A DNA stretch of 55,149 nt from a virus. Its lineage: Duplodnaviria; Caudoviricetes. Shown here piece after piece: positions 1 through 55,149 of the stretch. The stretch's first letter is position 1. Each line of letters begins with the position of its first letter. The DNA is taken from positions 1-55,149 of the IMG/VR virus record IMGVR_UViG_3300047290_000079. The stretch is one strand, 5' to 3'. Below the pieces are notes generated by a model that was not told where the DNA came from, searched no databases, and was given only the letters and a program-made list of their open reading frames with translations. A program made the translations under genes and the position numbers.

Positions 1-749
1 GCGCCAGCAGCCGACAACACTTTTTCAACATCTTCTGGATTGTTGTAGTCAGGCGACTTACCTTCCTCAATCGCTTGCTTCGTCAACTCAGAACCAGCCA
101 TCAGACCTTTGACAACCTCGGCAGCTGCCTTGGTTCCAACAGCCTGACCAATCGGCAAACCAGCAGGAGGTAATGCCTGATCGCTTTCGCCAAACAGTAA
201 CGCCTTGCGTGGATCCATCCCTGCTTGCTTGCGTGCTGTCAGATCAATCTCACCACCATCAGCCTTCTTGATCGGCATAGTGTGGCGGCCGTTCTTCATC
301 CAGTCCTTCAGCTCGTGCTTGCCCATCTCGACGATCGAATGAACACGCTTGTGGCCAAGACCATCAGCAAACGAATGCACATAGTCATGCAGGGCGTGCT
401 TACGATCCTTATAGCCGAGCATGACCTTGTGCTCGTTGAAGCGCTTTGAGTGAGGGTGCTGCTGATTGATCACAAAGACCTTGTCGCTGTCCTTGTGAGG
501 ACCGACATAGGTGTCGACGTCCATCTTGTCTGCGTCCTTCGCAGAGCCGACGATATAGCCGTAGTCGGCCGCCATCTTTGCTGGGCCGCTGTCCTCGCGC
601 ACTCTCGTCGAGCCCTTGGGGTTCTCGATCGACACCGGCAGACCTGCGACACGCTCGTGCCGTTTGGGATAGTTGCCAGCCTCACGCTGGGCCGGTGAGA
701 CATTGGCTGGACCGCCTGCGGCAAAGTATTTGTCGGCATCAAAGTGCAT
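1..749 (-). CDS. 5' part (allelic copy) of the large polyvalent protein with InPase-like domain, truncated by the window edge
   Basis: Same frame and sequence as 51501-54335. Begins MHFDADKYFAAGG, overlapping the terL stop. Confidence 0.85.
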   Translation of the reverse strand, partial: MHFDADKYFAAGGPANVSPAQREAGNYPKRHERVAGLPVSIENPKGSTRVREDSGPAKMAADYGYIVGSAKDADKMDVDTYVGPHKDSDKVFVINQQHPHSKRFNEHKVMLGYKDRKHALHDYVHSFADGLGHKRVHSIVEMGKHELKDWMKNGRHTMPIKKADGGEIDLTARKQAGMDPRKALLFGESDQALPPAGLPIGQAVGTKAAAEVVKGLMAGSELTKQAIEEGKSPDYNNPEDVEKVLSAAG

Positions 750-1563
750 AGGGGTTGCCCTCAACGTCTGAAGTTGGCCTTGGAACCTCTGGATCTGGCC
801 TTGTGACCCTGATCATATCACGGTCTGCGATATAACGCAGCCCCTGCACGGCAGCATCCATTAGGTCGTCGTGGTTGATCGATCCCTCGCCCGAGAACGT
901 GCAGAGCTGCTCGATCATCGGCTGCGCCCAGCTTTTTGGGTTGCCAAGCTGCTTGTCGCTCTCGACCACCCACACGCGGCCAGCGGCGAACAAGGGCGAG
1001 ATGGCGTGAAGGCGATCGAGCTTCCTAGCTCGGCCGGGGTTGTATGGCGCCGACAGTATGCCCTCTCGAGCCAGAGCTTGGCGCAGGCTGATGCCAGACC
1101 CCTTGTCTTCTATCAGCAGCACGTCAGGCTTGCGGCCGGTGTTCTCCATGTAGCTGGGACCGATCACCGGTTTGAATAGAGATCGCTCTTGCGGGGCGTA
1201 GACCGCCTGCAGCTCGCTCTTGGTGCGCTTGATCAGGTCTGGGAACCCGAGCCTGTCCTGCCAGCAGTCGAGCAGGATGACGTCTCGGCGCCCTGGACGA
1301 GGACTGAAGACGCCCCACACCACGCAGGCGGAATAGTCAGGGTCTCCCTTGACCGTCGAGCCCGTGGCCTCGGTGAAGGCGGTGTCGAGCGACATCACGA
1401 TGAACTCAAGCTCAGGCAGCTCCCGATCATGCGGCCACAGCTTGATCTGAGACTTTCGGATGATGCCCATTTCCTCGGGGTTGATCACCTCGGCATAGAT
1501 TTCCTGCCGGCCGATCGTCGTGCCCTCATAGCGCAGGATCTGATCGCGGAAGTTTGGGGCGAG
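1..1563. repeat. Terminal redundancy, copy 1 (diverged)
   Basis: Colinear with 53587-55149 at offset 53586, with scattered substitutions. Confidence 0.95.
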
Positions 1564-2181
1564 ATTGGCGAGATTGGCGTAAGTCGTGGCACGAGTGACC
1601 ACAACGTCTTTGCCTTCTCGAGCTAGAAGCTTTCGAATGATCTGATTTGGCTTCGGGGTTGTGGTGCAGATCAGTCTCGGATGATTACCCAAACGTATGC
1701 CGAACATCAGAAGATCGAAGGCTTTGTCAGCATATTGCCACGCCGCAAGCTCGTCGAGCCACCCGCCATGAAACTGAGGACCACGGAAACGCTCAGGCTT
1801 TTCGGCAGTGATCCCCTTGATCATGCTGCCGTTTATCATCTTAATCTCAACATCGGAGCTGTTGTAGGTCTCGATCAACTCTCGAGGGATTGAGTTGATC
1901 AGCCCGCTTTCGCCCTCAAAACACACACCTCGCAGATCGCCGTAGGTCGGCGCCGACACAAGCCAGCGCGTGCCAGGCTGCAGGGCTGCCCAGCTCCCGA
2001 GCACCTCGGCAGCCGTTCGGGTCTTGCCTGCACCACGGCCTGCCAGAAGCAGCCAGATCGTCCAGTCACCTTCAGGCGGAACTTGGTGATCTAAGCGCTT
2101 ATTAATCCACTCGGCCTGCCAGTTGAGGATTTGCTTTTCATGCGGCGGCAGGCGATCGTAGAGCGACCGCCAATCATCCAC
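739..2181 (-). CDS. terL: Terminase large subunit
   Basis: Walker A region LAGRGAGKT, Walker B GWLDE, motif III TTTP, and C-terminal RNase H-like nuclease (SLDTA...HDDLMDA). Confidence 0.95.
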   Translation of the reverse strand: MDDWRSLYDRLPPHEKQILNWQAEWINKRLDHQVPPEGDWTIWLLLAGRGAGKTRTAAEVLGSWAALQPGTRWLVSAPTYGDLRGVCFEGESGLINSIPRELIETYNSSDVEIKMINGSMIKGITAEKPERFRGPQFHGGWLDELAAWQYADKAFDLLMFGIRLGNHPRLICTTTPKPNQIIRKLLAREGKDVVVTRATTYANLANLAPNFRDQILRYEGTTIGRQEIYAEVINPEEMGIIRKSQIKLWPHDRELPELEFIVMSLDTAFTEATGSTVKGDPDYSACVVWGVFSPRPGRRDVILLDCWQDRLGFPDLIKRTKSELQAVYAPQERSLFKPVIGPSYMENTGRKPDVLLIEDKGSGISLRQALAREGILSAPYNPGRARKLDRLHAISPLFAAGRVWVVESDKQLGNPKSWAQPMIEQLCTFSGEGSINHDDLMDAAVQGLRYIADRDMIRVTRPDPEVPRPTSDVEGNPYAL

Positions 2182-2617
2182 TGTTTTTTGATCCTAGTTT
2201 GGCCAAGATCTGCAGCAGCGCTTCGCTGGGCGCTGATGAAAGCTCAATTTTGGCATCCAGATCAACACCGACACGATCGCCCCACTTCTTCGGGCTGACC
2301 TTTCCAGCGTACCACTGACGAGCGTTCATGCGATTGCGTGCACGCGCCGGATCGGGATCTGTGTCTGCGATTGTGATCACTTCAGCAGCGAATTTCTCCT
2401 GCTGACGCTCTCTCGCATACGAATAGGCCTCACTAAACTCTTTGTACTTGTTCAACCACCGATGAACAGTACCCTCGGCAGGCGCCCAATCTTGTTCACA
2501 AATCAAGTAGATAGGCTTACCGGCAGCCAGCTCTTCGCAGATCCTGCTGGTGAGCTCGAATGTGTAATCGGTGGGTCGCCCACCCTTATTCTTTGGCTTA
2601 TCTTCCGCAGTCTTCAT
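2174..2617 (-). CDS. terS: Terminase small subunit (Sf6/P22-like)
   Basis: GGRPTDY...ICEELAAG HTH, then TVHRWL...FSEAYSYARE and ARQWYAGK..PKKWGDR. Lies directly upstream of terL. Confidence 0.9.
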   Translation of the reverse strand: MKTAEDKPKNKGGRPTDYTFELTSRICEELAAGKPIYLICEQDWAPAEGTVHRWLNKYKEFSEAYSYARERQQEKFAAEVITIADTDPDPARARNRMNARQWYAGKVSPKKWGDRVGVDLDAKIELSSAPSEALLQILAKLGSKNSG

Positions 2618-2771
2618 TTCAGACCTCGACAATGGTTAGACCTGACTGCCCGCCGCGCAAGATGGGGGAAGAGGACGGCGAGCAGCCAGGCGCCCGAGGA
2701 GCCACGGGCTCAATGAAAATAGCACCTTATGAAAAAAAACACAAAATTTGCATTTTTTTGCATTTTTCTTG

Positions 2772-2800
2772 TTGACACAGGAAATCATTTCGCGTAGAAA
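2772..2800 (+). promoter_or_regulatory. Sigma70-type early promoter P1
   Basis: TTGACA (2772-2777), 17 nt spacer, TAGAAA. A/T-tract UP-like element upstream. GAAATnnTTTC palindromes overlap it. Confidence 0.7.
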
Positions 2801-2829
2801 TAGTTTCATCAACAACGGAGACCAAACCA

Positions 2830-3117
2830 ATGACAGACATCAACACCCTCGCAGACCGTTATGCAGACCTCAAGGCAGAGCTGGAGGGCATTCAGCGCTT
2901 GCTCGACGAGTGCAAGGCAGAGATCAAGGCGACCGGTCGTGAAGAGATCATCGGCACCCGCTCGATCGTCACGCTGGGCCTGTCGGAGCGCACAACGATC
3001 GACCAGAAGCTGGTCAAGGAGATTCTGACAGCCGAGCAGCTTGCTGCATGCTCAAAGGTCTCGCTGATCGAGACCGTGCGCGTGAAGGCAATCAAACTCC
3101 CTCAGACGGTTGTCTGA
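2830..3117 (+). CDS. Hypothetical early protein (coiled-coil N-terminus)
   Basis: 95 aa ORF with GGAG RBS, first gene after P1. Confidence 0.8.
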   Translation: MTDINTLADRYADLKAELEGIQRLLDECKAEIKATGREEIIGTRSIVTLGLSERTTIDQKLVKEILTAEQLAACSKVSLIETVRVKAIKLPQTVV

Positions 3118-3144
3118 GGGGAAATAACCCCACCTATTTCCACC
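3118..3144 (+). repeat. 27-bp intergenic repeat, copy 1
   Basis: GGGGAAATAACCCCACCTATTTCCACC, identical at 3725-3751. Confidence 0.9.
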
Positions 3145-3162
3145 AACATGCAGGAGCAAATC

Positions 3163-3492
3163 ATGGTTAAGGCAAAGCTAAACAGCATCGTCTGCATTCA
3201 GACAACCCACTCATTCACCGAGGTTAATAGTTTAAAAACAAAGATCTACAAGACCTTTGTGCTGGCCAAGGCTGTCAAGGTCAATCGCAAGGGTCTTGTT
3301 GTCGAATATCAAACACAGAACGACAGCACACCGCTCAAGGTCAATAGCAACAACCAGATCGTGATGGTGATAGGTGATCCAGACAAGCAGGCGGCAGCTA
3401 AAGATTTGTTTTTAAATTCAAAAAAGACAACCTTCAAAAATGGCGACGCAGCCCGTCAGGCTATCCTCGAACACATGCAAATGACCGCTTGA
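3163..3492 (+). CDS. Hypothetical early protein
   Basis: ORF with GGAG RBS before MVKAKL. Confidence 0.75.
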   Translation: MVKAKLNSIVCIQTTHSFTEVNSLKTKIYKTFVLAKAVKVNRKGLVVEYQTQNDSTPLKVNSNNQIVMVIGDPDKQAAAKDLFLNSKKTTFKNGDAARQAILEHMQMTA

Positions 3493-3522
3493 CACAGGAA
3501 ATAGTTTCATGAAATGGTGTTC
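3489..3522 (+). promoter_or_regulatory. Second promoter/operator P2 sharing sequence with P1
   Basis: TTGACACAGGAAAT identical to P1, followed by GAAATAGTTTC. The -10 element is unclear. Confidence 0.55.
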
Positions 3523-3549
3523 AGGTAAACCAAACCAAGGAGCAAACCA

Positions 3550-3717
3550 ATGATCGCTTATTTCTTCAAAACCCGCACTGGATGCCAACTGGTTATCTGC
3601 GAGCGCCCCTGCAATGGCGCAGAATTTCAAGCTGGCCAACGTGTTGCGGTTGCAAATAAAAAGGCAGCCAAAGCCTACTGCAAGGCGAATGGCATCACAC
3701 CCCATAATTTTTGGTGA
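3550..3717 (+). CDS. Small hypothetical protein (55 aa, Cys-containing; not in ORF track)
   Basis: Translated by hand: MIAYFFKTRTGCQLVICERPCNG...ITPHNFW*, with AAGGAG RBS. Confidence 0.75.
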   Translation: MIAYFFKTRTGCQLVICERPCNGAEFQAGQRVAVANKKAAKAYCKANGITPHNFW

Positions 3718-3724
3718 TCAATGG

Positions 3725-3751
3725 GGGGAAATAACCCCACCTATTTCCACC
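3725..3751 (+). repeat. 27-bp intergenic repeat, copy 2
   Basis: Identical to 3118-3144. Confidence 0.9.
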
Positions 3752-3773
3752 CAACCCAAAGGAACCCAAACCA

Positions 3774-4073
3774 ATGTCACACATAGCCCCCTTCGCCCTC
3801 CCGATCTTCAAAAGCAAACACTACCCCAGCGAATACGTCTGTGAGGCGCAGCTCATGACCATGATGGATGTGGCCAAAATGATCATTGGCGGTCATTACG
3901 AGCCAAATGAGCTGGCCTGTATCCTGCTGATCGACCCTGAGATGGGAACAACCAAAGATGTGACAAACAAAATCGCCTACATGGTCTGGTATCATTACGA
4001 CATTAACGACACCAAGCCTGACCCAGACACAGCAGCTTGGCTTTATGACCACGGCAAACTGGAGTGCGAATGA
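3774..4073 (+). CDS. Hypothetical protein
   Basis: 99 aa ORF with AAGGA RBS and AAACCAATG start context. Confidence 0.75.
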   Translation: MSHIAPFALPIFKSKHYPSEYVCEAQLMTMMDVAKMIIGGHYEPNELACILLIDPEMGTTKDVTNKIAYMVWYHYDINDTKPDPDTAAWLYDHGKLECE

Positions 4074-4074
4074 C

Positions 4075-4272
4075 ATGAAAGAGATCGTAATCATCACCAC
4101 GAAGGACGTCTCGGGCCTATACATTGAGACGGCCTTCCAGAGCCTTCAGGAGGCTGCTGAGTTCAGTCAACACGAGGAGCGCCATGGCAGGAAGGTCATC
4201 AGCCGTTCACGCATCCTAGCCTTTGAGACGGCCGCAGAGGCCATCGAGGAGGCAGCCAAATGGCGCAAGTGA
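4075..4272 (+). CDS. Hypothetical protein
   Basis: Start MKEIVII, tightly packed in the operon. Confidence 0.7.
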   Translation: MKEIVIITTKDVSGLYIETAFQSLQEAAEFSQHEERHGRKVISRSRILAFETAAEAIEEAAKWRK

Positions 4273-4427
4273 CCGAGATCTACGATAGCGCAGGCAAGCT
4301 GATCGGATACGTCCACAAGTCTGACCTGTCAGGCGAGTGGCGTGCCGTCAGCCTCGATGGCTGGGTTGTGTACTGCACCACGCAGGCTGACGCTGAGGCA
4401 GCCCTGAAAGAAGGGAGGCGCGTTTGA
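4269..4427 (+). CDS. Small hypothetical protein (52 aa; not in ORF track)
   Basis: GTGA and TTGA overlaps with both neighbours. MTEIYDSAGKLIGYVHK...GRRV*. Confidence 0.7.
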   Translation: MTEIYDSAGKLIGYVHKSDLSGEWRAVSLDGWVVYCTTQADAEAALKEGRRV

Positions 4428-4633
4428 CCCACGAAGAGCTGAACCAGATCCTGACCCGCCATGAGATGCGCCATGCCGACCTTGCGGCTCTCGCCAACGT
4501 AACCACCAGATCTGTCCACAATTGGACATCGGGCAAGTGGCCAGTCCCCCGTACACTGGCCATCCTGCTTCGAGCGATCGACAAAGGCCTCATAACTGAA
4601 ACTTGGCTGGTGAAGCAGATCAAGTCGACCTGA
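4424..4633 (+). CDS. XRE/Cro-type helix-turn-helix regulator
   Basis: HADLAALANVTTRSVHNWTSGKWPVP is a typical HTH_XRE pattern. Confidence 0.8.
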   Translation: MTHEELNQILTRHEMRHADLAALANVTTRSVHNWTSGKWPVPRTLAILLRAIDKGLITETWLVKQIKST

Positions 4634-4649
4634 TTGGGCGTCCGGACTA

Positions 4650-4821
4650 TCCGCCGTACCGACCGTACCGCCGTACCCCTCCTATAGGAGGGGGGTACGG
4701 TACGGTACGTTTTCGGACGTTTTGCCCTCAAACGTACCAGTACGCAAAAGTACGGTACGGTACGTTTGGTACGTTTCGTACCGACCGTACCAGTACGTCA
4801 AAAGTACGGTACGGTACGTCA
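4650..4821. repeat. GTAC-iterated region with central hairpin; putative replication origin
   Basis: About 18 GTAC copies counted by eye in about 165 bp, plus inverted repeat GTACCCCTCC-TATA-GGAGGGGG(G)TAC. Lies immediately downstream of the primase-helicase. Confidence 0.7.
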
Positions 4822-6834
4822 TCACCGTTTACCCTTTTCCAAGAGCAAGGCTGTCGCATGAACTTCATTGCTAACCACCCACCCCGACGCGGTTGGGCTG
4901 ATGATCTCGGCGATCAGGAGAGCCCCGATGAGCTGGTCTGCCGACCCCGGCTTGAGCTTCTTGTCTGCCGTCGCCTCGCTGCACCCGTCGGCAATCAGCT
5001 TGGCCCTGAGAGCTGACCGGCTCAGGTACGGCAGCCCGCTACGCTCCTCGGCCCCAGAGGCGTACCACGCCGCCTCGAACTGCTTGCGCAGCCCATCTAC
5101 CTTGCTTTCCTTCTTGACGGCCACAGGAGCCTCCACAAGGGCAACAACCGCGCTTGTGACGGGCTGGTCATCCTCGTCGAACCAATTCGGGATAGTGACA
5201 GACTGAAGCTCGGCATAAACCGGCTCGGAAAGCTCGGCATCCTTGGACTTGCGTTGGACGATCGACATGGGCTGATTGTCTTTGCCAGGGACAACCGAAA
5301 TCTCGATGTCGAGCGCCCCGCGCCATGCGGATGACCCGCGAGCCCTATGCTGGGCCTCGTCGCTGACGCCGGTATGATGGACCAGCAGGACAGAGCAGCT
5401 AAATTCGCTCATCAAGGCCCCGCAAGCGTCCAGCATGGTTTTAGCGTCTTGGGCGCTGTTTTCATCGCCCAAAAGAAACCTGTGCAAAGTATCAACCACA
5501 ATAAGGTTGGGCCGCTTGGGCAGCGCCCTGATATTGTCCACGACCCGCAAGTAGCCCGCAGGGGTATTCAGGTCGCAGCCGTCCTTCGAGAGCCACATAG
5601 ATAACGGCCCCGCACTGTTATGGACCTTCCAAGCCGCCACGCGGCCCCGCAGGCCGTGATGGCCCTCGCCAGCCAGATAAACAACTGTGCCTGGCTTGAC
5701 CTTGCGGCCAGCCCAATCTGGGAGGCTTGCGGACATCCGCAGACACCAATCAAGCACCACAAAGGTCTTGCCGCCGCCTGATGGGCCATGAACCATGATC
5801 AGGGCGCGGTCTTGCAGCCAGCGCTTGACCAGCCACGATATAGGGGCGGGCTGGGCGCAGAAATCGTCGGCGGGTATCAGCCAATCGTCTTTTGGCGGCA
5901 CGAGGAGGGCGGCAAGGTCATGCCCTGCTGCAACCCAGTCATTGGCATCGCCAGGTTCAGGAGGCATAACTATGCGGGCTCCATGTTTAGCTGAGGCCTG
6001 CTCGGCATAACGCTGGCCAACGCCAGAGGCGTCATTATCCGCAACAATCACAATATCCTGCGCGGCCCCGAAGACCTCGCGCATGGTGGCGGTGACGGGA
6101 ACAAGGTTTGAGGCTGAATAGGCAACGATACAGGGCCGACCCGAAACCTCATGAATTGTGGCCGCCGTGGCAAAGCCCTCGGCAATGTAAAGGGGGCCGG
6201 GCTCATCCATTGTCCCGATCTGCCAAAAGCGGCCGCCCGTCTGGGCGCCTGAGTGGTAAAGTTTGCCACCATCAGCGGCAATGTACTGAAGGCTGCTCAA
6301 AGTTCCATCGGCATCAAAGAGCGGCACAACCAACCGCCCGTCGCCGGTAACACGGGCACCATGGGTTTTTATTCCTTTTGCCTTGAGGTATGGGTGGTCC
6401 TCATTGGCTGGGCCACAATCGGTCCAAATCTTTTCGATGGTGTTGGAAGCTATTTCCTGTTTACGGGCAATCTCGGCATCGCGCAGGATCTTGGCCTCTG
6501 CCATGCGCCGGATGTGGGCCATTTCCTCGGTGTGGGAGAGCTTGCGGCCGACATCGGCACGCCATGTTGATTCGATGCCCGATCGCCAGCACCCGAATCG
6601 CCCCGCCGGAACGCCGTCGCCGAAGGCTATATACCAGCCCGGTTTATCGCCGTGGCCGCCTGATCCTTTGGTCCCAGAATTAAACCTGTGGACTTTGCCG
6701 TCCAACAGGATCTCGCGGGGCGGGGTAAGGCCGGATCCGGCGATTGCATCCATGAGCTGCTGCTCTGGCGGGTCAACGTGAGGCTGGCTTGGAAGAGTGT
6801 ATTCGCCCCCGAAAATACTGGTCAGATCAGCCAT
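4822..6834 (-). CDS. Primase-helicase (TOPRIM plus RepA/AAA_25 helicase)
   Basis: TOPRIM motifs IAEGFATA and IVADND, Walker A GPSGGGKT, VVDTL, LVHHTG and RGSSA. Start re-assigned to MADLTSIF (6834). Confidence 0.9.
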   Translation of the reverse strand: MADLTSIFGGEYTLPSQPHVDPPEQQLMDAIAGSGLTPPREILLDGKVHRFNSGTKGSGGHGDKPGWYIAFGDGVPAGRFGCWRSGIESTWRADVGRKLSHTEEMAHIRRMAEAKILRDAEIARKQEIASNTIEKIWTDCGPANEDHPYLKAKGIKTHGARVTGDGRLVVPLFDADGTLSSLQYIAADGGKLYHSGAQTGGRFWQIGTMDEPGPLYIAEGFATAATIHEVSGRPCIVAYSASNLVPVTATMREVFGAAQDIVIVADNDASGVGQRYAEQASAKHGARIVMPPEPGDANDWVAAGHDLAALLVPPKDDWLIPADDFCAQPAPISWLVKRWLQDRALIMVHGPSGGGKTFVVLDWCLRMSASLPDWAGRKVKPGTVVYLAGEGHHGLRGRVAAWKVHNSAGPLSMWLSKDGCDLNTPAGYLRVVDNIRALPKRPNLIVVDTLHRFLLGDENSAQDAKTMLDACGALMSEFSCSVLLVHHTGVSDEAQHRARGSSAWRGALDIEISVVPGKDNQPMSIVQRKSKDAELSEPVYAELQSVTIPNWFDEDDQPVTSAVVALVEAPVAVKKESKVDGLRKQFEAAWYASGAEERSGLPYLSRSALRAKLIADGCSEATADKKLKPGSADQLIGALLIAEIISPTASGWVVSNEVHATALLLEKGKR

Positions 6835-7006
6835 TTTTCTTCCCCTCAAGATAATCGCTAAGGGCTTTGAGAACCTTATAGCTGGGGTTGGCTGTGAGGC
6901 TGTCCCGCACGCTTTTAACGGTATTGTAATGCAGTCCGGTCGCCGCAGCCACCATGCCGATGCGCCTGTCCCGAAGGGCAGCCCTGATTTGCTCAATTGT
7001 TAGCAT
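6827..7006 (-). CDS. Cro-like HTH protein (59 aa; not in ORF track)
   Basis: MLTIEQIRAALRDRRIGMVAAATGLHYNTVKSVRDSLTANPSYKVLKALSDYLEGKKNG*, overlapping the primase start. Confidence 0.85.
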   Translation of the reverse strand: MLTIEQIRAALRDRRIGMVAAATGLHYNTVKSVRDSLTANPSYKVLKALSDYLEGKKNG

Positions 7007-7027
7007 TTTTCATCTCAATGTGGATTT

Positions 7028-7074
7028 TTGACATTTAGTTGTTGCAAGCTGCCACGAAGCAAATTAGATTGCAA
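7028..7074. promoter_or_regulatory. Divergent promoter region between the cro/primase and recombination operons
   Basis: + strand TTGCAA(7042)-17 nt-TAGATT. The palindromic TTGCAA (7069-7074) can serve as the minus-strand -35. TTGACA at 7028. Confidence 0.55.
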
Positions 7075-7119
7075 GTGTGATCGAACGGATTAACCGACCG
7101 ATCAGAAAAGGAAACACAA

Positions 7120-7794
7120 ATGGCTATATCAGTGAAAAGCACGGGCAGCTTGTCTGCCAACGGCGTTAAAATGTTGGTTTATGGACAAGCGGGCGCCGGT
7201 AAAACCAGTCTCATTAAAACCTTGCCCAATCCAATTGTCTTGTCGGCTGAGGGCGGCTTGCTATCCATTCAGGATGCAGATCTGCCCTACATCGAGATTG
7301 GCTCCATGGAAGATTTGAAGGAAGCATTCAACTGGATGTCTTCTCCCGATGGTCTCAAGTTCAAGAGCGTGGCCCTCGACAGCATCAGCGAGATTGCCGA
7401 AGTTGTCCTGAACCATGAGAAGAAGATCGCTAAGGATCCTCGTCAGGCTTATGGCGCCATGCAGGAGCAGATGGCCGACATCATTCGCGCCTTCCGAGAT
7501 CTTCCAGGCCGCCACGTTTACATGAGCGCCAAGCTCGAAAAGACGCAGGACGAAATGGGCCGTGTCCTTTATGCCCCGTCTATGCCTGGCAATAAGACTG
7601 GCCAGAGCCTGCCCTACTTCTTTGATGAAGTGTTGGCCCTGCGCGTCGAGAAGGACGCGGACGGCAATACCCAGCGGGCCATAATGTGCGACAGCGATGG
7701 GCTTTGGTTGGCCAAGGATCGCTCAGGAAAGCTGTCGGCTTGGGAGGCCCCCGATCTTGGGGAGGTGATTGCCAAGATTGGCGGTGCAGCATGA
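7120..7794 (+). CDS. Sak4-like / AAA_24 P-loop ssDNA-annealing recombinase
   Basis: LVYGQAGAGKT, SAEGGL, LDSISE and WLAKDRSG motifs, followed by SSB-like and nuclease genes. Confidence 0.85.
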   Translation: MAISVKSTGSLSANGVKMLVYGQAGAGKTSLIKTLPNPIVLSAEGGLLSIQDADLPYIEIGSMEDLKEAFNWMSSPDGLKFKSVALDSISEIAEVVLNHEKKIAKDPRQAYGAMQEQMADIIRAFRDLPGRHVYMSAKLEKTQDEMGRVLYAPSMPGNKTGQSLPYFFDEVLALRVEKDADGNTQRAIMCDSDGLWLAKDRSGKLSAWEAPDLGEVIAKIGGAA

Positions 7795-8177
7795 TGCTCC
7801 TGCAACAATTGTCTGCCGAATGGATTGAGGCCAAAAATGCCGAGAAAGAGGCAATTGAAAAGCGGCGGCTGGTCGAGGATGAGATTGTCCGTATTCTTGA
7901 AATTCACGAGACGGACGAGCGCACCCGCAAACTTGAGGCTGATATTTACACAATCAAGATCACTTGCCGCATTAACCGCAAAGTTGACGGCGATCTTGCT
8001 CAAGAAATTGCAGCGGAAAATGGCATGGAAGAATTTCTGCCAATGCTTTTCCGCTGGAAACCGGAACTTAGCATGACTGCGTGGGATGCTGTTGGCGATA
8101 ACGTCAAACAAGTTTTTTCACGCGCAATAACCGCGACGCCCGGCAGGCCGTCATTCAACATTACTATGGAGAAATAA
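7791..8177 (+). CDS. Conserved hypothetical protein of the Sak4 module
   Basis: ATGA overlap with the upstream gene. Contains FRWKPEL and TPGRPSF. Confidence 0.75.
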   Translation: MMLLQQLSAEWIEAKNAEKEAIEKRRLVEDEIVRILEIHETDERTRKLEADIYTIKITCRINRKVDGDLAQEIAAENGMEEFLPMLFRWKPELSMTAWDAVGDNVKQVFSRAITATPGRPSFNITMEK

Positions 8178-8178
8178 A

Positions 8179-8676
8179 ATGGCAAATCTTGGTGAAGTTT
8201 TTGAACTTGATTCCCTCCCACAAGGCAATGGTGGTTCATATGAGCCGCTCCCTGCTGGTTGGTACACTGCCACAATGGCTGGCGCAGAGCTGAAGGCCAC
8301 AAAAAGTGGCACAGGTCAATACATTGCCATTCGTTATGACATCACCGGCCCAACCCATCAGGGCCGCGTTGTGTTTGGCAATATCAACATCCGCAATCCA
8401 AGCCCGAAGGCAGAAGAGATCGGCCGGCAGCAATTAGGCGAGATCATGCGAGCCATTGGCTTTACAAGGGTTGGCGATACCGATCAGTTGATTGGCAATT
8501 CATTGCAGATCAAATTGAGTATCGAAAAGTCAGAACAATATGGCGATAAGAACGAAGTCAAAGGCTTCAAGTCTATTGCCGGCGGCGCACCGCCAAAAAT
8601 GGCTATGGCTTCTGCCGCACCAGCCGCTGCTGCTGCGGCCCCTGCCAAGGCAGCGCCGCCATGGGCTAAGAAGTAA
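8179..8676 (+). CDS. DUF669-like single-stranded DNA-binding protein
   Basis: YEPLPAGWY, GRVVF and NEVKGF motifs, with an Ala/Pro tail ending PPWAKK. Confidence 0.8.
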   Translation: MANLGEVFELDSLPQGNGGSYEPLPAGWYTATMAGAELKATKSGTGQYIAIRYDITGPTHQGRVVFGNINIRNPSPKAEEIGRQQLGEIMRAIGFTRVGDTDQLIGNSLQIKLSIEKSEQYGDKNEVKGFKSIAGGAPPKMAMASAAPAAAAAAPAKAAPPWAKK

Positions 8677-8692
8677 GATTTAAACCTTACCG

Positions 8693-8721
8693 CCCCCAGT
8701 CAGAAATGGCTGGGGGATTTT
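8693..8721 (+). terminator. Probable intrinsic terminator
   Basis: CCCCCAGTCA-GAAA-TGGCTGGGGG followed by ATTTT. Confidence 0.6.
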
Positions 8722-8732
8722 AGGATTATAGA

Positions 8733-9755
8733 ATGACCAAGATCCCCGAACCAGAAAACACCATCGAAAACCTGATCGACAAGACGCATGAGGGCCGCGC
8801 ACAAAAGCCCCGCCCACACATGGGCGCATCTATGTTGGGCCATCCATGCGAACGCTGGATGTGGCTGTCATTCCGTTGGGCTGTACAGCCAGTGTTTTCG
8901 GGACGAATGCTGCGGCTGTTTCGGCGCGGCCATCAGGAAGAAAAGAACATCATTGATGACCTGCGCTCGATTGGCGTCATGGTTCAGAATTTAGATACGC
9001 AGACTGGCGTTAACTTTGGGTCGCATGTGTCTGGCAGCATCGATGCCGTGATTGAAGGCGGTGTCCCTGGCGCAATGCAAAAGCGGCACATTGGCGAGTT
9101 CAAGACGCACTCGCTGAAGTCATTCAATGACGTGGAGGCAAAGGGTGTTGAGAAATCAAAGCCAGAACATTACGCCCAGATGCAAGTCTATATGCACGGC
9201 ACTGGGATTGACCGCGCTCTTTATGTGGCAGTCTGCAAAGACAATGACCGTATTTATACTGAGCGTGTACGCTACAACAAAGAGATTGCGGAGACGCTGG
9301 TCGAGCGGGGCAAGCGGATCGCATTATCTGAGCGTATGCCTCCACCTGTATCGACAGACCCAAGCTGGTATCAATGCAAGTTCTGCGCGGCGCACTCGTT
9401 CTGCCACGAGACGCACCTGACCGAGCACGTTAATTGCCGCACCTGCGCCCACAGTACACCAAAAGAAGATAGCACATGGAATTGCGACCGCTGGAGTGCA
9501 GATATTGCTCTTGAGCATCAGCACACAGGCTGCGAGTCACATGCTTTGCACCCAGACCTTGTGCCTTGGAAAATGAAGGACAGCTCTTGGGACTGGATCG
9601 CGGTTTATGAGATTGACGGACACGATGTGGCCAATGGCGAGCCAGACGCAAATATCTATTCAAGCAAAGAGATTATTGCAAATGCATCTGGCTGTACAAA
9701 TAAGACTGTCGAGTCCATCAGAGCAATGTGGCAAGGAGCAAGGATAATAAAATGA
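8733..9755 (+). CDS. Cas4/YqaJ-like PD-(D/E)xK exonuclease with Cys cluster
   Basis: GASMLGHPCER, GSID, EFKT, QMQVYM, CKFC and CRTC motifs. Confidence 0.85.
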   Translation: MTKIPEPENTIENLIDKTHEGRAQKPRPHMGASMLGHPCERWMWLSFRWAVQPVFSGRMLRLFRRGHQEEKNIIDDLRSIGVMVQNLDTQTGVNFGSHVSGSIDAVIEGGVPGAMQKRHIGEFKTHSLKSFNDVEAKGVEKSKPEHYAQMQVYMHGTGIDRALYVAVCKDNDRIYTERVRYNKEIAETLVERGKRIALSERMPPPVSTDPSWYQCKFCAAHSFCHETHLTEHVNCRTCAHSTPKEDSTWNCDRWSADIALEHQHTGCESHALHPDLVPWKMKDSSWDWIAVYEIDGHDVANGEPDANIYSSKEIIANASGCTNKTVESIRAMWQGARIIK

Positions 9756-11350
9756 CCCAGCTGCGTGAATATCAACAAAGAGCCATTGACGATCTTTATA
9801 AATGGTTTGAAAACGGCAATGCTGGAAATCCCTGCATTGTTATGCCAACTGGATCAGGTAAAAGTCACATTGTAGCCGCGCTATGCAAGGACGCGCTGCA
9901 AACGTGGCCTGAAACGCAGATCCTTGTGCTGACGCATGTGAAGGAACTAATTGAACAAAACGCTGCCAAAATGCGCGAGCATTGGCCAAATGCACCGATG
10001 GGAATTTACTCAGCAAGCATTGGCAAAAAGCAGCTTGGCGAGCCAATTACGTTTGCTGGCATCCAGTCGATTGGCAAGAAGGCGGCGGATGTTGGCCATA
10101 TTGATTTGGTCATCATCGATGAATGCCATTTGGTGAACCACAAAGAGACCGGCGAATACCGCACGTTCCTTCAAGATCTATTAAGCATCAACCCAGCGTT
10201 GCGCGTAATTGGCTTAACTGCCACACCATTTAGGCTAGGACATGGTTATATTACGGATAAGCCAGCCATGTTTGATGCGTTGCTAGAGCCTGTCAGCATT
10301 GAAGAGTTAATCTACAAGGGCTTTCTTGCCACATTGCGCAGCAAGCACACAAAAGAACAGCTTGACGTTTCTAATGTGAGAAAACATAGCGGAGAATATA
10401 TGAAAGGAGAATTGCAAGCTGCTGTTAATAAAGAACCAAAAAATAGAGCAATTGTTAACGAAGTCATTTCAATGGCGGGAGATCGCAAAGCTTGGTTATT
10501 TTTTTGTTCTGGTGTGGATCATGCGCAAAATATTGCAAAAATTTTAATAGAAAAAGGCATATTGGCGGCTTGCGTGACCAGCAAAACGCCAAAAAAAGAA
10601 CGTGAACAAATTATAAATGATTTCAAAGCTGGCAAGTTAAAAGCTTTAACAAACGCCAATGTTTTAACAACAGGTTTTGACTATCCCGATATTGACCTAA
10701 TCGCTATGCTGCGCCCAACCATGAGCGCGGGCTTGTATGTGCAAATGGCGGGGCGTGGAATGCGCTTGAAGTCGCACACCGACCATTGCATAGTGCTAGA
10801 CTTTGCGGGTGTTGTTGGAATGCATGGACCAATTACAGCAGTGCATCCTCCTAAAAAATCTAAGCCTGGGCAAGATGGCGAAGCGCCAGTTAAGTCTTGC
10901 CCAGAATGCCATGAGCTTGTTCCGCCGAGTACCAAAGAGTGCCCATCTTGCAATTATCAATTTCCAATTTCTCAAAAAAAGTTAGAATTACATAATGATG
11001 ATATTATGGGATTTGATGCTGATAAAATGAATGTTACAGAATGGCATTGGCGCAAACATATTAGTCGTACAAGCGGCAAAGAAATGCTTTCTGTCTCATA
11101 TTATGGAGAACTTTCAGACCAACCAATAATAGAATATTTTCCGGTGACGCATGATGGATATGCAGGAGAAAAAGCAAGAAAATCTGTTTTTACAATTGCA
11201 CGATCTGGCAGTTTTGATAGCAGTGGGTTGTATATTCAAGATTTAAAAGAAATGTCAGATTTAATTAACAAATATTCTTATCCTCCAAAAACAATTGAAT
11301 ACAAAAAAGATGGCAAATTTTACAAAGTATTAAAAAGGAGCTGGGCATGA
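9752..11350 (+). CDS. SF2 DExH helicase (RadD/YejH-like) with Zn finger
   Basis: LREYQ, PTGSGKS, DECH, TATP, TGFD, QMAGRG and CPEC...CPSC motifs. Confidence 0.92.
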   Translation: MTQLREYQQRAIDDLYKWFENGNAGNPCIVMPTGSGKSHIVAALCKDALQTWPETQILVLTHVKELIEQNAAKMREHWPNAPMGIYSASIGKKQLGEPITFAGIQSIGKKAADVGHIDLVIIDECHLVNHKETGEYRTFLQDLLSINPALRVIGLTATPFRLGHGYITDKPAMFDALLEPVSIEELIYKGFLATLRSKHTKEQLDVSNVRKHSGEYMKGELQAAVNKEPKNRAIVNEVISMAGDRKAWLFFCSGVDHAQNIAKILIEKGILAACVTSKTPKKEREQIINDFKAGKLKALTNANVLTTGFDYPDIDLIAMLRPTMSAGLYVQMAGRGMRLKSHTDHCIVLDFAGVVGMHGPITAVHPPKKSKPGQDGEAPVKSCPECHELVPPSTKECPSCNYQFPISQKKLELHNDDIMGFDADKMNVTEWHWRKHISRTSGKEMLSVSYYGELSDQPIIEYFPVTHDGYAGEKARKSVFTIARSGSFDSSGLYIQDLKEMSDLINKYSYPPKTIEYKKDGKFYKVLKRSWA

Positions 11351-11550
11351 GAAGAGAAGAGCCACAAGAGTTAAAAGATTACAAAGAATGGCTGGACGAT
11401 ATATTGGCCAAAGGGCCGCCGAGATATTGTCACAACTGCATGTACTACGACAAGTTTGGCAAATGCACCAAGTTTGACATGGAGCCACCAGAGGAGTTTA
11501 CTCAAACGGCAAATCAATGTGACCACTGGTTCATGGAGCCACCATTTTGA
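11347..11550 (+). CDS. Small Cys-rich hypothetical protein
   Basis: CHNC...C...C pattern, overlapping both neighbours. Confidence 0.75.
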   Translation: MRREEPQELKDYKEWLDDILAKGPPRYCHNCMYYDKFGKCTKFDMEPPEEFTQTANQCDHWFMEPPF

Positions 11551-11942
11551 TCGACCGCATACCAACCGAGCATGAAGAGCAGCGTGAGCTGGTCAAATGG
11601 TTCCGCCAGACTTTCAAGGGAGTTCGCATATTTGCTATCCCAAATGGCGGCGCCAGAGACATCACAACGGCTGCCAGATTGAAGGTTGAAGGGGTTAGCG
11701 CGGGTGTGCCTGATTTGTATGTGCCAGCCTGGCACTTATGGATTGAGATGAAAAGGACAAAGGGTGGCGTGATTGATAAAAATCAAAAAGATTGGCACGA
11801 ATACTTGACATCAATCGGCGATATAGTAATTGTTGGATATGGAGCTGACGAAGCAAAAAGTCTGATCCAAAAAATAGCCCAAACCAAACCAAACCAAGAG
11901 AACTGCAATGAAGAAATTATCAGATCTCAAGAAGATCATTGA
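11547..11942 (+). CDS. VRR-NUC domain nuclease (resolvase-like)
   Basis: EHEEQ, FAIPNGG, GVSAGVPDL, IEMK and Q..W motifs. Confidence 0.88.
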   Translation: MIDRIPTEHEEQRELVKWFRQTFKGVRIFAIPNGGARDITTAARLKVEGVSAGVPDLYVPAWHLWIEMKRTKGGVIDKNQKDWHEYLTSIGDIVIVGYGADEAKSLIQKIAQTKPNQENCNEEIIRSQEDH

Positions 11943-12165
11943 TACGCTTGTCGAAACATATCCAGACATGGAGCTGGATGTTGTTTACCGCTACATCAGC
12001 GACAGTGAACGCATCGCAAACCTTGAAGGCGTAATTCAAGAGCTGATGGAATTTGTCGAGAAATATTCTGACGTTGTTGATGGCGACGATGGTCAGCCAG
12101 AGCCGAACCATGCAATGAGTTTAGTCACTATGGCGCAAGATGTGTTGGAGAGAAAGCATGACTGA
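11908..12165 (+). CDS. Hypothetical protein
   Basis: ORF within the operon. Confidence 0.65.
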   Translation: MKKLSDLKKIIDTLVETYPDMELDVVYRYISDSERIANLEGVIQELMEFVEKYSDVVDGDDGQPEPNHAMSLVTMAQDVLERKHD

Positions 12166-12382
12166 CCAAGACAAAGACATCATCATTCAACAGCAGCGCG
12201 ATATAATTGCGTTGATGCAGAACCCAGTAATGGTTGTTAATCCAAGCCTGCGTGATCAATTTGCAATGGCGGCACTGACGGGTGTGATAAGAACTTTTGG
12301 AGGATTTAACCCTGATGCTTTTGCCAAGAGCTGTTACAAAATGGCCGATGCCATGCTCGCAGCGCGGGAGGAAAACAAATGA
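12158..12382 (+). CDS. Hypothetical phage protein
   Basis: SLRDQFAMAAL...YKMADAMLAAR, a motif common in phage small proteins. Confidence 0.75.
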   Translation: MTDQDKDIIIQQQRDIIALMQNPVMVVNPSLRDQFAMAALTGVIRTFGGFNPDAFAKSCYKMADAMLAAREENK

Positions 12383-12723
12383 TCGACATCAACAAAAAGT
12401 ATTGCACCGCTTGGGGTCAAGAGGTTCGCATTTATGCGACTGATGGAGGAGGGAATTGGCCCATTCATGGGGCCATGAAAAATGGTCGTGATAATATTTG
12501 GGTGGTGACGTCTTGGGACGTAAACGGAAAATATCATTACCCAGAATGTGATCTTGTCGAAGCCAAACCACGCATTAAACAAAAACTATGGTTCAACGTC
12601 TACAGGGATCACACATCAGGCGGATTTTTTACCAAAAAAGAAGCTGATGCAGTAGCTGGATTTCGCCGCATCGGCTGTGTGCAGGTTGAGATTGATATTG
12701 AGGAAGGCGAGGGCCTTACTTAA
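12379..12723 (+). CDS. Hypothetical phage protein
   Basis: GQEVRIYATDG...PIHGA...DLVE, with ATGA overlap. Confidence 0.75.
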   Translation: MIDINKKYCTAWGQEVRIYATDGGGNWPIHGAMKNGRDNIWVVTSWDVNGKYHYPECDLVEAKPRIKQKLWFNVYRDHTSGGFFTKKEADAVAGFRRIGCVQVEIDIEEGEGLT

Positions 12724-12757
12724 CGATCATGCTAAATCGTTAAATAACAGCATGTGT

Positions 12758-12778
12758 TAATTAAAGGAAATGAAGATG
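12758..12778 (+). repeat. 21-bp direct repeat, copy 1
   Basis: TAATTAAAGGAAATGAAGATG, identical at 13590-13610. Confidence 0.9.
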
Positions 12779-13123
12779 ATACTTGAGCAAGCAAGAGAAA
12801 GAATTAACTGCATTGTAAAATGTGTTGCGTGGACACCGCAAGAAGATCCATTAAAAAATGCAGAATGCCCGACTGGACAGCCATATGAGGTGCGGCATTT
12901 TTGGGTGGATCACGATCTATTTGATGATCCAGAAGATGCATTATGCAGGCTTTTGATAAGCGCAGTTAGAGCTGATATTCGGCATTTCAAAAAATGGACT
13001 AAAGGACTTGACGAAACGCCAATTTTGTATTGGAGGACTGAACCTGAAATAAATACTTATGCTGGGAAAAAATCGGAATTGTATGCAAGATATGTCGTCT
13101 CAATGGAAATTTCAAATGACTGA
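12770..13123 (+). CDS. Hypothetical protein
   Basis: 117 aa ORF with AAGGA RBS. Confidence 0.7.
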   Translation: MKMILEQARERINCIVKCVAWTPQEDPLKNAECPTGQPYEVRHFWVDHDLFDDPEDALCRLLISAVRADIRHFKKWTKGLDETPILYWRTEPEINTYAGKKSELYARYVVSMEISND

Positions 13124-13592
13124 CGAAAAACGCACAAAAGAAGCAATGGAATTATACCGCGCATTGGCTGGGTTAATAAATGAAGGCAACGGCACAACCG
13201 GTGTATGTGTAAGCTCTATGGGATCAATGGATGTGATTTATGCAATCATTGACTTGATTGATGCTAGAATAGCTTTGAAAAAAAGAGGAGAAGTGAACAT
13301 GGAAAATATGATGAATTTTGGTTCTGCGATTGAAGCTCTTAAGGATGGCCGCAAGGTTGCGCGTAAAGGATGGAACGGAAAAGGGATGTGGCTTGTTCTT
13401 GTTCCGGGAACGCCTGAAGCACCCCTTTTTGAGGGGTCTCCATACTCAAAAGCATTACAACTGCCCTCATGTGAGATCCTTCCTCACATTGACATGTGGA
13501 CCGTTAATGCAAACGGAAGACGCGCAATGCTACCCGGATGGTTGGCTTCCCAGACTGATATGCTGTCTGAAGATTGGGTGATTGTAGAATAA
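13116..13592 (+). CDS. tad2: DUF2829 / Tad2-like anti-defence protein (domain starts about 13299; in-frame N-terminal extension from 13116)
   Basis: MNFGSAIEALKDGRKVARKGWNGKGMWL...PHIDM...GWLASQTDMLSEDW matches the DUF2829 signature. Confidence 0.8.
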   Translation: MTDEKRTKEAMELYRALAGLINEGNGTTGVCVSSMGSMDVIYAIIDLIDARIALKKRGEVNMENMMNFGSAIEALKDGRKVARKGWNGKGMWLVLVPGTPEAPLFEGSPYSKALQLPSCEILPHIDMWTVNANGRRAMLPGWLASQTDMLSEDWVIVE

Positions 13593-13610
13593 TTAAAGGA
13601 AATGAAGATG
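13590..13610 (+). repeat. 21-bp direct repeat, copy 2
   Basis: Identical to 12758-12778. Confidence 0.9.
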
Positions 13611-13841
13611 GCTGATGACTTAGCTAAAGCATATTCGGTTGGGCTACGTGATGGGCGCAAAGAAGCCGCCGACCGCATTGAGGAGCTGGAGGCGGCGCTG
13701 AAATGGATAAGTGAATATAACGACGATATTCCAGCGGAACCGCCTACAGAAATTGGTGAAGAAAGTAAAAAATTGTGGGTTGCTTTAATTATATGCACAT
13801 GTCGCGCAAAATATGCGCTCAAGGAGAAGAAAGATGACTAA
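13602..13841 (+). CDS. Hypothetical protein
   Basis: EAADRIEELEAAL motif common in phage small ORFs. Confidence 0.7.
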   Translation: MKMADDLAKAYSVGLRDGRKEAADRIEELEAALKWISEYNDDIPAEPPTEIGEESKKLWVALIICTCRAKYALKEKKDD

Positions 13842-14040
13842 AATTACGAACGAAACTACGATGGACCTTCTTACAGGTTACAAGCCTAAATCAACTGAAG
13901 AGCTGGCCGAATGGCTTATGATAGCTTTTCGCAATTTAAAAGATTCAAACGGAAAGCTCATATATTTTAGGTTGGACCCTACTATAGCCTATCAAATTGC
14001 TAGCATGATGCAGGACGCAAAGCTAAAGGTGCCGAAATGA
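13834..14040 (+). CDS. Hypothetical protein
   Basis: GGAG RBS, overlapping neighbours. Confidence 0.65.
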   Translation: MTKITNETTMDLLTGYKPKSTEELAEWLMIAFRNLKDSNGKLIYFRLDPTIAYQIASMMQDAKLKVPK

Positions 14041-14333
14041 ACGTAGACGCTATGTTCAATGAAAAATCAATTGCGTTTTTAACCATGTTCAAAAAACTTG
14101 AGCATGTGCAGTGCGAAGACATCAAACCCCACAATGGCGGCAAGCAGATCAGTTTAAGAGTTGATCCGTTGACGGTGTTGAAAATTGACGAAATTGCAAA
14201 TCGAATTGGGTGGTCTAGATCAGACGTAATGGTTGTTCTTTTGTGCAAAGGTTTACACTTCATGTACGAGCGATTGAACAGAGAGGTACTTGAGAGCTTG
14301 GCTCGTTCGCTATACGAATCTGTAGGAGAATAA
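14037..14333 (+). CDS. Putative ribbon-helix-helix DNA-binding protein
   Basis: KQISLRVD...KIDEIA...SRSDVM pattern. Confidence 0.6.
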   Translation: MNVDAMFNEKSIAFLTMFKKLEHVQCEDIKPHNGGKQISLRVDPLTVLKIDEIANRIGWSRSDVMVVLLCKGLHFMYERLNREVLESLARSLYESVGE

Positions 14334-14335
14334 AG

Positions 14336-14521
14336 ATGAACAAACACCTTGAAAGACTTTTGACTGGCAGCGTTGTGATTGCAACAATCGCTCTTATCGC
14401 TGCCTGCATATGGTTCTTGATCGAGATCCGCATATTGCACTGGCTGGTTCTGTTTACTGTTGCCAGTTGGGTGATCGGCACGGTCGTGAAAAAATGGGGG
14501 TTTAAAAATGATCAACCCTAA
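14336..14521 (+). CDS. Small membrane protein
   Basis: Two hydrophobic segments and a GGAG RBS. Confidence 0.65.
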   Translation: MNKHLERLLTGSVVIATIALIAACIWFLIEIRILHWLVLFTVASWVIGTVVKKWGFKNDQP

Positions 14522-14717
14522 TCTTCAAAAGATGCTCATCGCGGCCGAGGACATCGAGGCGCCAGAGCTGATGACGATATTGGCTCTGCTGATGGCTCAC
14601 AACATTTATGAGAATGTGGATCCACACAAACGGCCAAAGGCCCTCAGAATGCAAGAGGCAGCCATTCGTGAATTGTTGAGGAAATTGGAAGACGCAGAAA
14701 ATTCAACAGAACATTAA
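14508..14717 (+). CDS. Hypothetical protein
   Basis: ORF within the operon. Confidence 0.65.
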   Translation: MINPNLQKMLIAAEDIEAPELMTILALLMAHNIYENVDPHKRPKALRMQEAAIRELLRKLEDAENSTEH

Positions 14718-14726
14718 GGTCAAAAC

Positions 14727-14981
14727 ATGAAATTCGAATTGATCCTCAGCCTACCAGTCAGAAGCAAAGACAATCGACCACCGTCCTTGGTTCAAAGAAT
14801 GGTTGTTGAACACAAGTCAAAGAACCTTAATGAGATGACAACCTATATATCAAGTGAGCCATTCATCATTGTAGAAGAATTTTTCCCTGATGATTTTGGA
14901 AATTGGAATAACCCTAAAAGCAACGGAGAAATAACAGTCAACACAGATCTAATCGGAAAAGTAAGAGTTTGGATACCATAA
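14727..14981 (+). CDS. Hypothetical protein
   Basis: ORF within the operon. Confidence 0.7.
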   Translation: MKFELILSLPVRSKDNRPPSLVQRMVVEHKSKNLNEMTTYISSEPFIIVEEFFPDDFGNWNNPKSNGEITVNTDLIGKVRVWIP

Positions 14982-14995
14982 CAAAGGAGCAAAAA

Positions 14996-15394
14996 ATGGA
15001 ATACGCTACAATTATGCAAAGTGCAGCAAAAACATATAACGAGCGCAGCGAGCAATATGGCGATCTTGAGGGAACTCACTACAGGATTGCCCAGATCGCC
15101 AGTCTGATCTTGGGTAAGCCGATCACGCCATATGATATTGCAATGATCCTTCATGCTGTTAAACTGGGGCGTCTACAGGAGGATCGCAAAAACCCTGACA
15201 ACTACATCGACGGCATCAACTATTTTGCCTTCGCTGGATCCTTCATCACTGCCACACAAGTAGAGGACGACATCGCCGCCATAGCAAAGCGGTTTGCTCC
15301 AATCAAAAGGACTGATTCAAATGAGACAGATAACAGCGGCTATAATGGCGGCAACTCTAACAGCTTCAAGCCTGATACCCCCAGTAATGGCTGA
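14996..15394 (+). CDS. DUF6378-like protein
   Basis: R..QYG...RIA...ITPYDIA...KLGR...DNYIDGINY pattern, AAGGAG RBS. Confidence 0.75.
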   Translation: MEYATIMQSAAKTYNERSEQYGDLEGTHYRIAQIASLILGKPITPYDIAMILHAVKLGRLQEDRKNPDNYIDGINYFAFAGSFITATQVEDDIAAIAKRFAPIKRTDSNETDNSGYNGGNSNSFKPDTPSNG

Positions 15395-15938
15395 TGAGAG
15401 CGCGGCTGAGTATTTTGCGAAAGATCGCATGTACTGGTCAAAGGGCCTTAAGGCACCAGAGAGCGGTGGGTGGGTCGGGGGCTTCACAGGAAGTCTCAGC
15501 AAGAACTCAAGCAAGGTCGATGTTGCAAAGGCTGTTGCCGATGAGGCAAGGTCTCGTCTTGGATCAGACCACGTTGAGGATGCCTTGCGTCTGACGCGCC
15601 TGGAGAGTGGCTTTCAATGCCACGTCCTTGGGCCAAAGACGCGCCATGGTCGTGCTGTAGGGCCTTTGCAGGTCATACCGGCAAGCGCATTTGAACTCGG
15701 GATCACGGCTGCCCAATTGAGTTCAGATTGCAAGGCCCAAATTGCTGCTGGCATCATGCATATGCAAAAGTGCATCGACAGCGGCGCCAACACTTATAGC
15801 AAGATGGCTGCCTGCCATGTTGCAGGATGGAAGGGCTGGAATGTGAAGCTGGCGCGAAGGGCTGAGGCATACAAGAAGAAGTATGTCAAAATGGCTCAGG
15901 CATCGAGCGTGCCGTCTTGGGTGGGGAGTTTGAGGTGA
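15321..15938 (+). CDS. Exported lytic transglycosylase (SLT-like)
   Basis: Signal-peptide-like N-terminus (MRQITAAIMAATL...VMA), catalytic LESG and AVGPLQV motif. Confidence 0.75.
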   Translation: MRQITAAIMAATLTASSLIPPVMADESAAEYFAKDRMYWSKGLKAPESGGWVGGFTGSLSKNSSKVDVAKAVADEARSRLGSDHVEDALRLTRLESGFQCHVLGPKTRHGRAVGPLQVIPASAFELGITAAQLSSDCKAQIAAGIMHMQKCIDSGANTYSKMAACHVAGWKGWNVKLARRAEAYKKKYVKMAQASSVPSWVGSLR

Positions 15939-16450
15939 ATAAGAAGTTTGATCAGCTTTCAGATGAAAACAGAAAGATCTTGGAATTGTGGGATGCTGGC
16001 CAATCTGCAACTGAGATAGGTAAGCAGTTCAATCTCACACGCAACGCTGTTATGGGCAAAGTCCATCGCGCAAGACTGGCTGGCGTGAAGATGGCCAAAT
16101 ATAAGACTATTCGGACAGGCGCAAAACCAGCACCTGTCCGAAAAGTCAAAAACAGAAGCATCATCATGAAGGCAAAGAAGGAGAACAGGCCATTGCCTGT
16201 GCCGCCACCAATACCAACACCATCGAAGAACAAAAAAATAAAGCCTGTCAGCCTTCTTGATCTCAAACCATGGTCGTGCAGATACATGGTGAATGAAGAC
16301 AAGACCAATGCTTTCTTCTGCGGCGCTCCAAAGGAAGTAAGGTCGTATTGTAAGGTGCATGCCGACTTGTGCTATGTTCCATCAACGTGGAGGAAGAAAT
16401 GGCCGATAGAATTATCAGCACTGGATGGCATTACAACTATGGGTGGCTAA
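15935..16450 (+). CDS. gcrA: GcrA-family cell-cycle transcription regulator
   Basis: LWDAGQSATEIG...TRNAVMGKVHR N-domain and SLLDL...CRY...FFCG...YC..H C-domain. Confidence 0.9.
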   Translation: MNKKFDQLSDENRKILELWDAGQSATEIGKQFNLTRNAVMGKVHRARLAGVKMAKYKTIRTGAKPAPVRKVKNRSIIMKAKKENRPLPVPPPIPTPSKNKKIKPVSLLDLKPWSCRYMVNEDKTNAFFCGAPKEVRSYCKVHADLCYVPSTWRKKWPIELSALDGITTMGG

Positions 16451-16626
16451 GACGTCCAGAACTCGATAATAACGGCTGGTATTGCTATGAAGATGGCGAT
16501 GGTGATCTTTATTTGACTGACTATCCTAACTTCAAAAAACGCCTGAAATTGGATTGCAGATTGGATAGCGAGACGGGGGAGAAGTATTTATGTTTCACCA
16601 AATCGGATGTGAAAATCAAAAAATAG
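16399..16626 (+). CDS. Hypothetical protein
   Basis: GGAGG RBS; contains GWLRRPELD. Confidence 0.7.
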   Translation: MADRIISTGWHYNYGWLRRPELDNNGWYCYEDGDGDLYLTDYPNFKKRLKLDCRLDSETGEKYLCFTKSDVKIKK

Positions 16627-17069
16627 GATCAAAAGAAGACCTTGTGCGGCATTACAAAGAAGTCCGTGCAAGATTGATGGGTGGACAAACCAAACCAGAG
16701 CCAGAATCAAATCCAGAGCCAAAGATTGAGATGATTCAGATCAGATCAGTTTCAGCACCAGAAAAGATCAAGGTGATCCGTATTATGGGGCCAAAGACAA
16801 AAGCCAATCTGATCATAAACAGAATTTTGTTTGATAATCAGATCAGCCGTGAGGAAGTCTTCAGCCTATCTCGCAAGCAAAAGTTTGTTGTGATCCGTGC
16901 TGAGATATGGACTGAGCTTCAAAAACTCGGGATGTCTTTGCCTCAGATCGGAAGGTTCTGCAGGCCAGACCAACCCTACGATCACACCACAATCCTGAAC
17001 GGCATCCGCAAGTACCCAAAATATGTACAACAAGCCCAACAAGGTAAGCCTGACCATGCTACCCAATGA
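16590..17069 (+). CDS. DnaA C-terminal (domain IV)-like DNA-binding protein
   Basis: SR...VVIR...MSLPQIGR...DHTTILNGIRK matches the Bac_DnaA_C signature. Confidence 0.82.
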   Translation: MFHQIGCENQKIGSKEDLVRHYKEVRARLMGGQTKPEPESNPEPKIEMIQIRSVSAPEKIKVIRIMGPKTKANLIINRILFDNQISREEVFSLSRKQKFVVIRAEIWTELQKLGMSLPQIGRFCRPDQPYDHTTILNGIRKYPKYVQQAQQGKPDHATQ

Positions 17070-17784
17070 GGTTCACTTCATCTGGCTGACGCAGGAAGGG
17101 TCTCGGCCCTTCAACCTGATCAACATGATTGCCGTCATGGCTGCATCTGACGTGCAGAAGCCAGATCGGCTTTTCATGCACTGTAACAATCGGCCGGCAA
17201 ACAACCGGCACTGGGATCGAGCCGCCGAGCACTTCGAGATCAGGTGGTGTGAGCCGCCGACCGAGATCAAGGGCGTCCCATTGCCCTTCGTTCAGTACAA
17301 GTCTGACGTCCTACGGCTGCAGATTGTACAGGCGGAGGGGGGAATATACCTCGACACGGATAGTCTTCTCCTGAAGCCTCTGGCGCCCTTTATGGGGCGT
17401 CCTATGACACTGGCCCAAGAAAGCCCAGATTCGATCGCCATGACGCCGATCATAGCCCATCCAGACGCCGCCTTCATTAAGCTGTGGCTGCAGGGGATCC
17501 CAGAGGCCCTCAAGAATGGTGTTTGGGCTGGTCATGCCGTCAACCTGCCCTTTGACCTGAACAAGCAGCACCCATGCCTGTGCGACATCAGGCCTCAGCA
17601 TGAGTTTTTCCCCTTCGACCTGTCGAGGAATTGGCTGTTTGAAGACACGCCCCTGCCTGATGACGTCTATGCCTTGCATGTCTATGAGACCTACTGGGCG
17701 GCCCTTCTGAAGGACGTCAATGAGGCTTGGGTGAGGCGCAATCAGAATACACTCTTCTCGAGGCTATTTAGGAAGTACCTATGA
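17056..17784 (+). CDS. DXD glycosyltransferase (GT32/Gly_transf_sug-like)
   Basis: PNEVHFIW, KSDVLRL and EGGIYLDTD motifs. Confidence 0.88.
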   Translation: MLPNEVHFIWLTQEGSRPFNLINMIAVMAASDVQKPDRLFMHCNNRPANNRHWDRAAEHFEIRWCEPPTEIKGVPLPFVQYKSDVLRLQIVQAEGGIYLDTDSLLLKPLAPFMGRPMTLAQESPDSIAMTPIIAHPDAAFIKLWLQGIPEALKNGVWAGHAVNLPFDLNKQHPCLCDIRPQHEFFPFDLSRNWLFEDTPLPDDVYALHVYETYWAALLKDVNEAWVRRNQNTLFSRLFRKYL

Positions 17785-18005
17785 TAATGCTGCAGCTTGA
17801 CCCGCCGATCCCAGTCAATACGCCAAAGGGCAAGGCCATGTGCATTGCATGGATTGACTATGGTCCTGAACACCATCTAATCTGGGTGTGCTTTCAAGAC
17901 GACACGGGCGAAAGTTGGTGCTGGCCAAATCCTGAAATCAGGGCACAGTCAAATCCTAGCTTTGGTCGGTTTGGGAGTGGTTTTTCCCGAAACCAAGCTA
18001 ACTAG
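17781..18005 (+). CDS. Conserved phage hypothetical protein
   Basis: LQLDPPIPV.TPKG...IDYG...W pattern. Confidence 0.75.
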   Translation: MIMLQLDPPIPVNTPKGKAMCIAWIDYGPEHHLIWVCFQDDTGESWCWPNPEIRAQSNPSFGRFGSGFSRNQAN

Positions 18006-18039
18006 CCCTCGGTGGATTGGTACACACCGAGGGTTTTTT
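18006..18039 (+). terminator. Intrinsic terminator at the convergence of the two transcription blocks
   Basis: CCCTCGGTG-loop-CACCGAGGG followed by TTTTTT. Confidence 0.8.
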
Positions 18040-20032
18040 ATTGTTTGTTGACGTGAGCATTGAAGTCAACAGGCTTGCCAGTCTCATCAGAGATGTATCG
18101 GCTCAGGTTCTCACCAGCACGATAGGCAAAATTACCTGTTGCCTTTGTTGGGTTGCGAACAAAAGTCTCATATCTCTTTGCCCAGTCGGCAAATGCTTTA
18201 GCAGACGCTGGCTTGCTCATGATGCGGGTGAAGACGTTTGCACTAACCAATGTTCTTAATGCTGTGACTGGATGGAGAAAAGCAGCAACACCAAAAACAT
18301 TTTGGCCAGTACCTGAAGGATTGCCAAACTTGTTAAGGTTTTTAAATCTTTCTGACACAGCAGAAATGTCGTTTAAAGATTTTAAGAGTTCTGGCTCATC
18401 CTTAAAGATCAATGTTTTTGACCTATCACTCAAGGCATTTATGCCCTTTGCGCCAAGCCATCGGTCTGGCGAGAATTTGCCTTGAGCATCTCTGCCAATA
18501 TTTGAAATAATACCAGCTTGGAATGCTTTCAGAGCATCATTATCCATGACTGAAAGAGCACGCTGGACAAGTTTATTGTTTGCTGATCCGCCTTCTTTTG
18601 CTGCATTGAAAAGACGATTGAAGATTTGTTCGTCACTAATGTTGCCTTCTGTTTTCCCAACAATTTTGGAAAGTTGTTTGCGCATTTCAGACATCTGCTG
18701 ATATTGACGATCAGCCTTTTGAAGAAATAATCTTGCTTGTTCTCCACCGGCCTCTTCCGCAATATCAAGGACATCTTGCTTTAACGCATTATAAACACGT
18801 TCTGTATTGGCGTCCTTTACACCTTTTATCATATTTTCCGAACGAAGATCACGAAGAGCCGTATAAAGAGTTTTGGCTCCATCATAATTTAAACCTTCAG
18901 CAGATTTAATTGCAGGCGAAACTAAATTGATTGCAGCGGGTGCGCCTTCCAATTTTGCATTAGCGCGTTGAGCCATGATTTCAGAAATAACATCTCTGGT
19001 ATTTTCAAGAGGCTTCATAGCATCTGGATTGCCCATCAAGCTCTTAACTTCGTCATAGGCGTTTTTGGCTTTTTCCCTGACGCCAGACGTCATCCAATTT
19101 CTTAGGCCTTCACTGATCTTTTGACCTGCTTGCTCAGATGTTGTTTTTGGCACAAGCCTATCAACAGCATCATCCAAGCCCTTAATAGCTCCCTCGCGTG
19201 CAGCGATAATAGGCTCACCAGCAAACGGAACATTCTCGGAAACCTTTGTTGCTCTTTGCACCATTGGGTTATCAATGGCAGCGTATATGGGAAGATCAAC
19301 ACCGAGACGCTCTGCAGCGGCAACACCTTCAGGCACAACAGGTGCGGCGGCTTTCTCAGCAGGAGCTGCAAACCGACCCAAGGCACCTCCAAGGACGCCC
19401 CCCATTAGGCCAGCGCCTGCAGCACTCTTCAGTCGCTCCTCGCCAGTCACGCCTTCTCCAAGGCCCGTCAGTGCGCCATACCCAGCGCCCTCTAAAGCGC
19501 CTAGGCCTGTCTTGCCGAGAAATGTTGTTCCTTTTGCAGCAGCGCCCATTGGCAATGCCATTTGAGGGGCGAACCCAGCAACTGCACCACTGTAATAGGC
19601 ACTTGGAGCTTTCTCTTTCCAAGCCTCTGCCTCACCAAGTACCTTCTCCTTCTCCTTTTGGAACTCAGGAGACATAGGGTTGATACTTCTTGAGCGTATG
19701 GCAGCCGCAATGTCTTCACCAAATGGCAATGTTGCAACTACGCCCTTGGCAAATGGATCTGCGAGATACTGAACTTTGCCGCCTGGGCGAGCAATACGCT
19801 CGGTCTGCATGGTTGGATTGCCAGCGGCATCATAGACAGGAACGTCGACATATTCGTCGCTCTCTCCAGCCATTTGCTGCTCTACGGCTTTCTTGCCTTC
19901 TTGGCGACCAGCAATTCTCTCAAGAGTGCTGGTGTCATAACCATTGTTCTTAAGCTTTGCGATAAGCTCTGCCTTTGATGTGCCGTCAGGAATGTTTTGA
20001 ACAATTGTGCCATCAGGCAGTTGAACGTCCAT
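18038..20032 (-). CDS. Internal virion / DNA ejection protein
   Basis: Last gene of the late block. VQLPDG N-terminus, Gly/Ala-rich membrane-like segment, helical remainder. Confidence 0.65.
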   Translation of the reverse strand: MDVQLPDGTIVQNIPDGTSKAELIAKLKNNGYDTSTLERIAGRQEGKKAVEQQMAGESDEYVDVPVYDAAGNPTMQTERIARPGGKVQYLADPFAKGVVATLPFGEDIAAAIRSRSINPMSPEFQKEKEKVLGEAEAWKEKAPSAYYSGAVAGFAPQMALPMGAAAKGTTFLGKTGLGALEGAGYGALTGLGEGVTGEERLKSAAGAGLMGGVLGGALGRFAAPAEKAAAPVVPEGVAAAERLGVDLPIYAAIDNPMVQRATKVSENVPFAGEPIIAAREGAIKGLDDAVDRLVPKTTSEQAGQKISEGLRNWMTSGVREKAKNAYDEVKSLMGNPDAMKPLENTRDVISEIMAQRANAKLEGAPAAINLVSPAIKSAEGLNYDGAKTLYTALRDLRSENMIKGVKDANTERVYNALKQDVLDIAEEAGGEQARLFLQKADRQYQQMSEMRKQLSKIVGKTEGNISDEQIFNRLFNAAKEGGSANNKLVQRALSVMDNDALKAFQAGIISNIGRDAQGKFSPDRWLGAKGINALSDRSKTLIFKDEPELLKSLNDISAVSERFKNLNKFGNPSGTGQNVFGVAAFLHPVTALRTLVSANVFTRIMSKPASAKAFADWAKRYETFVRNPTKATGNFAYRAGENLSRYISDETGKPVDFNAHVNKQ

Positions 20033-21129
20033 TATCTTAAGCTCCCAAAGTCAACGACTTTAGATTTGTTTGATTGATCAGACTTTTCTGTCTTCTTAGG
20101 CATTGCACTTTTTTCAAGATCTTCCAGCTTGTAGCCAATCGCAGCTTCAATTGGTTCAATGTCAAATCCTTGAAGCTGTTTTGCCTTAGCAAGTTTATAG
20201 GCAGCGGCCCTAGAAACCTCACGTTGGCGAGCAAGCTTTTGTTTAATAAGCTCAGGATCCATTCCAGGCGTGATGTCTGCCTTAAGAAATTCTTCTTTTT
20301 CAGGCTTTGTAACAGCAGAACCGAAAAGACTGTTTCTTAATATATTTCGTCTTTCTGCATAATCAGACCACCATTGAGATTGATCTTTATATCCAAAACC
20401 TTTGCTGCCTGCCAAATTTTGGACATCACCAACACTCTCAATAATTTTTCCACCATATTCTGGTTTAAATCTTGCGCTTAGATCGTCAAGATCTGACAGT
20501 GCGCCACCACCTTCGGTAAATGTTTGCAATGTCGTATCGCTGACATCCTTTTGTTTTGTCTTGCCAGCCGCTTCCTCAAGGCCTGCCTTAACACGAAGGG
20601 CCTTCTGCCGATCTTCAGGCGGAAGTTGAGAAAGTATGGTGTCAAACTCGGTGGGTATTTTTTTGGTCTGTATTTCATAATTCTGCTGCGCCTTGAGAAG
20701 CTCAAGGGACTTAGCAGGATCTGGTCCCAACTGCATCTCTGTCGCCATCTTGGCGCGTGCAAGTTGAAGCTGTTGCAATTTCTCTTGGCGAGACCGCTCG
20801 GCCTGCGCCTGTTGCATCAAAGGACCAGAGAGAGCCGTGCCAAGCGCACCGAGGCTTTCACCAAAACCACCTGAGCGTGTCGGTGCAGACAAAGCACCAG
20901 CGCCTTGGAACAGCATGGCGGCCTTTGTGTAGGGATCCATGCCGGTCTGGCCAGCAAGTTGGTTGTACTGCTGATCAAGAAGGCCAGCGTATTTCTGCTG
21001 TGCCTGCTCTTGAAGCTGCTGCCTTTGAAGTAATTGTTTTGCTACATCCCGATAACCCCCAGTTAAACCGAGGCTATCAGCATATTGGTTGCCGAGATCA
21101 TCAAAGACCTGATTAACTGGGTCAGCCAT
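20032..21129 (-). CDS. Internal virion / ejection protein
   Basis: Gln-rich helical protein with PTRSGGFGESLG, located among ejection genes. Confidence 0.6.
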   Translation of the reverse strand: MADPVNQVFDDLGNQYADSLGLTGGYRDVAKQLLQRQQLQEQAQQKYAGLLDQQYNQLAGQTGMDPYTKAAMLFQGAGALSAPTRSGGFGESLGALGTALSGPLMQQAQAERSRQEKLQQLQLARAKMATEMQLGPDPAKSLELLKAQQNYEIQTKKIPTEFDTILSQLPPEDRQKALRVKAGLEEAAGKTKQKDVSDTTLQTFTEGGGALSDLDDLSARFKPEYGGKIIESVGDVQNLAGSKGFGYKDQSQWWSDYAERRNILRNSLFGSAVTKPEKEEFLKADITPGMDPELIKQKLARQREVSRAAAYKLAKAKQLQGFDIEPIEAAIGYKLEDLEKSAMPKKTEKSDQSNKSKVVDFGSLR

Positions 21130-21135
21130 TGTGCA

Positions 21136-22131
21136 TTACTTTCCACCGAGGAGGTTGCTAAGGGCAGCGGCGCTCATGCCAGCGCTTGCAAGCTGCGCCA
21201 ATGGAGATGCGGAATAGGACGAGCCAGAAGACGTTGTCGTTCCAGATGTTGTACCACCACCAGAAGGAAGGCCACGCACAATGTTCGACAAGAAACCGAG
21301 CTGTTCTTTTGGATATTGGGTCTGGCGCAGGAAGTCTTGATAGGCCAGATCCAGATTGCGCTGGTTCATGGCTGTCTGCTCGCCGCCGATCGTCTCAAGA
21401 GCGCTGGCGCCTGTCAGGCCCAGAGCTTGAGCCTTCTGGCCCAAACCAGCCTGAACGCCTGCAAGCTGGCCAAGGCCAGCCATCTCTGTTCCAGCAAGCT
21501 GGCCAGCAGTCTGACCAAGTGCACCCATACGGGATAAATCGGTCTGAGCTTGAGATCCCGCTGTTGTGTAACCCTTGGCGAGCTGCTCACCAATGGCAGA
21601 AGACAGGCCCTCTGAGACGTCTCGAATGCCACGTTGAGCCAGCTCTTGCTGGCGTGTAGATCCGTACTGACCTGCACGAATGAACTGATCACCAAGCCCC
21701 GGCATCAGTTTCTCGGTGATCTGCCTTTGAGCCAGATCGCCCATGCGGTTGATCACGTTCTCTTCATACGGGTTCATGTAATTCTGAATGACGCCAGGAA
21801 GCGTCTGGCCAGCCTGCGCCATGTAAGGCTGTGCGGCGCCTGTTGGGCTCAGAGCGGCAGCCTGACCTGCCGTCTGTTGAGCCGCAGCCAATTGCGGTTG
21901 GTATGACTGAGCGGCGCCTCTCGTAACGTCAAATGCCGCAAGCTGGTCCTGAGAGAAGGGAGCAATGCGTGGGCCTTCATATGGCTGGTACTCTTCCTGA
22001 GCGGCGCTGTAGGCACCTGACATCAGGTTGTAGAGGTAGTCAGACAGGTATTGAGGAACCTGAGATGTGGTCAGGGAGGATGACGTCGATTGCAGGGGCT
22101 GACCCTGAGTGAGGAAGTTTAGAAAGGCCAT
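21136..22131 (-). CDS. DNA transfer (pilot-like) ejection protein
   Basis: YQPYEGPRIA, YMNPY, Q/A/G-rich body and hydrophobic C-terminus. Confidence 0.65.
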   Translation of the reverse strand: MAFLNFLTQGQPLQSTSSSLTTSQVPQYLSDYLYNLMSGAYSAAQEEYQPYEGPRIAPFSQDQLAAFDVTRGAAQSYQPQLAAAQQTAGQAAALSPTGAAQPYMAQAGQTLPGVIQNYMNPYEENVINRMGDLAQRQITEKLMPGLGDQFIRAGQYGSTRQQELAQRGIRDVSEGLSSAIGEQLAKGYTTAGSQAQTDLSRMGALGQTAGQLAGTEMAGLGQLAGVQAGLGQKAQALGLTGASALETIGGEQTAMNQRNLDLAYQDFLRQTQYPKEQLGFLSNIVRGLPSGGGTTSGTTTSSGSSYSASPLAQLASAGMSAAALSNLLGGK

Positions 22132-22133
22132 CG

Positions 22134-23495
22134 TTAGGCTCCCAGATAATCGGTCGGATCCTTAGCGTCAGGCGAGAACTTACCCTTCGACAGGGCAGCA
22201 CCCTTCTGCTTGCGGATATTAGCACGGAATTGATCTAATTTCTTTGCGCCGGCTTTCGATGACCCATCACCGAGCAAGGCGACTGTCTCGGCATCTATGA
22301 CGTACTCGCCGTCAGAAAGTTTGGCATCGATGCTGTCAGACCGGCCTGTCCCGCCGCCCTGAACGTATCTTGAGAGGGGGCCGCCGTGAGCCGCCCGTGT
22401 GGGTTGCGGCTCCTCATCAACAGTCTCAACAGGCGCCTCGGCCTGCGCCATGGAATAATTGCGCTGCTCGGGGAGCTGGCCATAATTGTAATAGGGCAAG
22501 ACGGGGTTGCGCTGGCGCGTGAGAGGTGTTGCCTCAAGACGCCTAGTCATATTGGGGTCTGTGTAGGAGGGCGTTGTAGCGCCTTCTGGCTGCTTATTGC
22601 CGCCCAAAGACCCAGCAAGGCTCAAGGCCATCAATCCAAGGGGAATGGCGGTGCTGGACTTACCAAGGCTGGCAAGGATGCCGCCTCCTGTAGAACCAGC
22701 AGCAGCCGATCCAGCCTGACCAAGTGATTCCGTCATGCCTGGGGACAGAAAACCTTTGCCAGATGTGTCGCCAAGAGCTTGGGCCACGCTTCCTGTTTTG
22801 GCACCTTCTGCAGCCGCAGCCATGCCACCAGAACCAATAGCACCACCAGTCAGATTGCCAAGCCAGCCGCTTAAGCCACCTTCGCCGGTGCCTGTGACTG
22901 CTGAACCTGTGGCGCCCAAAAGGCCTGCGCCGATCGTTCCTAAGCCGCCAAGGGCAGCACCAGCAAGAGGATTGCCGCCTGTAATGGCGCTGGTCGCGCC
23001 GCCGACAAGGGCATTGCCAAGAACGCTAGGGAGCGCAGCACCTGCAATGGTTTCACCAGCGAGAGACGCCGGCAAAAGAGCGGCACCGATCGGGGCGCCA
23101 ATACCTGATGCAATAAGAGCTGCCGAAGCCAAAGAAGCCACAGGAGCAAACCAGCTCTGCTTCCAGAAAGGCGTAAACTGAGGCATCCCTGTGTGGGGGT
23201 TGATCGTAGGCTCGCCCCACTCTTGGCGAAGCTTCTCATATTCGTCTCGGTTGATGTGAATGATCATGGTGTCGCCACCGACACCAGCGCCTGCCACCTG
23301 CTTGGCTGCGCCTGTGAGGCCACCCTTTGCCATCCGCTCGACATGCTCACGGGGAGGCACGATCATGAAGGGCTTTGTGCCAGCTCTGCCGCCTTTGGCA
23401 AAAGCACTCATGGGCGAGCCTCTAAAGGCAGACCCTGCGGCATTGTTGACCAAGGGCCGCCAGTTTGCAGGTGTATCAGGATAATCAATTGCCAT
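22134..23495 (-). CDS. Internal virion protein with AxGG motifs, INPxTG module, Gly/Ala hydrophobic core and GTGRSDSI..LSDGEYV module
   Basis: Motifs read directly from the translation. Confidence 0.7.
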   Translation of the reverse strand: MAIDYPDTPANWRPLVNNAAGSAFRGSPMSAFAKGGRAGTKPFMIVPPREHVERMAKGGLTGAAKQVAGAGVGGDTMIIHINRDEYEKLRQEWGEPTINPHTGMPQFTPFWKQSWFAPVASLASAALIASGIGAPIGAALLPASLAGETIAGAALPSVLGNALVGGATSAITGGNPLAGAALGGLGTIGAGLLGATGSAVTGTGEGGLSGWLGNLTGGAIGSGGMAAAAEGAKTGSVAQALGDTSGKGFLSPGMTESLGQAGSAAAGSTGGGILASLGKSSTAIPLGLMALSLAGSLGGNKQPEGATTPSYTDPNMTRRLEATPLTRQRNPVLPYYNYGQLPEQRNYSMAQAEAPVETVDEEPQPTRAAHGGPLSRYVQGGGTGRSDSIDAKLSDGEYVIDAETVALLGDGSSKAGAKKLDQFRANIRKQKGAALSKGKFSPDAKDPTDYLGA

Positions 23496-23496
23496 G

Positions 23497-23733
23497 TCAG
23501 CCACTCAGGTTAACGGCTCGAGTGAAGGCAAATGCCCAGTCGCGCCACTCGTCATAATTCAAAGGGTTAGGCGGATTTTGCTTTCCGACTTCGAAAAACG
23601 CAACCACGCCCAAAGCCCAATTCTGCCAATTCTCTTCTTTATCCAGACGAGACACAGTGCCATATTTTTCGAGAATATACACCATGCTGTCGGTCCAGTC
23701 AGTAACCGTCATGTTGCGGGGGTCGATCATCAT
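23497..23733 (-). CDS. Hypothetical virion-associated protein (Trp-rich)
   Basis: WQNWA and WRDWA motifs; overlaps the upstream stop. Confidence 0.7.
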   Translation of the reverse strand: MMIDPRNMTVTDWTDSMVYILEKYGTVSRLDKEENWQNWALGVVAFFEVGKQNPPNPLNYDEWRDWAFAFTRAVNLSG

Positions 23734-25271
23734 CCCAGCACCGTCCCGTCGCTGATGTCGATGTGGGCAATGCACTGGCCCATTTGATAGTCGCCACCAA
23801 CCACATTTGACTTGAAGATGAAGCGCATCTCGCGCCGTGTTTCCTTAAAGAAGACCACCTGCTGATAAGGCTCGATCGTATTGGCCTGATCCGTGAATGT
23901 GTGCTCGTCAGACGTCACTTCAGGGGCACGGGCATTGGCTCGGCCGGTGATTTGAACGGTCATGTCGCCAGACTGAACAAAGTCAGGCTCAATCATTACG
24001 CAGCGCATGGATCTGTTTTTGGGTTGTTGCTGATCGGCAACAAACGAAATATCGGCCGTCTGGAAGTAAGACGGGATTGAGTTGATGGCAGCACCATCCA
24101 GTTCGTCTACGCCATATTCATGCTGCCAGATCTTGTATTTACCATCCACAGGGTCGATGCCGGTGAGAATGGGGTACTCATAGACCGTTGCAAACTTTCC
24201 TGCAGAGCGGCCTGAGTTGGGAAGCTGCGTGTCGTACCATGTATTTTCACGCACATTATAGACGACTGCATGGGTGCATTCTGTGGCGTTTCCTCGAGGA
24301 TAGCACCACCATATCTCACCAAAGCGCGGAACCTTATAGGCAAAGACCTTCTGGCGTTGTGCGTAGTTGAGATTGTCAAAGAAAAAGTTCTGGTTGAGTT
24401 GGTTTGGAATTTCGCGCACAACACCATTGAACATCAGGAAGCGATCAACGCCGACCCAATAGAAGATGCCGTCATACTCGATCGGTGATTGAGAAGACAG
24501 AATGGATGTCTGAGCACTCAGAATATCAAACTGGAAGACAGGATCTCCGCCAACCCAAGTGCATCGCACAAGGCTGTCAAGAGACCAGAATAGGCCAGCA
24601 GGAGCATTGCCAGGGCCAGCTCTAAGAGGAAGACCAGCAACAATCTTCTGCGCTGTTATGTAAGCTTCGCCAGATCCTGTGCCAGACCAATCATTAGGGC
24701 TATTGGCAACAGACCAAGCAACATAACCATCTGAACCAAAGACGAAGACGTAAGGATACAAACTAACAACGCCGCCTGAGACTTCTGGGGCTGTTGTGGC
24801 TGTAAGATTGGCTGCTCCATTAACAATGCCATAGAACAACTTTGAGGTTGTCGTGCTGTCGATCTGGGCCAAGTTCTGGCCTGGGTGAGCAAACAAATAA
24901 GCGCCGGGTGACACACCAACACTGTCAAAGTTTGTGTCGAAGGTCCAAAGATTGTTTGAACTTGATACAAATCCAGCCCCAGGCGTGCGATCAACAAGAG
25001 ATGTCACAACGCCATTTGAATTGATTGAAAGCTGCGTCAGCGTGCTGGCGCCACCAGATGCAACATAAAGAAGGCCATCTTGGTTGTATGTATTGAGACC
25101 TCGAGAAATCTCTGGAATCTGATCGCTGAAGCGACGATAGCCCCACATCTTACGGGGAAGACCACGCTGGAACCGACACCACTGGCCATCAACATAAAAG
25201 CCGTTCTCGAAGCGAGTACCATCCCGCTTGATGCCCGGCAGTGACTTGATGACGTATGGTGTGGGTGCCAT
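23730..25271 (-). CDS. Tail nozzle / DNA-stabilisation protein (P22 gp10 / T7 gp12-like)
   Basis: PGIKRDGT, RFQRGLPRKM, EIWWCYP and VYN..E..W motifs. Beta-rich, 513 aa, expected position. Confidence 0.7.
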   Translation of the reverse strand: MAPTPYVIKSLPGIKRDGTRFENGFYVDGQWCRFQRGLPRKMWGYRRFSDQIPEISRGLNTYNQDGLLYVASGGASTLTQLSINSNGVVTSLVDRTPGAGFVSSSNNLWTFDTNFDSVGVSPGAYLFAHPGQNLAQIDSTTTSKLFYGIVNGAANLTATTAPEVSGGVVSLYPYVFVFGSDGYVAWSVANSPNDWSGTGSGEAYITAQKIVAGLPLRAGPGNAPAGLFWSLDSLVRCTWVGGDPVFQFDILSAQTSILSSQSPIEYDGIFYWVGVDRFLMFNGVVREIPNQLNQNFFFDNLNYAQRQKVFAYKVPRFGEIWWCYPRGNATECTHAVVYNVRENTWYDTQLPNSGRSAGKFATVYEYPILTGIDPVDGKYKIWQHEYGVDELDGAAINSIPSYFQTADISFVADQQQPKNRSMRCVMIEPDFVQSGDMTVQITGRANARAPEVTSDEHTFTDQANTIEPYQQVVFFKETRREMRFIFKSNVVGGDYQMGQCIAHIDISDGTVLG

Positions 25272-26641
25272 TAGCTTAATATTCCTATGCCCATAGCGAC
25301 TGCAAAGGCCTTGCTTGTGCTAGGCGATACGCCAATAGCTGCTTGCGCTGCTGCTTGATTGACGGCAGTAAAGACGGCCTTACCAACAGTTGTGCCGCCA
25401 AGATCAGTCTGCGCTGTGCTAGTGTCTGGAGCAGTAAAGACCAAAGCACCAACAGTTGAGGCACCAATAGCAATTTGTGCAGCAGCACCATCAACAGCCG
25501 TAAAGACTGCGATACCAACAGATGTGCCACCTAAGTTAATACGAGCGCCAGATGCTGTTGTGGCCCCCGTACCACCGTCTGCAATGGCAACAGGCGTCGA
25601 CACGCCGCCGCCAGGTGTTTGACCTTCTACAACATCAGTGCCATTGCAATAAAGGATGTAGGCATATCCCTGCGGCACAAGAATGCCTGTGCCAGAAGGT
25701 GTTTTTACCGTTACAGTATAAGCACCAGTCGTCGAGTTTGTGATCCAATATTGCTGAACCGTTGTCGGGACGATGACATTTCTATTGCCAGTCAAAGTGC
25801 CTGTCAGGCTGTATGAAACACGGTTAAGCTCGACGCCTGACAGGGTATAGTTTCCTGTTCCAGATATATCGACAGCCGTATAATCAAATCCGACAACAGA
25901 CGTATTGCTTTCATGGCCAACTGTGTAGAAGTTTGCGCCATCGGATATGATCATGGCCGAATTGCCAATGTCATAAGCTTCTGTTGCATTGCCATCTATC
26001 AGGCAGCCGCTTGCGGAGATTGTGACTGCGCTGCTTCCGCTGTTGCGCACATAGAAGAAAAAATCTTCGCCCAAAGTTGCAGCAGACGTCAGTGTGATTG
26101 TGCCACTCGCGCCGGTCCAATTGATGAATGTGGCTCGATCGGGTGAATTGACTGTGTAGTTTGAGTTCAGGTCTGTGACTGAAATGGCTTGATTAAGAGT
26201 GGTCGTGATCGCCTTCAGACCAGCACCCGCAAGGGCGCCGGCATTGGCCTGAGATGTTGTCGAACCAAACTGATAAGAAGACCACACGCCAGCAGCAGTT
26301 GTATTGCTGGTCATGTAGACTTGCCAGAGCTGGCCAGAAGCCACCGAGCAGATCGTTGTACCTGTCGCACCAACGACCGTGAAAGTCGTTGAACCAGTGT
26401 TATTGAATAGGAAGACGGCGCCGACAGATGCGTTATTGGCCGCAGGAAGATAGACCTTGCGGCTCGAACCTGTCGAATTGACGTCCATGATCCGCGCAGC
26501 AGTGATCGTGCCATCTGCAGGCGCATTTGTCTCAAGCGGCCAAGACAGGATGACATCTGTCGTAGTCAGGTTGAAAGACAAATAGGAAACGTCTGATGGA
26601 TATATGTTTGTTCCGCCAAAGACTTGCGTGTAGGTCGTCAT
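25271..26641 (-). CDS. Tail or tail-fibre structural protein
   Basis: Thr/Ser/Gly-rich beta protein with ADGGTGATTASGARINLG and GxTxVGxAVFTA repeats. Confidence 0.7.
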   Translation of the reverse strand: MTTYTQVFGGTNIYPSDVSYLSFNLTTTDVILSWPLETNAPADGTITAARIMDVNSTGSSRKVYLPAANNASVGAVFLFNNTGSTTFTVVGATGTTICSVASGQLWQVYMTSNTTAAGVWSSYQFGSTTSQANAGALAGAGLKAITTTLNQAISVTDLNSNYTVNSPDRATFINWTGASGTITLTSAATLGEDFFFYVRNSGSSAVTISASGCLIDGNATEAYDIGNSAMIISDGANFYTVGHESNTSVVGFDYTAVDISGTGNYTLSGVELNRVSYSLTGTLTGNRNVIVPTTVQQYWITNSTTGAYTVTVKTPSGTGILVPQGYAYILYCNGTDVVEGQTPGGGVSTPVAIADGGTGATTASGARINLGGTSVGIAVFTAVDGAAAQIAIGASTVGALVFTAPDTSTAQTDLGGTTVGKAVFTAVNQAAAQAAIGVSPSTSKAFAVAMGIGILS

Positions 26642-26642
26642 T

Positions 26643-27296
26643 TTATACCTCCGTGCGCTTGGCGGCGCGGTCAAGGATCTTGGCTAGATCCTCGCCACTG
26701 AGGGCCTGAGCGGCGCGATCATACATGGATTGCCACACCTGAATGCGCTCGTCGTTCTTCAGGAAGGGCGTTGCCTCGAGAAGTGAGCCATACAGGATCA
26801 ATTGCGGTGCGTATTGCGTGAGCCAATTGCTCTGGTTTGCATCGTCGAGGAGCGGGATCAATTGATAGACCAGAACCTCAAAGGGATAAGCCGCATCGGG
26901 CGTGGGTGCCACAATCCAGTTGTTATAATCGTATTCGGCATAAAAGAGGGGCGTGCCTGTCTGGCTGCGATCGGGCCAATATGACCTGACGTACTCATAA
27001 GAGCGGGGCCAGAGCTGGTTATAGGTGCTGTTGTCGTTTCCATTGCCGAAGTTGAAGGACACCGTCTGGCGCCAGCGGTCAGGTTTTGGGTAAACAGCAA
27101 GGCCGGCCTGCATTGTGCCGGTCAGGACGTTGATCAGGCCTTCGACCTTCAGCTCTCTTGCGATCCGCTGCTCGGCCAGATTGATCAGACGCGGGATCTG
27201 CTCAAAGACAATCTGGTCAGAGGCGAGGGTGAAGCCGCGCTCAAGATACCGACGAATGTCGGTTTTGAGGCTGTCGAAGGTCATAATCTCGGCCAT
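26643..27296 (-). CDS. Head-tail adaptor protein
   Basis: IPRLINLAEQRI.RE, PTPD..Y and LYGSL.EA..FLK patterns. Confidence 0.7.
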   Translation of the reverse strand: MAEIMTFDSLKTDIRRYLERGFTLASDQIVFEQIPRLINLAEQRIARELKVEGLINVLTGTMQAGLAVYPKPDRWRQTVSFNFGNGNDNSTYNQLWPRSYEYVRSYWPDRSQTGTPLFYAEYDYNNWIVAPTPDAAYPFEVLVYQLIPLLDDANQSNWLTQYAPQLILYGSLLEATPFLKNDERIQVWQSMYDRAAQALSGEDLAKILDRAAKRTEV

Positions 27297-27493
27297 TATT
27301 TAGCACCTTGGCAGTACCCGTCTCGACGGGCGTTGTTGACTTTGATCTCGCCAATAGTCTGGTCTGTGTCCTTCTTGGACCATGAAATGTCCTTCCAGAC
27401 ACCGCACGCAGCCTTATTAGTCTCTGGCGTGCCCATCATTGTCGCGCAGCCGGTCAGGAGAAAGGTTGACAGCATCACCAGAACGAAGCGCAT
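27296..27493 (-). CDS. Outer-membrane spanin (Rz1-like lipoprotein)
   Basis: Lipobox LLTGC; overlaps the upstream membrane gene. Confidence 0.75.
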   Translation of the reverse strand: MRFVLVMLSTFLLTGCATMMGTPETNKAACGVWKDISWSKKDTDQTIGEIKVNNARRDGYCQGAK

Positions 27494-27647
27494 CTTGCGT
27501 CCTCTTTAGAGCATCGGCAGTTGCGGCCGCCTCAATTTCAGCGATCGCGTCTGACCTGATCTTAGCATAAATACCGCCAAGAACCACTAGGGCTATGGCG
27601 GCAATTGCAATATATCGACCCAAAGGACTAAACAAAAGTCCAAGCAT
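27417..27647 (-). CDS. Inner-membrane spanin (Rz-like)
   Basis: N-terminal TM helix plus short coiled coil, directly after the endolysin. Confidence 0.72.
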   Translation of the reverse strand: MLGLLFSPLGRYIAIAAIALVVLGGIYAKIRSDAIAEIEAAATADALKRTQDALRSGDAVNLSPDRLRDNDGHARD

Positions 27648-27648
27648 G

Positions 27649-28386
27649 TCAAACCCCGTATTGGTCCATGTGCTTCTTGCGCCAGTACCAGATGGCAGCC
27701 CCAATGCCGACCACAGCCACCATGATGAGGAAGTTGGTGTCTTTGAGCATGGACATGACGGTGGCAAACAGGTCATTTGCCTCTTGAACTTGCGTTACAA
27801 CTTCCTTAACCGCCCCTACCGAACCCAAAGCACCGATGGCGATGGCACCATTTGCCTGTTTTGATTCAGTAATGGTCCTGACTGGCACGGGGTCTGGATC
27901 GATCCGCTGCTCTTCCTCAACCACGGGCTGGTTAGCCAGATCACGCCACCATTCAGCCTCTGCACGGCGACGACGAACAAGGCCGGGAATTTCCTTGCCG
28001 CCACCCTTAGTCCATTTCATCAATTCGGCTGGAACGGCATCAAAGTTGCCTGCATTGATCTTTTTGAGCAAAGTGGAAGTTTTTAATTGAGGAACACCAG
28101 CATTGTACGCAAAGTCAGCAAGCACATCAAACTGATGTTGGGTTAGCTTAACTTTGACCAGATCATTAACGCCATTTTCATATTTAACAATATCGCGCTT
28201 GAGGATGGCTTCAGCCTCGTCCTGCGTAATGGTCATGCCCTCTTTTACAAAAGGCTCCCCAGCGGCGCTTGTGTGGCCATAGCCAATAGTCCATTTGTCA
28301 GAGGGGCATTTGTAGGCTTTCAACTTGCAGCCTTCAAATTTCTTGAGCAGGTTATCCAACGCGTCTTGTGACATCTGCATGGTCAT
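27649..28386 (-). CDS. Endolysin, GH24 lysozyme, with hydrophobic C-terminal extension
   Basis: FEGCKLKAY, WTIGYGHT, FAYNAG and GLVRRR.AE motifs. Confidence 0.92.
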   Translation of the reverse strand: MTMQMSQDALDNLLKKFEGCKLKAYKCPSDKWTIGYGHTSAAGEPFVKEGMTITQDEAEAILKRDIVKYENGVNDLVKVKLTQHQFDVLADFAYNAGVPQLKTSTLLKKINAGNFDAVPAELMKWTKGGGKEIPGLVRRRRAEAEWWRDLANQPVVEEEQRIDPDPVPVRTITESKQANGAIAIGALGSVGAVKEVVTQVQEANDLFATVMSMLKDTNFLIMVAVVGIGAAIWYWRKKHMDQYGV

Positions 28387-28853
28387 TTCCCTTCAATGTT
28401 AAAATTGAGGTTTTTGTGGTCAGGATAGGCAATTACGACATTGCCTTCTGGGCATTTATAGGTAATTCGGGCGATTAGCTTGGCGGTTCCCAAAGCAACA
28501 CTTTCCGGCTTTTCAATTGTCATGGTGTATCCAAACTTGTCCACCGTTGAACTGGCTGGCCCAGAAAAGATAGAAACCGAAGAGGATGCCTTATGGACAA
28601 TAAAATCAGAATCCCGCACTTCAAGGCTAAAAGCCTCAACTGTACAATCGTCGCGGATTTTTTGTCGCGCAACAATTACCTTAAATTCACCAGAAGCAGG
28701 CCCATTTGAAATGCTGAAATGCTCTGCATCCCACTCCAAAATGCTTTTAGGAGCTGGTTTCATTTTGTCATAAAGAGAATAACCGCCGCCAAGCATCGTG
28801 ATAATTGCGGTCGCAAGACCGACAGGCTTGGTAATGGAGTCGGAGCTGATCAT
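28383..28853 (-). CDS. Membrane-anchored hypothetical protein in the lysis cassette
   Basis: N-terminal hydrophobic helix and two Cys. Confidence 0.7.
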   Translation of the reverse strand: MISSDSITKPVGLATAIITMLGGGYSLYDKMKPAPKSILEWDAEHFSISNGPASGEFKVIVARQKIRDDCTVEAFSLEVRDSDFIVHKASSSVSIFSGPASSTVDKFGYTMTIEKPESVALGTAKLIARITYKCPEGNVVIAYPDHKNLNFNIEGK

Positions 28854-29071
28854 CTGTCGGACTTTGCCTCCAGACGGTCGAATATCTTGCCCAAAATGTT
28901 TTTAATTTCGTCTATGTCATGCCGATAATCATCTTTGGTGACATATGTTATCGGCATTTTGCGAACGTCTTCATCGAGACGCTGGATTGCCTTTGTGATG
29001 CTATTGAGTACCCAGCCGCCAAAGAAGGCTGCTAATCCGACAATTGCATTGAAGACGAATTGGGGGTCCAT
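28850..29071 (-). CDS. Putative holin-like / single-TM coiled-coil lysis protein
   Basis: N-terminal TM followed by YVTKDDY..DI..IK...IFDRL; upstream of the endolysin. Confidence 0.55.
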   Translation of the reverse strand: MDPQFVFNAIVGLAAFFGGWVLNSITKAIQRLDEDVRKMPITYVTKDDYRHDIDEIKNILGKIFDRLEAKSDR

Positions 29072-30156
29072 TCGGTCGCCTCGTTTTCGGGTGTCTCAAG
29101 TTCCCCCATCACAAACTTGAGATTGGTCAGTAACCTTTGGTCATCTGGTGACTTCTCAACCGCCAAACGAGCCTGCTCAATAGATACTTTATTCAGGCCC
29201 AAATGCCAAGCGGCGATGGACGCCAAATCATGCGGCTGACTGCCCCAAACCTCTGGGTCCACAGTGTATACCAGCTCTCTATTAACAATTTGCAAAGCCC
29301 GCATGGCATAAGCAAAAGACTCTGCCCAGCGCCATTGGCGATACATCAGCATGGCCAGCTCACACCAAGGTTCGCGGGTGTTAGGGGCCTCCATGGCGGC
29401 CATATGAAAAGCCTTCTCGGCTTCCTCATTCTTACCAAGCTCGCTGTAGCAGCGGCCCATAACCCGATAGGCATAGCACCTTTCATTGGGCCAGTCGGCT
29501 CTGGGCAGTCTCAGATAGCGATTGCACTCGTCGATAGACTGCTGCCAGTGGGCATGAAAGCTCAACTCACGGGCATAGTAGAAAGCATTTCGGGGGCAGT
29601 GAGGATCTTCCTCAACCGATACTTTAAGTAAATCGAGATACTGCCCACGGCTCTTTGTCGGGTCAGGCTTATGGACAGCCAAGAGCATGTCGGTGTCAGC
29701 CCAGACTTCGGTGATTCGGCCATCAGGCATGGGGTATTCATGGCAGGGGTGATGGAAAAAGTACCCATGACGGGCAAATATTTTCTCATACTTGAATTGG
29801 ATGCCTGAACCCCAGTCAAACATATACCGGAGCCTTGTTGTCCCCGGAACCCAAACACGTTCAATTTCCTGCCGCCAGCCTGGTTGAAGCACTTCATCAA
29901 TATCTAAGCTAATAACAATATCAATGTCACGGGGGAGCAGTGCCAATGCTGCGTTGCGGGCTAAGTCAAACCGCCATGGTGTGATGCAGATATGGTGAAC
30001 TTCTGCACCACATTCTTTAGCAACCTCTGGAAGGCCGTCATCTGATCCTGTATCTGCAATCAAGATCAGATCGGCTTCTTTTGCTGATTCACAGAAGCGC
30101 GGCACAAAATGCGCTTCATTCTTCGCGATGGCGCAGACAGCTATCTTTAACGGCAT
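29032..30156 (-). CDS. GT2 glycosyltransferase with TPR repeats
   Basis: AIAKNE, ADTGSDD, FDLARN, SLDIDE and HE motifs, then TPR-like helices. Confidence 0.9.
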   Translation of the reverse strand: MPLKIAVCAIAKNEAHFVPRFCESAKEADLILIADTGSDDGLPEVAKECGAEVHHICITPWRFDLARNAALALLPRDIDIVISLDIDEVLQPGWRQEIERVWVPGTTRLRYMFDWGSGIQFKYEKIFARHGYFFHHPCHEYPMPDGRITEVWADTDMLLAVHKPDPTKSRGQYLDLLKVSVEEDPHCPRNAFYYARELSFHAHWQQSIDECNRYLRLPRADWPNERCYAYRVMGRCYSELGKNEEAEKAFHMAAMEAPNTREPWCELAMLMYRQWRWAESFAYAMRALQIVNRELVYTVDPEVWGSQPHDLASIAAWHLGLNKVSIEQARLAVEKSPDDQRLLTNLKFVMGELETPENEATEWTPNSSSMQLSD

Positions 30157-30164
30157 GATTCCCC

Positions 30165-30389
30165 CTATGCCTGATTGATTGTCGCCGTAGACGTCTCCCT
30201 GTCTATGACAAGAACGCCCTCGCAAGCCAAGTTCCACTCACCATAAGCAAATTCATTATGGCACGGCACATTGACCTTGAAGTTTTTGAATAGATACTCC
30301 TTGCCCTCTTCAAAGACACGCCACTTATGGTCTGGTGTACCACGTCCGGGTTCACCAGCCGTCTTGTTATATCGGATGTGGTACTTCAT
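30165..30389 (-). CDS. Hypothetical protein
   Basis: MKYHIRYNK..G..GRGT..H.WRVFE. Confidence 0.7.
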   Translation of the reverse strand: MKYHIRYNKTAGEPGRGTPDHKWRVFEEGKEYLFKNFKVNVPCHNEFAYGEWNLACEGVLVIDRETSTATINQA

Positions 30390-31024
30390 CAGATAACCTC
30401 TGCCGCCGGTGCAGGAGGATTGGCAATGACGCCCAGATTGAAGTGAATGAACGTCATCGGATCTTCGGATTGATTGCGCGTAAATGAATGCGGCAACCAT
30501 GAATTTGCAAATATTAACATGCCTTCTTCAGGCACAACATTGATCATACTACTAGCGCCAGTAATTTGCGTATTATTTGCTTCTGGTAAACCTATCTGAA
30601 CTTTGCCAGATCGCGGATCATGGAATACGGCAATTGAGCCGTTATTTGGAACTTTGACAAAGTAAAAGCCGACAATCTGCGCACCATAAGGGTGAACATG
30701 CTGGTCCATGCCTGAATATTTATAATGGTGCTGCGCCCACATTTCTGTGAATGTCGTGCTAAACTTTGACATATCATAGCCCTGATTGGCTAATATTTCC
30801 CAAGCAGAGCGGCCAATGTATTCACACAAAGCATCTATTCGAGTATCTTCAAGCAGGCTGTCTGTCATGCATACGGGATAAACATCATTGACAACGCATT
30901 GTTCTGCTTTTTTCTTTTCAATATTCTCATAAACAACAGTTTTGGCAACTTCCAAAAATTGCGGTTTTTTTACAACATATACGCATGTTGGAAAGCAATA
31001 AACTTGCTCTATCTCACTAATCAT
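30389..31024 (-). CDS. 2OG-Fe(II) oxygenase (TIGR02466-like)
   Basis: FPT, W.Q, HVH, FHDPR and FANSWLPH facial-triad pattern. Confidence 0.85.
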   Translation of the reverse strand: MISEIEQVYCFPTCVYVVKKPQFLEVAKTVVYENIEKKKAEQCVVNDVYPVCMTDSLLEDTRIDALCEYIGRSAWEILANQGYDMSKFSTTFTEMWAQHHYKYSGMDQHVHPYGAQIVGFYFVKVPNNGSIAVFHDPRSGKVQIGLPEANNTQITGASSMINVVPEEGMLIFANSWLPHSFTRNQSEDPMTFIHFNLGVIANPPAPAAEVI

Positions 31025-31038
31025 ATCCTTAATCCCCC

Positions 31039-31380
31039 TCAAGGATGTTTCATTGATGCCTGCATCTTCTCCATGTTGACAATTTCTTCAGGTGTCAGAT
31101 CACGCACAATCCATGAAAACACCCACTTCCCATCACGGACAAACGGTTCAGGCGAACGATATACTGTTTGCTTCTTGTTGTCGTATGTTGGATCTGGGTC
31201 AATTTCAACATAGTGAAGACGATACCCATTAAGTTTATACGCATCCGTGTTAGGGAATATCTCAACAAAGTCAGAGTATGGCGTGTAGCCAAGGCCAAAA
31301 TTATCCCGCATCAGCTCTTCAGCGCCATAAGGATATTCGACAAACTGATTGTCAATTGTTGTCTTGACGTATCCAGTCAC
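31039..31380 (-). CDS. Tail-fibre-associated / chaperone-like protein
   Basis: YPY...P.YD..KQ...P...GKW...W.VRDLT.EE pattern. Confidence 0.6.
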   Translation of the reverse strand: MTGYVKTTIDNQFVEYPYGAEELMRDNFGLGYTPYSDFVEIFPNTDAYKLNGYRLHYVEIDPDPTYDNKKQTVYRSPEPFVRDGKWVFSWIVRDLTPEEIVNMEKMQASMKHP

Positions 31381-31991
31381 AGCTTATTCTCCAAAAATGG
31401 CGGCATTTGCTGCGTCAACAATTCAAGCCGATCAGATGTGTTTGATATTTTTTGAAAGACTTGCTTGATGTGCGGCACAATTTTTGTCTCAAAGTCTGGG
31501 TGGCAGCGCATGGTACTTAAATGGTCGTGAGGTATGCTACCTTGAGATAAAATAAAATTCTCAACACGGCCCATTAACTCACCAAGCCACTCTTCTTGTT
31601 GCATTGCCTCATTGGCCTCAAGCATTGGCAAGTGAGCATATTTGCGCTGAGGCTCAAGCTCTGCCATCAGATCATTGATGCACTTCAGTTCCATTATGGC
31701 GGCCTCGTGATTATTGCGCCATGTATCTTCAGCCGATTTTGACTCTATGATGTTGGCCTCAGCAACCATTTTTTCCCACGGCCTTTTGTCGGGGTCAGCA
31801 AGAATGGCTTCATTCTCCATGATCTTGGCATCACGCTTCATCTTCTGCGCTTTGGAATGCTCAATCTTTACTTCCATGTCGATCTTCTGGCCATACAGCA
31901 ATGCCCAAGCGCCGTCAGTCGTGTAGCAAGAGCCAGCCAAAAAATATCTGAGCTGAAAGTCTGAATTGTTTCTATGTGGCTTGCTGTTCAT
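31377..31991 (-). CDS. Hypothetical helical protein in the tail-fibre module
   Basis: 204 aa ORF; contains MR.HPDF. Confidence 0.7.
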   Translation of the reverse strand: MNSKPHRNNSDFQLRYFLAGSCYTTDGAWALLYGQKIDMEVKIEHSKAQKMKRDAKIMENEAILADPDKRPWEKMVAEANIIESKSAEDTWRNNHEAAIMELKCINDLMAELEPQRKYAHLPMLEANEAMQQEEWLGELMGRVENFILSQGSIPHDHLSTMRCHPDFETKIVPHIKQVFQKISNTSDRLELLTQQMPPFLENKL

Positions 31992-32960
31992 TTAGAAGTT
32001 TACCCCATTTGTTCCGTTTGATGCCGCTGTGCCAAAATTACTTGTTGCGGTTGATGATGTTGCTGATGCCACAGTGCATCCTGAATATGTGTATTTGCAT
32101 CTATTTGTTGATGAATTTCCTGTTGCAAAAATTCCCTGAACAGAATTACCCGCAGCAGAACCACCATATAAATTAACTCCAAGACTAGTTGCAGTTGCAA
32201 CAGTTCCGCCAGAATATGTATATTTTCTTGTGGTTTTTGATGCATTTCCTGTTGCAAATATACCAACTGTTGAGTTCCCAGTTGCAGCTCCCGCATAATT
32301 ACAGGCCACCAAAGATGTTCCTGCTGCAACAGCGCCAGAAGAATATGTTATTTTACAAGTATATGGCTGTACTGCACAACAAGTATACGCAATTGAAAAA
32401 ATACCAAATGTTGAGTTTCCTGCGGCTGATCCACCATATGTTGTATAAGTCAAGACAGAACCAAGATTTGTATTTGTGTCGCCAGAATAAGTATATTTAT
32501 TAACTGTTCTCTGGCAGCTTCCAAGAGCAAACATTGCAACGGTTGCGTTTCCAGCCGCTGACCCAAAAGAACTTGTGGTCGATGAAGCTGTTGCCGAGGC
32601 AACGGTGCATCCTGAATATGTGTATTTATTTCTTGTTGCTGTACCGCCACCTATTGCAAAAATACCAACTGTTGAACTGCCAGCAGCAGCGCCGTCACAA
32701 CTAGTCGCCAACAAAGATGTTGCCGCTGCGCTTACATCACCAGAATAGGTGTATTTGTTTGTTGTAGACGTTCCTGCGCCACGCGCAAAAATAGCAAATG
32801 TGCCGTCTTGGATATTTCCTGCGAGCGGCCAAATTCCTTGCTTTACATATTGTAATTGCTCGTTAACGGTCCATATGCCCGGGGCTGTACCGCATTGGTA
32901 TGGCCCACTAGGAGTTATGGCTGTCTTAGTAATAATGCCGCCAGGGTATCTCTCGCTCAC
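31992..32960 (-). CDS. Putative receptor-binding protein with about 7 tandem 39-aa repeats (propeller-like)
   Basis: Repeated AAGNSTxGIFAxG...KYTYSG unit; N-terminal YPGGII...GIWT...WP. Confidence 0.7.
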   Translation of the reverse strand: MSERYPGGIITKTAITPSGPYQCGTAPGIWTVNEQLQYVKQGIWPLAGNIQDGTFAIFARGAGTSTTNKYTYSGDVSAAATSLLATSCDGAAAGSSTVGIFAIGGGTATRNKYTYSGCTVASATASSTTSSFGSAAGNATVAMFALGSCQRTVNKYTYSGDTNTNLGSVLTYTTYGGSAAGNSTFGIFSIAYTCCAVQPYTCKITYSSGAVAAGTSLVACNYAGAATGNSTVGIFATGNASKTTRKYTYSGGTVATATSLGVNLYGGSAAGNSVQGIFATGNSSTNRCKYTYSGCTVASATSSTATSNFGTAASNGTNGVNF

Positions 32961-33262
32961 GGTATTACCTCTGCATCATTTGGCGTACCACCAGCCTTTT
33001 TCAGAATATTGATGATACGGGTGTTGTCTTCCAAAGCCATTATCTCATGCGGCTCATCGGGGCGAAAGTCCAGTATTTGACCCGCAACAGCTTCTTTTTC
33101 CCAATCATGAGAATAGGCTTTGATCTTGCCACGGGTAACTATGGTGATGTGGATATTGTCTTCTGTATGGATATGCTTAGGCAATATGTCGCCCATCACG
33201 GCAAAATCATAGATTGATCCGCGAATATCACCCAAATTGTCTAAAGGCTTAACCGATAACAT
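32957..33262 (-). CDS. Cupin-fold protein
   Basis: LPKHIH...HITIV..G...HEIMALEDNT. Confidence 0.8.
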   Translation of the reverse strand: MLSVKPLDNLGDIRGSIYDFAVMGDILPKHIHTEDNIHITIVTRGKIKAYSHDWEKEAVAGQILDFRPDEPHEIMALEDNTRIINILKKAGGTPNDAEVIP

Positions 33263-33560
33263 TTGGTTCTGTGCCTGATTTATTTAATGGATTTTTTTGT
33301 TTTTGTTTTTCTCGCTCTGCTTTTTCTTCTTCTGTTAAATTTTTTATACCCCAAACCATAGTCCATTTCCCTTCTGCAAAATTTGGCGGTTTTTCATAAC
33401 AATATTGCAATTCAATATCTATTTCTGGCGGAGAAATATAATCAACTTCGGCATATGTTTCAGGACAAATAAATTCATCCCCAATATTTGGGTATTCAAT
33501 TCTTATATCACCTTGATACCTTGGGTATTCTAATGTTGAGAGTTTTATATAAACAGACAT
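33249..33560 (-). CDS. Tail-fibre-associated protein (similar pattern to 31039-31380)
   Basis: EYPRY.GD...P...GKW.MVW...LTEEE. Confidence 0.6.
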   Translation of the reverse strand: MSVYIKLSTLEYPRYQGDIRIEYPNIGDEFICPETYAEVDYISPPEIDIELQYCYEKPPNFAEGKWTMVWGIKNLTEEEKAEREKQKQKNPLNKSGTEPNVIG

Positions 33561-33567
33561 AACTCAC

Positions 33568-35019
33568 CTAAAGATTTGTTAGAACTGTGTTATTTGATCC
33601 ACTGCCAAATGTTATTGAAGTTGTTCCATTATTTGCAGCGGTATCAGATGTCGCGCTCCAAGTGCCTGAGGTTTCTGTATATGTTGCTGTTTGGTCAGTT
33701 CCTGTGCCTGCGGCAATTGTATAACTTACAGACCCGCCAACATTTATAGAATAAGTTCCAGTCACAGACCCGCTCATTGGATACTTTATTATAACTTGAG
33801 AGGATCTCCCATTCACAACAAGTGGAACTTGAAACACAATACTAGAATTTGTTTCATCTAATATCATGCTCACATAACCACTGGCAAAAGTAAGGCCAGA
33901 AAACTTTCTTTGCCATTGCAAAGTTCCAGAAGAATTATACTTTAACAACATTGTATAATAAGAACTTGGCGATAAACTGTAATGCTGACAGCAAACATAA
34001 ACATCCCCAGATGTTGATGCTTTGATTGCCTGTTGAGATGATACTACATATTGTGATGCGATATTAAACTTTCTTTGCCATTGCAAAGTTCCAGAAGAAT
34101 TATACTTTACGACGACCGTATATTGCGAACTAGTTTCATAGCCAGCTATGTAATAATTATCTGACGCATCAACATCCATAGATGCATAATTAAAAGTATT
34201 TGTAGAAATTTTTGTTAAAGTTTTTGACCAGTTAATTGTAGAGAGATTGGATGTAAGAGACAAAATACTAGGGCTTTGGTTTGAATTTTGATTTATTATT
34301 GCGACTGGCGCGTTTGAGCTATTGATAACCATTGCTCTGACAGTTCTGTCTCCAGCATAAGTTCCGCTGACTGGGTAAACAGTGTTTAAAACTGTTCCAG
34401 AGCTATTTAGTTTTATAATTGCAGGATATTGCACATAACAACAACAAGCGTTCCTTATAAGCTGACCGCCTATAAATACATTTTGTGATGAATCAACAGC
34501 CGTTGCATATGTCTCTCCAGTTGTAGGTGGGCTGTAAAAACCAGTACTCCATTTATATGATTTTGCAATGCTCGTAGAGCTGTATGAAGAGCTTATTTTT
34601 ACAAACTGCAATCCCGCGCTTGTCGATGAAAAAAGCGCACCATAGTATAAAAAATTGTTTGTTTTGTCGTAAAATATACTGTTGTTTTGTGAAACATCTC
34701 CAGAATTTGACGATTGTGTATATTTGTTAACAATAGACCCATTAGGAGAAATAATACTTATATTCGTATATCCAGTTGAACCGTTGTAGTTCAAGGCAAC
34801 ATAATTCCCAGACGCATTTAACGCAATGCCGCCAAAAGAATTGATATCTTGTATGGTTGATTGATATACTACAAGTATCCAACTAATTTCAGGAGCTGGC
34901 CAATTTCCAGCCGCCAATGCCTGCATCTGCTGTGGCAAAGTCCAAACACCCGTAGCCGCCGATGTGCTAGTCGTCGGTGCAGTTGCGCTTATCACGCCAC
35001 CTTTATAGCGCATGCTCAT
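33568..35019 (-). CDS. Putative receptor-binding protein, beta-propeller (SBBP-like repeats)
   Basis: AVDSS.NV.IGG, KYNSSGTLQWQR twice, N-terminal YKGGVI...GVWT...WP. AT-rich. Confidence 0.7.
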   Translation of the reverse strand: MSMRYKGGVISATAPTTSTSAATGVWTLPQQMQALAAGNWPAPEISWILVVYQSTIQDINSFGGIALNASGNYVALNYNGSTGYTNISIISPNGSIVNKYTQSSNSGDVSQNNSIFYDKTNNFLYYGALFSSTSAGLQFVKISSSYSSTSIAKSYKWSTGFYSPPTTGETYATAVDSSQNVFIGGQLIRNACCCYVQYPAIIKLNSSGTVLNTVYPVSGTYAGDRTVRAMVINSSNAPVAIINQNSNQSPSILSLTSNLSTINWSKTLTKISTNTFNYASMDVDASDNYYIAGYETSSQYTVVVKYNSSGTLQWQRKFNIASQYVVSSQQAIKASTSGDVYVCCQHYSLSPSSYYTMLLKYNSSGTLQWQRKFSGLTFASGYVSMILDETNSSIVFQVPLVVNGRSSQVIIKYPMSGSVTGTYSINVGGSVSYTIAAGTGTDQTATYTETSGTWSATSDTAANNGTTSITFGSGSNNTVLTNL

Positions 35020-35029
35020 GGGGTTATCC

Positions 35030-35425
35030 TCAAGAAATTACTTCATATGAGATGCTGTAAGTAATACCACTGGCAGTGCCGCTCGTCACCGTTATCGACG
35101 TGCCTTCCATCAGATAGATGGCAGTGGTCTTATCGACAACGATCAGCGAGGCATTGGCCGGAACCGATACTGTCGAGACAATCGGATAAGCTGTGCCGCT
35201 AGAGGGAGCCGAACCCTGAGCAACTGCACCGTTGGTGTACAGCGACACCGTGGCGTTGACTGCCGAAGATCCGTTCACATTGGCTGCAACAATCTGATTG
35301 ATCTTCAGCACCGTTCCACTGGAGGCCGCATTAGGAAGCAGCACCACAGCAGAAGTGCCTGTTGGCGTGTAGTAGGTGGTTGTGCCGATGATGCTGGTGA
35401 CGGCAGCTATGTTGGGGGAACTCAT
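35030..35425 (-). CDS. Virion structural protein (fibre-associated)
   Basis: PNI...LLPNAASSG..KIN.I.AAN.NG...VPANASL...YL.E...SYE.I. Confidence 0.65.
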   Translation of the reverse strand: MSSPNIAAVTSIIGTTTYYTPTGTSAVVLLPNAASSGTVLKINQIVAANVNGSSAVNATVSLYTNGAVAQGSAPSSGTAYPIVSTVSVPANASLIVVDKTTAIYLMEGTSITVTSGTASGITYSISYEVIS

Positions 35426-35436
35426 CTGTATTCTCC

Positions 35437-37044
35437 TTATAAACCATAGAGCAAGACGAATTTAATCGCCGTTGCGTTTGATACACTACCCGTTGGCCCT
35501 GTTGGTCCTGTTGGTCCCGTAGGCCCAGCTACACTCGATGCTGCACCAGTTGGTCCCGTAGGTCCAGTGGGTCCGTTTGTTCCAGCAGTACCAGTAGGTC
35601 CAGTCGGGCCAGTCGGGCCTGTCGGGCCTGTCGGGCCGCCAGATCCAGTTGTTCCTGTCGGTCCTGTAGGGCCTGTGGGGCCACCAACGCCAGTGCTTCC
35701 TGTGGGTCCAGTGGGACCAGTCGGACCATTAACACCAGCCACGCCTGTCGGACCTGTCGGGCCTGTGGGTCCATCAACACCTGCTGTGCCTGTCGGCCCA
35801 GTTGGTCCTGTAGGTCCATTAACACCAGCGGTTCCAGTCGGACCTGTCGGACCTGTAGGACCAGTTAAACCTGCTGATCCTGTTGGTCCGGTTGGGCCTG
35901 TCGGACCAAGTTGGGTATACATGACCTGCTGGGCGGTAAAGATGACGCTGGGAATAGCAGGAGAAACAGGCGATGTACCTGCCGGATCGGCTTGGATAGA
36001 CAAAGTTGTGTCTGTCGTAGCCCAGATCATTTCAATGTAATCGCCAGCGGTCAACGGCAACATGAAATTGACCGTCATCAGGCCATAGCCATTTACACCG
36101 CCATGCTTTTGCTGAACGCTCAAACGAGTGTCAGAATCCGGCACATCACCAGTGCTGCCACTGTCATTTTTGCGCAGCCACACATTCACATCATGAATTT
36201 GCGTATCTGTGTTAACAAATTGAATGGAGAACGTCAGGCTATAAATGCCTGTGTACGCAAAAGTAACGCGACTGCCAGAGGCAACCGTAATGCCATTATT
36301 GGCCAAATCATAGCTGTTAAGCGTGACGGAATAGGCTGTATTCGGTGACGCCGCGACCTGATCTGTCGTATCCCAGAACGAACCCCAATAGCCCAATGCA
36401 CCACCAGCTCCGGTTGCGCCAGCCGCGCCAGTGGGGCCGGTTGGTCCAGTAAGGCCTGTCGAGCCGGTCGGACCTGTCGGACCTGTCGGACCCGGCACAG
36501 TTGAAGACGCGCCTGTCGGACCTGTAGGGCCTGTGGGTCCAGTCGGTCCCGTCAAACCTGTTGAACCTGTAGGGCCTGTAGGGCCGGTGGGGCCGGTGTT
36601 GCCCGTAGAGCCTGTTGGTCCTGTCGGACCTGTAGGTCCAGGGACCGTAGAAGAGGCGCCTGTGGGGCCTGTTGGACCAGTGGGACCAGTGGGGCCTGGC
36701 ACTGTAGAAGACGCACCAGTAGGCCCCGTAGGCCCTGTGGGGCCTGTAGGTCCGGTAGGGCCAGCAACTGTAGAGGCCGCACCTGTTGGCCCTGTAGGGC
36801 CAGCGGCGCCTGCTGTACCAGTAGGGCCTGTTGGGCCTTGTGCGCCGCTTGAACCGATCGGGCCTGTTGGACCAGTAGGACCAGTGGGGCCTATGTATTG
36901 CAGGAACTGCCCGAAGGTGCCGCGCTTGGTGATGCCATCCTGCACGATGATTGTGCTGTCGGTAGCTGTAGGCGCATTTGCCAGTGGCAACTGCGTAATT
37001 TTGGACGGGATAAGGTTTGTGGGGACATTGGGGTTATTGGTCAT
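35437..37044 (-). CDS. Collagen-like (GPT)n tail fibre
   Basis: Two long Gly-Pro-Thr blocks flank a beta domain (YWGSFWDT...[11 protein letters not shown]) resembling C1q/BclA-type domains. Confidence 0.9.
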
Positions 37045-37343
37045 GGAACTAGATACCCATCCCCTTCATCATTGATAATGAAGAGATCACCGCTCTGAGA
37101 GATTGTGCCAAAATCATTGAGATTGATCGGCACATCAGGGCGGGGATAATCAAGAGTGATACGTTCGGTCTGCCTCGGTGCAAGGCGATACGGATCAAGT
37201 TGATCACGATCTTCTTTGCACACCCTCAGACCGGGATAATTATTATCAGGCATCAATTCCTCAAGCGACATCTTTCTCTGGCATCTGGCGCATATGCCGA
37301 TGCCGAAAGTAGATCTGCCTCGAGGATCAAGAAAGACGCTCAT
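37041..37343 (-). CDS. Conserved CxxC hypothetical virion-module protein
   Basis: ICARC...GLRVC...D..DP...PRPD. Confidence 0.7.
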
Positions 37344-38422
37344 CGTGTGTAGGGACTGATGTTAGGGGCGAAGTAGATCGGTGAGTTGTCTCGCTCTTCT
37401 GCTTGCGCCAAGGCCAAAGCTTCATCCGCAGTCCCCTTGATGAATGTCAGCAGATTGGGTTGGACGTCAGGCAGCTCCTGAGACAGGCGCCATGCCAATT
37501 GCCAAACAATCGCTTCATACCACCTTTGCGGAATATCAAGTGTCTCTGTGAGAGTGCCAACATCCATGATGTGACGTTCACGCCAGATCACAAACTGACT
37601 GAACATGGCCTGCTGATTTGTAACAGGCCAGATCCACATACGAGGATTGTCACGTTGACGATCGAGCCAGTATTGCAGAGGCTGGCCACCGAAAGTCTTA
37701 TTGGGAAGATTGGTGTAGTCGTCGCGGTTCATGCGGGCCAATGGAATTTCCGTTGGCTGGTTTGCAGCATAAAACTCGACGACATCCAGCGTATTGCCGC
37801 CGGTCTCGCGCATTCTGAAGTAATTGGTTGGGACAGTGCCGTCGATGTCATACCATTGCCACTTGTTAGCAACGTAGTCTGTCGCGCCGGGCGAAAGCAC
37901 TGTCTTCCAAGTCAATCCGTCATCAGACGTTTCAAAGACAATGTTGAACGATCCTGTAACGGCCATCATGACGCCGACAGTCGTGATCTGAACAGCATTT
38001 TGCGGGTCGAGAGGATCTCCATTGTAAACGATCGTCAAATTGCCATCAGGGCCTGTCTGCGCACATGACGTATCAAGATTGCCGTCGAAAGCAAATTCAG
38101 TGATGCCGCCAGGCGTAGAATATTGCGTGATGCCATTCTGCCTGAACATCCACCGATAGTTGGCATTCAGAATGTCAACAGTGCCTTGGGGTAGCTCAAT
38201 GACATACTGGCCAAGATAAAGCGGTATAATATCCTTCTCGATGCACCAAAGAGGAAAGCCCTGATTGGCAAGTGAGGACAGCAGCAAATACAGGTCATCC
38301 TTTGCCATATCGATCTGCTCTGAGCTGATTTGCTCAGGGAGCATGCGACAGCGCCGGAAGGCGTGATCAATCACCTTCCGTGTTTGAAATACTGTCGTCG
38401 ATACGGTGCCGGAGACTGTCAT
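37340..38422 (-). CDS. Head-tail connector / adaptor with inserted beta domain
   Basis: IDHAFRRC, W.IE, R.DY..LPNK..G.P.QYW.DR and P.RW..AI...LA motifs. Confidence 0.65.
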   Translation of the reverse strand: MTVSGTVSTTVFQTRKVIDHAFRRCRMLPEQISSEQIDMAKDDLYLLLSSLANQGFPLWCIEKDIIPLYLGQYVIELPQGTVDILNANYRWMFRQNGITQYSTPGGITEFAFDGNLDTSCAQTGPDGNLTIVYNGDPLDPQNAVQITTVGVMMAVTGSFNIVFETSDDGLTWKTVLSPGATDYVANKWQWYDIDGTVPTNYFRMRETGGNTLDVVEFYAANQPTEIPLARMNRDDYTNLPNKTFGGQPLQYWLDRQRDNPRMWIWPVTNQQAMFSQFVIWRERHIMDVGTLTETLDIPQRWYEAIVWQLAWRLSQELPDVQPNLLTFIKGTADEALALAQAEERDNSPIYFAPNISPYTR

Positions 38423-39336
38423 CAGCACTTATCCATTTTAGCTTTGCCGCCCTTCTTCATGGCCGCAGGAGCCATGTCGGGATTGGCGCGTGTGGCGGCC
38501 CGAGCCATTGCAGCACGAATGGCGCCGACGTTAGGCTTAGATCCTGGGCGCATTTGGCCAACACCAACACGGGTGTCAGGGCTTGTGGCTGGGGCAATCA
38601 TCGGATTTGCAGAAGCAACAGGAACGGCCTTGGCACGTTGCATCATTGCCATGCGTTGCAGGGGAGAAGGAATGCGAGGAGCTGCCATGCCGCCATCGGC
38701 ATAGCCACCTTTTGCTTTGCCTGTCAGAGCAGCAGGCTTGACCATCTTCTTGATCAGGGCCTTGTCCTCGGCGACGTCTTCATGAGCCATGCCGCCATGA
38801 GCCTTCTTCATAGCCTTCTTGCCTTCGCTGAGGGCGATCGCAATGGCTTGCTTAGGGTTCTTGACCATGGGGCCTTTTTTGGAACCAGAATGAAGCTCGC
38901 CGGACTTGAACTCGTGCATGACCTTGCCGACCTTCTTCTCCATCTTGGCCTTGCCGCCCTTGGCGTATTGGCTGCTCTCAAGGCGCTTCATGTAATCTGA
39001 ATCAGTCGGAATGTCTGATCCCGGAACTGTCGAAGGCGCAGGCTTTTTAGGAGCAGCCTTCTTTGGTGTGCCTTGTCCTGGCGACTTGCCGAGGCGCTTC
39101 ATGTAATCAGGATCCATCGGGATGTTCGAGCCAGGCGCATTGGTGCTACCACCTTCAGCCTTCTTCATCGGACCCTTCTTAGGCAGTCCGACACCGATCA
39201 TGATCATCATGCCTTTGCCCTTGGGGGCTTTGACATCGCCACCCTTGGCGTACATCTGACCAGTGACCTTTGTGGCGCTCTTGGTATAACCAGCGGCAGA
39301 AGGGAACTCAAAGTCTTTCACATAACGGATGGCCAT
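38422..39336 (-). CDS. Basic low-complexity protein with DUF6496-like domain and many AxGG motifs
   Basis: KVGKVMHEFKSGELHSG...KQAIAIALSE; internal repeat PGSxIPxDxDYMKRL. Confidence 0.75.
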   Translation of the reverse strand: MAIRYVKDFEFPSAAGYTKSATKVTGQMYAKGGDVKAPKGKGMMIMIGVGLPKKGPMKKAEGGSTNAPGSNIPMDPDYMKRLGKSPGQGTPKKAAPKKPAPSTVPGSDIPTDSDYMKRLESSQYAKGGKAKMEKKVGKVMHEFKSGELHSGSKKGPMVKNPKQAIAIALSEGKKAMKKAHGGMAHEDVAEDKALIKKMVKPAALTGKAKGGYADGGMAAPRIPSPLQRMAMMQRAKAVPVASANPMIAPATSPDTRVGVGQMRPGSKPNVGAIRAAMARAATRANPDMAPAAMKKGGKAKMDKC

Positions 39337-39337
39337 T

Positions 39338-39502
39338 TTATTTCTCCTTGCGGCGTGCTGCCGCTGCATTATCAACAAGATTCGGATAAGGCCTACCAGC
39401 AGCCTTAGCACGCGCTTTGGCGGCAGCCTTTTGCTTCGGCGCCAGTTTTTTACTTTCGCCGCTGAAAGATTTTTCCCAGAAGGGTTCCATCTTCTTTTTC
39501 AT
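39338..39502 (-). CDS. Small basic protein (54 aa; not in ORF track)
   Basis: MKKKMEPFWEK...AKARAKAAGRPYPNLVDNAAAARRKEK*; abuts both neighbours. Confidence 0.75.
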   Translation of the reverse strand: MKKKMEPFWEKSFSGESKKLAPKQKAAAKARAKAAGRPYPNLVDNAAAARRKEK

Positions 39503-39813
39503 TAGCAATCCCACTTTCTCAAAGATTTGTTAATGCGGCTGTTAGGATCTCGAGCAGTCTCGGCAGACGTCAGCTTGGCCTTCATACCTTTCATCCGGCT
39601 ACAAAAAGAGTCCCGCCGCGCAGCCGCAGCAGGACTTTTCTTTGCCTCAGAAGAGCTTACAGGCCTCTTGATGTCATGACCTTGCGCACGAAGAGAGGCG
39701 CGGCCCTTCTCATTCAGGCCGCCCTCTGGGTTCTTGCCTTCAGCTCGCGTCCACGCACCACCCGTCTTGTAGACTGGAGTTGCGCCGCCTTTTGCCATGC
39801 ACCAGCGACCCAT
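39502..39813 (-). CDS. Basic DUF6321-like protein
   Basis: AWTRAEGKNPEGGLN.KGRAS...RR.SFC.RM.G...SRINKSLRKWDC. Confidence 0.75.
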   Translation of the reverse strand: MGRWCMAKGGATPVYKTGGAWTRAEGKNPEGGLNEKGRASLRAQGHDIKRPVSSSEAKKSPAAAARRDSFCSRMKGMKAKLTSAETARDPNSRINKSLRKWDC

Positions 39814-39817
39814 GACA

Positions 39818-40225
39818 TCACCCGTAGACTTTGATGCACTCAACGATGATTGAATAGCTGTCGCCAGCACTTGCGCCAATAGTTGTAAACGCAAGGTTGC
39901 CAGTCCTGCCAGATCCAGAGTTATCTGGAATGCCGCCAAGATGCTCGCCAAAGTGCATGTAGTAGGTTGTATCTTGCGGTACTACCCAAGCCAGAACGTC
40001 AGCAGTGGCATCCCACAAGAGCTGAACAGCCATGCCGGCAGTGCTGCCCCAGATGCGATTAAGCTTCAGACCCGTGCAGGCAACGCCATACGAGTTAGGA
40101 GCAAGATTGGCCACGATGATCTTGTTGACGGCAGCTTCACCAGTGCCATCAGAAATATTCGTGAACTTCTGAATGACGAGACGCTCGCCATCAAGAAGAG
40201 TTTGTGTTGTAACTGTATCGACCAT
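39818..40225 (-). CDS. Virion structural hypothetical protein
   Basis: KFTNISDGTGE motif; GGAGG RBS. Confidence 0.7.
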   Translation of the reverse strand: MVDTVTTQTLLDGERLVIQKFTNISDGTGEAAVNKIIVANLAPNSYGVACTGLKLNRIWGSTAGMAVQLLWDATADVLAWVVPQDTTYYMHFGEHLGGIPDNSGSGRTGNLAFTTIGASAGDSYSIIVECIKVYG

Positions 40226-40273
40226 TTATCCCTCCTAAAAGATGGTGGGCGGGGTCTCCCCCGCCCTGTTCAA

Positions 40274-40990
40274 TTAGGCAGGTGTAACGCCAATTGCGCC
40301 GGTCTGCGTGGCATTCGGGCCAGCTTGAACAGCGGTGAGGCCAATTGCAATCACAAGACGACGAGATCCGTTGGCAGCACTTGTGGGAGCAAATGTGCCG
40401 CGAACGTCGCCAGTCGTGTTGGTGGCAGGCGATGTTGTATCAGCAGCCACAAACGTGCCAGCATTGTCAGCAACAGCATTGGCCCAGCCTGTACGCAGCA
40501 GGTAACCGGCATCGGTGACCTTGTAGGGCAGCCCAAAGACATCGCCAGAGCCAACAGACAGATTGCCTGTAAGAGCAGCCGAGACTGCAACTGCTGTGAT
40601 TGTCTTGAAGGTCTTGGTGCTGTTAACGGTTGTGGTGCCGGTAAGCGTGATGCGCTGCGTCTGTGTCTGGCCCCAGTAATCAGTGCCTGTCACGGTCACA
40701 GTCTGGGTTGTATCGCCAGCATTGGACGAGACAAAAGAAACAATACGGGCCACATCAAGTGTAGCAACACCGCCAGAGGCAGAGGCGCCATTGATTGTAG
40801 CATTACCAGCGGCCGCAACAGCCTGAGCTGCGCAGACTGCGGTGGCAGAGAGTGTAGCGGGGACGATGTCGAAGATGTAAACGCGGCCGAGGGGGCCAAC
40901 ACCTGCGAAAACGGTGCCGGGACCAGCCCAGCCTTGAGATTGCGGCCCAGTAGCAGAACCAAGCCAGAGATCGTCTGAATATTGAGGCAT
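40274..40990 (-). CDS. Virion structural protein (Ala/Thr/Gly-rich, capsid fibre/decoration-like)
   Basis: Follows the MCP gene; GTDYWGQ and TTGDVRGT motifs. Confidence 0.65.
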   Translation of the reverse strand: MPQYSDDLWLGSATGPQSQGWAGPGTVFAGVGPLGRVYIFDIVPATLSATAVCAAQAVAAAGNATINGASASGGVATLDVARIVSFVSSNAGDTTQTVTVTGTDYWGQTQTQRITLTGTTTVNSTKTFKTITAVAVSAALTGNLSVGSGDVFGLPYKVTDAGYLLRTGWANAVADNAGTFVAADTTSPATNTTGDVRGTFAPTSAANGSRRLVIAIGLTAVQAGPNATQTGAIGVTPA

Positions 40991-41030
40991 GTAAGCTCTC
41001 CTCCATGAAAAGTTTGAGCGGATGTATATT

Positions 41031-41065
41031 CGCACAAAAAGAAAGGGCGGTCCAGTGGACCGCCC
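41031..41065 (-). terminator. Intrinsic terminator after the major capsid gene
   Basis: GGGCGGTCCA-G-TGGACCGCCC hairpin followed on the minus strand by TTTCTTTTTG. Confidence 0.75.
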
Positions 41066-41081
41066 CCCGTAATTAAGTCAA

Positions 41082-41996
41082 CTAGACGCCGGGCGTTCCG
41101 AACACTCCGCGAGGATCGGTCCAACCGAAGTTGTAACGCTCTGTCGCCTTGAAGCGCATGGAATCGGTTTCGAAGTCACCTTCCATGCTCTTCTCGAGCG
41201 GACGACGCATCATCAGCTTCAGACCATCTGGAGCATCAGTCTCAACCCACCAAGCGGTGGTCGAGGTCAGACGCGACAGGTTGGCTTGGCCGCCAGACAA
41301 AAGACCCATGGATTTCACTGGGTTAATGTCGTTATTACCAGTGCCGGCACGCAGAACGCTCTTGAGGAGCACTTCAGCTTGGAAGACATTGGAGGGCGAA
41401 ACAACCAACTTGGTGGGTGTCAAACGGATCTTCTTACCGTTGTTGTCAACGGCCTGACGGATCTGAATGAGGAGCTGCTCGAGCGATGTCTGAGACAAAG
41501 CAGCGGCAGTCGCCAATTGGTTCGAGAAAGTGCCGTTGATGATCGGGTGATCAGTTGCAACGAGCGACTTGCCGTCACCACCTGCATACGCACCATTGAA
41601 GGCGCGGTTCAGGATGTTGGCGCCCAGCGTTTCCTTTGTTTCGATCAGAGACTGCGCCAAATGCTTGGAGTAGGTCTGACCGATACGGATATGATCACCG
41701 TCTTCCACCAAGACTTTTGTCAGGGCGAAGGCGAGACCATACACGCGGTAGAGGTAACGCTGAATGAAGAGCACGCCACCGGACTGGTAGGTAACTGCTG
41801 TGCCATCGGGCAGCTCAGGAGCTGCACCAAAGCCGAACAGAACCGGCTCTTCATGGTAATTGCGTGGAATGCCACGCTCTTCACGGAACACCTGCTTCCA
41901 TTCGTCTGCGCGCTGGTCGTAGACGCCGTCGAAGCACTCATTGAGAATGGGTTCGACAATGGAACGGAAGTCCGTACTACGCATCGGAGTTGCCAT
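41082..41996 (-). CDS. Major capsid protein (Mu gpT-like, HK97 fold)
   Basis: GFGAAP...G, YGLAFALT..L.ED, GGDG..L.ATDHP, DFET...KATERY.FGW.DPRG motifs; 304 aa after the scaffold. Confidence 0.88.
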   Translation of the reverse strand: MATPMRSTDFRSIVEPILNECFDGVYDQRADEWKQVFREERGIPRNYHEEPVLFGFGAAPELPDGTAVTYQSGGVLFIQRYLYRVYGLAFALTKVLVEDGDHIRIGQTYSKHLAQSLIETKETLGANILNRAFNGAYAGGDGKSLVATDHPIINGTFSNQLATAAALSQTSLEQLLIQIRQAVDNNGKKIRLTPTKLVVSPSNVFQAEVLLKSVLRAGTGNNDINPVKSMGLLSGGQANLSRLTSTTAWWVETDAPDGLKLMMRRPLEKSMEGDFETDSMRFKATERYNFGWTDPRGVFGTPGV

Positions 41997-42011
41997 AGTG
42001 AGGTCTCCCTA

Positions 42012-42572
42012 TCAGAAGGCGTTAATGGTAGCGACATACTGATGCTTGGAGATCTGCACCTGTACGACTGTGTAAGCATCACCAGCAGCATTATCAATGC
42101 CGTTAGCAATACCGATGATCCTCATCTGGGCATTACTTGAAGTAGTAATGGTTGCCGTTCCGAGGGTGGCAACTGAGTAACCCAAGCCATTGCTTGAAGC
42201 AGCGCTGGCGAAGTTAGCCTGGTTGCCGATGTTGGTCTGAGCGATCGAGCCATCAGCCTGAATTTCGTACACGAGGTACGGGTCCATGCTGTAATAGGCA
42301 ATGATGTCAGTGGCGCCGGTGTTGGCGGGCCAGCTCGGTGAAATCACCGGACGCTGTGCGCCAGTTGGCAGATACTGGCAGCCTGCAAACGCGCCGACGA
42401 AAGCATCGCCAGCGGCAGCAGCTTGAAGTGTGCCATCAGTACCCATTTTTACAGGCTGACCAGTGTAAAGGTCAGCGGCATAACCGGACAAAATCGTACC
42501 AGCAAACTCGCGGATTGTACCGGAGGGGCTATATGCTGTACGCAGTCCGAACGGAGCAGAGGTCGAGGACAT
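42012..42572 (-). CDS. Capsid-associated (cement/decoration-like) protein
   Basis: APFGLR...G.F.GC.Y...DP.LVYEIQADG; immediately upstream of the MCP. Confidence 0.65.
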   Translation of the reverse strand: MSSTSAPFGLRTAYSPSGTIREFAGTILSGYAADLYTGQPVKMGTDGTLQAAAAGDAFVGAFAGCQYLPTGAQRPVISPSWPANTGATDIIAYYSMDPYLVYEIQADGSIAQTNIGNQANFASAASSNGLGYSVATLGTATITTSSNAQMRIIGIANGIDNAAGDAYTVVQVQISKHQYVATINAF

Positions 42573-42607
42573 TCTCGTATCCTTATGCTATTGTTACGGA
42601 AATCCGC

Positions 42608-43147
42608 CTAGTCATCAAAGATGGGTCTGGGCGGGGCTTGGCGTAACTCAGCCATACCTTCTTCCTCGATCAGTCTGGTTTTTGACGCACGGGCATTTGC
42701 AGCCATTGAATCGTTGTCACCGACCATACGCTCTTCTTCTCTCAGAGGCGCGTCATGGTGCGTCTCTCTCATATAGCGTTGGTACAGGCGAGATGGCAGC
42801 TTGGCCGCGATCATCTCATTGACACCGATACAACCGGCATATTCGCCGGTCTTTAATGATGCATATTCCCACCCAGGGACTTCTTCAGGCTTGATCATCT
42901 CGTAGCCGAGACGCATGCGGTTCTGAATGCTGTCGCGTGGGTTTGTAGTCGTCAACCAACAGACGTGGTAACCGGGGATCTGGGGCAGATCTGGTAACGC
43001 ACTCTGATAGAACGCATTACGGAACATATCCAAACGGTCGTCATCCGAGAGTTCTCGGTTTTCTGTGACAGCGCGATCTTCCATCGCACGGCTTCGACGG
43101 GCCGGATCTGGGGTCTTCTTTAAGCGTTCATCACTATCTAGTCTCAT
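42608..43147 (-). CDS. Conserved head-module protein of unknown function
   Basis: LP..P..PGYH.CW...R.RLGYE; between scaffold and capsid genes. Confidence 0.7.
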   Translation of the reverse strand: MRLDSDERLKKTPDPARRSRAMEDRAVTENRELSDDDRLDMFRNAFYQSALPDLPQIPGYHVCWLTTTNPRDSIQNRMRLGYEMIKPEEVPGWEYASLKTGEYAGCIGVNEMIAAKLPSRLYQRYMRETHHDAPLREEERMVGDNDSMAANARASKTRLIEEEGMAELRQAPPRPIFDD

Positions 43148-43161
43148 CTGCTCGCTCCTTA

Positions 43162-44085
43162 TCAGCGTGCTGCCTTGTTTTCACGATCGTAGGAAGAATA
43201 GATCTTAAGCATCTTTTCTCGCCTTTGCGGATCGTCCCAAATGCCAGCGTCCTTGAGTGCCTGCACTCGTTCGGGGCTGACATAAATTTGTCTCTTCCCG
43301 GGGGTTATGTCCCGAGAACCTCCAACAGGCGGTCCACGCCTGCCAGCTTTCGGCTCATTATAACTTGCTTCGCCATCTTCATCAAATCGATGAGGAAGAC
43401 GCTCGGCAAGGCGCCGATTCAATTCCTTCCAGTACCTTTTGCTGGCAGGATCAAAGCCTTCTGCAATCAAGCCGCTGTCGACGGCCTTGGCAACCATGCT
43501 GTCGGGATCTGAACCATTGGCGTTGAACCATGAGTTTTCAGATGCCCATTTTGCAGCACGTTGCGCTACCTCAGTGCTATTCATCGGCACTGGGGGTGCG
43601 GCAACGGTCTGCTTGGCACGGTTGATCTGCGCAGCCTCAGCAAGGGCACGATCGCGCTGACGAAGCAGCTCAGGAACTCTTGAGCCTTCACCAATCTCAA
43701 TTGCCTTTGCCAATGCGGCCTCAGTGGCTTGCACAGTGTACAAAGCACGCTGATAATCCTGATCGAGCGAACCTTTCTGAGCAGTAAGTGCATGATCTTC
43801 AACGCTTTTAAGGCGTTGTTCGAGCATTTTGTTTTGCTCGATCAACCATTGCATCTCTTCGCGGGTTTTGTCGCGTGCGTACTGCTGCGATCTTTTTCGC
43901 GTCTTGCGCTGTTCTCGACGAGCCTCTCGACGATTTCGCTCGTCTTCTGACAGGGTTTCAGAAAGTCGTTCGTCACCATCTTGCTCATCATGATCTTCAT
44001 GATCATCTTGCGCAGTCTGTGCCGCAGCATTGGGGTCTTCACCCTCAATAATCTCAATTTCTTCGTTCTCTTTTTCGCCGCCCAT
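43162..44085 (-). CDS. Scaffolding protein (putative)
   Basis: Acidic N-terminus, coiled coil, WA..N.WF and YW.EL..R; expected position. Confidence 0.7.
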   Translation of the reverse strand: MGGEKENEEIEIIEGEDPNAAAQTAQDDHEDHDEQDGDERLSETLSEDERNRREARREQRKTRKRSQQYARDKTREEMQWLIEQNKMLEQRLKSVEDHALTAQKGSLDQDYQRALYTVQATEAALAKAIEIGEGSRVPELLRQRDRALAEAAQINRAKQTVAAPPVPMNSTEVAQRAAKWASENSWFNANGSDPDSMVAKAVDSGLIAEGFDPASKRYWKELNRRLAERLPHRFDEDGEASYNEPKAGRRGPPVGGSRDITPGKRQIYVSPERVQALKDAGIWDDPQRREKMLKIYSSYDRENKAAR

Positions 44086-44096
44086 GATCTATCCTT

Positions 44097-44540
44097 TCAG
44101 ATATGTGCTTTGATTTCAAAGGGATCCTCAACATCACCAACGATGCTCAGGTCATCAAAGATTGCAAACTGAACCTTCTGATCCAGATCAGAGTTGCTGT
44201 CTTTGAAAGTTCTTTCCCAGCGGATGCCGCCGTATTTGGGGACAAACACATACTGGCCCTTTGTGCACCAAACGCCTTCCGACCATGGTTCGAGCGTATT
44301 GCGGTTCTTATAGGCCAATGGGCCTACAGCCAGAACCTTGGCGACACAGGTGTTATCAAGCTCTGTATCTTTTGTGGCTTCAGAGTAAATAATGCCACCC
44401 TTACTTTTGGTTCTCGCCCGTCTAATTTGGACAAGAACTCGAGATCCAAATGGCCTGATGCCTGCATTGATCTCGGGGAAGAGGTTTTCTTCCTTATCAG
44501 TACTGGACCCATCTTTTACCAACATGACGGCTTGTGCCAT
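44097..44540 (-). CDS. groES: GroES-like co-chaperonin
   Basis: IRPFGSRVLVQ, KSKGGII mobile loop and KVLAVGP. Confidence 0.85.
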   Translation of the reverse strand: MAQAVMLVKDGSSTDKEENLFPEINAGIRPFGSRVLVQIRRARTKSKGGIIYSEATKDTELDNTCVAKVLAVGPLAYKNRNTLEPWSEGVWCTKGQYVFVPKYGGIRWERTFKDSNSDLDQKVQFAIFDDLSIVGDVEDPFEIKAHI

Positions 44541-44721
44541 GTTCCGTTCCTTCTTCTGCTGCGAGGGCTTCATTTATAATCGCAAGTGCGCGATCCAGCC
44601 CTGCATAGTGACCAATCCGGCGACCGTACTCAAAAGGTGAGCCGTCACCGGGCGACTGCATAGTTTCATGCGCTACAAGATTTTTTTCCTCTAGTAGCGC
44701 ATTTATGATTATTTCCAGCAT
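44497..44721 (-). CDS. Hypothetical head-module protein
   Basis: FEYGRRIG..AGL..AL.II pattern. Confidence 0.7.
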   Translation of the reverse strand: MLEIIINALLEEKNLVAHETMQSPGDGSPFEYGRRIGHYAGLDRALAIINEALAAEEGTEHGTSRHVGKRWVQY

Positions 44722-44741
44722 ATCCCCATCCCGTCAAGGAA

Positions 44742-44939
44742 TTACTTCCTTCCTTCAAAGGTTTTTAGTCCAGACTTTGCAGGAGCATCATCTTTGCCTT
44801 TGAGGTTCTTCATAATGCCATAGGAGGCGTGCTTGGTGACCATGTCATTCACCATGTTCTTGCTGGCACCGGCAGGCTCGTTATTCACGGGCAGGCCCAT
44901 AGCCAGACGCTTATGCTGAGAAATGAGTTCGTTATCCAT
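44742..44939 (-). CDS. Small hypothetical protein
   Basis: ISQHKRLAMG; GAGG RBS. Confidence 0.65.
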   Translation of the reverse strand: MDNELISQHKRLAMGLPVNNEPAGASKNMVNDMVTKHASYGIMKNLKGKDDAPAKSGLKTFEGRK

Positions 44940-44947
44940 TGTTAACC

Positions 44948-47401
44948 TCACGGGTTGATGCCATGGCCGGTGGTAAATCTTGCCTTCTGTCCATGTTCGG
45001 CCTCAAAGACAGCAAGCTCTTTTGCAGTGTTGTTATCCTCTGCATTCATCTGTGCGCGAGCCTGAATGCCAGCCATCTCAGCCTGAATACGTTCTTGGTC
45101 AAGCTGTTGCTGGCGGGCTTCATGGGCTGCTTGGATCTGCAGCTTCTGCGCATCAATCTGGTTTCTGGCCTGATCAACAGCGGCCTTGCGCTGTGTCTCA
45201 GCCATGAGGACTTGCGAGGGATCCATAGGCGGCTTGGGCGCCATCTGCTGCATGACCTGCATGGCCTGCATGATGATCGGAGGCAGGCCCTGAAGGCTCT
45301 GCTGGATCTCAGGCATATAGCGCTGGCTGGCCATGGCAAGTGTGCGATCAAGCTCTGCTGACAATTCGTGGTCTTCTTGCCCCAAGAAGTTATCCAAAGG
45401 CTCGCCCGTGGCTGCACTGGCCTGCTCATAAATATAGAGCGAGTACCAGTAAGCCATATGCTCTTTGACGTGCTGCAGGACGCCAGGAATGAACACAGGC
45501 CCGATGAGCGGGTTCATGCCAAAGATCGGCGAGCGCAGATAATCAAGATGGACCTGCAGGTGAGCCAAGTGGTCTTGCATCGGGAAGGCTGCCACAGGGC
45601 GACCTAGCGTCAAGGCAAGGTTCTCATTGACCGCATTCAGCTCAATAGGCTCAGGACGTTTGGCAAGCAGGCGTTTGGCAGCATCAGGGATCTTTGTGCG
45701 CTCAAGGAATAGCTCTTCAACAGCGCGAGGATTATAAAGGCCTGGGTGCGTATCAGCACGCTGCAGAACCATCTGCATCTGTGCGATGCGCTGCGCCTCG
45801 GAGAAGATGTTAGGGTCAGAGACCGGCACAACGTCCATCGGACCTTGGAAGTCCTCGGCCTCACACATCTCCTCGCCCGTCACCTTCTTGATGTACTCAT
45901 CATCAAGGTGCTTTGCGTTGAGGCGATGCAAGACCTTCAGGAACATCTGCATGGCCGCATGCTGGCGGGCATGGATGGACGAGAAGACCGTCATGCCCTG
46001 CTCAAGGAGGGCCATTGTCGTGCCGACAGGCTGCTGAGGAGAGGCCTGCTTGAAGTCTTCAAAGGTCGTGCGAACAACGCCGCGAGCAGCATCAGTCACA
46101 AAACCAAGGAGCTGGAACAGGACAGGGCTTGGCGGGTTGAAAGGCACAGCCATGGCGAGCTTGCGCACGTCATCGGCGCCAACGCCGCCCTCGATCTCGG
46201 TGACTTGGGTCGGCTCGATGCGGTCTGTCTGACCGCCGCGATTGCCGCCCTTCAGCTTCAGCATGCCAGGGAAATTGTTGATGTGCGCACTATCAAGCAA
46301 TGCACGCAGCGCACCTGTAGCGGCCGCAGACAGGCTGCCGATCATATGCGGCAGACCGATCGGGTACGCACCACGCCATGGCACGAAGGGGAACTCGATG
46401 ATGTGGATCAGCTCTTGCTGTTGGTCATCATCTGGATCCCAGTTGCGATAGATCGAAAGCACATTCTGTGAGGTGTGATCGATCGTGACAATGTAGGGCG
46501 CCAGACCGAAGTTCTCTTCGAAGTCCAGATAGCAGGCGATTTCGAAGACCTGCCGCGTTCCGTCCTCGTTGTAGGAACTTTGCTCCTTGCCTTCGATCTT
46601 GTTGTTGGCCTTTTGAGGCCCTGTCAGATCTGGCTCTTGAGGCGTATCAAGATTGATCTTGCGATACATGCCAGTGCCGATCCGCATCTCGAACTCAAGG
46701 CGTGTCAGGGCTTGGGCATGCGTCTTACGCTCTGCGCTGTAGAAGCTTGTGGCGCTGTAGGGCAGATAAACGTCATCGATCGGGATGAACATCGAGACGG
46801 GCCGGTTCTTCTGCTCGTCCCAATACAGCTTCATGTATTGAACGCCGCCGAGCGGAACCTGTGTCTCAAGCTGCTCAAGCTCAGACCTAAATTCGATCAT
46901 CTGCTGTGTGAGCTGCCAATTCATGAACCGCTGCTTGCGCTTGGCCTTGTCGAGCTTCTCCTGCGTTGATTCGCCGGGAATATACTCTTTGACAGGGCCA
47001 GACGGCGGGAAGATCTCTTTGATCACGCGGGATGAGTAGTCGACACAAGCCTCTGTGAGCATGGGGTGCACGACTTTAGTCGCACCTTGGAATGATGCAC
47101 CGCCAGGGGCATCTTCACCAAGACCTGTACGACGAAGGCCTTCCTCATACTGCTTGTCGCGCAGTGAGCGGGCTTCCTTGTCGCGTTCGACAAAGTCTAA
47201 AAGCTTCTGGCCGATATCGCCAAGGGTTGAATTATCCATGTCCTCGGCCAGATTGGCATAGAACTCGGCATTCTGAGCAGCAACAGGCTCATCCATGGTG
47301 ACAACAGCAGAACCGTCATCATTCTCCTCGACGTCAGAGATCTCGTCGTCATTGATTTCGACGGTTTGACCCTGATCTTGGTTCTGATCGTCATCTTCCA
47401 T
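44948..47401 (-). CDS. Portal protein (P22-like)
   Basis: GAT.VVHPML.EA, FP.SGPVK, FMNWQL, LRALLDS, PVGTT.ALLEQG, VSDPN and H.AH...H motifs. Confidence 0.9.
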   Translation of the reverse strand: MEDDDQNQDQGQTVEINDDEISDVEENDDGSAVVTMDEPVAAQNAEFYANLAEDMDNSTLGDIGQKLLDFVERDKEARSLRDKQYEEGLRRTGLGEDAPGGASFQGATKVVHPMLTEACVDYSSRVIKEIFPPSGPVKEYIPGESTQEKLDKAKRKQRFMNWQLTQQMIEFRSELEQLETQVPLGGVQYMKLYWDEQKNRPVSMFIPIDDVYLPYSATSFYSAERKTHAQALTRLEFEMRIGTGMYRKINLDTPQEPDLTGPQKANNKIEGKEQSSYNEDGTRQVFEIACYLDFEENFGLAPYIVTIDHTSQNVLSIYRNWDPDDDQQQELIHIIEFPFVPWRGAYPIGLPHMIGSLSAAATGALRALLDSAHINNFPGMLKLKGGNRGGQTDRIEPTQVTEIEGGVGADDVRKLAMAVPFNPPSPVLFQLLGFVTDAARGVVRTTFEDFKQASPQQPVGTTMALLEQGMTVFSSIHARQHAAMQMFLKVLHRLNAKHLDDEYIKKVTGEEMCEAEDFQGPMDVVPVSDPNIFSEAQRIAQMQMVLQRADTHPGLYNPRAVEELFLERTKIPDAAKRLLAKRPEPIELNAVNENLALTLGRPVAAFPMQDHLAHLQVHLDYLRSPIFGMNPLIGPVFIPGVLQHVKEHMAYWYSLYIYEQASAATGEPLDNFLGQEDHELSAELDRTLAMASQRYMPEIQQSLQGLPPIIMQAMQVMQQMAPKPPMDPSQVLMAETQRKAAVDQARNQIDAQKLQIQAAHEARQQQLDQERIQAEMAGIQARAQMNAEDNNTAKELAVFEAEHGQKARFTTGHGINP

Positions 47402-47413
47402 GTGATGTCTTTC

Positions 47414-48619
47414 TTATTCCGTTGTCGTTGTGGTCGTGGTCTGCTCGACAGGCTTGTAGAATACATGCTCAGGGCGTTGGCCATAAGTGTAAAAGGCATC
47501 CATCTCAGCCGGTGTAAACCGACGACCCATGCCGGTTGCAGCAGCTTCCTGCTGAAGCTGTTCAAGTGTGGCTGTCTTAGCCTGACCTGCGGTTGTTGTC
47601 GCGCCGCTCTGGGTGGTTGAAGTGTTTTGCCCAACCACATATGGGCCACCGTTACCTCCGCCTCCGCCTCCGCTTATTACAACAGGATGCAGCTTCTTGT
47701 ACTCATCCGTATTTTTTAACGCAGCAACAATATCTGCCAATGTCGCGCTTGTGCCCAGCCTGCCAACCCAATTAGCAATGCCGGCAGGATCGGCACCATG
47801 GCCCAAGAGGCTTTGATATGTATCTTGGATTTGTTTAACCTTTACGCCTTCTGGGGAAGATGTGAAGATCTTATCAAGGTCTGATTGCGTTACTGCACCA
47901 CTTTGAAGTTGTTGGTTCCAATACAGCGCCCCAGGTTGATCTGGAGCACGATAGAGGTTTTTTTGGTAAGTAGCATTTAACAGATCCATGTTGGCCTTAA
48001 CGGCAGGATCTATGTAGTTTGAGCCGATGCCTGTCGGGCCGCCGGTCAAAGAGCCAATATCAAATTTCAAGCCTTCAGGCGTATTTGAAAAAGCTTGACC
48101 AAGTTTGCTTATCGGCATCACACCTGTCTGACCTTGGCCAACCCAATAATTAAATCCAGCTTGATCAGGGTCTCGCCCAAGCTCGCCTTTATACGCAGCA
48201 TTAACTGCATTGATGATATCGGGGTCATAAACTTGACCAGTTTGAGCATGCAAAACGCCTTCTGGCGAAGCAGCAAATATCGCATCTATCTGATCTGGCG
48301 TGATTTGCCCCGATTGTATTTGCTGTGACCAATATGCAAGACCTGACGGGTCAGCAGCGCGGCCGAAGTCGGCTTGATATTTTGCTTGCAAAATGTCGGT
48401 TAGGCTTGGCGCACCAACTTCTGTTCCATATCCACCTGTAACTTGCTGTGGCGACGTGCCTTGAGGCATAGTGGTATTATAATTAGTCATGACTGGATTT
48501 ATTGGCTGCTCCGGCGATATACCTTGAGGCTGTTGCTGTTGTTGAAAGAGCTGTTGCAAATATGCATCTAAAGCAGATGTATCTGTGGGTGCTACTGAAC
48601 CATCATCATCCATAGCCAT
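47414..48619 (-). CDS. Protein with four DUF4214-like repeats
   Basis: Y...[FL]GRxxDxxGxxYW...F..SPE repeated four times. Confidence 0.8.
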   Translation of the reverse strand: MAMDDDGSVAPTDTSALDAYLQQLFQQQQQPQGISPEQPINPVMTNYNTTMPQGTSPQQVTGGYGTEVGAPSLTDILQAKYQADFGRAADPSGLAYWSQQIQSGQITPDQIDAIFAASPEGVLHAQTGQVYDPDIINAVNAAYKGELGRDPDQAGFNYWVGQGQTGVMPISKLGQAFSNTPEGLKFDIGSLTGGPTGIGSNYIDPAVKANMDLLNATYQKNLYRAPDQPGALYWNQQLQSGAVTQSDLDKIFTSSPEGVKVKQIQDTYQSLLGHGADPAGIANWVGRLGTSATLADIVAALKNTDEYKKLHPVVISGGGGGGNGGPYVVGQNTSTTQSGATTTAGQAKTATLEQLQQEAAATGMGRRFTPAEMDAFYTYGQRPEHVFYKPVEQTTTTTTTE

Positions 48620-48631
48620 GCTAATCTCCTG

Positions 48632-51481
48632 TCAGCCTCTGTAACGTGAGAGAGGCCCGATCCCGAGCGAGTAAGCCAAGTTCGGGTTTTGCGATACCTG
48701 CGATTGTATAGGACTTGCGTTCACATTGCGATAGGCAGAGAGCGGGCCAACCCCAGAAAGGCTTGGGGCCGAAGCGGCGGGAGCTGGCGCCAATGGCGAA
48801 GCAACCTGATTGTCAAAGCCTGCCATGCGATACCCAGGCAGACCCGGAGGCACAGCAATGTTGCCGACCGGACCTTGGCCATCGGTGTAAGCCGTGATCG
48901 GGAAGGACTGATCATAGGATGTCTGCTGCAGCGGCTGCTTGTAGGAGACCTGCCCGCCCTCAGCCAGTCTAAGGCCCTCGGGATTATATCCTGCGTAATA
49001 ACTCGGGATGATCGGATTTCTGGCTCGTCCCCATGTCGATGCTGTGACAGTCTTGGTTGTCGGTTTTTTAATGGTTGTGCCATCCCCCGTACCAGTGCCG
49101 GTTGTTGTGGTGCCACCACCACCAGTACCACCGCCACCACCGCCTGTGCCACCACCACCAGTACCACCGCCACCACCGCCTGTGCCACCACCGCCTGTGC
49201 CGCCACCACCGCCTGTGCCTGTTCCTGCACCAGTTCCTGTTCCCGTGCCAGTTCCTGTACCAGTTCCTGTTCCCGTGCCAGTTCCTGTACCAGTTCCTGT
49301 TCCCGTGCCAGTTCCTGTTCCGCCACCAGTGCCACCACCAATGCCGCCAGTGCCACCGCCGACAACGGCGCCTGTAGTGCCACCACCTGTGCCCTCGGTG
49401 CCGCCGCCAACACCGCCTGTTGTCGCTCCGCCAGTCGTCGTGCCGCCAGTCGTCGCGCCGCCAGTTGTGGCGCCGCCTGTTGTCGCTCCGCCGGCATCAG
49501 CAACCTTTAGGGTGTTGATCTGCTTGCCCATGGCAGCGAGATATGGGTCAAAGGTGTAGAACGCATGATTGCCGATCGTGGCAACCTTTGTATACCCGTT
49601 TGCCTTTGCCCAAGAAGGAGATGCAAGGTTCGGGTTGAAATAGAAAGCTGCGCCATTTGTCGGATCGGCAACCTTTCCTGAGATAACATCAAGAGCGGTC
49701 TGCACGGCCTGCTGCCAGTTCTTTGTGTTCATTGCCTCGTCGGCCGCAACACCTTGTCTGATTGTGCCTCGAGGGTCACCGGCATCATTCATCCACGAAT
49801 ATTGATAAGGTGCCGTGACCTGCGCTGCGATAGATCCTCTCATGCTGGCGTCGGGTACGCCAACACCGGCATTGGCAGCAGCACGATTGAGCGCACTGTA
49901 AGCTGCCGCAATCTGACCCTGCGTGCTTTCGCCTCTAGCCTCGCCAAGAATAGTGCGGGCCAGAGCCAGAGCATCAGCATAGGTCTGTGGCGTCACACCC
50001 TTGGCTGTGGGGATCTGGGCGCTTAACTGCTCGTCGGTGTAATCCTTGCCCGAGAAGTTGTTTTTGTTGGCAGCCTGAAGAATTGCCGCAATTGATGCTG
50101 ACAAAGCATTAGCGGCGGCACCAGCCTCTTGCGTTTTGTCAGTTTCTTTGGTCGGTTGCGGCGGAGCTTCTGCAATCTTTTCCTCAACGGCAGGAGCTGC
50201 ACCACCAGTGGGCTTACCTCCACCACCTGCAATTAACTCGTCAGGCTGGATGACTGGCGTAACTTTCTCTTCAGGCTTTGGTTCAGGCTCTGGCTCAGGC
50301 TCTGGTGCAAGCTCTTGCTTCTCAGGTTCTGCTGGAGGAGCTGGGGGAGCAACTGGCTGCTCTTGCACAATCTGAAGATCAATAGGCGCTTGGTAACCGG
50401 CAACGGGGCCAAATACAGTTTGCGTGCCTTTAATGTCTTCTGGGTTCACTGTTAAGTTTGGCGCAATCTCAACCGTCTTGGTGCCTTGGCTTCGCTCAAG
50501 AGCGTCTTGAGCTTGCAGCGCTAAAGCTTCTGGAAGGCTCATTACGCCAGCGGCAACCTGATTTGCGTAGAACGGATCAATTAAGGCGTCAGACGTAAAC
50601 ATTGCCGACGAAGGGCCAAATGTGGTGCCAAGTAGTGGCGCTTCATCTTCCTTATCAATAGCACCCGTAAGGCCAAAGCCTCCAGGCCCGACAAGGGAGC
50701 TTTGGCCAAGATCAAGATTACTACCAACAACACCGCTGATGCCGAAGTCTCCTGATGTTGTGGGGCCTAGAGCGGCCGCGACATCAGCAGCAGTGCTTGG
50801 GCCGAACCCAACGCCCTGCGAAATACCTTGAGCCCCGAAGTCGCCAAAACCTGGCGTGCTCAAAGCACTGTCGGGGCTGTAAGTCGTGTCAGTCAAAACA
50901 CCTGTCGGGCCAGATAACCCAAACTCACCGATCGTGCTGCCCGGCGCAGAAGGACCTGCTGCAGGACCACCAAGGGCATCATCGAGCGACCCGAGAACGC
51001 CGCCCTGCAGCTCGCCTGGCGTCTCGGTGCCAGCACCTTGAGTTGCATCCCAGTCAGTAACAGCATCGCTTGGCGCGGCCGCTGGACCGCTCTCTACAAA
51101 CTCACTGCCTGCGCCCTGATAGTCTGTGGCGGCTGTCCCAGCGTCTTCATACCCGCCATCACCGTCATCGACACCGCCGCTGCCGTCAGTCCCGTCGCCA
51201 GTACCGTCCCCGCCATCATCGCCACCACCCTCGTCATCGAACGACAGAAGGCCGGTGCGGGGATTGATCTTGCCCGAGCCACCTAAAGACTTCAGGACGG
51301 CAGCCTCGTGAGGCGTGATCTGCGCGATCAGCTTATCCTTGTTGATACCTAGGCTGGCCAGCTTCTTGAGCAGGGCCTGCACCTCTCGAGGGCTGTACTC
51401 ACGCCCTCCAGCCTGAATGGGGGCGGACGGCGCCTTCACGGCACCGCCATCGGCAAAATAGGCGTCAGCATCAAAACGCAT
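48632..51481 (-). CDS. Large low-complexity virion protein with SleB/Hydrolase_2 peptidoglycan hydrolase domain
   Basis: LARTILGEARGE...LNR...PYQYSW...DPTNGA.FY.NP...PSWA...IGNH.FY, flanked by acidic, Pro-rich and GT-repeat linkers. Confidence 0.85.
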   Translation of the reverse strand: MRFDADAYFADGGAVKAPSAPIQAGGREYSPREVQALLKKLASLGINKDKLIAQITPHEAAVLKSLGGSGKINPRTGLLSFDDEGGGDDGGDGTGDGTDGSGGVDDGDGGYEDAGTAATDYQGAGSEFVESGPAAAPSDAVTDWDATQGAGTETPGELQGGVLGSLDDALGGPAAGPSAPGSTIGEFGLSGPTGVLTDTTYSPDSALSTPGFGDFGAQGISQGVGFGPSTAADVAAALGPTTSGDFGISGVVGSNLDLGQSSLVGPGGFGLTGAIDKEDEAPLLGTTFGPSSAMFTSDALIDPFYANQVAAGVMSLPEALALQAQDALERSQGTKTVEIAPNLTVNPEDIKGTQTVFGPVAGYQAPIDLQIVQEQPVAPPAPPAEPEKQELAPEPEPEPEPKPEEKVTPVIQPDELIAGGGGKPTGGAAPAVEEKIAEAPPQPTKETDKTQEAGAAANALSASIAAILQAANKNNFSGKDYTDEQLSAQIPTAKGVTPQTYADALALARTILGEARGESTQGQIAAAYSALNRAAANAGVGVPDASMRGSIAAQVTAPYQYSWMNDAGDPRGTIRQGVAADEAMNTKNWQQAVQTALDVISGKVADPTNGAAFYFNPNLASPSWAKANGYTKVATIGNHAFYTFDPYLAAMGKQINTLKVADAGGATTGGATTGGATTGGTTTGGATTGGVGGGTEGTGGGTTGAVVGGGTGGIGGGTGGGTGTGTGTGTGTGTGTGTGTGTGTGTGTGTGAGTGTGGGGGTGGGGTGGGGGGTGGGGTGGGGGGTGGGGTTTTGTGTGDGTTIKKPTTKTVTASTWGRARNPIIPSYYAGYNPEGLRLAEGGQVSYKQPLQQTSYDQSFPITAYTDGQGPVGNIAVPPGLPGYRMAGFDNQVASPLAPAPAASAPSLSGVGPLSAYRNVNASPIQSQVSQNPNLAYSLGIGPLSRYRG

Positions 51482-51500
51482 GGCTCAGTTCCTCAATTCC

Positions 51501-54335
51501 TCAAGGATTACCATAAATCACGCGATCCCGTAAGTGACGACGAAGCTCGCTGGTATACTTCTTGGCAGCAGTGTGCTTCATCGCCCCGTGAAGGGTGATC
51601 AGGAACTTCTCAGTGGCCGGATTGACCTTATGGTGAAGCTGCGGGTCGGTCAGGACGTTGTGAGCATATTGAGCCGCACGGTCATTCGGGATGCCCATCA
51701 TCTTGATCAAATGGGTCATGGCAGGCTTCTGCAAGCCATGCTCCTTTGCCGTCTTTCTGATGTCGCCAACGAGGGCTATGTGCGATGAAGGGTGGCCGAC
51801 AGATGGCTTGCGGGCCTCAACCTTGCCACCTTCTGCATAAGCCGACTGCCCCTTCATGATGGCTTCGCGCATCTTTGGGGTGATGGTGAGGGAGGGGGCG
51901 GCGATGGAATGGCGCACAGAACCAATCAATGCGCGTTTTTCTGCATCCGGCAGCGCATTAATTTGTTCAATAGACATATTCAATTCGCTAGCAATATCAG
52001 ATGCTGATTTATTGCGACCTTCGACAGGCAACCGCCCCATCTCAACCTTCGCCTCTGGATCCAGCTTCTTCACCAGCTTGCTCAACTGGTTTGGCACGAT
52101 CTTGTCGTAATAGCCCTTCATGCCTTCGCCGCCAAACACAAGATCAGGAGCTTCAAGCGAATGAATACCGTTTAATTTGTTTGGTTCTTGCGCAAGAAGT
52201 TTTTCAGCAGCTTCTTTACCAATTATCTCAGGCAAATCTTTTGGTTCTACATCCCCAGGATGTTCAGTCCAACCTTGCCCTCCTCTTCCCTTTTGAACAT
52301 AGCTCAAAGTTTTTTCTTCTGGATCGTAAGCTATGCGATCAACATGTGTACTCAAATCATACCGCTTCGCCTGCTCAACACCCGGCGTCCAGACGAGCTT
52401 ATCATACCCGCCTTCAGCAGCTTCTTTGAGCGCACGTTTCAAAGCAAGGTCGGTCCATGCCTGCGTGTTGGTGACATAGGGGGCGGGGGGCGGCGCTTTC
52501 AGCCGACGATCACCAGTAGCATTCAAAGCATCCAATTCAGTTTGCTGGGCAGGCGTTCTGCGGATTTGAGGGATGTTTATCAGTTCACGGAAACGAGCAG
52601 TTTCATCAGCACTTAAACCGGCAGGCTCACCGGGATGCTTGAACCCCTCTTTCTTCCCCTGCTGCCCCCAATCGGACTGTATCTCCTCGACATGCAGGAT
52701 CTTCTCACCGTTCGGGCCGGTGCGGTCTGACATGCGCAGGTGGGCTATAGTGTTAGGCGCGTCTGGCCAGTGGCTGGACTCAAATAGCGGCTTGTTGGCA
52801 ATTTTTTCAAAATTTCTAACACTTGATTTTGCGTAATCTGCCTCTTGTCTAAGGGCCTCAAATTCTGCGTTAGATAATTTTGAAGTCCCCTCAAGCGTAG
52901 CAAGAAGCTCATCATCATATGCCTTTTGTGCTTTTTTTGCCCTATCAGCTAGCATCATCATTTTTTCGGAAGTTTCTTTTGATGCGCCCGCATTCTTGGG
53001 TAATGTCAATCGAACCTCGCGGTAGTTCTCGCCGCCGGGTAGGGTGTATTGGCTGAATTTGGTGGGGTTGGCCGCCATAGTTCTGCCAAGGCTTTCTTGA
53101 TCACGCACATATTTGTACGCATCAGCAAGTTCTTTAATTATGCCTTGATATTCAGCAGGATAGAAATCTGGGTTATATGTTCCTCTGGCAATAGGCGTAT
53201 GCTCTGTAATTCCAAGGTCGTATAGTTCGTTTGAAAGACGATCAATTTTTTCCCAAGTTTTTTGCAAATCTTTATTAGGCGCACCCAACACCGTCTCTTC
53301 AACCTGCGGCATCTTTTCATTGAAGTGCTGCGCAACTTCGTCTTTGGTCACAGACTTTTGACCAGCAAATGCTTCATCAAAACCTTCAAGCTCTGCATCC
53401 TTCACGCCTGCTTTTTTCAGCATAGACTTGATTTGCTCTGGCGATCCTTTTGCTTGCGGCAACTCGGAAGCGACTTCAGCCGCATGGCTGTAGAACCCAA
53501 GAGGTGATAGTTCACGGCGCACAGGCCCAGCTCCAAGCACAACACCAGCACCGCCAACAGGCGCAGCGATGCCGCCAGTCAGACCTGCGCCAGCAGCCGA
53601 CAACACTTTTTCAACATCTTCTGGATTGTTGTAGTCAGGCGACTTACCTTCCTCAATCGCTTGCTTCGTCAACTCAGAACCAGCCATCAGACCTTTGACA
53701 ACCTCGGCAGCTGCCTTGGTTCCAACAGCCTGGCCAATCGGCAAACCAGCAGGAGGTAATGCCTGATCGCTTTCGCCAAACAGTAACGCCTTGCGTGGAT
53801 CCATCACTGCTTGCTTGCGTGCTGTCAGATCAATCTCACCACCATCAGCCTTCTTGATCGGCATAGTGTGGCGGCCGTTCTTCATCCAGTCTTTCAGCTC
53901 GTGCTTGCCCATCTCGACGATCGAATGAACCCGCTTGTGGCCAAGACCATCAGCAAACGAATGCACATAGTCATGCAGGGCGTGCTTGCGATCTTTATAG
54001 CCAAGCATGACCTTGTGCTCGTTGAAGCGCTTTGAGTGGGGGTGCTGCTGATTGATCACAAAGACCTTGTCGCTGTCCTTATGAGGACCGACATAGGTGT
54101 CGACGTCCATCTTGTCCGCGTCCTTCGCAGAGCCGACGATATAGCCATAGTCCGCAGCCATCTTGGCTGGGCCGCTGTCCTCTCGCACCCTTGTCGAGCC
54201 TTTGGGGTTCTCGATCGACACCGGCAGACCTGCGACACGCTCGTGCTGCTTGGGATAGTTGCCAGCCTCACGCTGGGCCGGTGAGACATTGGCGGGGCCG
54301 CCTGCGGCAAAATATCTGTCGGCATCAAAGTGCAT
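51501..54335 (-). CDS. Large polyvalent protein: InPase-like domain plus LPD-type region
   Basis: SIENPKGSTR...DYGYI...D.D..D..VG...F.EHKVMLGY (InPase type); GFYS...KG..EQ...GVK..E, YTLPGG.NYRE, SHW, AHLR..DR and VEEIQSDW.Q.G. Confidence 0.8.
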   Translation of the reverse strand: MHFDADRYFAAGGPANVSPAQREAGNYPKQHERVAGLPVSIENPKGSTRVREDSGPAKMAADYGYIVGSAKDADKMDVDTYVGPHKDSDKVFVINQQHPHSKRFNEHKVMLGYKDRKHALHDYVHSFADGLGHKRVHSIVEMGKHELKDWMKNGRHTMPIKKADGGEIDLTARKQAVMDPRKALLFGESDQALPPAGLPIGQAVGTKAAAEVVKGLMAGSELTKQAIEEGKSPDYNNPEDVEKVLSAAGAGLTGGIAAPVGGAGVVLGAGPVRRELSPLGFYSHAAEVASELPQAKGSPEQIKSMLKKAGVKDAELEGFDEAFAGQKSVTKDEVAQHFNEKMPQVEETVLGAPNKDLQKTWEKIDRLSNELYDLGITEHTPIARGTYNPDFYPAEYQGIIKELADAYKYVRDQESLGRTMAANPTKFSQYTLPGGENYREVRLTLPKNAGASKETSEKMMMLADRAKKAQKAYDDELLATLEGTSKLSNAEFEALRQEADYAKSSVRNFEKIANKPLFESSHWPDAPNTIAHLRMSDRTGPNGEKILHVEEIQSDWGQQGKKEGFKHPGEPAGLSADETARFRELINIPQIRRTPAQQTELDALNATGDRRLKAPPPAPYVTNTQAWTDLALKRALKEAAEGGYDKLVWTPGVEQAKRYDLSTHVDRIAYDPEEKTLSYVQKGRGGQGWTEHPGDVEPKDLPEIIGKEAAEKLLAQEPNKLNGIHSLEAPDLVFGGEGMKGYYDKIVPNQLSKLVKKLDPEAKVEMGRLPVEGRNKSASDIASELNMSIEQINALPDAEKRALIGSVRHSIAAPSLTITPKMREAIMKGQSAYAEGGKVEARKPSVGHPSSHIALVGDIRKTAKEHGLQKPAMTHLIKMMGIPNDRAAQYAHNVLTDPQLHHKVNPATEKFLITLHGAMKHTAAKKYTSELRRHLRDRVIYGNP

Positions 54336-55149
54336 AAGGGTTTCCCTCGACGTCTAGGGTAGGCCTTGGAGCCTCTGGCTCAGGGCGTGTGACCCTGATC
54401 ATATCACGGTCTGCGATATAACGCAGCCCCTGCACGGCAGCATCCATCAGGTCATCGTGGTCGATCGACCCTTCACCCGAGAACGTGCAGAGTTGCTCGA
54501 TCATCGGCTGCGCCCAGCTCTTTGGGTTGCCGAGCTGCTTGTCGCTCTCGACCACCCACACGCGGCCAGCAGCAAATAGGGGCGAGATGGCATGCAGGCG
54601 ATCAAGCTTCTTGGCTCGGCCTGGGTTGTATGGCGCCGACAGGATGCCTTCTCGAGCCAGAGCTTGGCGCAGGCTGATGCCAGATCCCTTGTCTTCGATC
54701 AGCAGCACGTCAGGCTTGCGGCCGGTGTTCTCCATGTACGAAGGCCCGATCACCGGCTTGAAAAGTGATCGCTCTTGCGGGGCGTAGACCGCTTGCAGCT
54801 CGCTTTTGGTGCGCTTGATCAGGTCTGGGAACCCGAGCCGATCTTGCCAGCAGTCGAGCAGGATGACGTCCCTGCGGCCGACCTTCGGGCTGAAGACGCC
54901 CCACACCACGCAGGCGGAATAGTCGGGGTCTCCCTTGACCGTCGAGCCGGTGGCCTCGGTGAAGGCGGTGTCGAGCGACATCACGATGAACTCAAGCTCG
55001 GGCAGCTCCCGATCATGCGGCCAAAGCTTGATCTGAGACTTTCGGATGATGCCCATTTCCTCGGGGTTGATCACCTCGGCATAGATTTCCTGCCGGCCGA
55101 TCGTCGTGCCCTCATAGCGCAGGATCTGATCGCGGAAGTTTGGGGCGAG
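53587..55149. repeat. Terminal redundancy, copy 2 (diverged)
   Basis: Starts gcgccagcagccgacaacac like position 1 and ends agtttggggcgag like position 1563. Confidence 0.95.
54325..55149 (-). CDS. terL: Terminase large subunit, 3' portion (allelic copy, truncated by the window edge)
   Basis: Near-identical to the C-terminal half of 739-2181. Confidence 0.9.
   Translation of the reverse strand, partial: LAPNFRDQILRYEGTTIGRQEIYAEVINPEEMGIIRKSQIKLWPHDRELPELEFIVMSLDTAFTEATGSTVKGDPDYSACVVWGVFSPKVGRRDVILLDCWQDRLGFPDLIKRTKSELQAVYAPQERSLFKPVIGPSYMENTGRKPDVLLIEDKGSGISLRQALAREGILSAPYNPGRAKKLDRLHAISPLFAAGRVWVVESDKQLGNPKSWAQPMIEQLCTFSGEGSIDHDDLMDAAVQGLRYIADRDMIRVTRPEPEAPRPTLDVEGNPYAL

Follow-up and report, generated by a model that had tools for sequence, protein, structure and literature searches.

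Several mutually unrelated internal proteins have a short leader at the N-terminus in common and are matured at a short consensus, both in phage T4, with its capsid targeting sequence and prohead-protease sites, and in the inner body of giant phages; core and internal proteins of adenovirus and ASFV are cut at a Gly-Gly consensus (GG/X). Phage P22 gp7 loses its 20 N-terminal residues to host OpdA (GenBank note). In the account of pb2 given in PMC10038345, this T5 tape measure protein is cut after R1127, at the module border where its hydrophobic stretch meets the muralytic domain. The part of PMC12617516 that deals with lambda gpH describes the loss of about 14 kDa from its Gly-rich C-terminal region, with site and catalyst stated to be unknown. 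For polyvalent proteins, processing into units was proposed by Iyer et al. 2017 and assigned, in the main text of that paper, to a zincin-like peptidase domain (PMC5512222), and one such protein, P1 DarB, is described in the relevant part of PMC9024508 as directed to the capsid by its first 30 residues.

The window analysed here, the whole 55,149-nucleotide stretch of podovirus DNA, encodes five late proteins (A to E) in which an earlier note had listed copies of [YFMKL]-A-x-G-G. All 17 of the listed strings are present in their minus-strand open reading frames (ORFs), the strand of all parts of A to E given below: YFAAGG, KKADGG and AYAEGG in A; YFADGG and RLAEGG in B; AFAKGG, RMAKGG and RAAHGG in C; MYAKGG, KKAEGG, QYAKGG, KKAHGG, GKAKGG, GYADGG and the variant MKKGG in D; and CMAKGG with the variant YKTGG in E. 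Fourteen fit the strict pattern, RAAHGG falling outside it with Ala at -3. When 71 non-overlapping ORFs (17,486 aa, greedy caller) were counted, the 66 other than A to E held a single strict match, FAIGG in 31992-32960, within a GGG run, and the capsid and portal held none, in keeping with the rarity there that the note had remarked on. In its fuller form the motif opens with a bulky or basic residue and continues with Ala or Lys, any residue, Gly-Gly and one more residue of any kind, often with Val or Ile next. It is found at the point where the ordered part of a domain ends and a flexible linker begins, is often paired around a short helix or placed within 20 residues of a protein start or end, and extends beyond the window into homologues and more distant relatives. 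This short peptide is indeed a boundary mark of the blocks that make up the phage's packaged or injected proteins, and the data support its confinement to putative packaged or ejected proteins.

Protein A (51501..54335, 944 aa) is a mosaic 'polyvalent' cargo protein with a leader, an InPase domain (Pfam PF18823, residues 20–152, E 6.7e-36), a linker, a core (about 271–834) and a C-terminal helical tail. It has the InPase domain described by Iyer et al. 2017 (PMC5512222), has late genes around it and is a member of a mosaic family, like the proteins treated in the main text of that paper, but the zincin-like peptidase domain was not found in the window; the junction motif appears undescribed in that main text, in which the words 'glycine' and 'linker' are absent. 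The 613 homologues of A at E<=1e-5 differ in the domains added to them, and the family combines lysozymes, ART-PolyVal and other domains. FAAGG (54297..54311, residues 9–13) lies within the leader and aligns to an internal RYGFNTGG immediately before the InPase of a MW202675 protein of 898 aa; KADGG (53838..53852, residues 162–166) stands at the C-terminal edge of the InPase and is retained in P0272 and P0276; YAEGG (51825..51839, residues 833–837) closes the conserved core, with G836 and G837 invariant in 78 aligned homologues. In 108 of 112 homologues a motif stands exactly at the core end, beyond which the sequences diverge. An AlphaFold model of A (78-row alignment, mean pLDDT 75.9) gives the core blocks mostly pLDDT 75–98, with a dip to 62–68 at 561–580 and 601–620, and its low-confidence stretches each contain a motif or start at one: residues 1–18 (pLDDT below 50), 162–223, beginning at KADGG, and 835–850, coming after YAEGG. 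The limits of the InPase and these predicted linkers agree with the earlier claim that the motifs of A fall at domain borders. Across the family, a motif is found at a distance of 5 residues or less from 24% of internal alignment ends, compared with 3.3% of random positions, whereas alignment starts show no enrichment near motifs. Motifs are also over-represented within about 20 residues of the N-terminus (24 of 120, 7.1 by random placement) and of the C-terminus (30 of 120, 5.4 by random placement), although motif counts across homologues are not independent events.

Protein B (48632..51481, 949 aa) comprises a leader, a shared N-terminal module, a SleB-type cell-wall hydrolase (Pfam PF07486 Hydrolase_2, residues 517–642, E 3.4e-13), a Gly/Thr low-complexity stretch and a tail. 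The 13-residue N-termini of A and B are nearly identical and end in the motif, here FADGG (51443..51457, residues 9–13), which recalls the shared leader of the T4 system; the differences are that a prohead protease gene is absent, that the consensus is another one and that the leader is limited to A, B and close relatives, one of nine B homologues (P0391) retaining it. LAEGG (48953..48967, residues 839–843) lies about 110 residues before the C-terminus, and in eight of the nine homologues a motif stands roughly 95–115 residues from the C-terminus, usually in the form [YF]A.GG[LP]V. B residues 39–81 and C residues 68–110 form a common 43-residue module (35% identity, pairwise E 1e-6). Judged by such sequence comparisons, the five motif proteins are assembled from shared mini-modules, and the description of them as otherwise unrelated does not quite hold.

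Protein C (22134..23504, 456 aa) belongs to an ejection-protein cluster, its neighbours matching PHROG 'DNA ejection protein' families; its middle is hydrophobic and rich in Gly and Ala, and its C-terminal element resembles those of tape measure proteins (TMPs). A Pfam scan of C returned no family at E<=1; residues 354–433 match tape-measure PHROGs, and among PDB sequences C matches mycobacteriophage Douge TMP gp16 (E 1.9e-8). FAKGG (23388..23402, residues 35–39) has N-terminal counterparts in 17 of 150 C-family representatives, and MAKGG (23319..23333, residues 58–62) directly precedes the module shared with B. AAHGG (22380..22394, residues 371–375) opens the conserved C-terminal element (22140..22406, residues 367–455), and its A-x-G-G varies little or not at all within the family, with G46 invariant and A44 and G47 at least 90% conserved in 40 aligned sequences; many family members terminate in the motif-like Y-L-S-G-G-R-V. 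The element, found in 6332 cluster representatives at E<=1e-3, is common to podovirus ejection proteins and some siphophage TMPs, its profile reaching those of Nitrincola (35 bits) and Gordonia Jams (17.9 bits); even a very permissive threshold brought no match to T5 pb2 or lambda gpH. The motif flanks here an unannotated element that siphophage tape measure proteins also possess.

Protein D (38422..39336, 304 aa; 1040 homologues at E<=1e-3) is a Lys-rich chain of mini-modules divided by seven motif copies, one of these modules, DUF6496 (Pfam PF20106), being bracketed exactly by QYAKGG and KKAHGG. All six motif sites compared are retained in a relative of 80% identity (L007). The first two, YAKGG (39238..39252, residues 29–33) and KAEGG (39148..39162, residues 59–63), are conserved there and in an alignment of 97 sequences, and the next YAKGG (38953..38967, residues 124–128) forms an island of conservation amid a variable stretch, Y.KGG reaching about 0.5–0.9 per column in 97 homologues and the flanking columns 0.1–0.3. 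In a composite junction (38689..38805; a match to L009/L010 at 81% identity) KAHGG is followed by a short helix-like stretch and then by KAKGG and YADGG, a motif-helix-motif arrangement that recurs in the A family. The variant MKKGG (38446..38460) lies 12 residues before the C-terminus, and the final 20 residues include a motif in 117 of 120 D homologues. In 880 Gly-Gly contexts from 120 D homologues, position -2 is Ala in 60% and Lys in 22%, and Tyr at -3 is enriched 12-fold. Protein E (39502..39813, 103 aa) joins DUF6321 (Pfam PF19846, E 5.6e-19) to an N-terminal extension that holds MAKGG (39784-39798) and YKTGG (39757-39771); this arrangement is retained in L007, and the extension is absent from four more distant DUF6321 proteins examined.

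In the more distant relatives MW202675 and MW202545 the motif is present in large cargo proteins next to the portal and, in 6–11 copies, in Lys-rich proteins. The same set of portal, capsid, scaffold-like and GroES-like genes is also present in the motif-poor relatives RW and HTVC023P. Apart from a small terminase subunit, no gene was common to the motif-bearing relatives alone. As the note had stated, no protease family is recognisable in the window, either in 50 proteins by Pfam or in 30 by PHROGs, and no clan-CE-like (cysteine protease) gene was seen.

Gly-, Ala- and Lys-rich proteins might yield such a pattern from composition without selection, an explanation we regard as scarcely credible. 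In 2000 shuffles of residues within each protein, none reached the 14 strict motifs observed in A to E (mean 1.41 ± 1.19), an excess over the Gly/Ala background, and the other 66 ORFs gave one match to a mean of 2.24. Taken singly, D has six against 0.18 expected, A three against 0.19 (p about 0.001), C two against 0.37 (p 0.05) and E one against 0.03 (p 0.03); B, with a long Gly-rich stretch, is not significant alone (two against 0.71, p 0.15). Because A to E were singled out for carrying the motif, the contrast between them and the remaining ORFs is inflated, also at Gly-Gly pairs outside G runs, where the full motif occurs at 14 of 48 in the five and at none of 72 elsewhere (Fisher 7e-7); D taken alone and the whole proteome (15 observed, about 3.7 expected) are independent of this selection. 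In the A family 352 motifs were counted where shuffles give 71.5 ± 8.6, and the positions are conserved in L007, at the A core end and in the C family, the outcome on which the note had staked its claim; shuffles and conservation both contradict an origin by chance. A recombination signal in the DNA, a conserved nucleotide stretch promoting shuffling at module borders, would agree with the coincidence of homology breakpoints and motif at the A core end, but it is highly improbable, being contradicted by codon variation: the 19 motif copies in the window use mixed codons (Ala as GCC, GCT or GCA; Gly as GGC, GGT or GGG) with a variable middle codon, and no shared nucleotide word was found across them. 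Since codons vary between copies, selection acts at the protein level. The motif is real, selected as protein, conserved in position and located at module borders; of the earlier interpretation this much stands, whereas the unrelatedness of the proteins and the adenovirus/ASFV parallel fall away, the residue two before Gly-Gly being Ala or Lys, not Met, Ile or Leu, the bulky residue standing one step further out, and a cysteine protease gene not having been found here.

We tentatively favour, at somewhat less than even likelihood, a conserved junction peptide that delimits modules of the podovirus's packaged or ejected proteins and may be recognised for limited proteolysis. Cleavage at the motif is plausible: it would remove the leader common to A and B, and would free InPase, DUF6496, DUF6321 and similar modules from one another, either ahead of delivery or in the course of it. 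As the phage has no recognisable protease gene, the cutting would fall to a host peptidase or to some unrecognised activity; a host peptidase also trims the ejection protein gp7 of P22, though the cut there, E20/K21 followed by GG, is outside the motif pattern. The only experimental link to cutting is by analogy with T5 pb2, the sole mapped cut found at such a motif. In this ejected virion protein, R1127 lies one residue before A-E-G-G, which is followed by two hydrophobic residues, and its 1219 residues hold just one other A-x-G-G; the cut described in that account (PMC10038345) falls before Ala and not after Gly-Gly, with Arg preceding, and by this single data point the site here, too, might be just before Ala. 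Lambda gpH, a tape measure protein processed C-terminally to gpH* and gpHC according to the part cited above (PMC12617516), has two [FY]-A-T-G-G copies (733–737 and 778–782) in the C-terminal region that loses this mass, but a cut at the first would give about 12.2–12.6 kDa, not 14, and other Gly-Gly pairs at about 709–721 fit the mass better. For both phages the likeness is one of motif, the profile of the C element finding neither.

A docking or hinge role without any cut is nearly as likely: the motif, or motif-helix-motif, may anchor cargo to a repetitive surface of the virion (lumen of portal or tail, core or capsid interior) or to other cargo, Gly-Gly giving neighbouring domains mobility. 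Such a role requires no protease. It suits the extreme-terminal copies of D homologues and of the C family, and fits better the many copies 4–12 residues from a terminus, where a cut would free only a tiny peptide; copy numbers of up to 7–11 in Lys-rich proteins are suited to multivalent binding, and conservation extends to the helix between paired motifs. In lambda, gpH 818–849, the segment bound by gpI in the solved tail tip that the same part of PMC12617516 describes, includes a motif-like M-R-D-G-G (842–846), and in P1 DarB the N-terminal 30 residues serve to localise the protein to the capsid (in the cited part of PMC9024508). However, no structural gene co-varies with the motif, as RW and HTVC023P illustrate, the motif has no defined structure in predicted AlphaFold monomers, and docking alone leaves its exact position at homology breaks unexplained. 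Rather unlikely is a linker signature without a reader, a domain cap with flexible Gly-Gly inherited with a pool of shuffled mini-modules, its recurrence reflecting common descent of linkers and tolerance of gene fusion and fission there. The mini-modules common to the five proteins, the many domain combinations of the A family, the contiguity of motif and conserved domain ends and the low-confidence, probably flexible stretches predicted by AlphaFold would all agree with it. Yet plain linkers rarely hold four or five specified positions across families at 40–50% identity, the motif of D is an island in a variable stretch, and it recurs in contexts as unrelated as InPase borders, DUF6496 borders, tape measure proteins and protein termini.

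A short motif, in which a bulky or basic residue is followed by alanine or lysine, any residue and Gly-Gly (strict pattern [YFMKL]-A-x-G-G), recurs in five proteins encoded on the minus strand of the 55,149-bp window, itself a whole IMG/VR virus record rated complete. These are A (51501-54335, 944 aa), B (48632-51481, 949 aa), C (22134-23504, 456 aa), D (38422-39336, 304 aa) and E (39502-39813, 103 aa). All 17 strings quoted in the earlier note are present in the ORFs to which it had assigned them, 15 with alanine two residues before Gly-Gly. The strict pattern is found 14 times in A-E and has a single match among the remaining 66 ORFs, and 14 of 48 isolated Gly-Gly pairs carry the motif in A-E against 0 of 72 elsewhere, both contrasts being inflated since A-E were picked after the motif had been seen. 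Composition-preserving shuffles of A-E gave a mean of 1.41 ± 1.19 and reached 14 in none of 2000 trials, confirming enrichment over a Gly/Ala-rich background; outside A-E the count is at or below shuffle expectation. The excess in B alone is not significant, while D alone has 6 copies against 0.18 expected, a result that, like the proteome-wide excess, is independent of the choice of A-E. The codons differ between copies and the motif is therefore not a DNA repeat; an origin in chance or in a DNA-level signal can effectively be ruled out. Judged from sequence, the motif is securely one that is conserved at the protein level and marks off the modules of cargo and ejection proteins.

Positional conservation in homologues, named beforehand as a test that could refute the proposal, holds in D, A and C and for the C-terminal copy of B, with counts across related sequences not representing independent events. 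All six sites of D are kept in an 80%-identical relative despite an insertion between two of them. Across 880 Gly-Gly contexts from 120 D homologues, Ala (60%) and Lys (22%) predominate at -2, with Lys, Tyr (12-fold over background), Met, Leu or Phe at -3 and Lys, Asp or Glu at -1; in an alignment of the 97 homologues of 280-420 aa the second YAKGG forms a conserved island inside a variable stretch. The end of the A core could be anchored in 112 of 120 homologues, 108 of which have the motif right after the conserved final helix, with wholly different sequences downstream, and all 78 aligned sequences retain G836 and G837. The motif preceding the InPase domain of A is also kept where this domain is internal, as in an 898-aa protein of the Manatee Spring metagenomic phage MW202675. 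In the C family, 40 sequences show little or no variation at A-x-G-G, and eight of nine B homologues retain the C-terminal copy, while only one of the nine has the leader. The motif-bearing extension of E is kept in a close relative and absent in all four distant DUF6321 proteins examined (from cyanophages and pelagiphages), so the motif is not intrinsic to the DUF6321 domain.

The closest cultured relative is Caulobacter phage RW, whose portal shares 52% identity with the one in the window (44948-47401), and more distant kin include MW202675, a second Manatee Spring phage (MW202545), roseophages CRP-901/902 and pelagiphage HTVC023P. MW202675 has four consecutive motif-bearing genes after its portal, one of which encodes a Lys-rich protein of 382 aa with 6-8 copies. 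In MW202545 the motif is repeated 11 times in a 449-aa protein and also occurs in a 171-aa protein, a C homologue and a protein of ~890 aa adjoining the portal. RW has no homologues of A, B, D or E, and its single motif copy lies in its C homologue (gp066c); no convincing motif set was seen in CRP-902 or HTVC023P. The motif thus travels with accessory cargo modules.

The placement of the motifs at domain borders of the 944-aa protein, as described in the earlier note, agrees with both Pfam limits and the AlphaFold model. The InPase domain of A covers residues 20-152 and is flanked by motifs at 9-13 and 162-166, and the model (mean pLDDT 75.9, 78-row alignment) has a confident core (~271-834), a helical tail (849-940) and low-confidence stretches (1-18, 162-223 and 835-850) that contain or begin at three motifs. 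Residues 639-643 form a fourth A-x-G-G, which lies buried inside the core and does not count as a junction motif. In D, two copies bracket the DUF6496 domain. Internal alignment ends in the A family fall within 5 residues of a motif in 24% of cases against 3.3% at random (maximum 5.7%, 50 trials), a signal coming mostly from one repeated junction; alignment starts near motifs are not enriched. Motifs also lie near the protein ends in 24 and 30 of 120 A-family sequences, compared to 7.1 and 5.4 at random placement.

A frequent arrangement is motif, short helix, motif. A loose helix pattern gave 120 matches, with the motif preceding 16 of the 27 C-terminal ones and following 15 of the 22 N-terminal ones; the 71 internal matches have a motif on both sides (9), upstream only (12), downstream only (1) or on neither side (49). 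As the sequences compared are related, none of these border and helix counts represents independent events. In D such a composite junction (38689-38805) comprises a motif, a conserved amphipathic helix of ~10-12 residues and a second motif, and similar junctions are seen in A-family proteins such as P0291, P0300, P0305 and P0352. They occur internally or at the ends, where the helix precedes the motif at N-termini and follows it at C-termini.

A belongs to a large mosaic family, in which the homologous core is variously joined to lysozymes, SLT, Hydrolase_2, ART-PolyVal, DUF6321, DUF4214 and amidase domains; the Pfam families seen beside the core are PF18013, PF07486, PF01464, PF18760, PF18838, PF19846, PF13946 and PF01510. 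B contains a SleB-type hydrolase, C is a member of the ejection cluster with a C-terminal element also found in tape measure proteins, D carries DUF6496 (PF20106, 34.6 bits against a cutoff of 24) and E is a DUF6321 protein (PF19846, 69 bits against 28.5). The earlier note described the five as otherwise unrelated, which does not stand, as they are built from shared small modules. The first 13 residues are near-identical in A and B, a leader absent from C, D and E and retained in the homologues P0272, P0275, P0276, P0281 and P0391. Directly after their N-terminal motifs, B (residues 39-81, 51239-51367) and C (residues 68-110, 23175-23303) share a 43-residue module, ending I-N-P-x-T-G, which is conserved in all nine B homologues. 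On the basis of these domains, families and shared stretches, A-E are cargo or ejection-type proteins assembled from a common pool of small modules. Family membership, gene position and relatives further suggest they are packaged. The minus-strand late genes include those for the capsid protein (41082-41996), a GroES-like protein (44097-44573), an SU10-type adaptor (26643-27296), an endolysin (27649-28386) and a collagen-like fibre (35437-37044), and a minus-strand cluster matching PHROG 'DNA ejection protein' families (18038-22131) directly adjoins C.

Between its hydrolase domain and C-terminal motif, B has an extreme Gly/Thr low-complexity run (residues ~660-800, 49082-49504) with ~15 consecutive Gly-Thr pairs. 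Cysteine is the last residue of D (38422-38427), of E (39502-39507) and of the motif-rich 449-aa protein of MW202545 (L013, 29844-31193), and is retained across the D-family C-termini among those listed.

The C-terminal element of C (residues 367-455, 22140-22406, minus strand) is shared with some siphovirus tape measure proteins. The last 90 residues of C matched 6332 cluster representatives and, separately, two segments of mycobacteriophage Douge gp16 (PDB 8zdo chain S, E 1.9e-8), of which, according to the accessible text of the structural report, only residues 1658-1699 are modelled, leaving the matching segments outside the structure (PMC13033339). A profile of the element scored 35 bits against a Nitrincola tape measure protein and 17.9 bits against that of Jams (Gordonia), in both of which motif copies flank the element. 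Douge gp16 and the MW202545 C homologue have two copies of it each, and it contains several invariant acidic residues, D62, E72, D76, D85 and D96 (numbering of a 128-residue query). No Pfam family matched C at E<=1. A LexA/S24-like self-cleaving Ser-Lys peptidase, for which an all-beta core with invariant Ser and Lys would be expected, was considered for the element and rejected, because the AlphaFold model of the last 128 residues is poor (mean pLDDT 59.8), its only confident region (77-111) is helical, and no Ser position is among the invariant columns.

Phage lambda gpH has [FY]-A-T-G-G at 733-737 and 778-782, and T5 pb2 has A-E-G-G at 1128-1131. Neither protein matched the 40-sequence profile of the element, even in an unfiltered search at E up to 1000, so homology is unsupported and the likeness is one of motif. 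In gpH, Pfam PF09718 covers residues 627-701 only, and the [FY]-A-T-G-G region matched no Pfam family at E<=1. T5 pb2 is cut after R1127, as given in the accessible text of PMC10038345. The 1219 residues of the T5 record contain only two A-x-G-G, and this bond lies one residue ahead of one of them; by simple arithmetic about 1% of random pb2 bonds would fall within 3 residues of either. In the accessible text of PMC12617516, lambda gpH is described as losing ~14 kDa from its Gly-rich C-terminal region, with site and catalysis stated to be unknown. A cut at the first [FY]-A-T-G-G would leave ~12.2-12.6 kDa and cuts at the Gly-Gly pairs at 709-721 would leave 13.8-14.6 kDa; the fragment mass does not discriminate between candidate sites. 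P22 gp7, from which the host peptidase OpdA removes 20 residues (note in the P22 record), is cut at a site that does not fit the motif pattern.

The absence of a recognisable protease gene from the window, remarked on before, was borne out by Pfam (50 proteins) and PHROGs (30 proteins), which returned no peptidase family, including no prohead protease and no Ulp1-like cysteine protease; Pfam found no zincin-like peptidase domain in A or B, and the A model had no Foldseek match in the PDB at E<=0.001. As for the candidates proposed earlier, 42608-43147, together with 43162-44085, gave uninformative Pfam and PHROG results and in the Atlas matched nothing beyond hypothetical viral clusters and a single weak scaffold lead, 37041-37343 has no Pfam or PHROG family, and 44497-44721 overlaps the GroES-like ORF. 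From a weak lead in the Atlas (0.87), the 307-aa protein adjoining the capsid genes resembles a scaffold. The idea of a 'reader' gene confined to motif-bearing relatives was rejected, since tblastn of the 71 window ORFs against RW, MW202675, MW202545, CRP-902 and HTVC023P (up to 50 kb per genome) gave the small terminase (2174-2632) as the only gene with this distribution.

The clan CE proteases of adenovirus and ASFV have the processing consensus (M/I/L)-x-G-G↓x. Processing of this type, invoked in the earlier note, does not fit, as Met, Ile or Leu two before Gly-Gly is replaced in the D family by Ala or Lys and the Pfam and PHROG hits include no Ulp1-like gene. Like the T4-type capsid targeting sequence, the A/B leader is a short N-terminal stretch common to otherwise different proteins. 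The phage-encoded prohead protease of T4-type maturation has no counterpart among the Pfam and PHROG hits. A and its homologues resemble the polyvalent proteins in the main text of Iyer et al. (2017), with several effector-type domains in variable combinations per late-gene polypeptide, but the embedded zincin-like peptidase proposed there as processor was not found in A or B. The motif is apparently undescribed in that main text, on which the supplementary alignments may bear (PMC5512222); a motif-string search returned no phage paper and a phage-name search genomics only.

What reads the motif can be answered only tentatively. The border positions, the leader shared by A and B and the T5 site lead us to place first, short of an even chance, that it is a site of limited proteolysis. 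Ranked directly behind, as a somewhat less probable alternative, the motif may be a docking or hinge element that stays uncut, given how many copies are found within a few residues of a terminus and that no candidate enzyme was seen. That it is merely a passive linker signature seems unlikely; even so, it would mark domain cuts in mosaic proteins for annotation and structure prediction. If instead it is read by a protease or docking site, it would provide a sequence rule for recognising packaged and injected phage proteins, delimiting their functional units and predicting how they mature, reaching thousands of metagenomic proteins (the 6332 representatives come from the element of C alone) and many mosaic anti-host 'polyvalent' proteins. 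The motif also points to two candidate cleavage sites in lambda gpH.

Limited proteolysis could, in its broadest and rather improbable form, reflect a widespread unannotated maturation code for injected phage proteins, in which a cut between a bulky or basic residue and A-x-G-G would be common to the tape measure proteins of siphoviruses and the cargo and ejection proteins of podoviruses and be read by a host peptidase or an assembly-triggered reaction. On this view the cut in lambda gpH would lie beside one of the two [FY]-A-T-G-G copies, which would settle a site and mechanism given as unknown in 2025 (PMC12617516, accessible text). Lys-rich D-type proteins would then be polyproteins releasing small units such as DUF6496.

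The GroES/Cpn10-like gene, placed between the portal and the scaffold-like gene, encodes an N-terminal extension, and its arrangement is also annotated in RW, MW202675, MW202545, CRP-902 and HTVC023P. A minus-strand ORF runs off both record ends (3..764, open at its 3' end, and 54325..55149, open at its 5' end) and, if the record is circular or permuted, would give a protein of ~528 aa. Its C-terminal part matches a terminase nuclease domain, and it adjoins a complete large terminase (739-2181) and the Sf6-type small terminase; RW likewise has two large-terminase-like genes. Two early plus-strand genes (13059-13592 and 15917-16450) encode a Tad2-like (anti-Thoeris) domain protein and a GcrA-like cell-cycle regulator. 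GcrA is an alphaproteobacterial regulator, and the GcrA-like gene hints at an alphaproteobacterial host, in agreement with the kinship to Caulobacter phage RW. Two glycosyltransferase-like genes, one with TPR repeats, and a 2OG-Fe(II) oxygenase-like gene are also present (29032-30237, 30389-31042 and 17023-17784), two of the three inside the late region.
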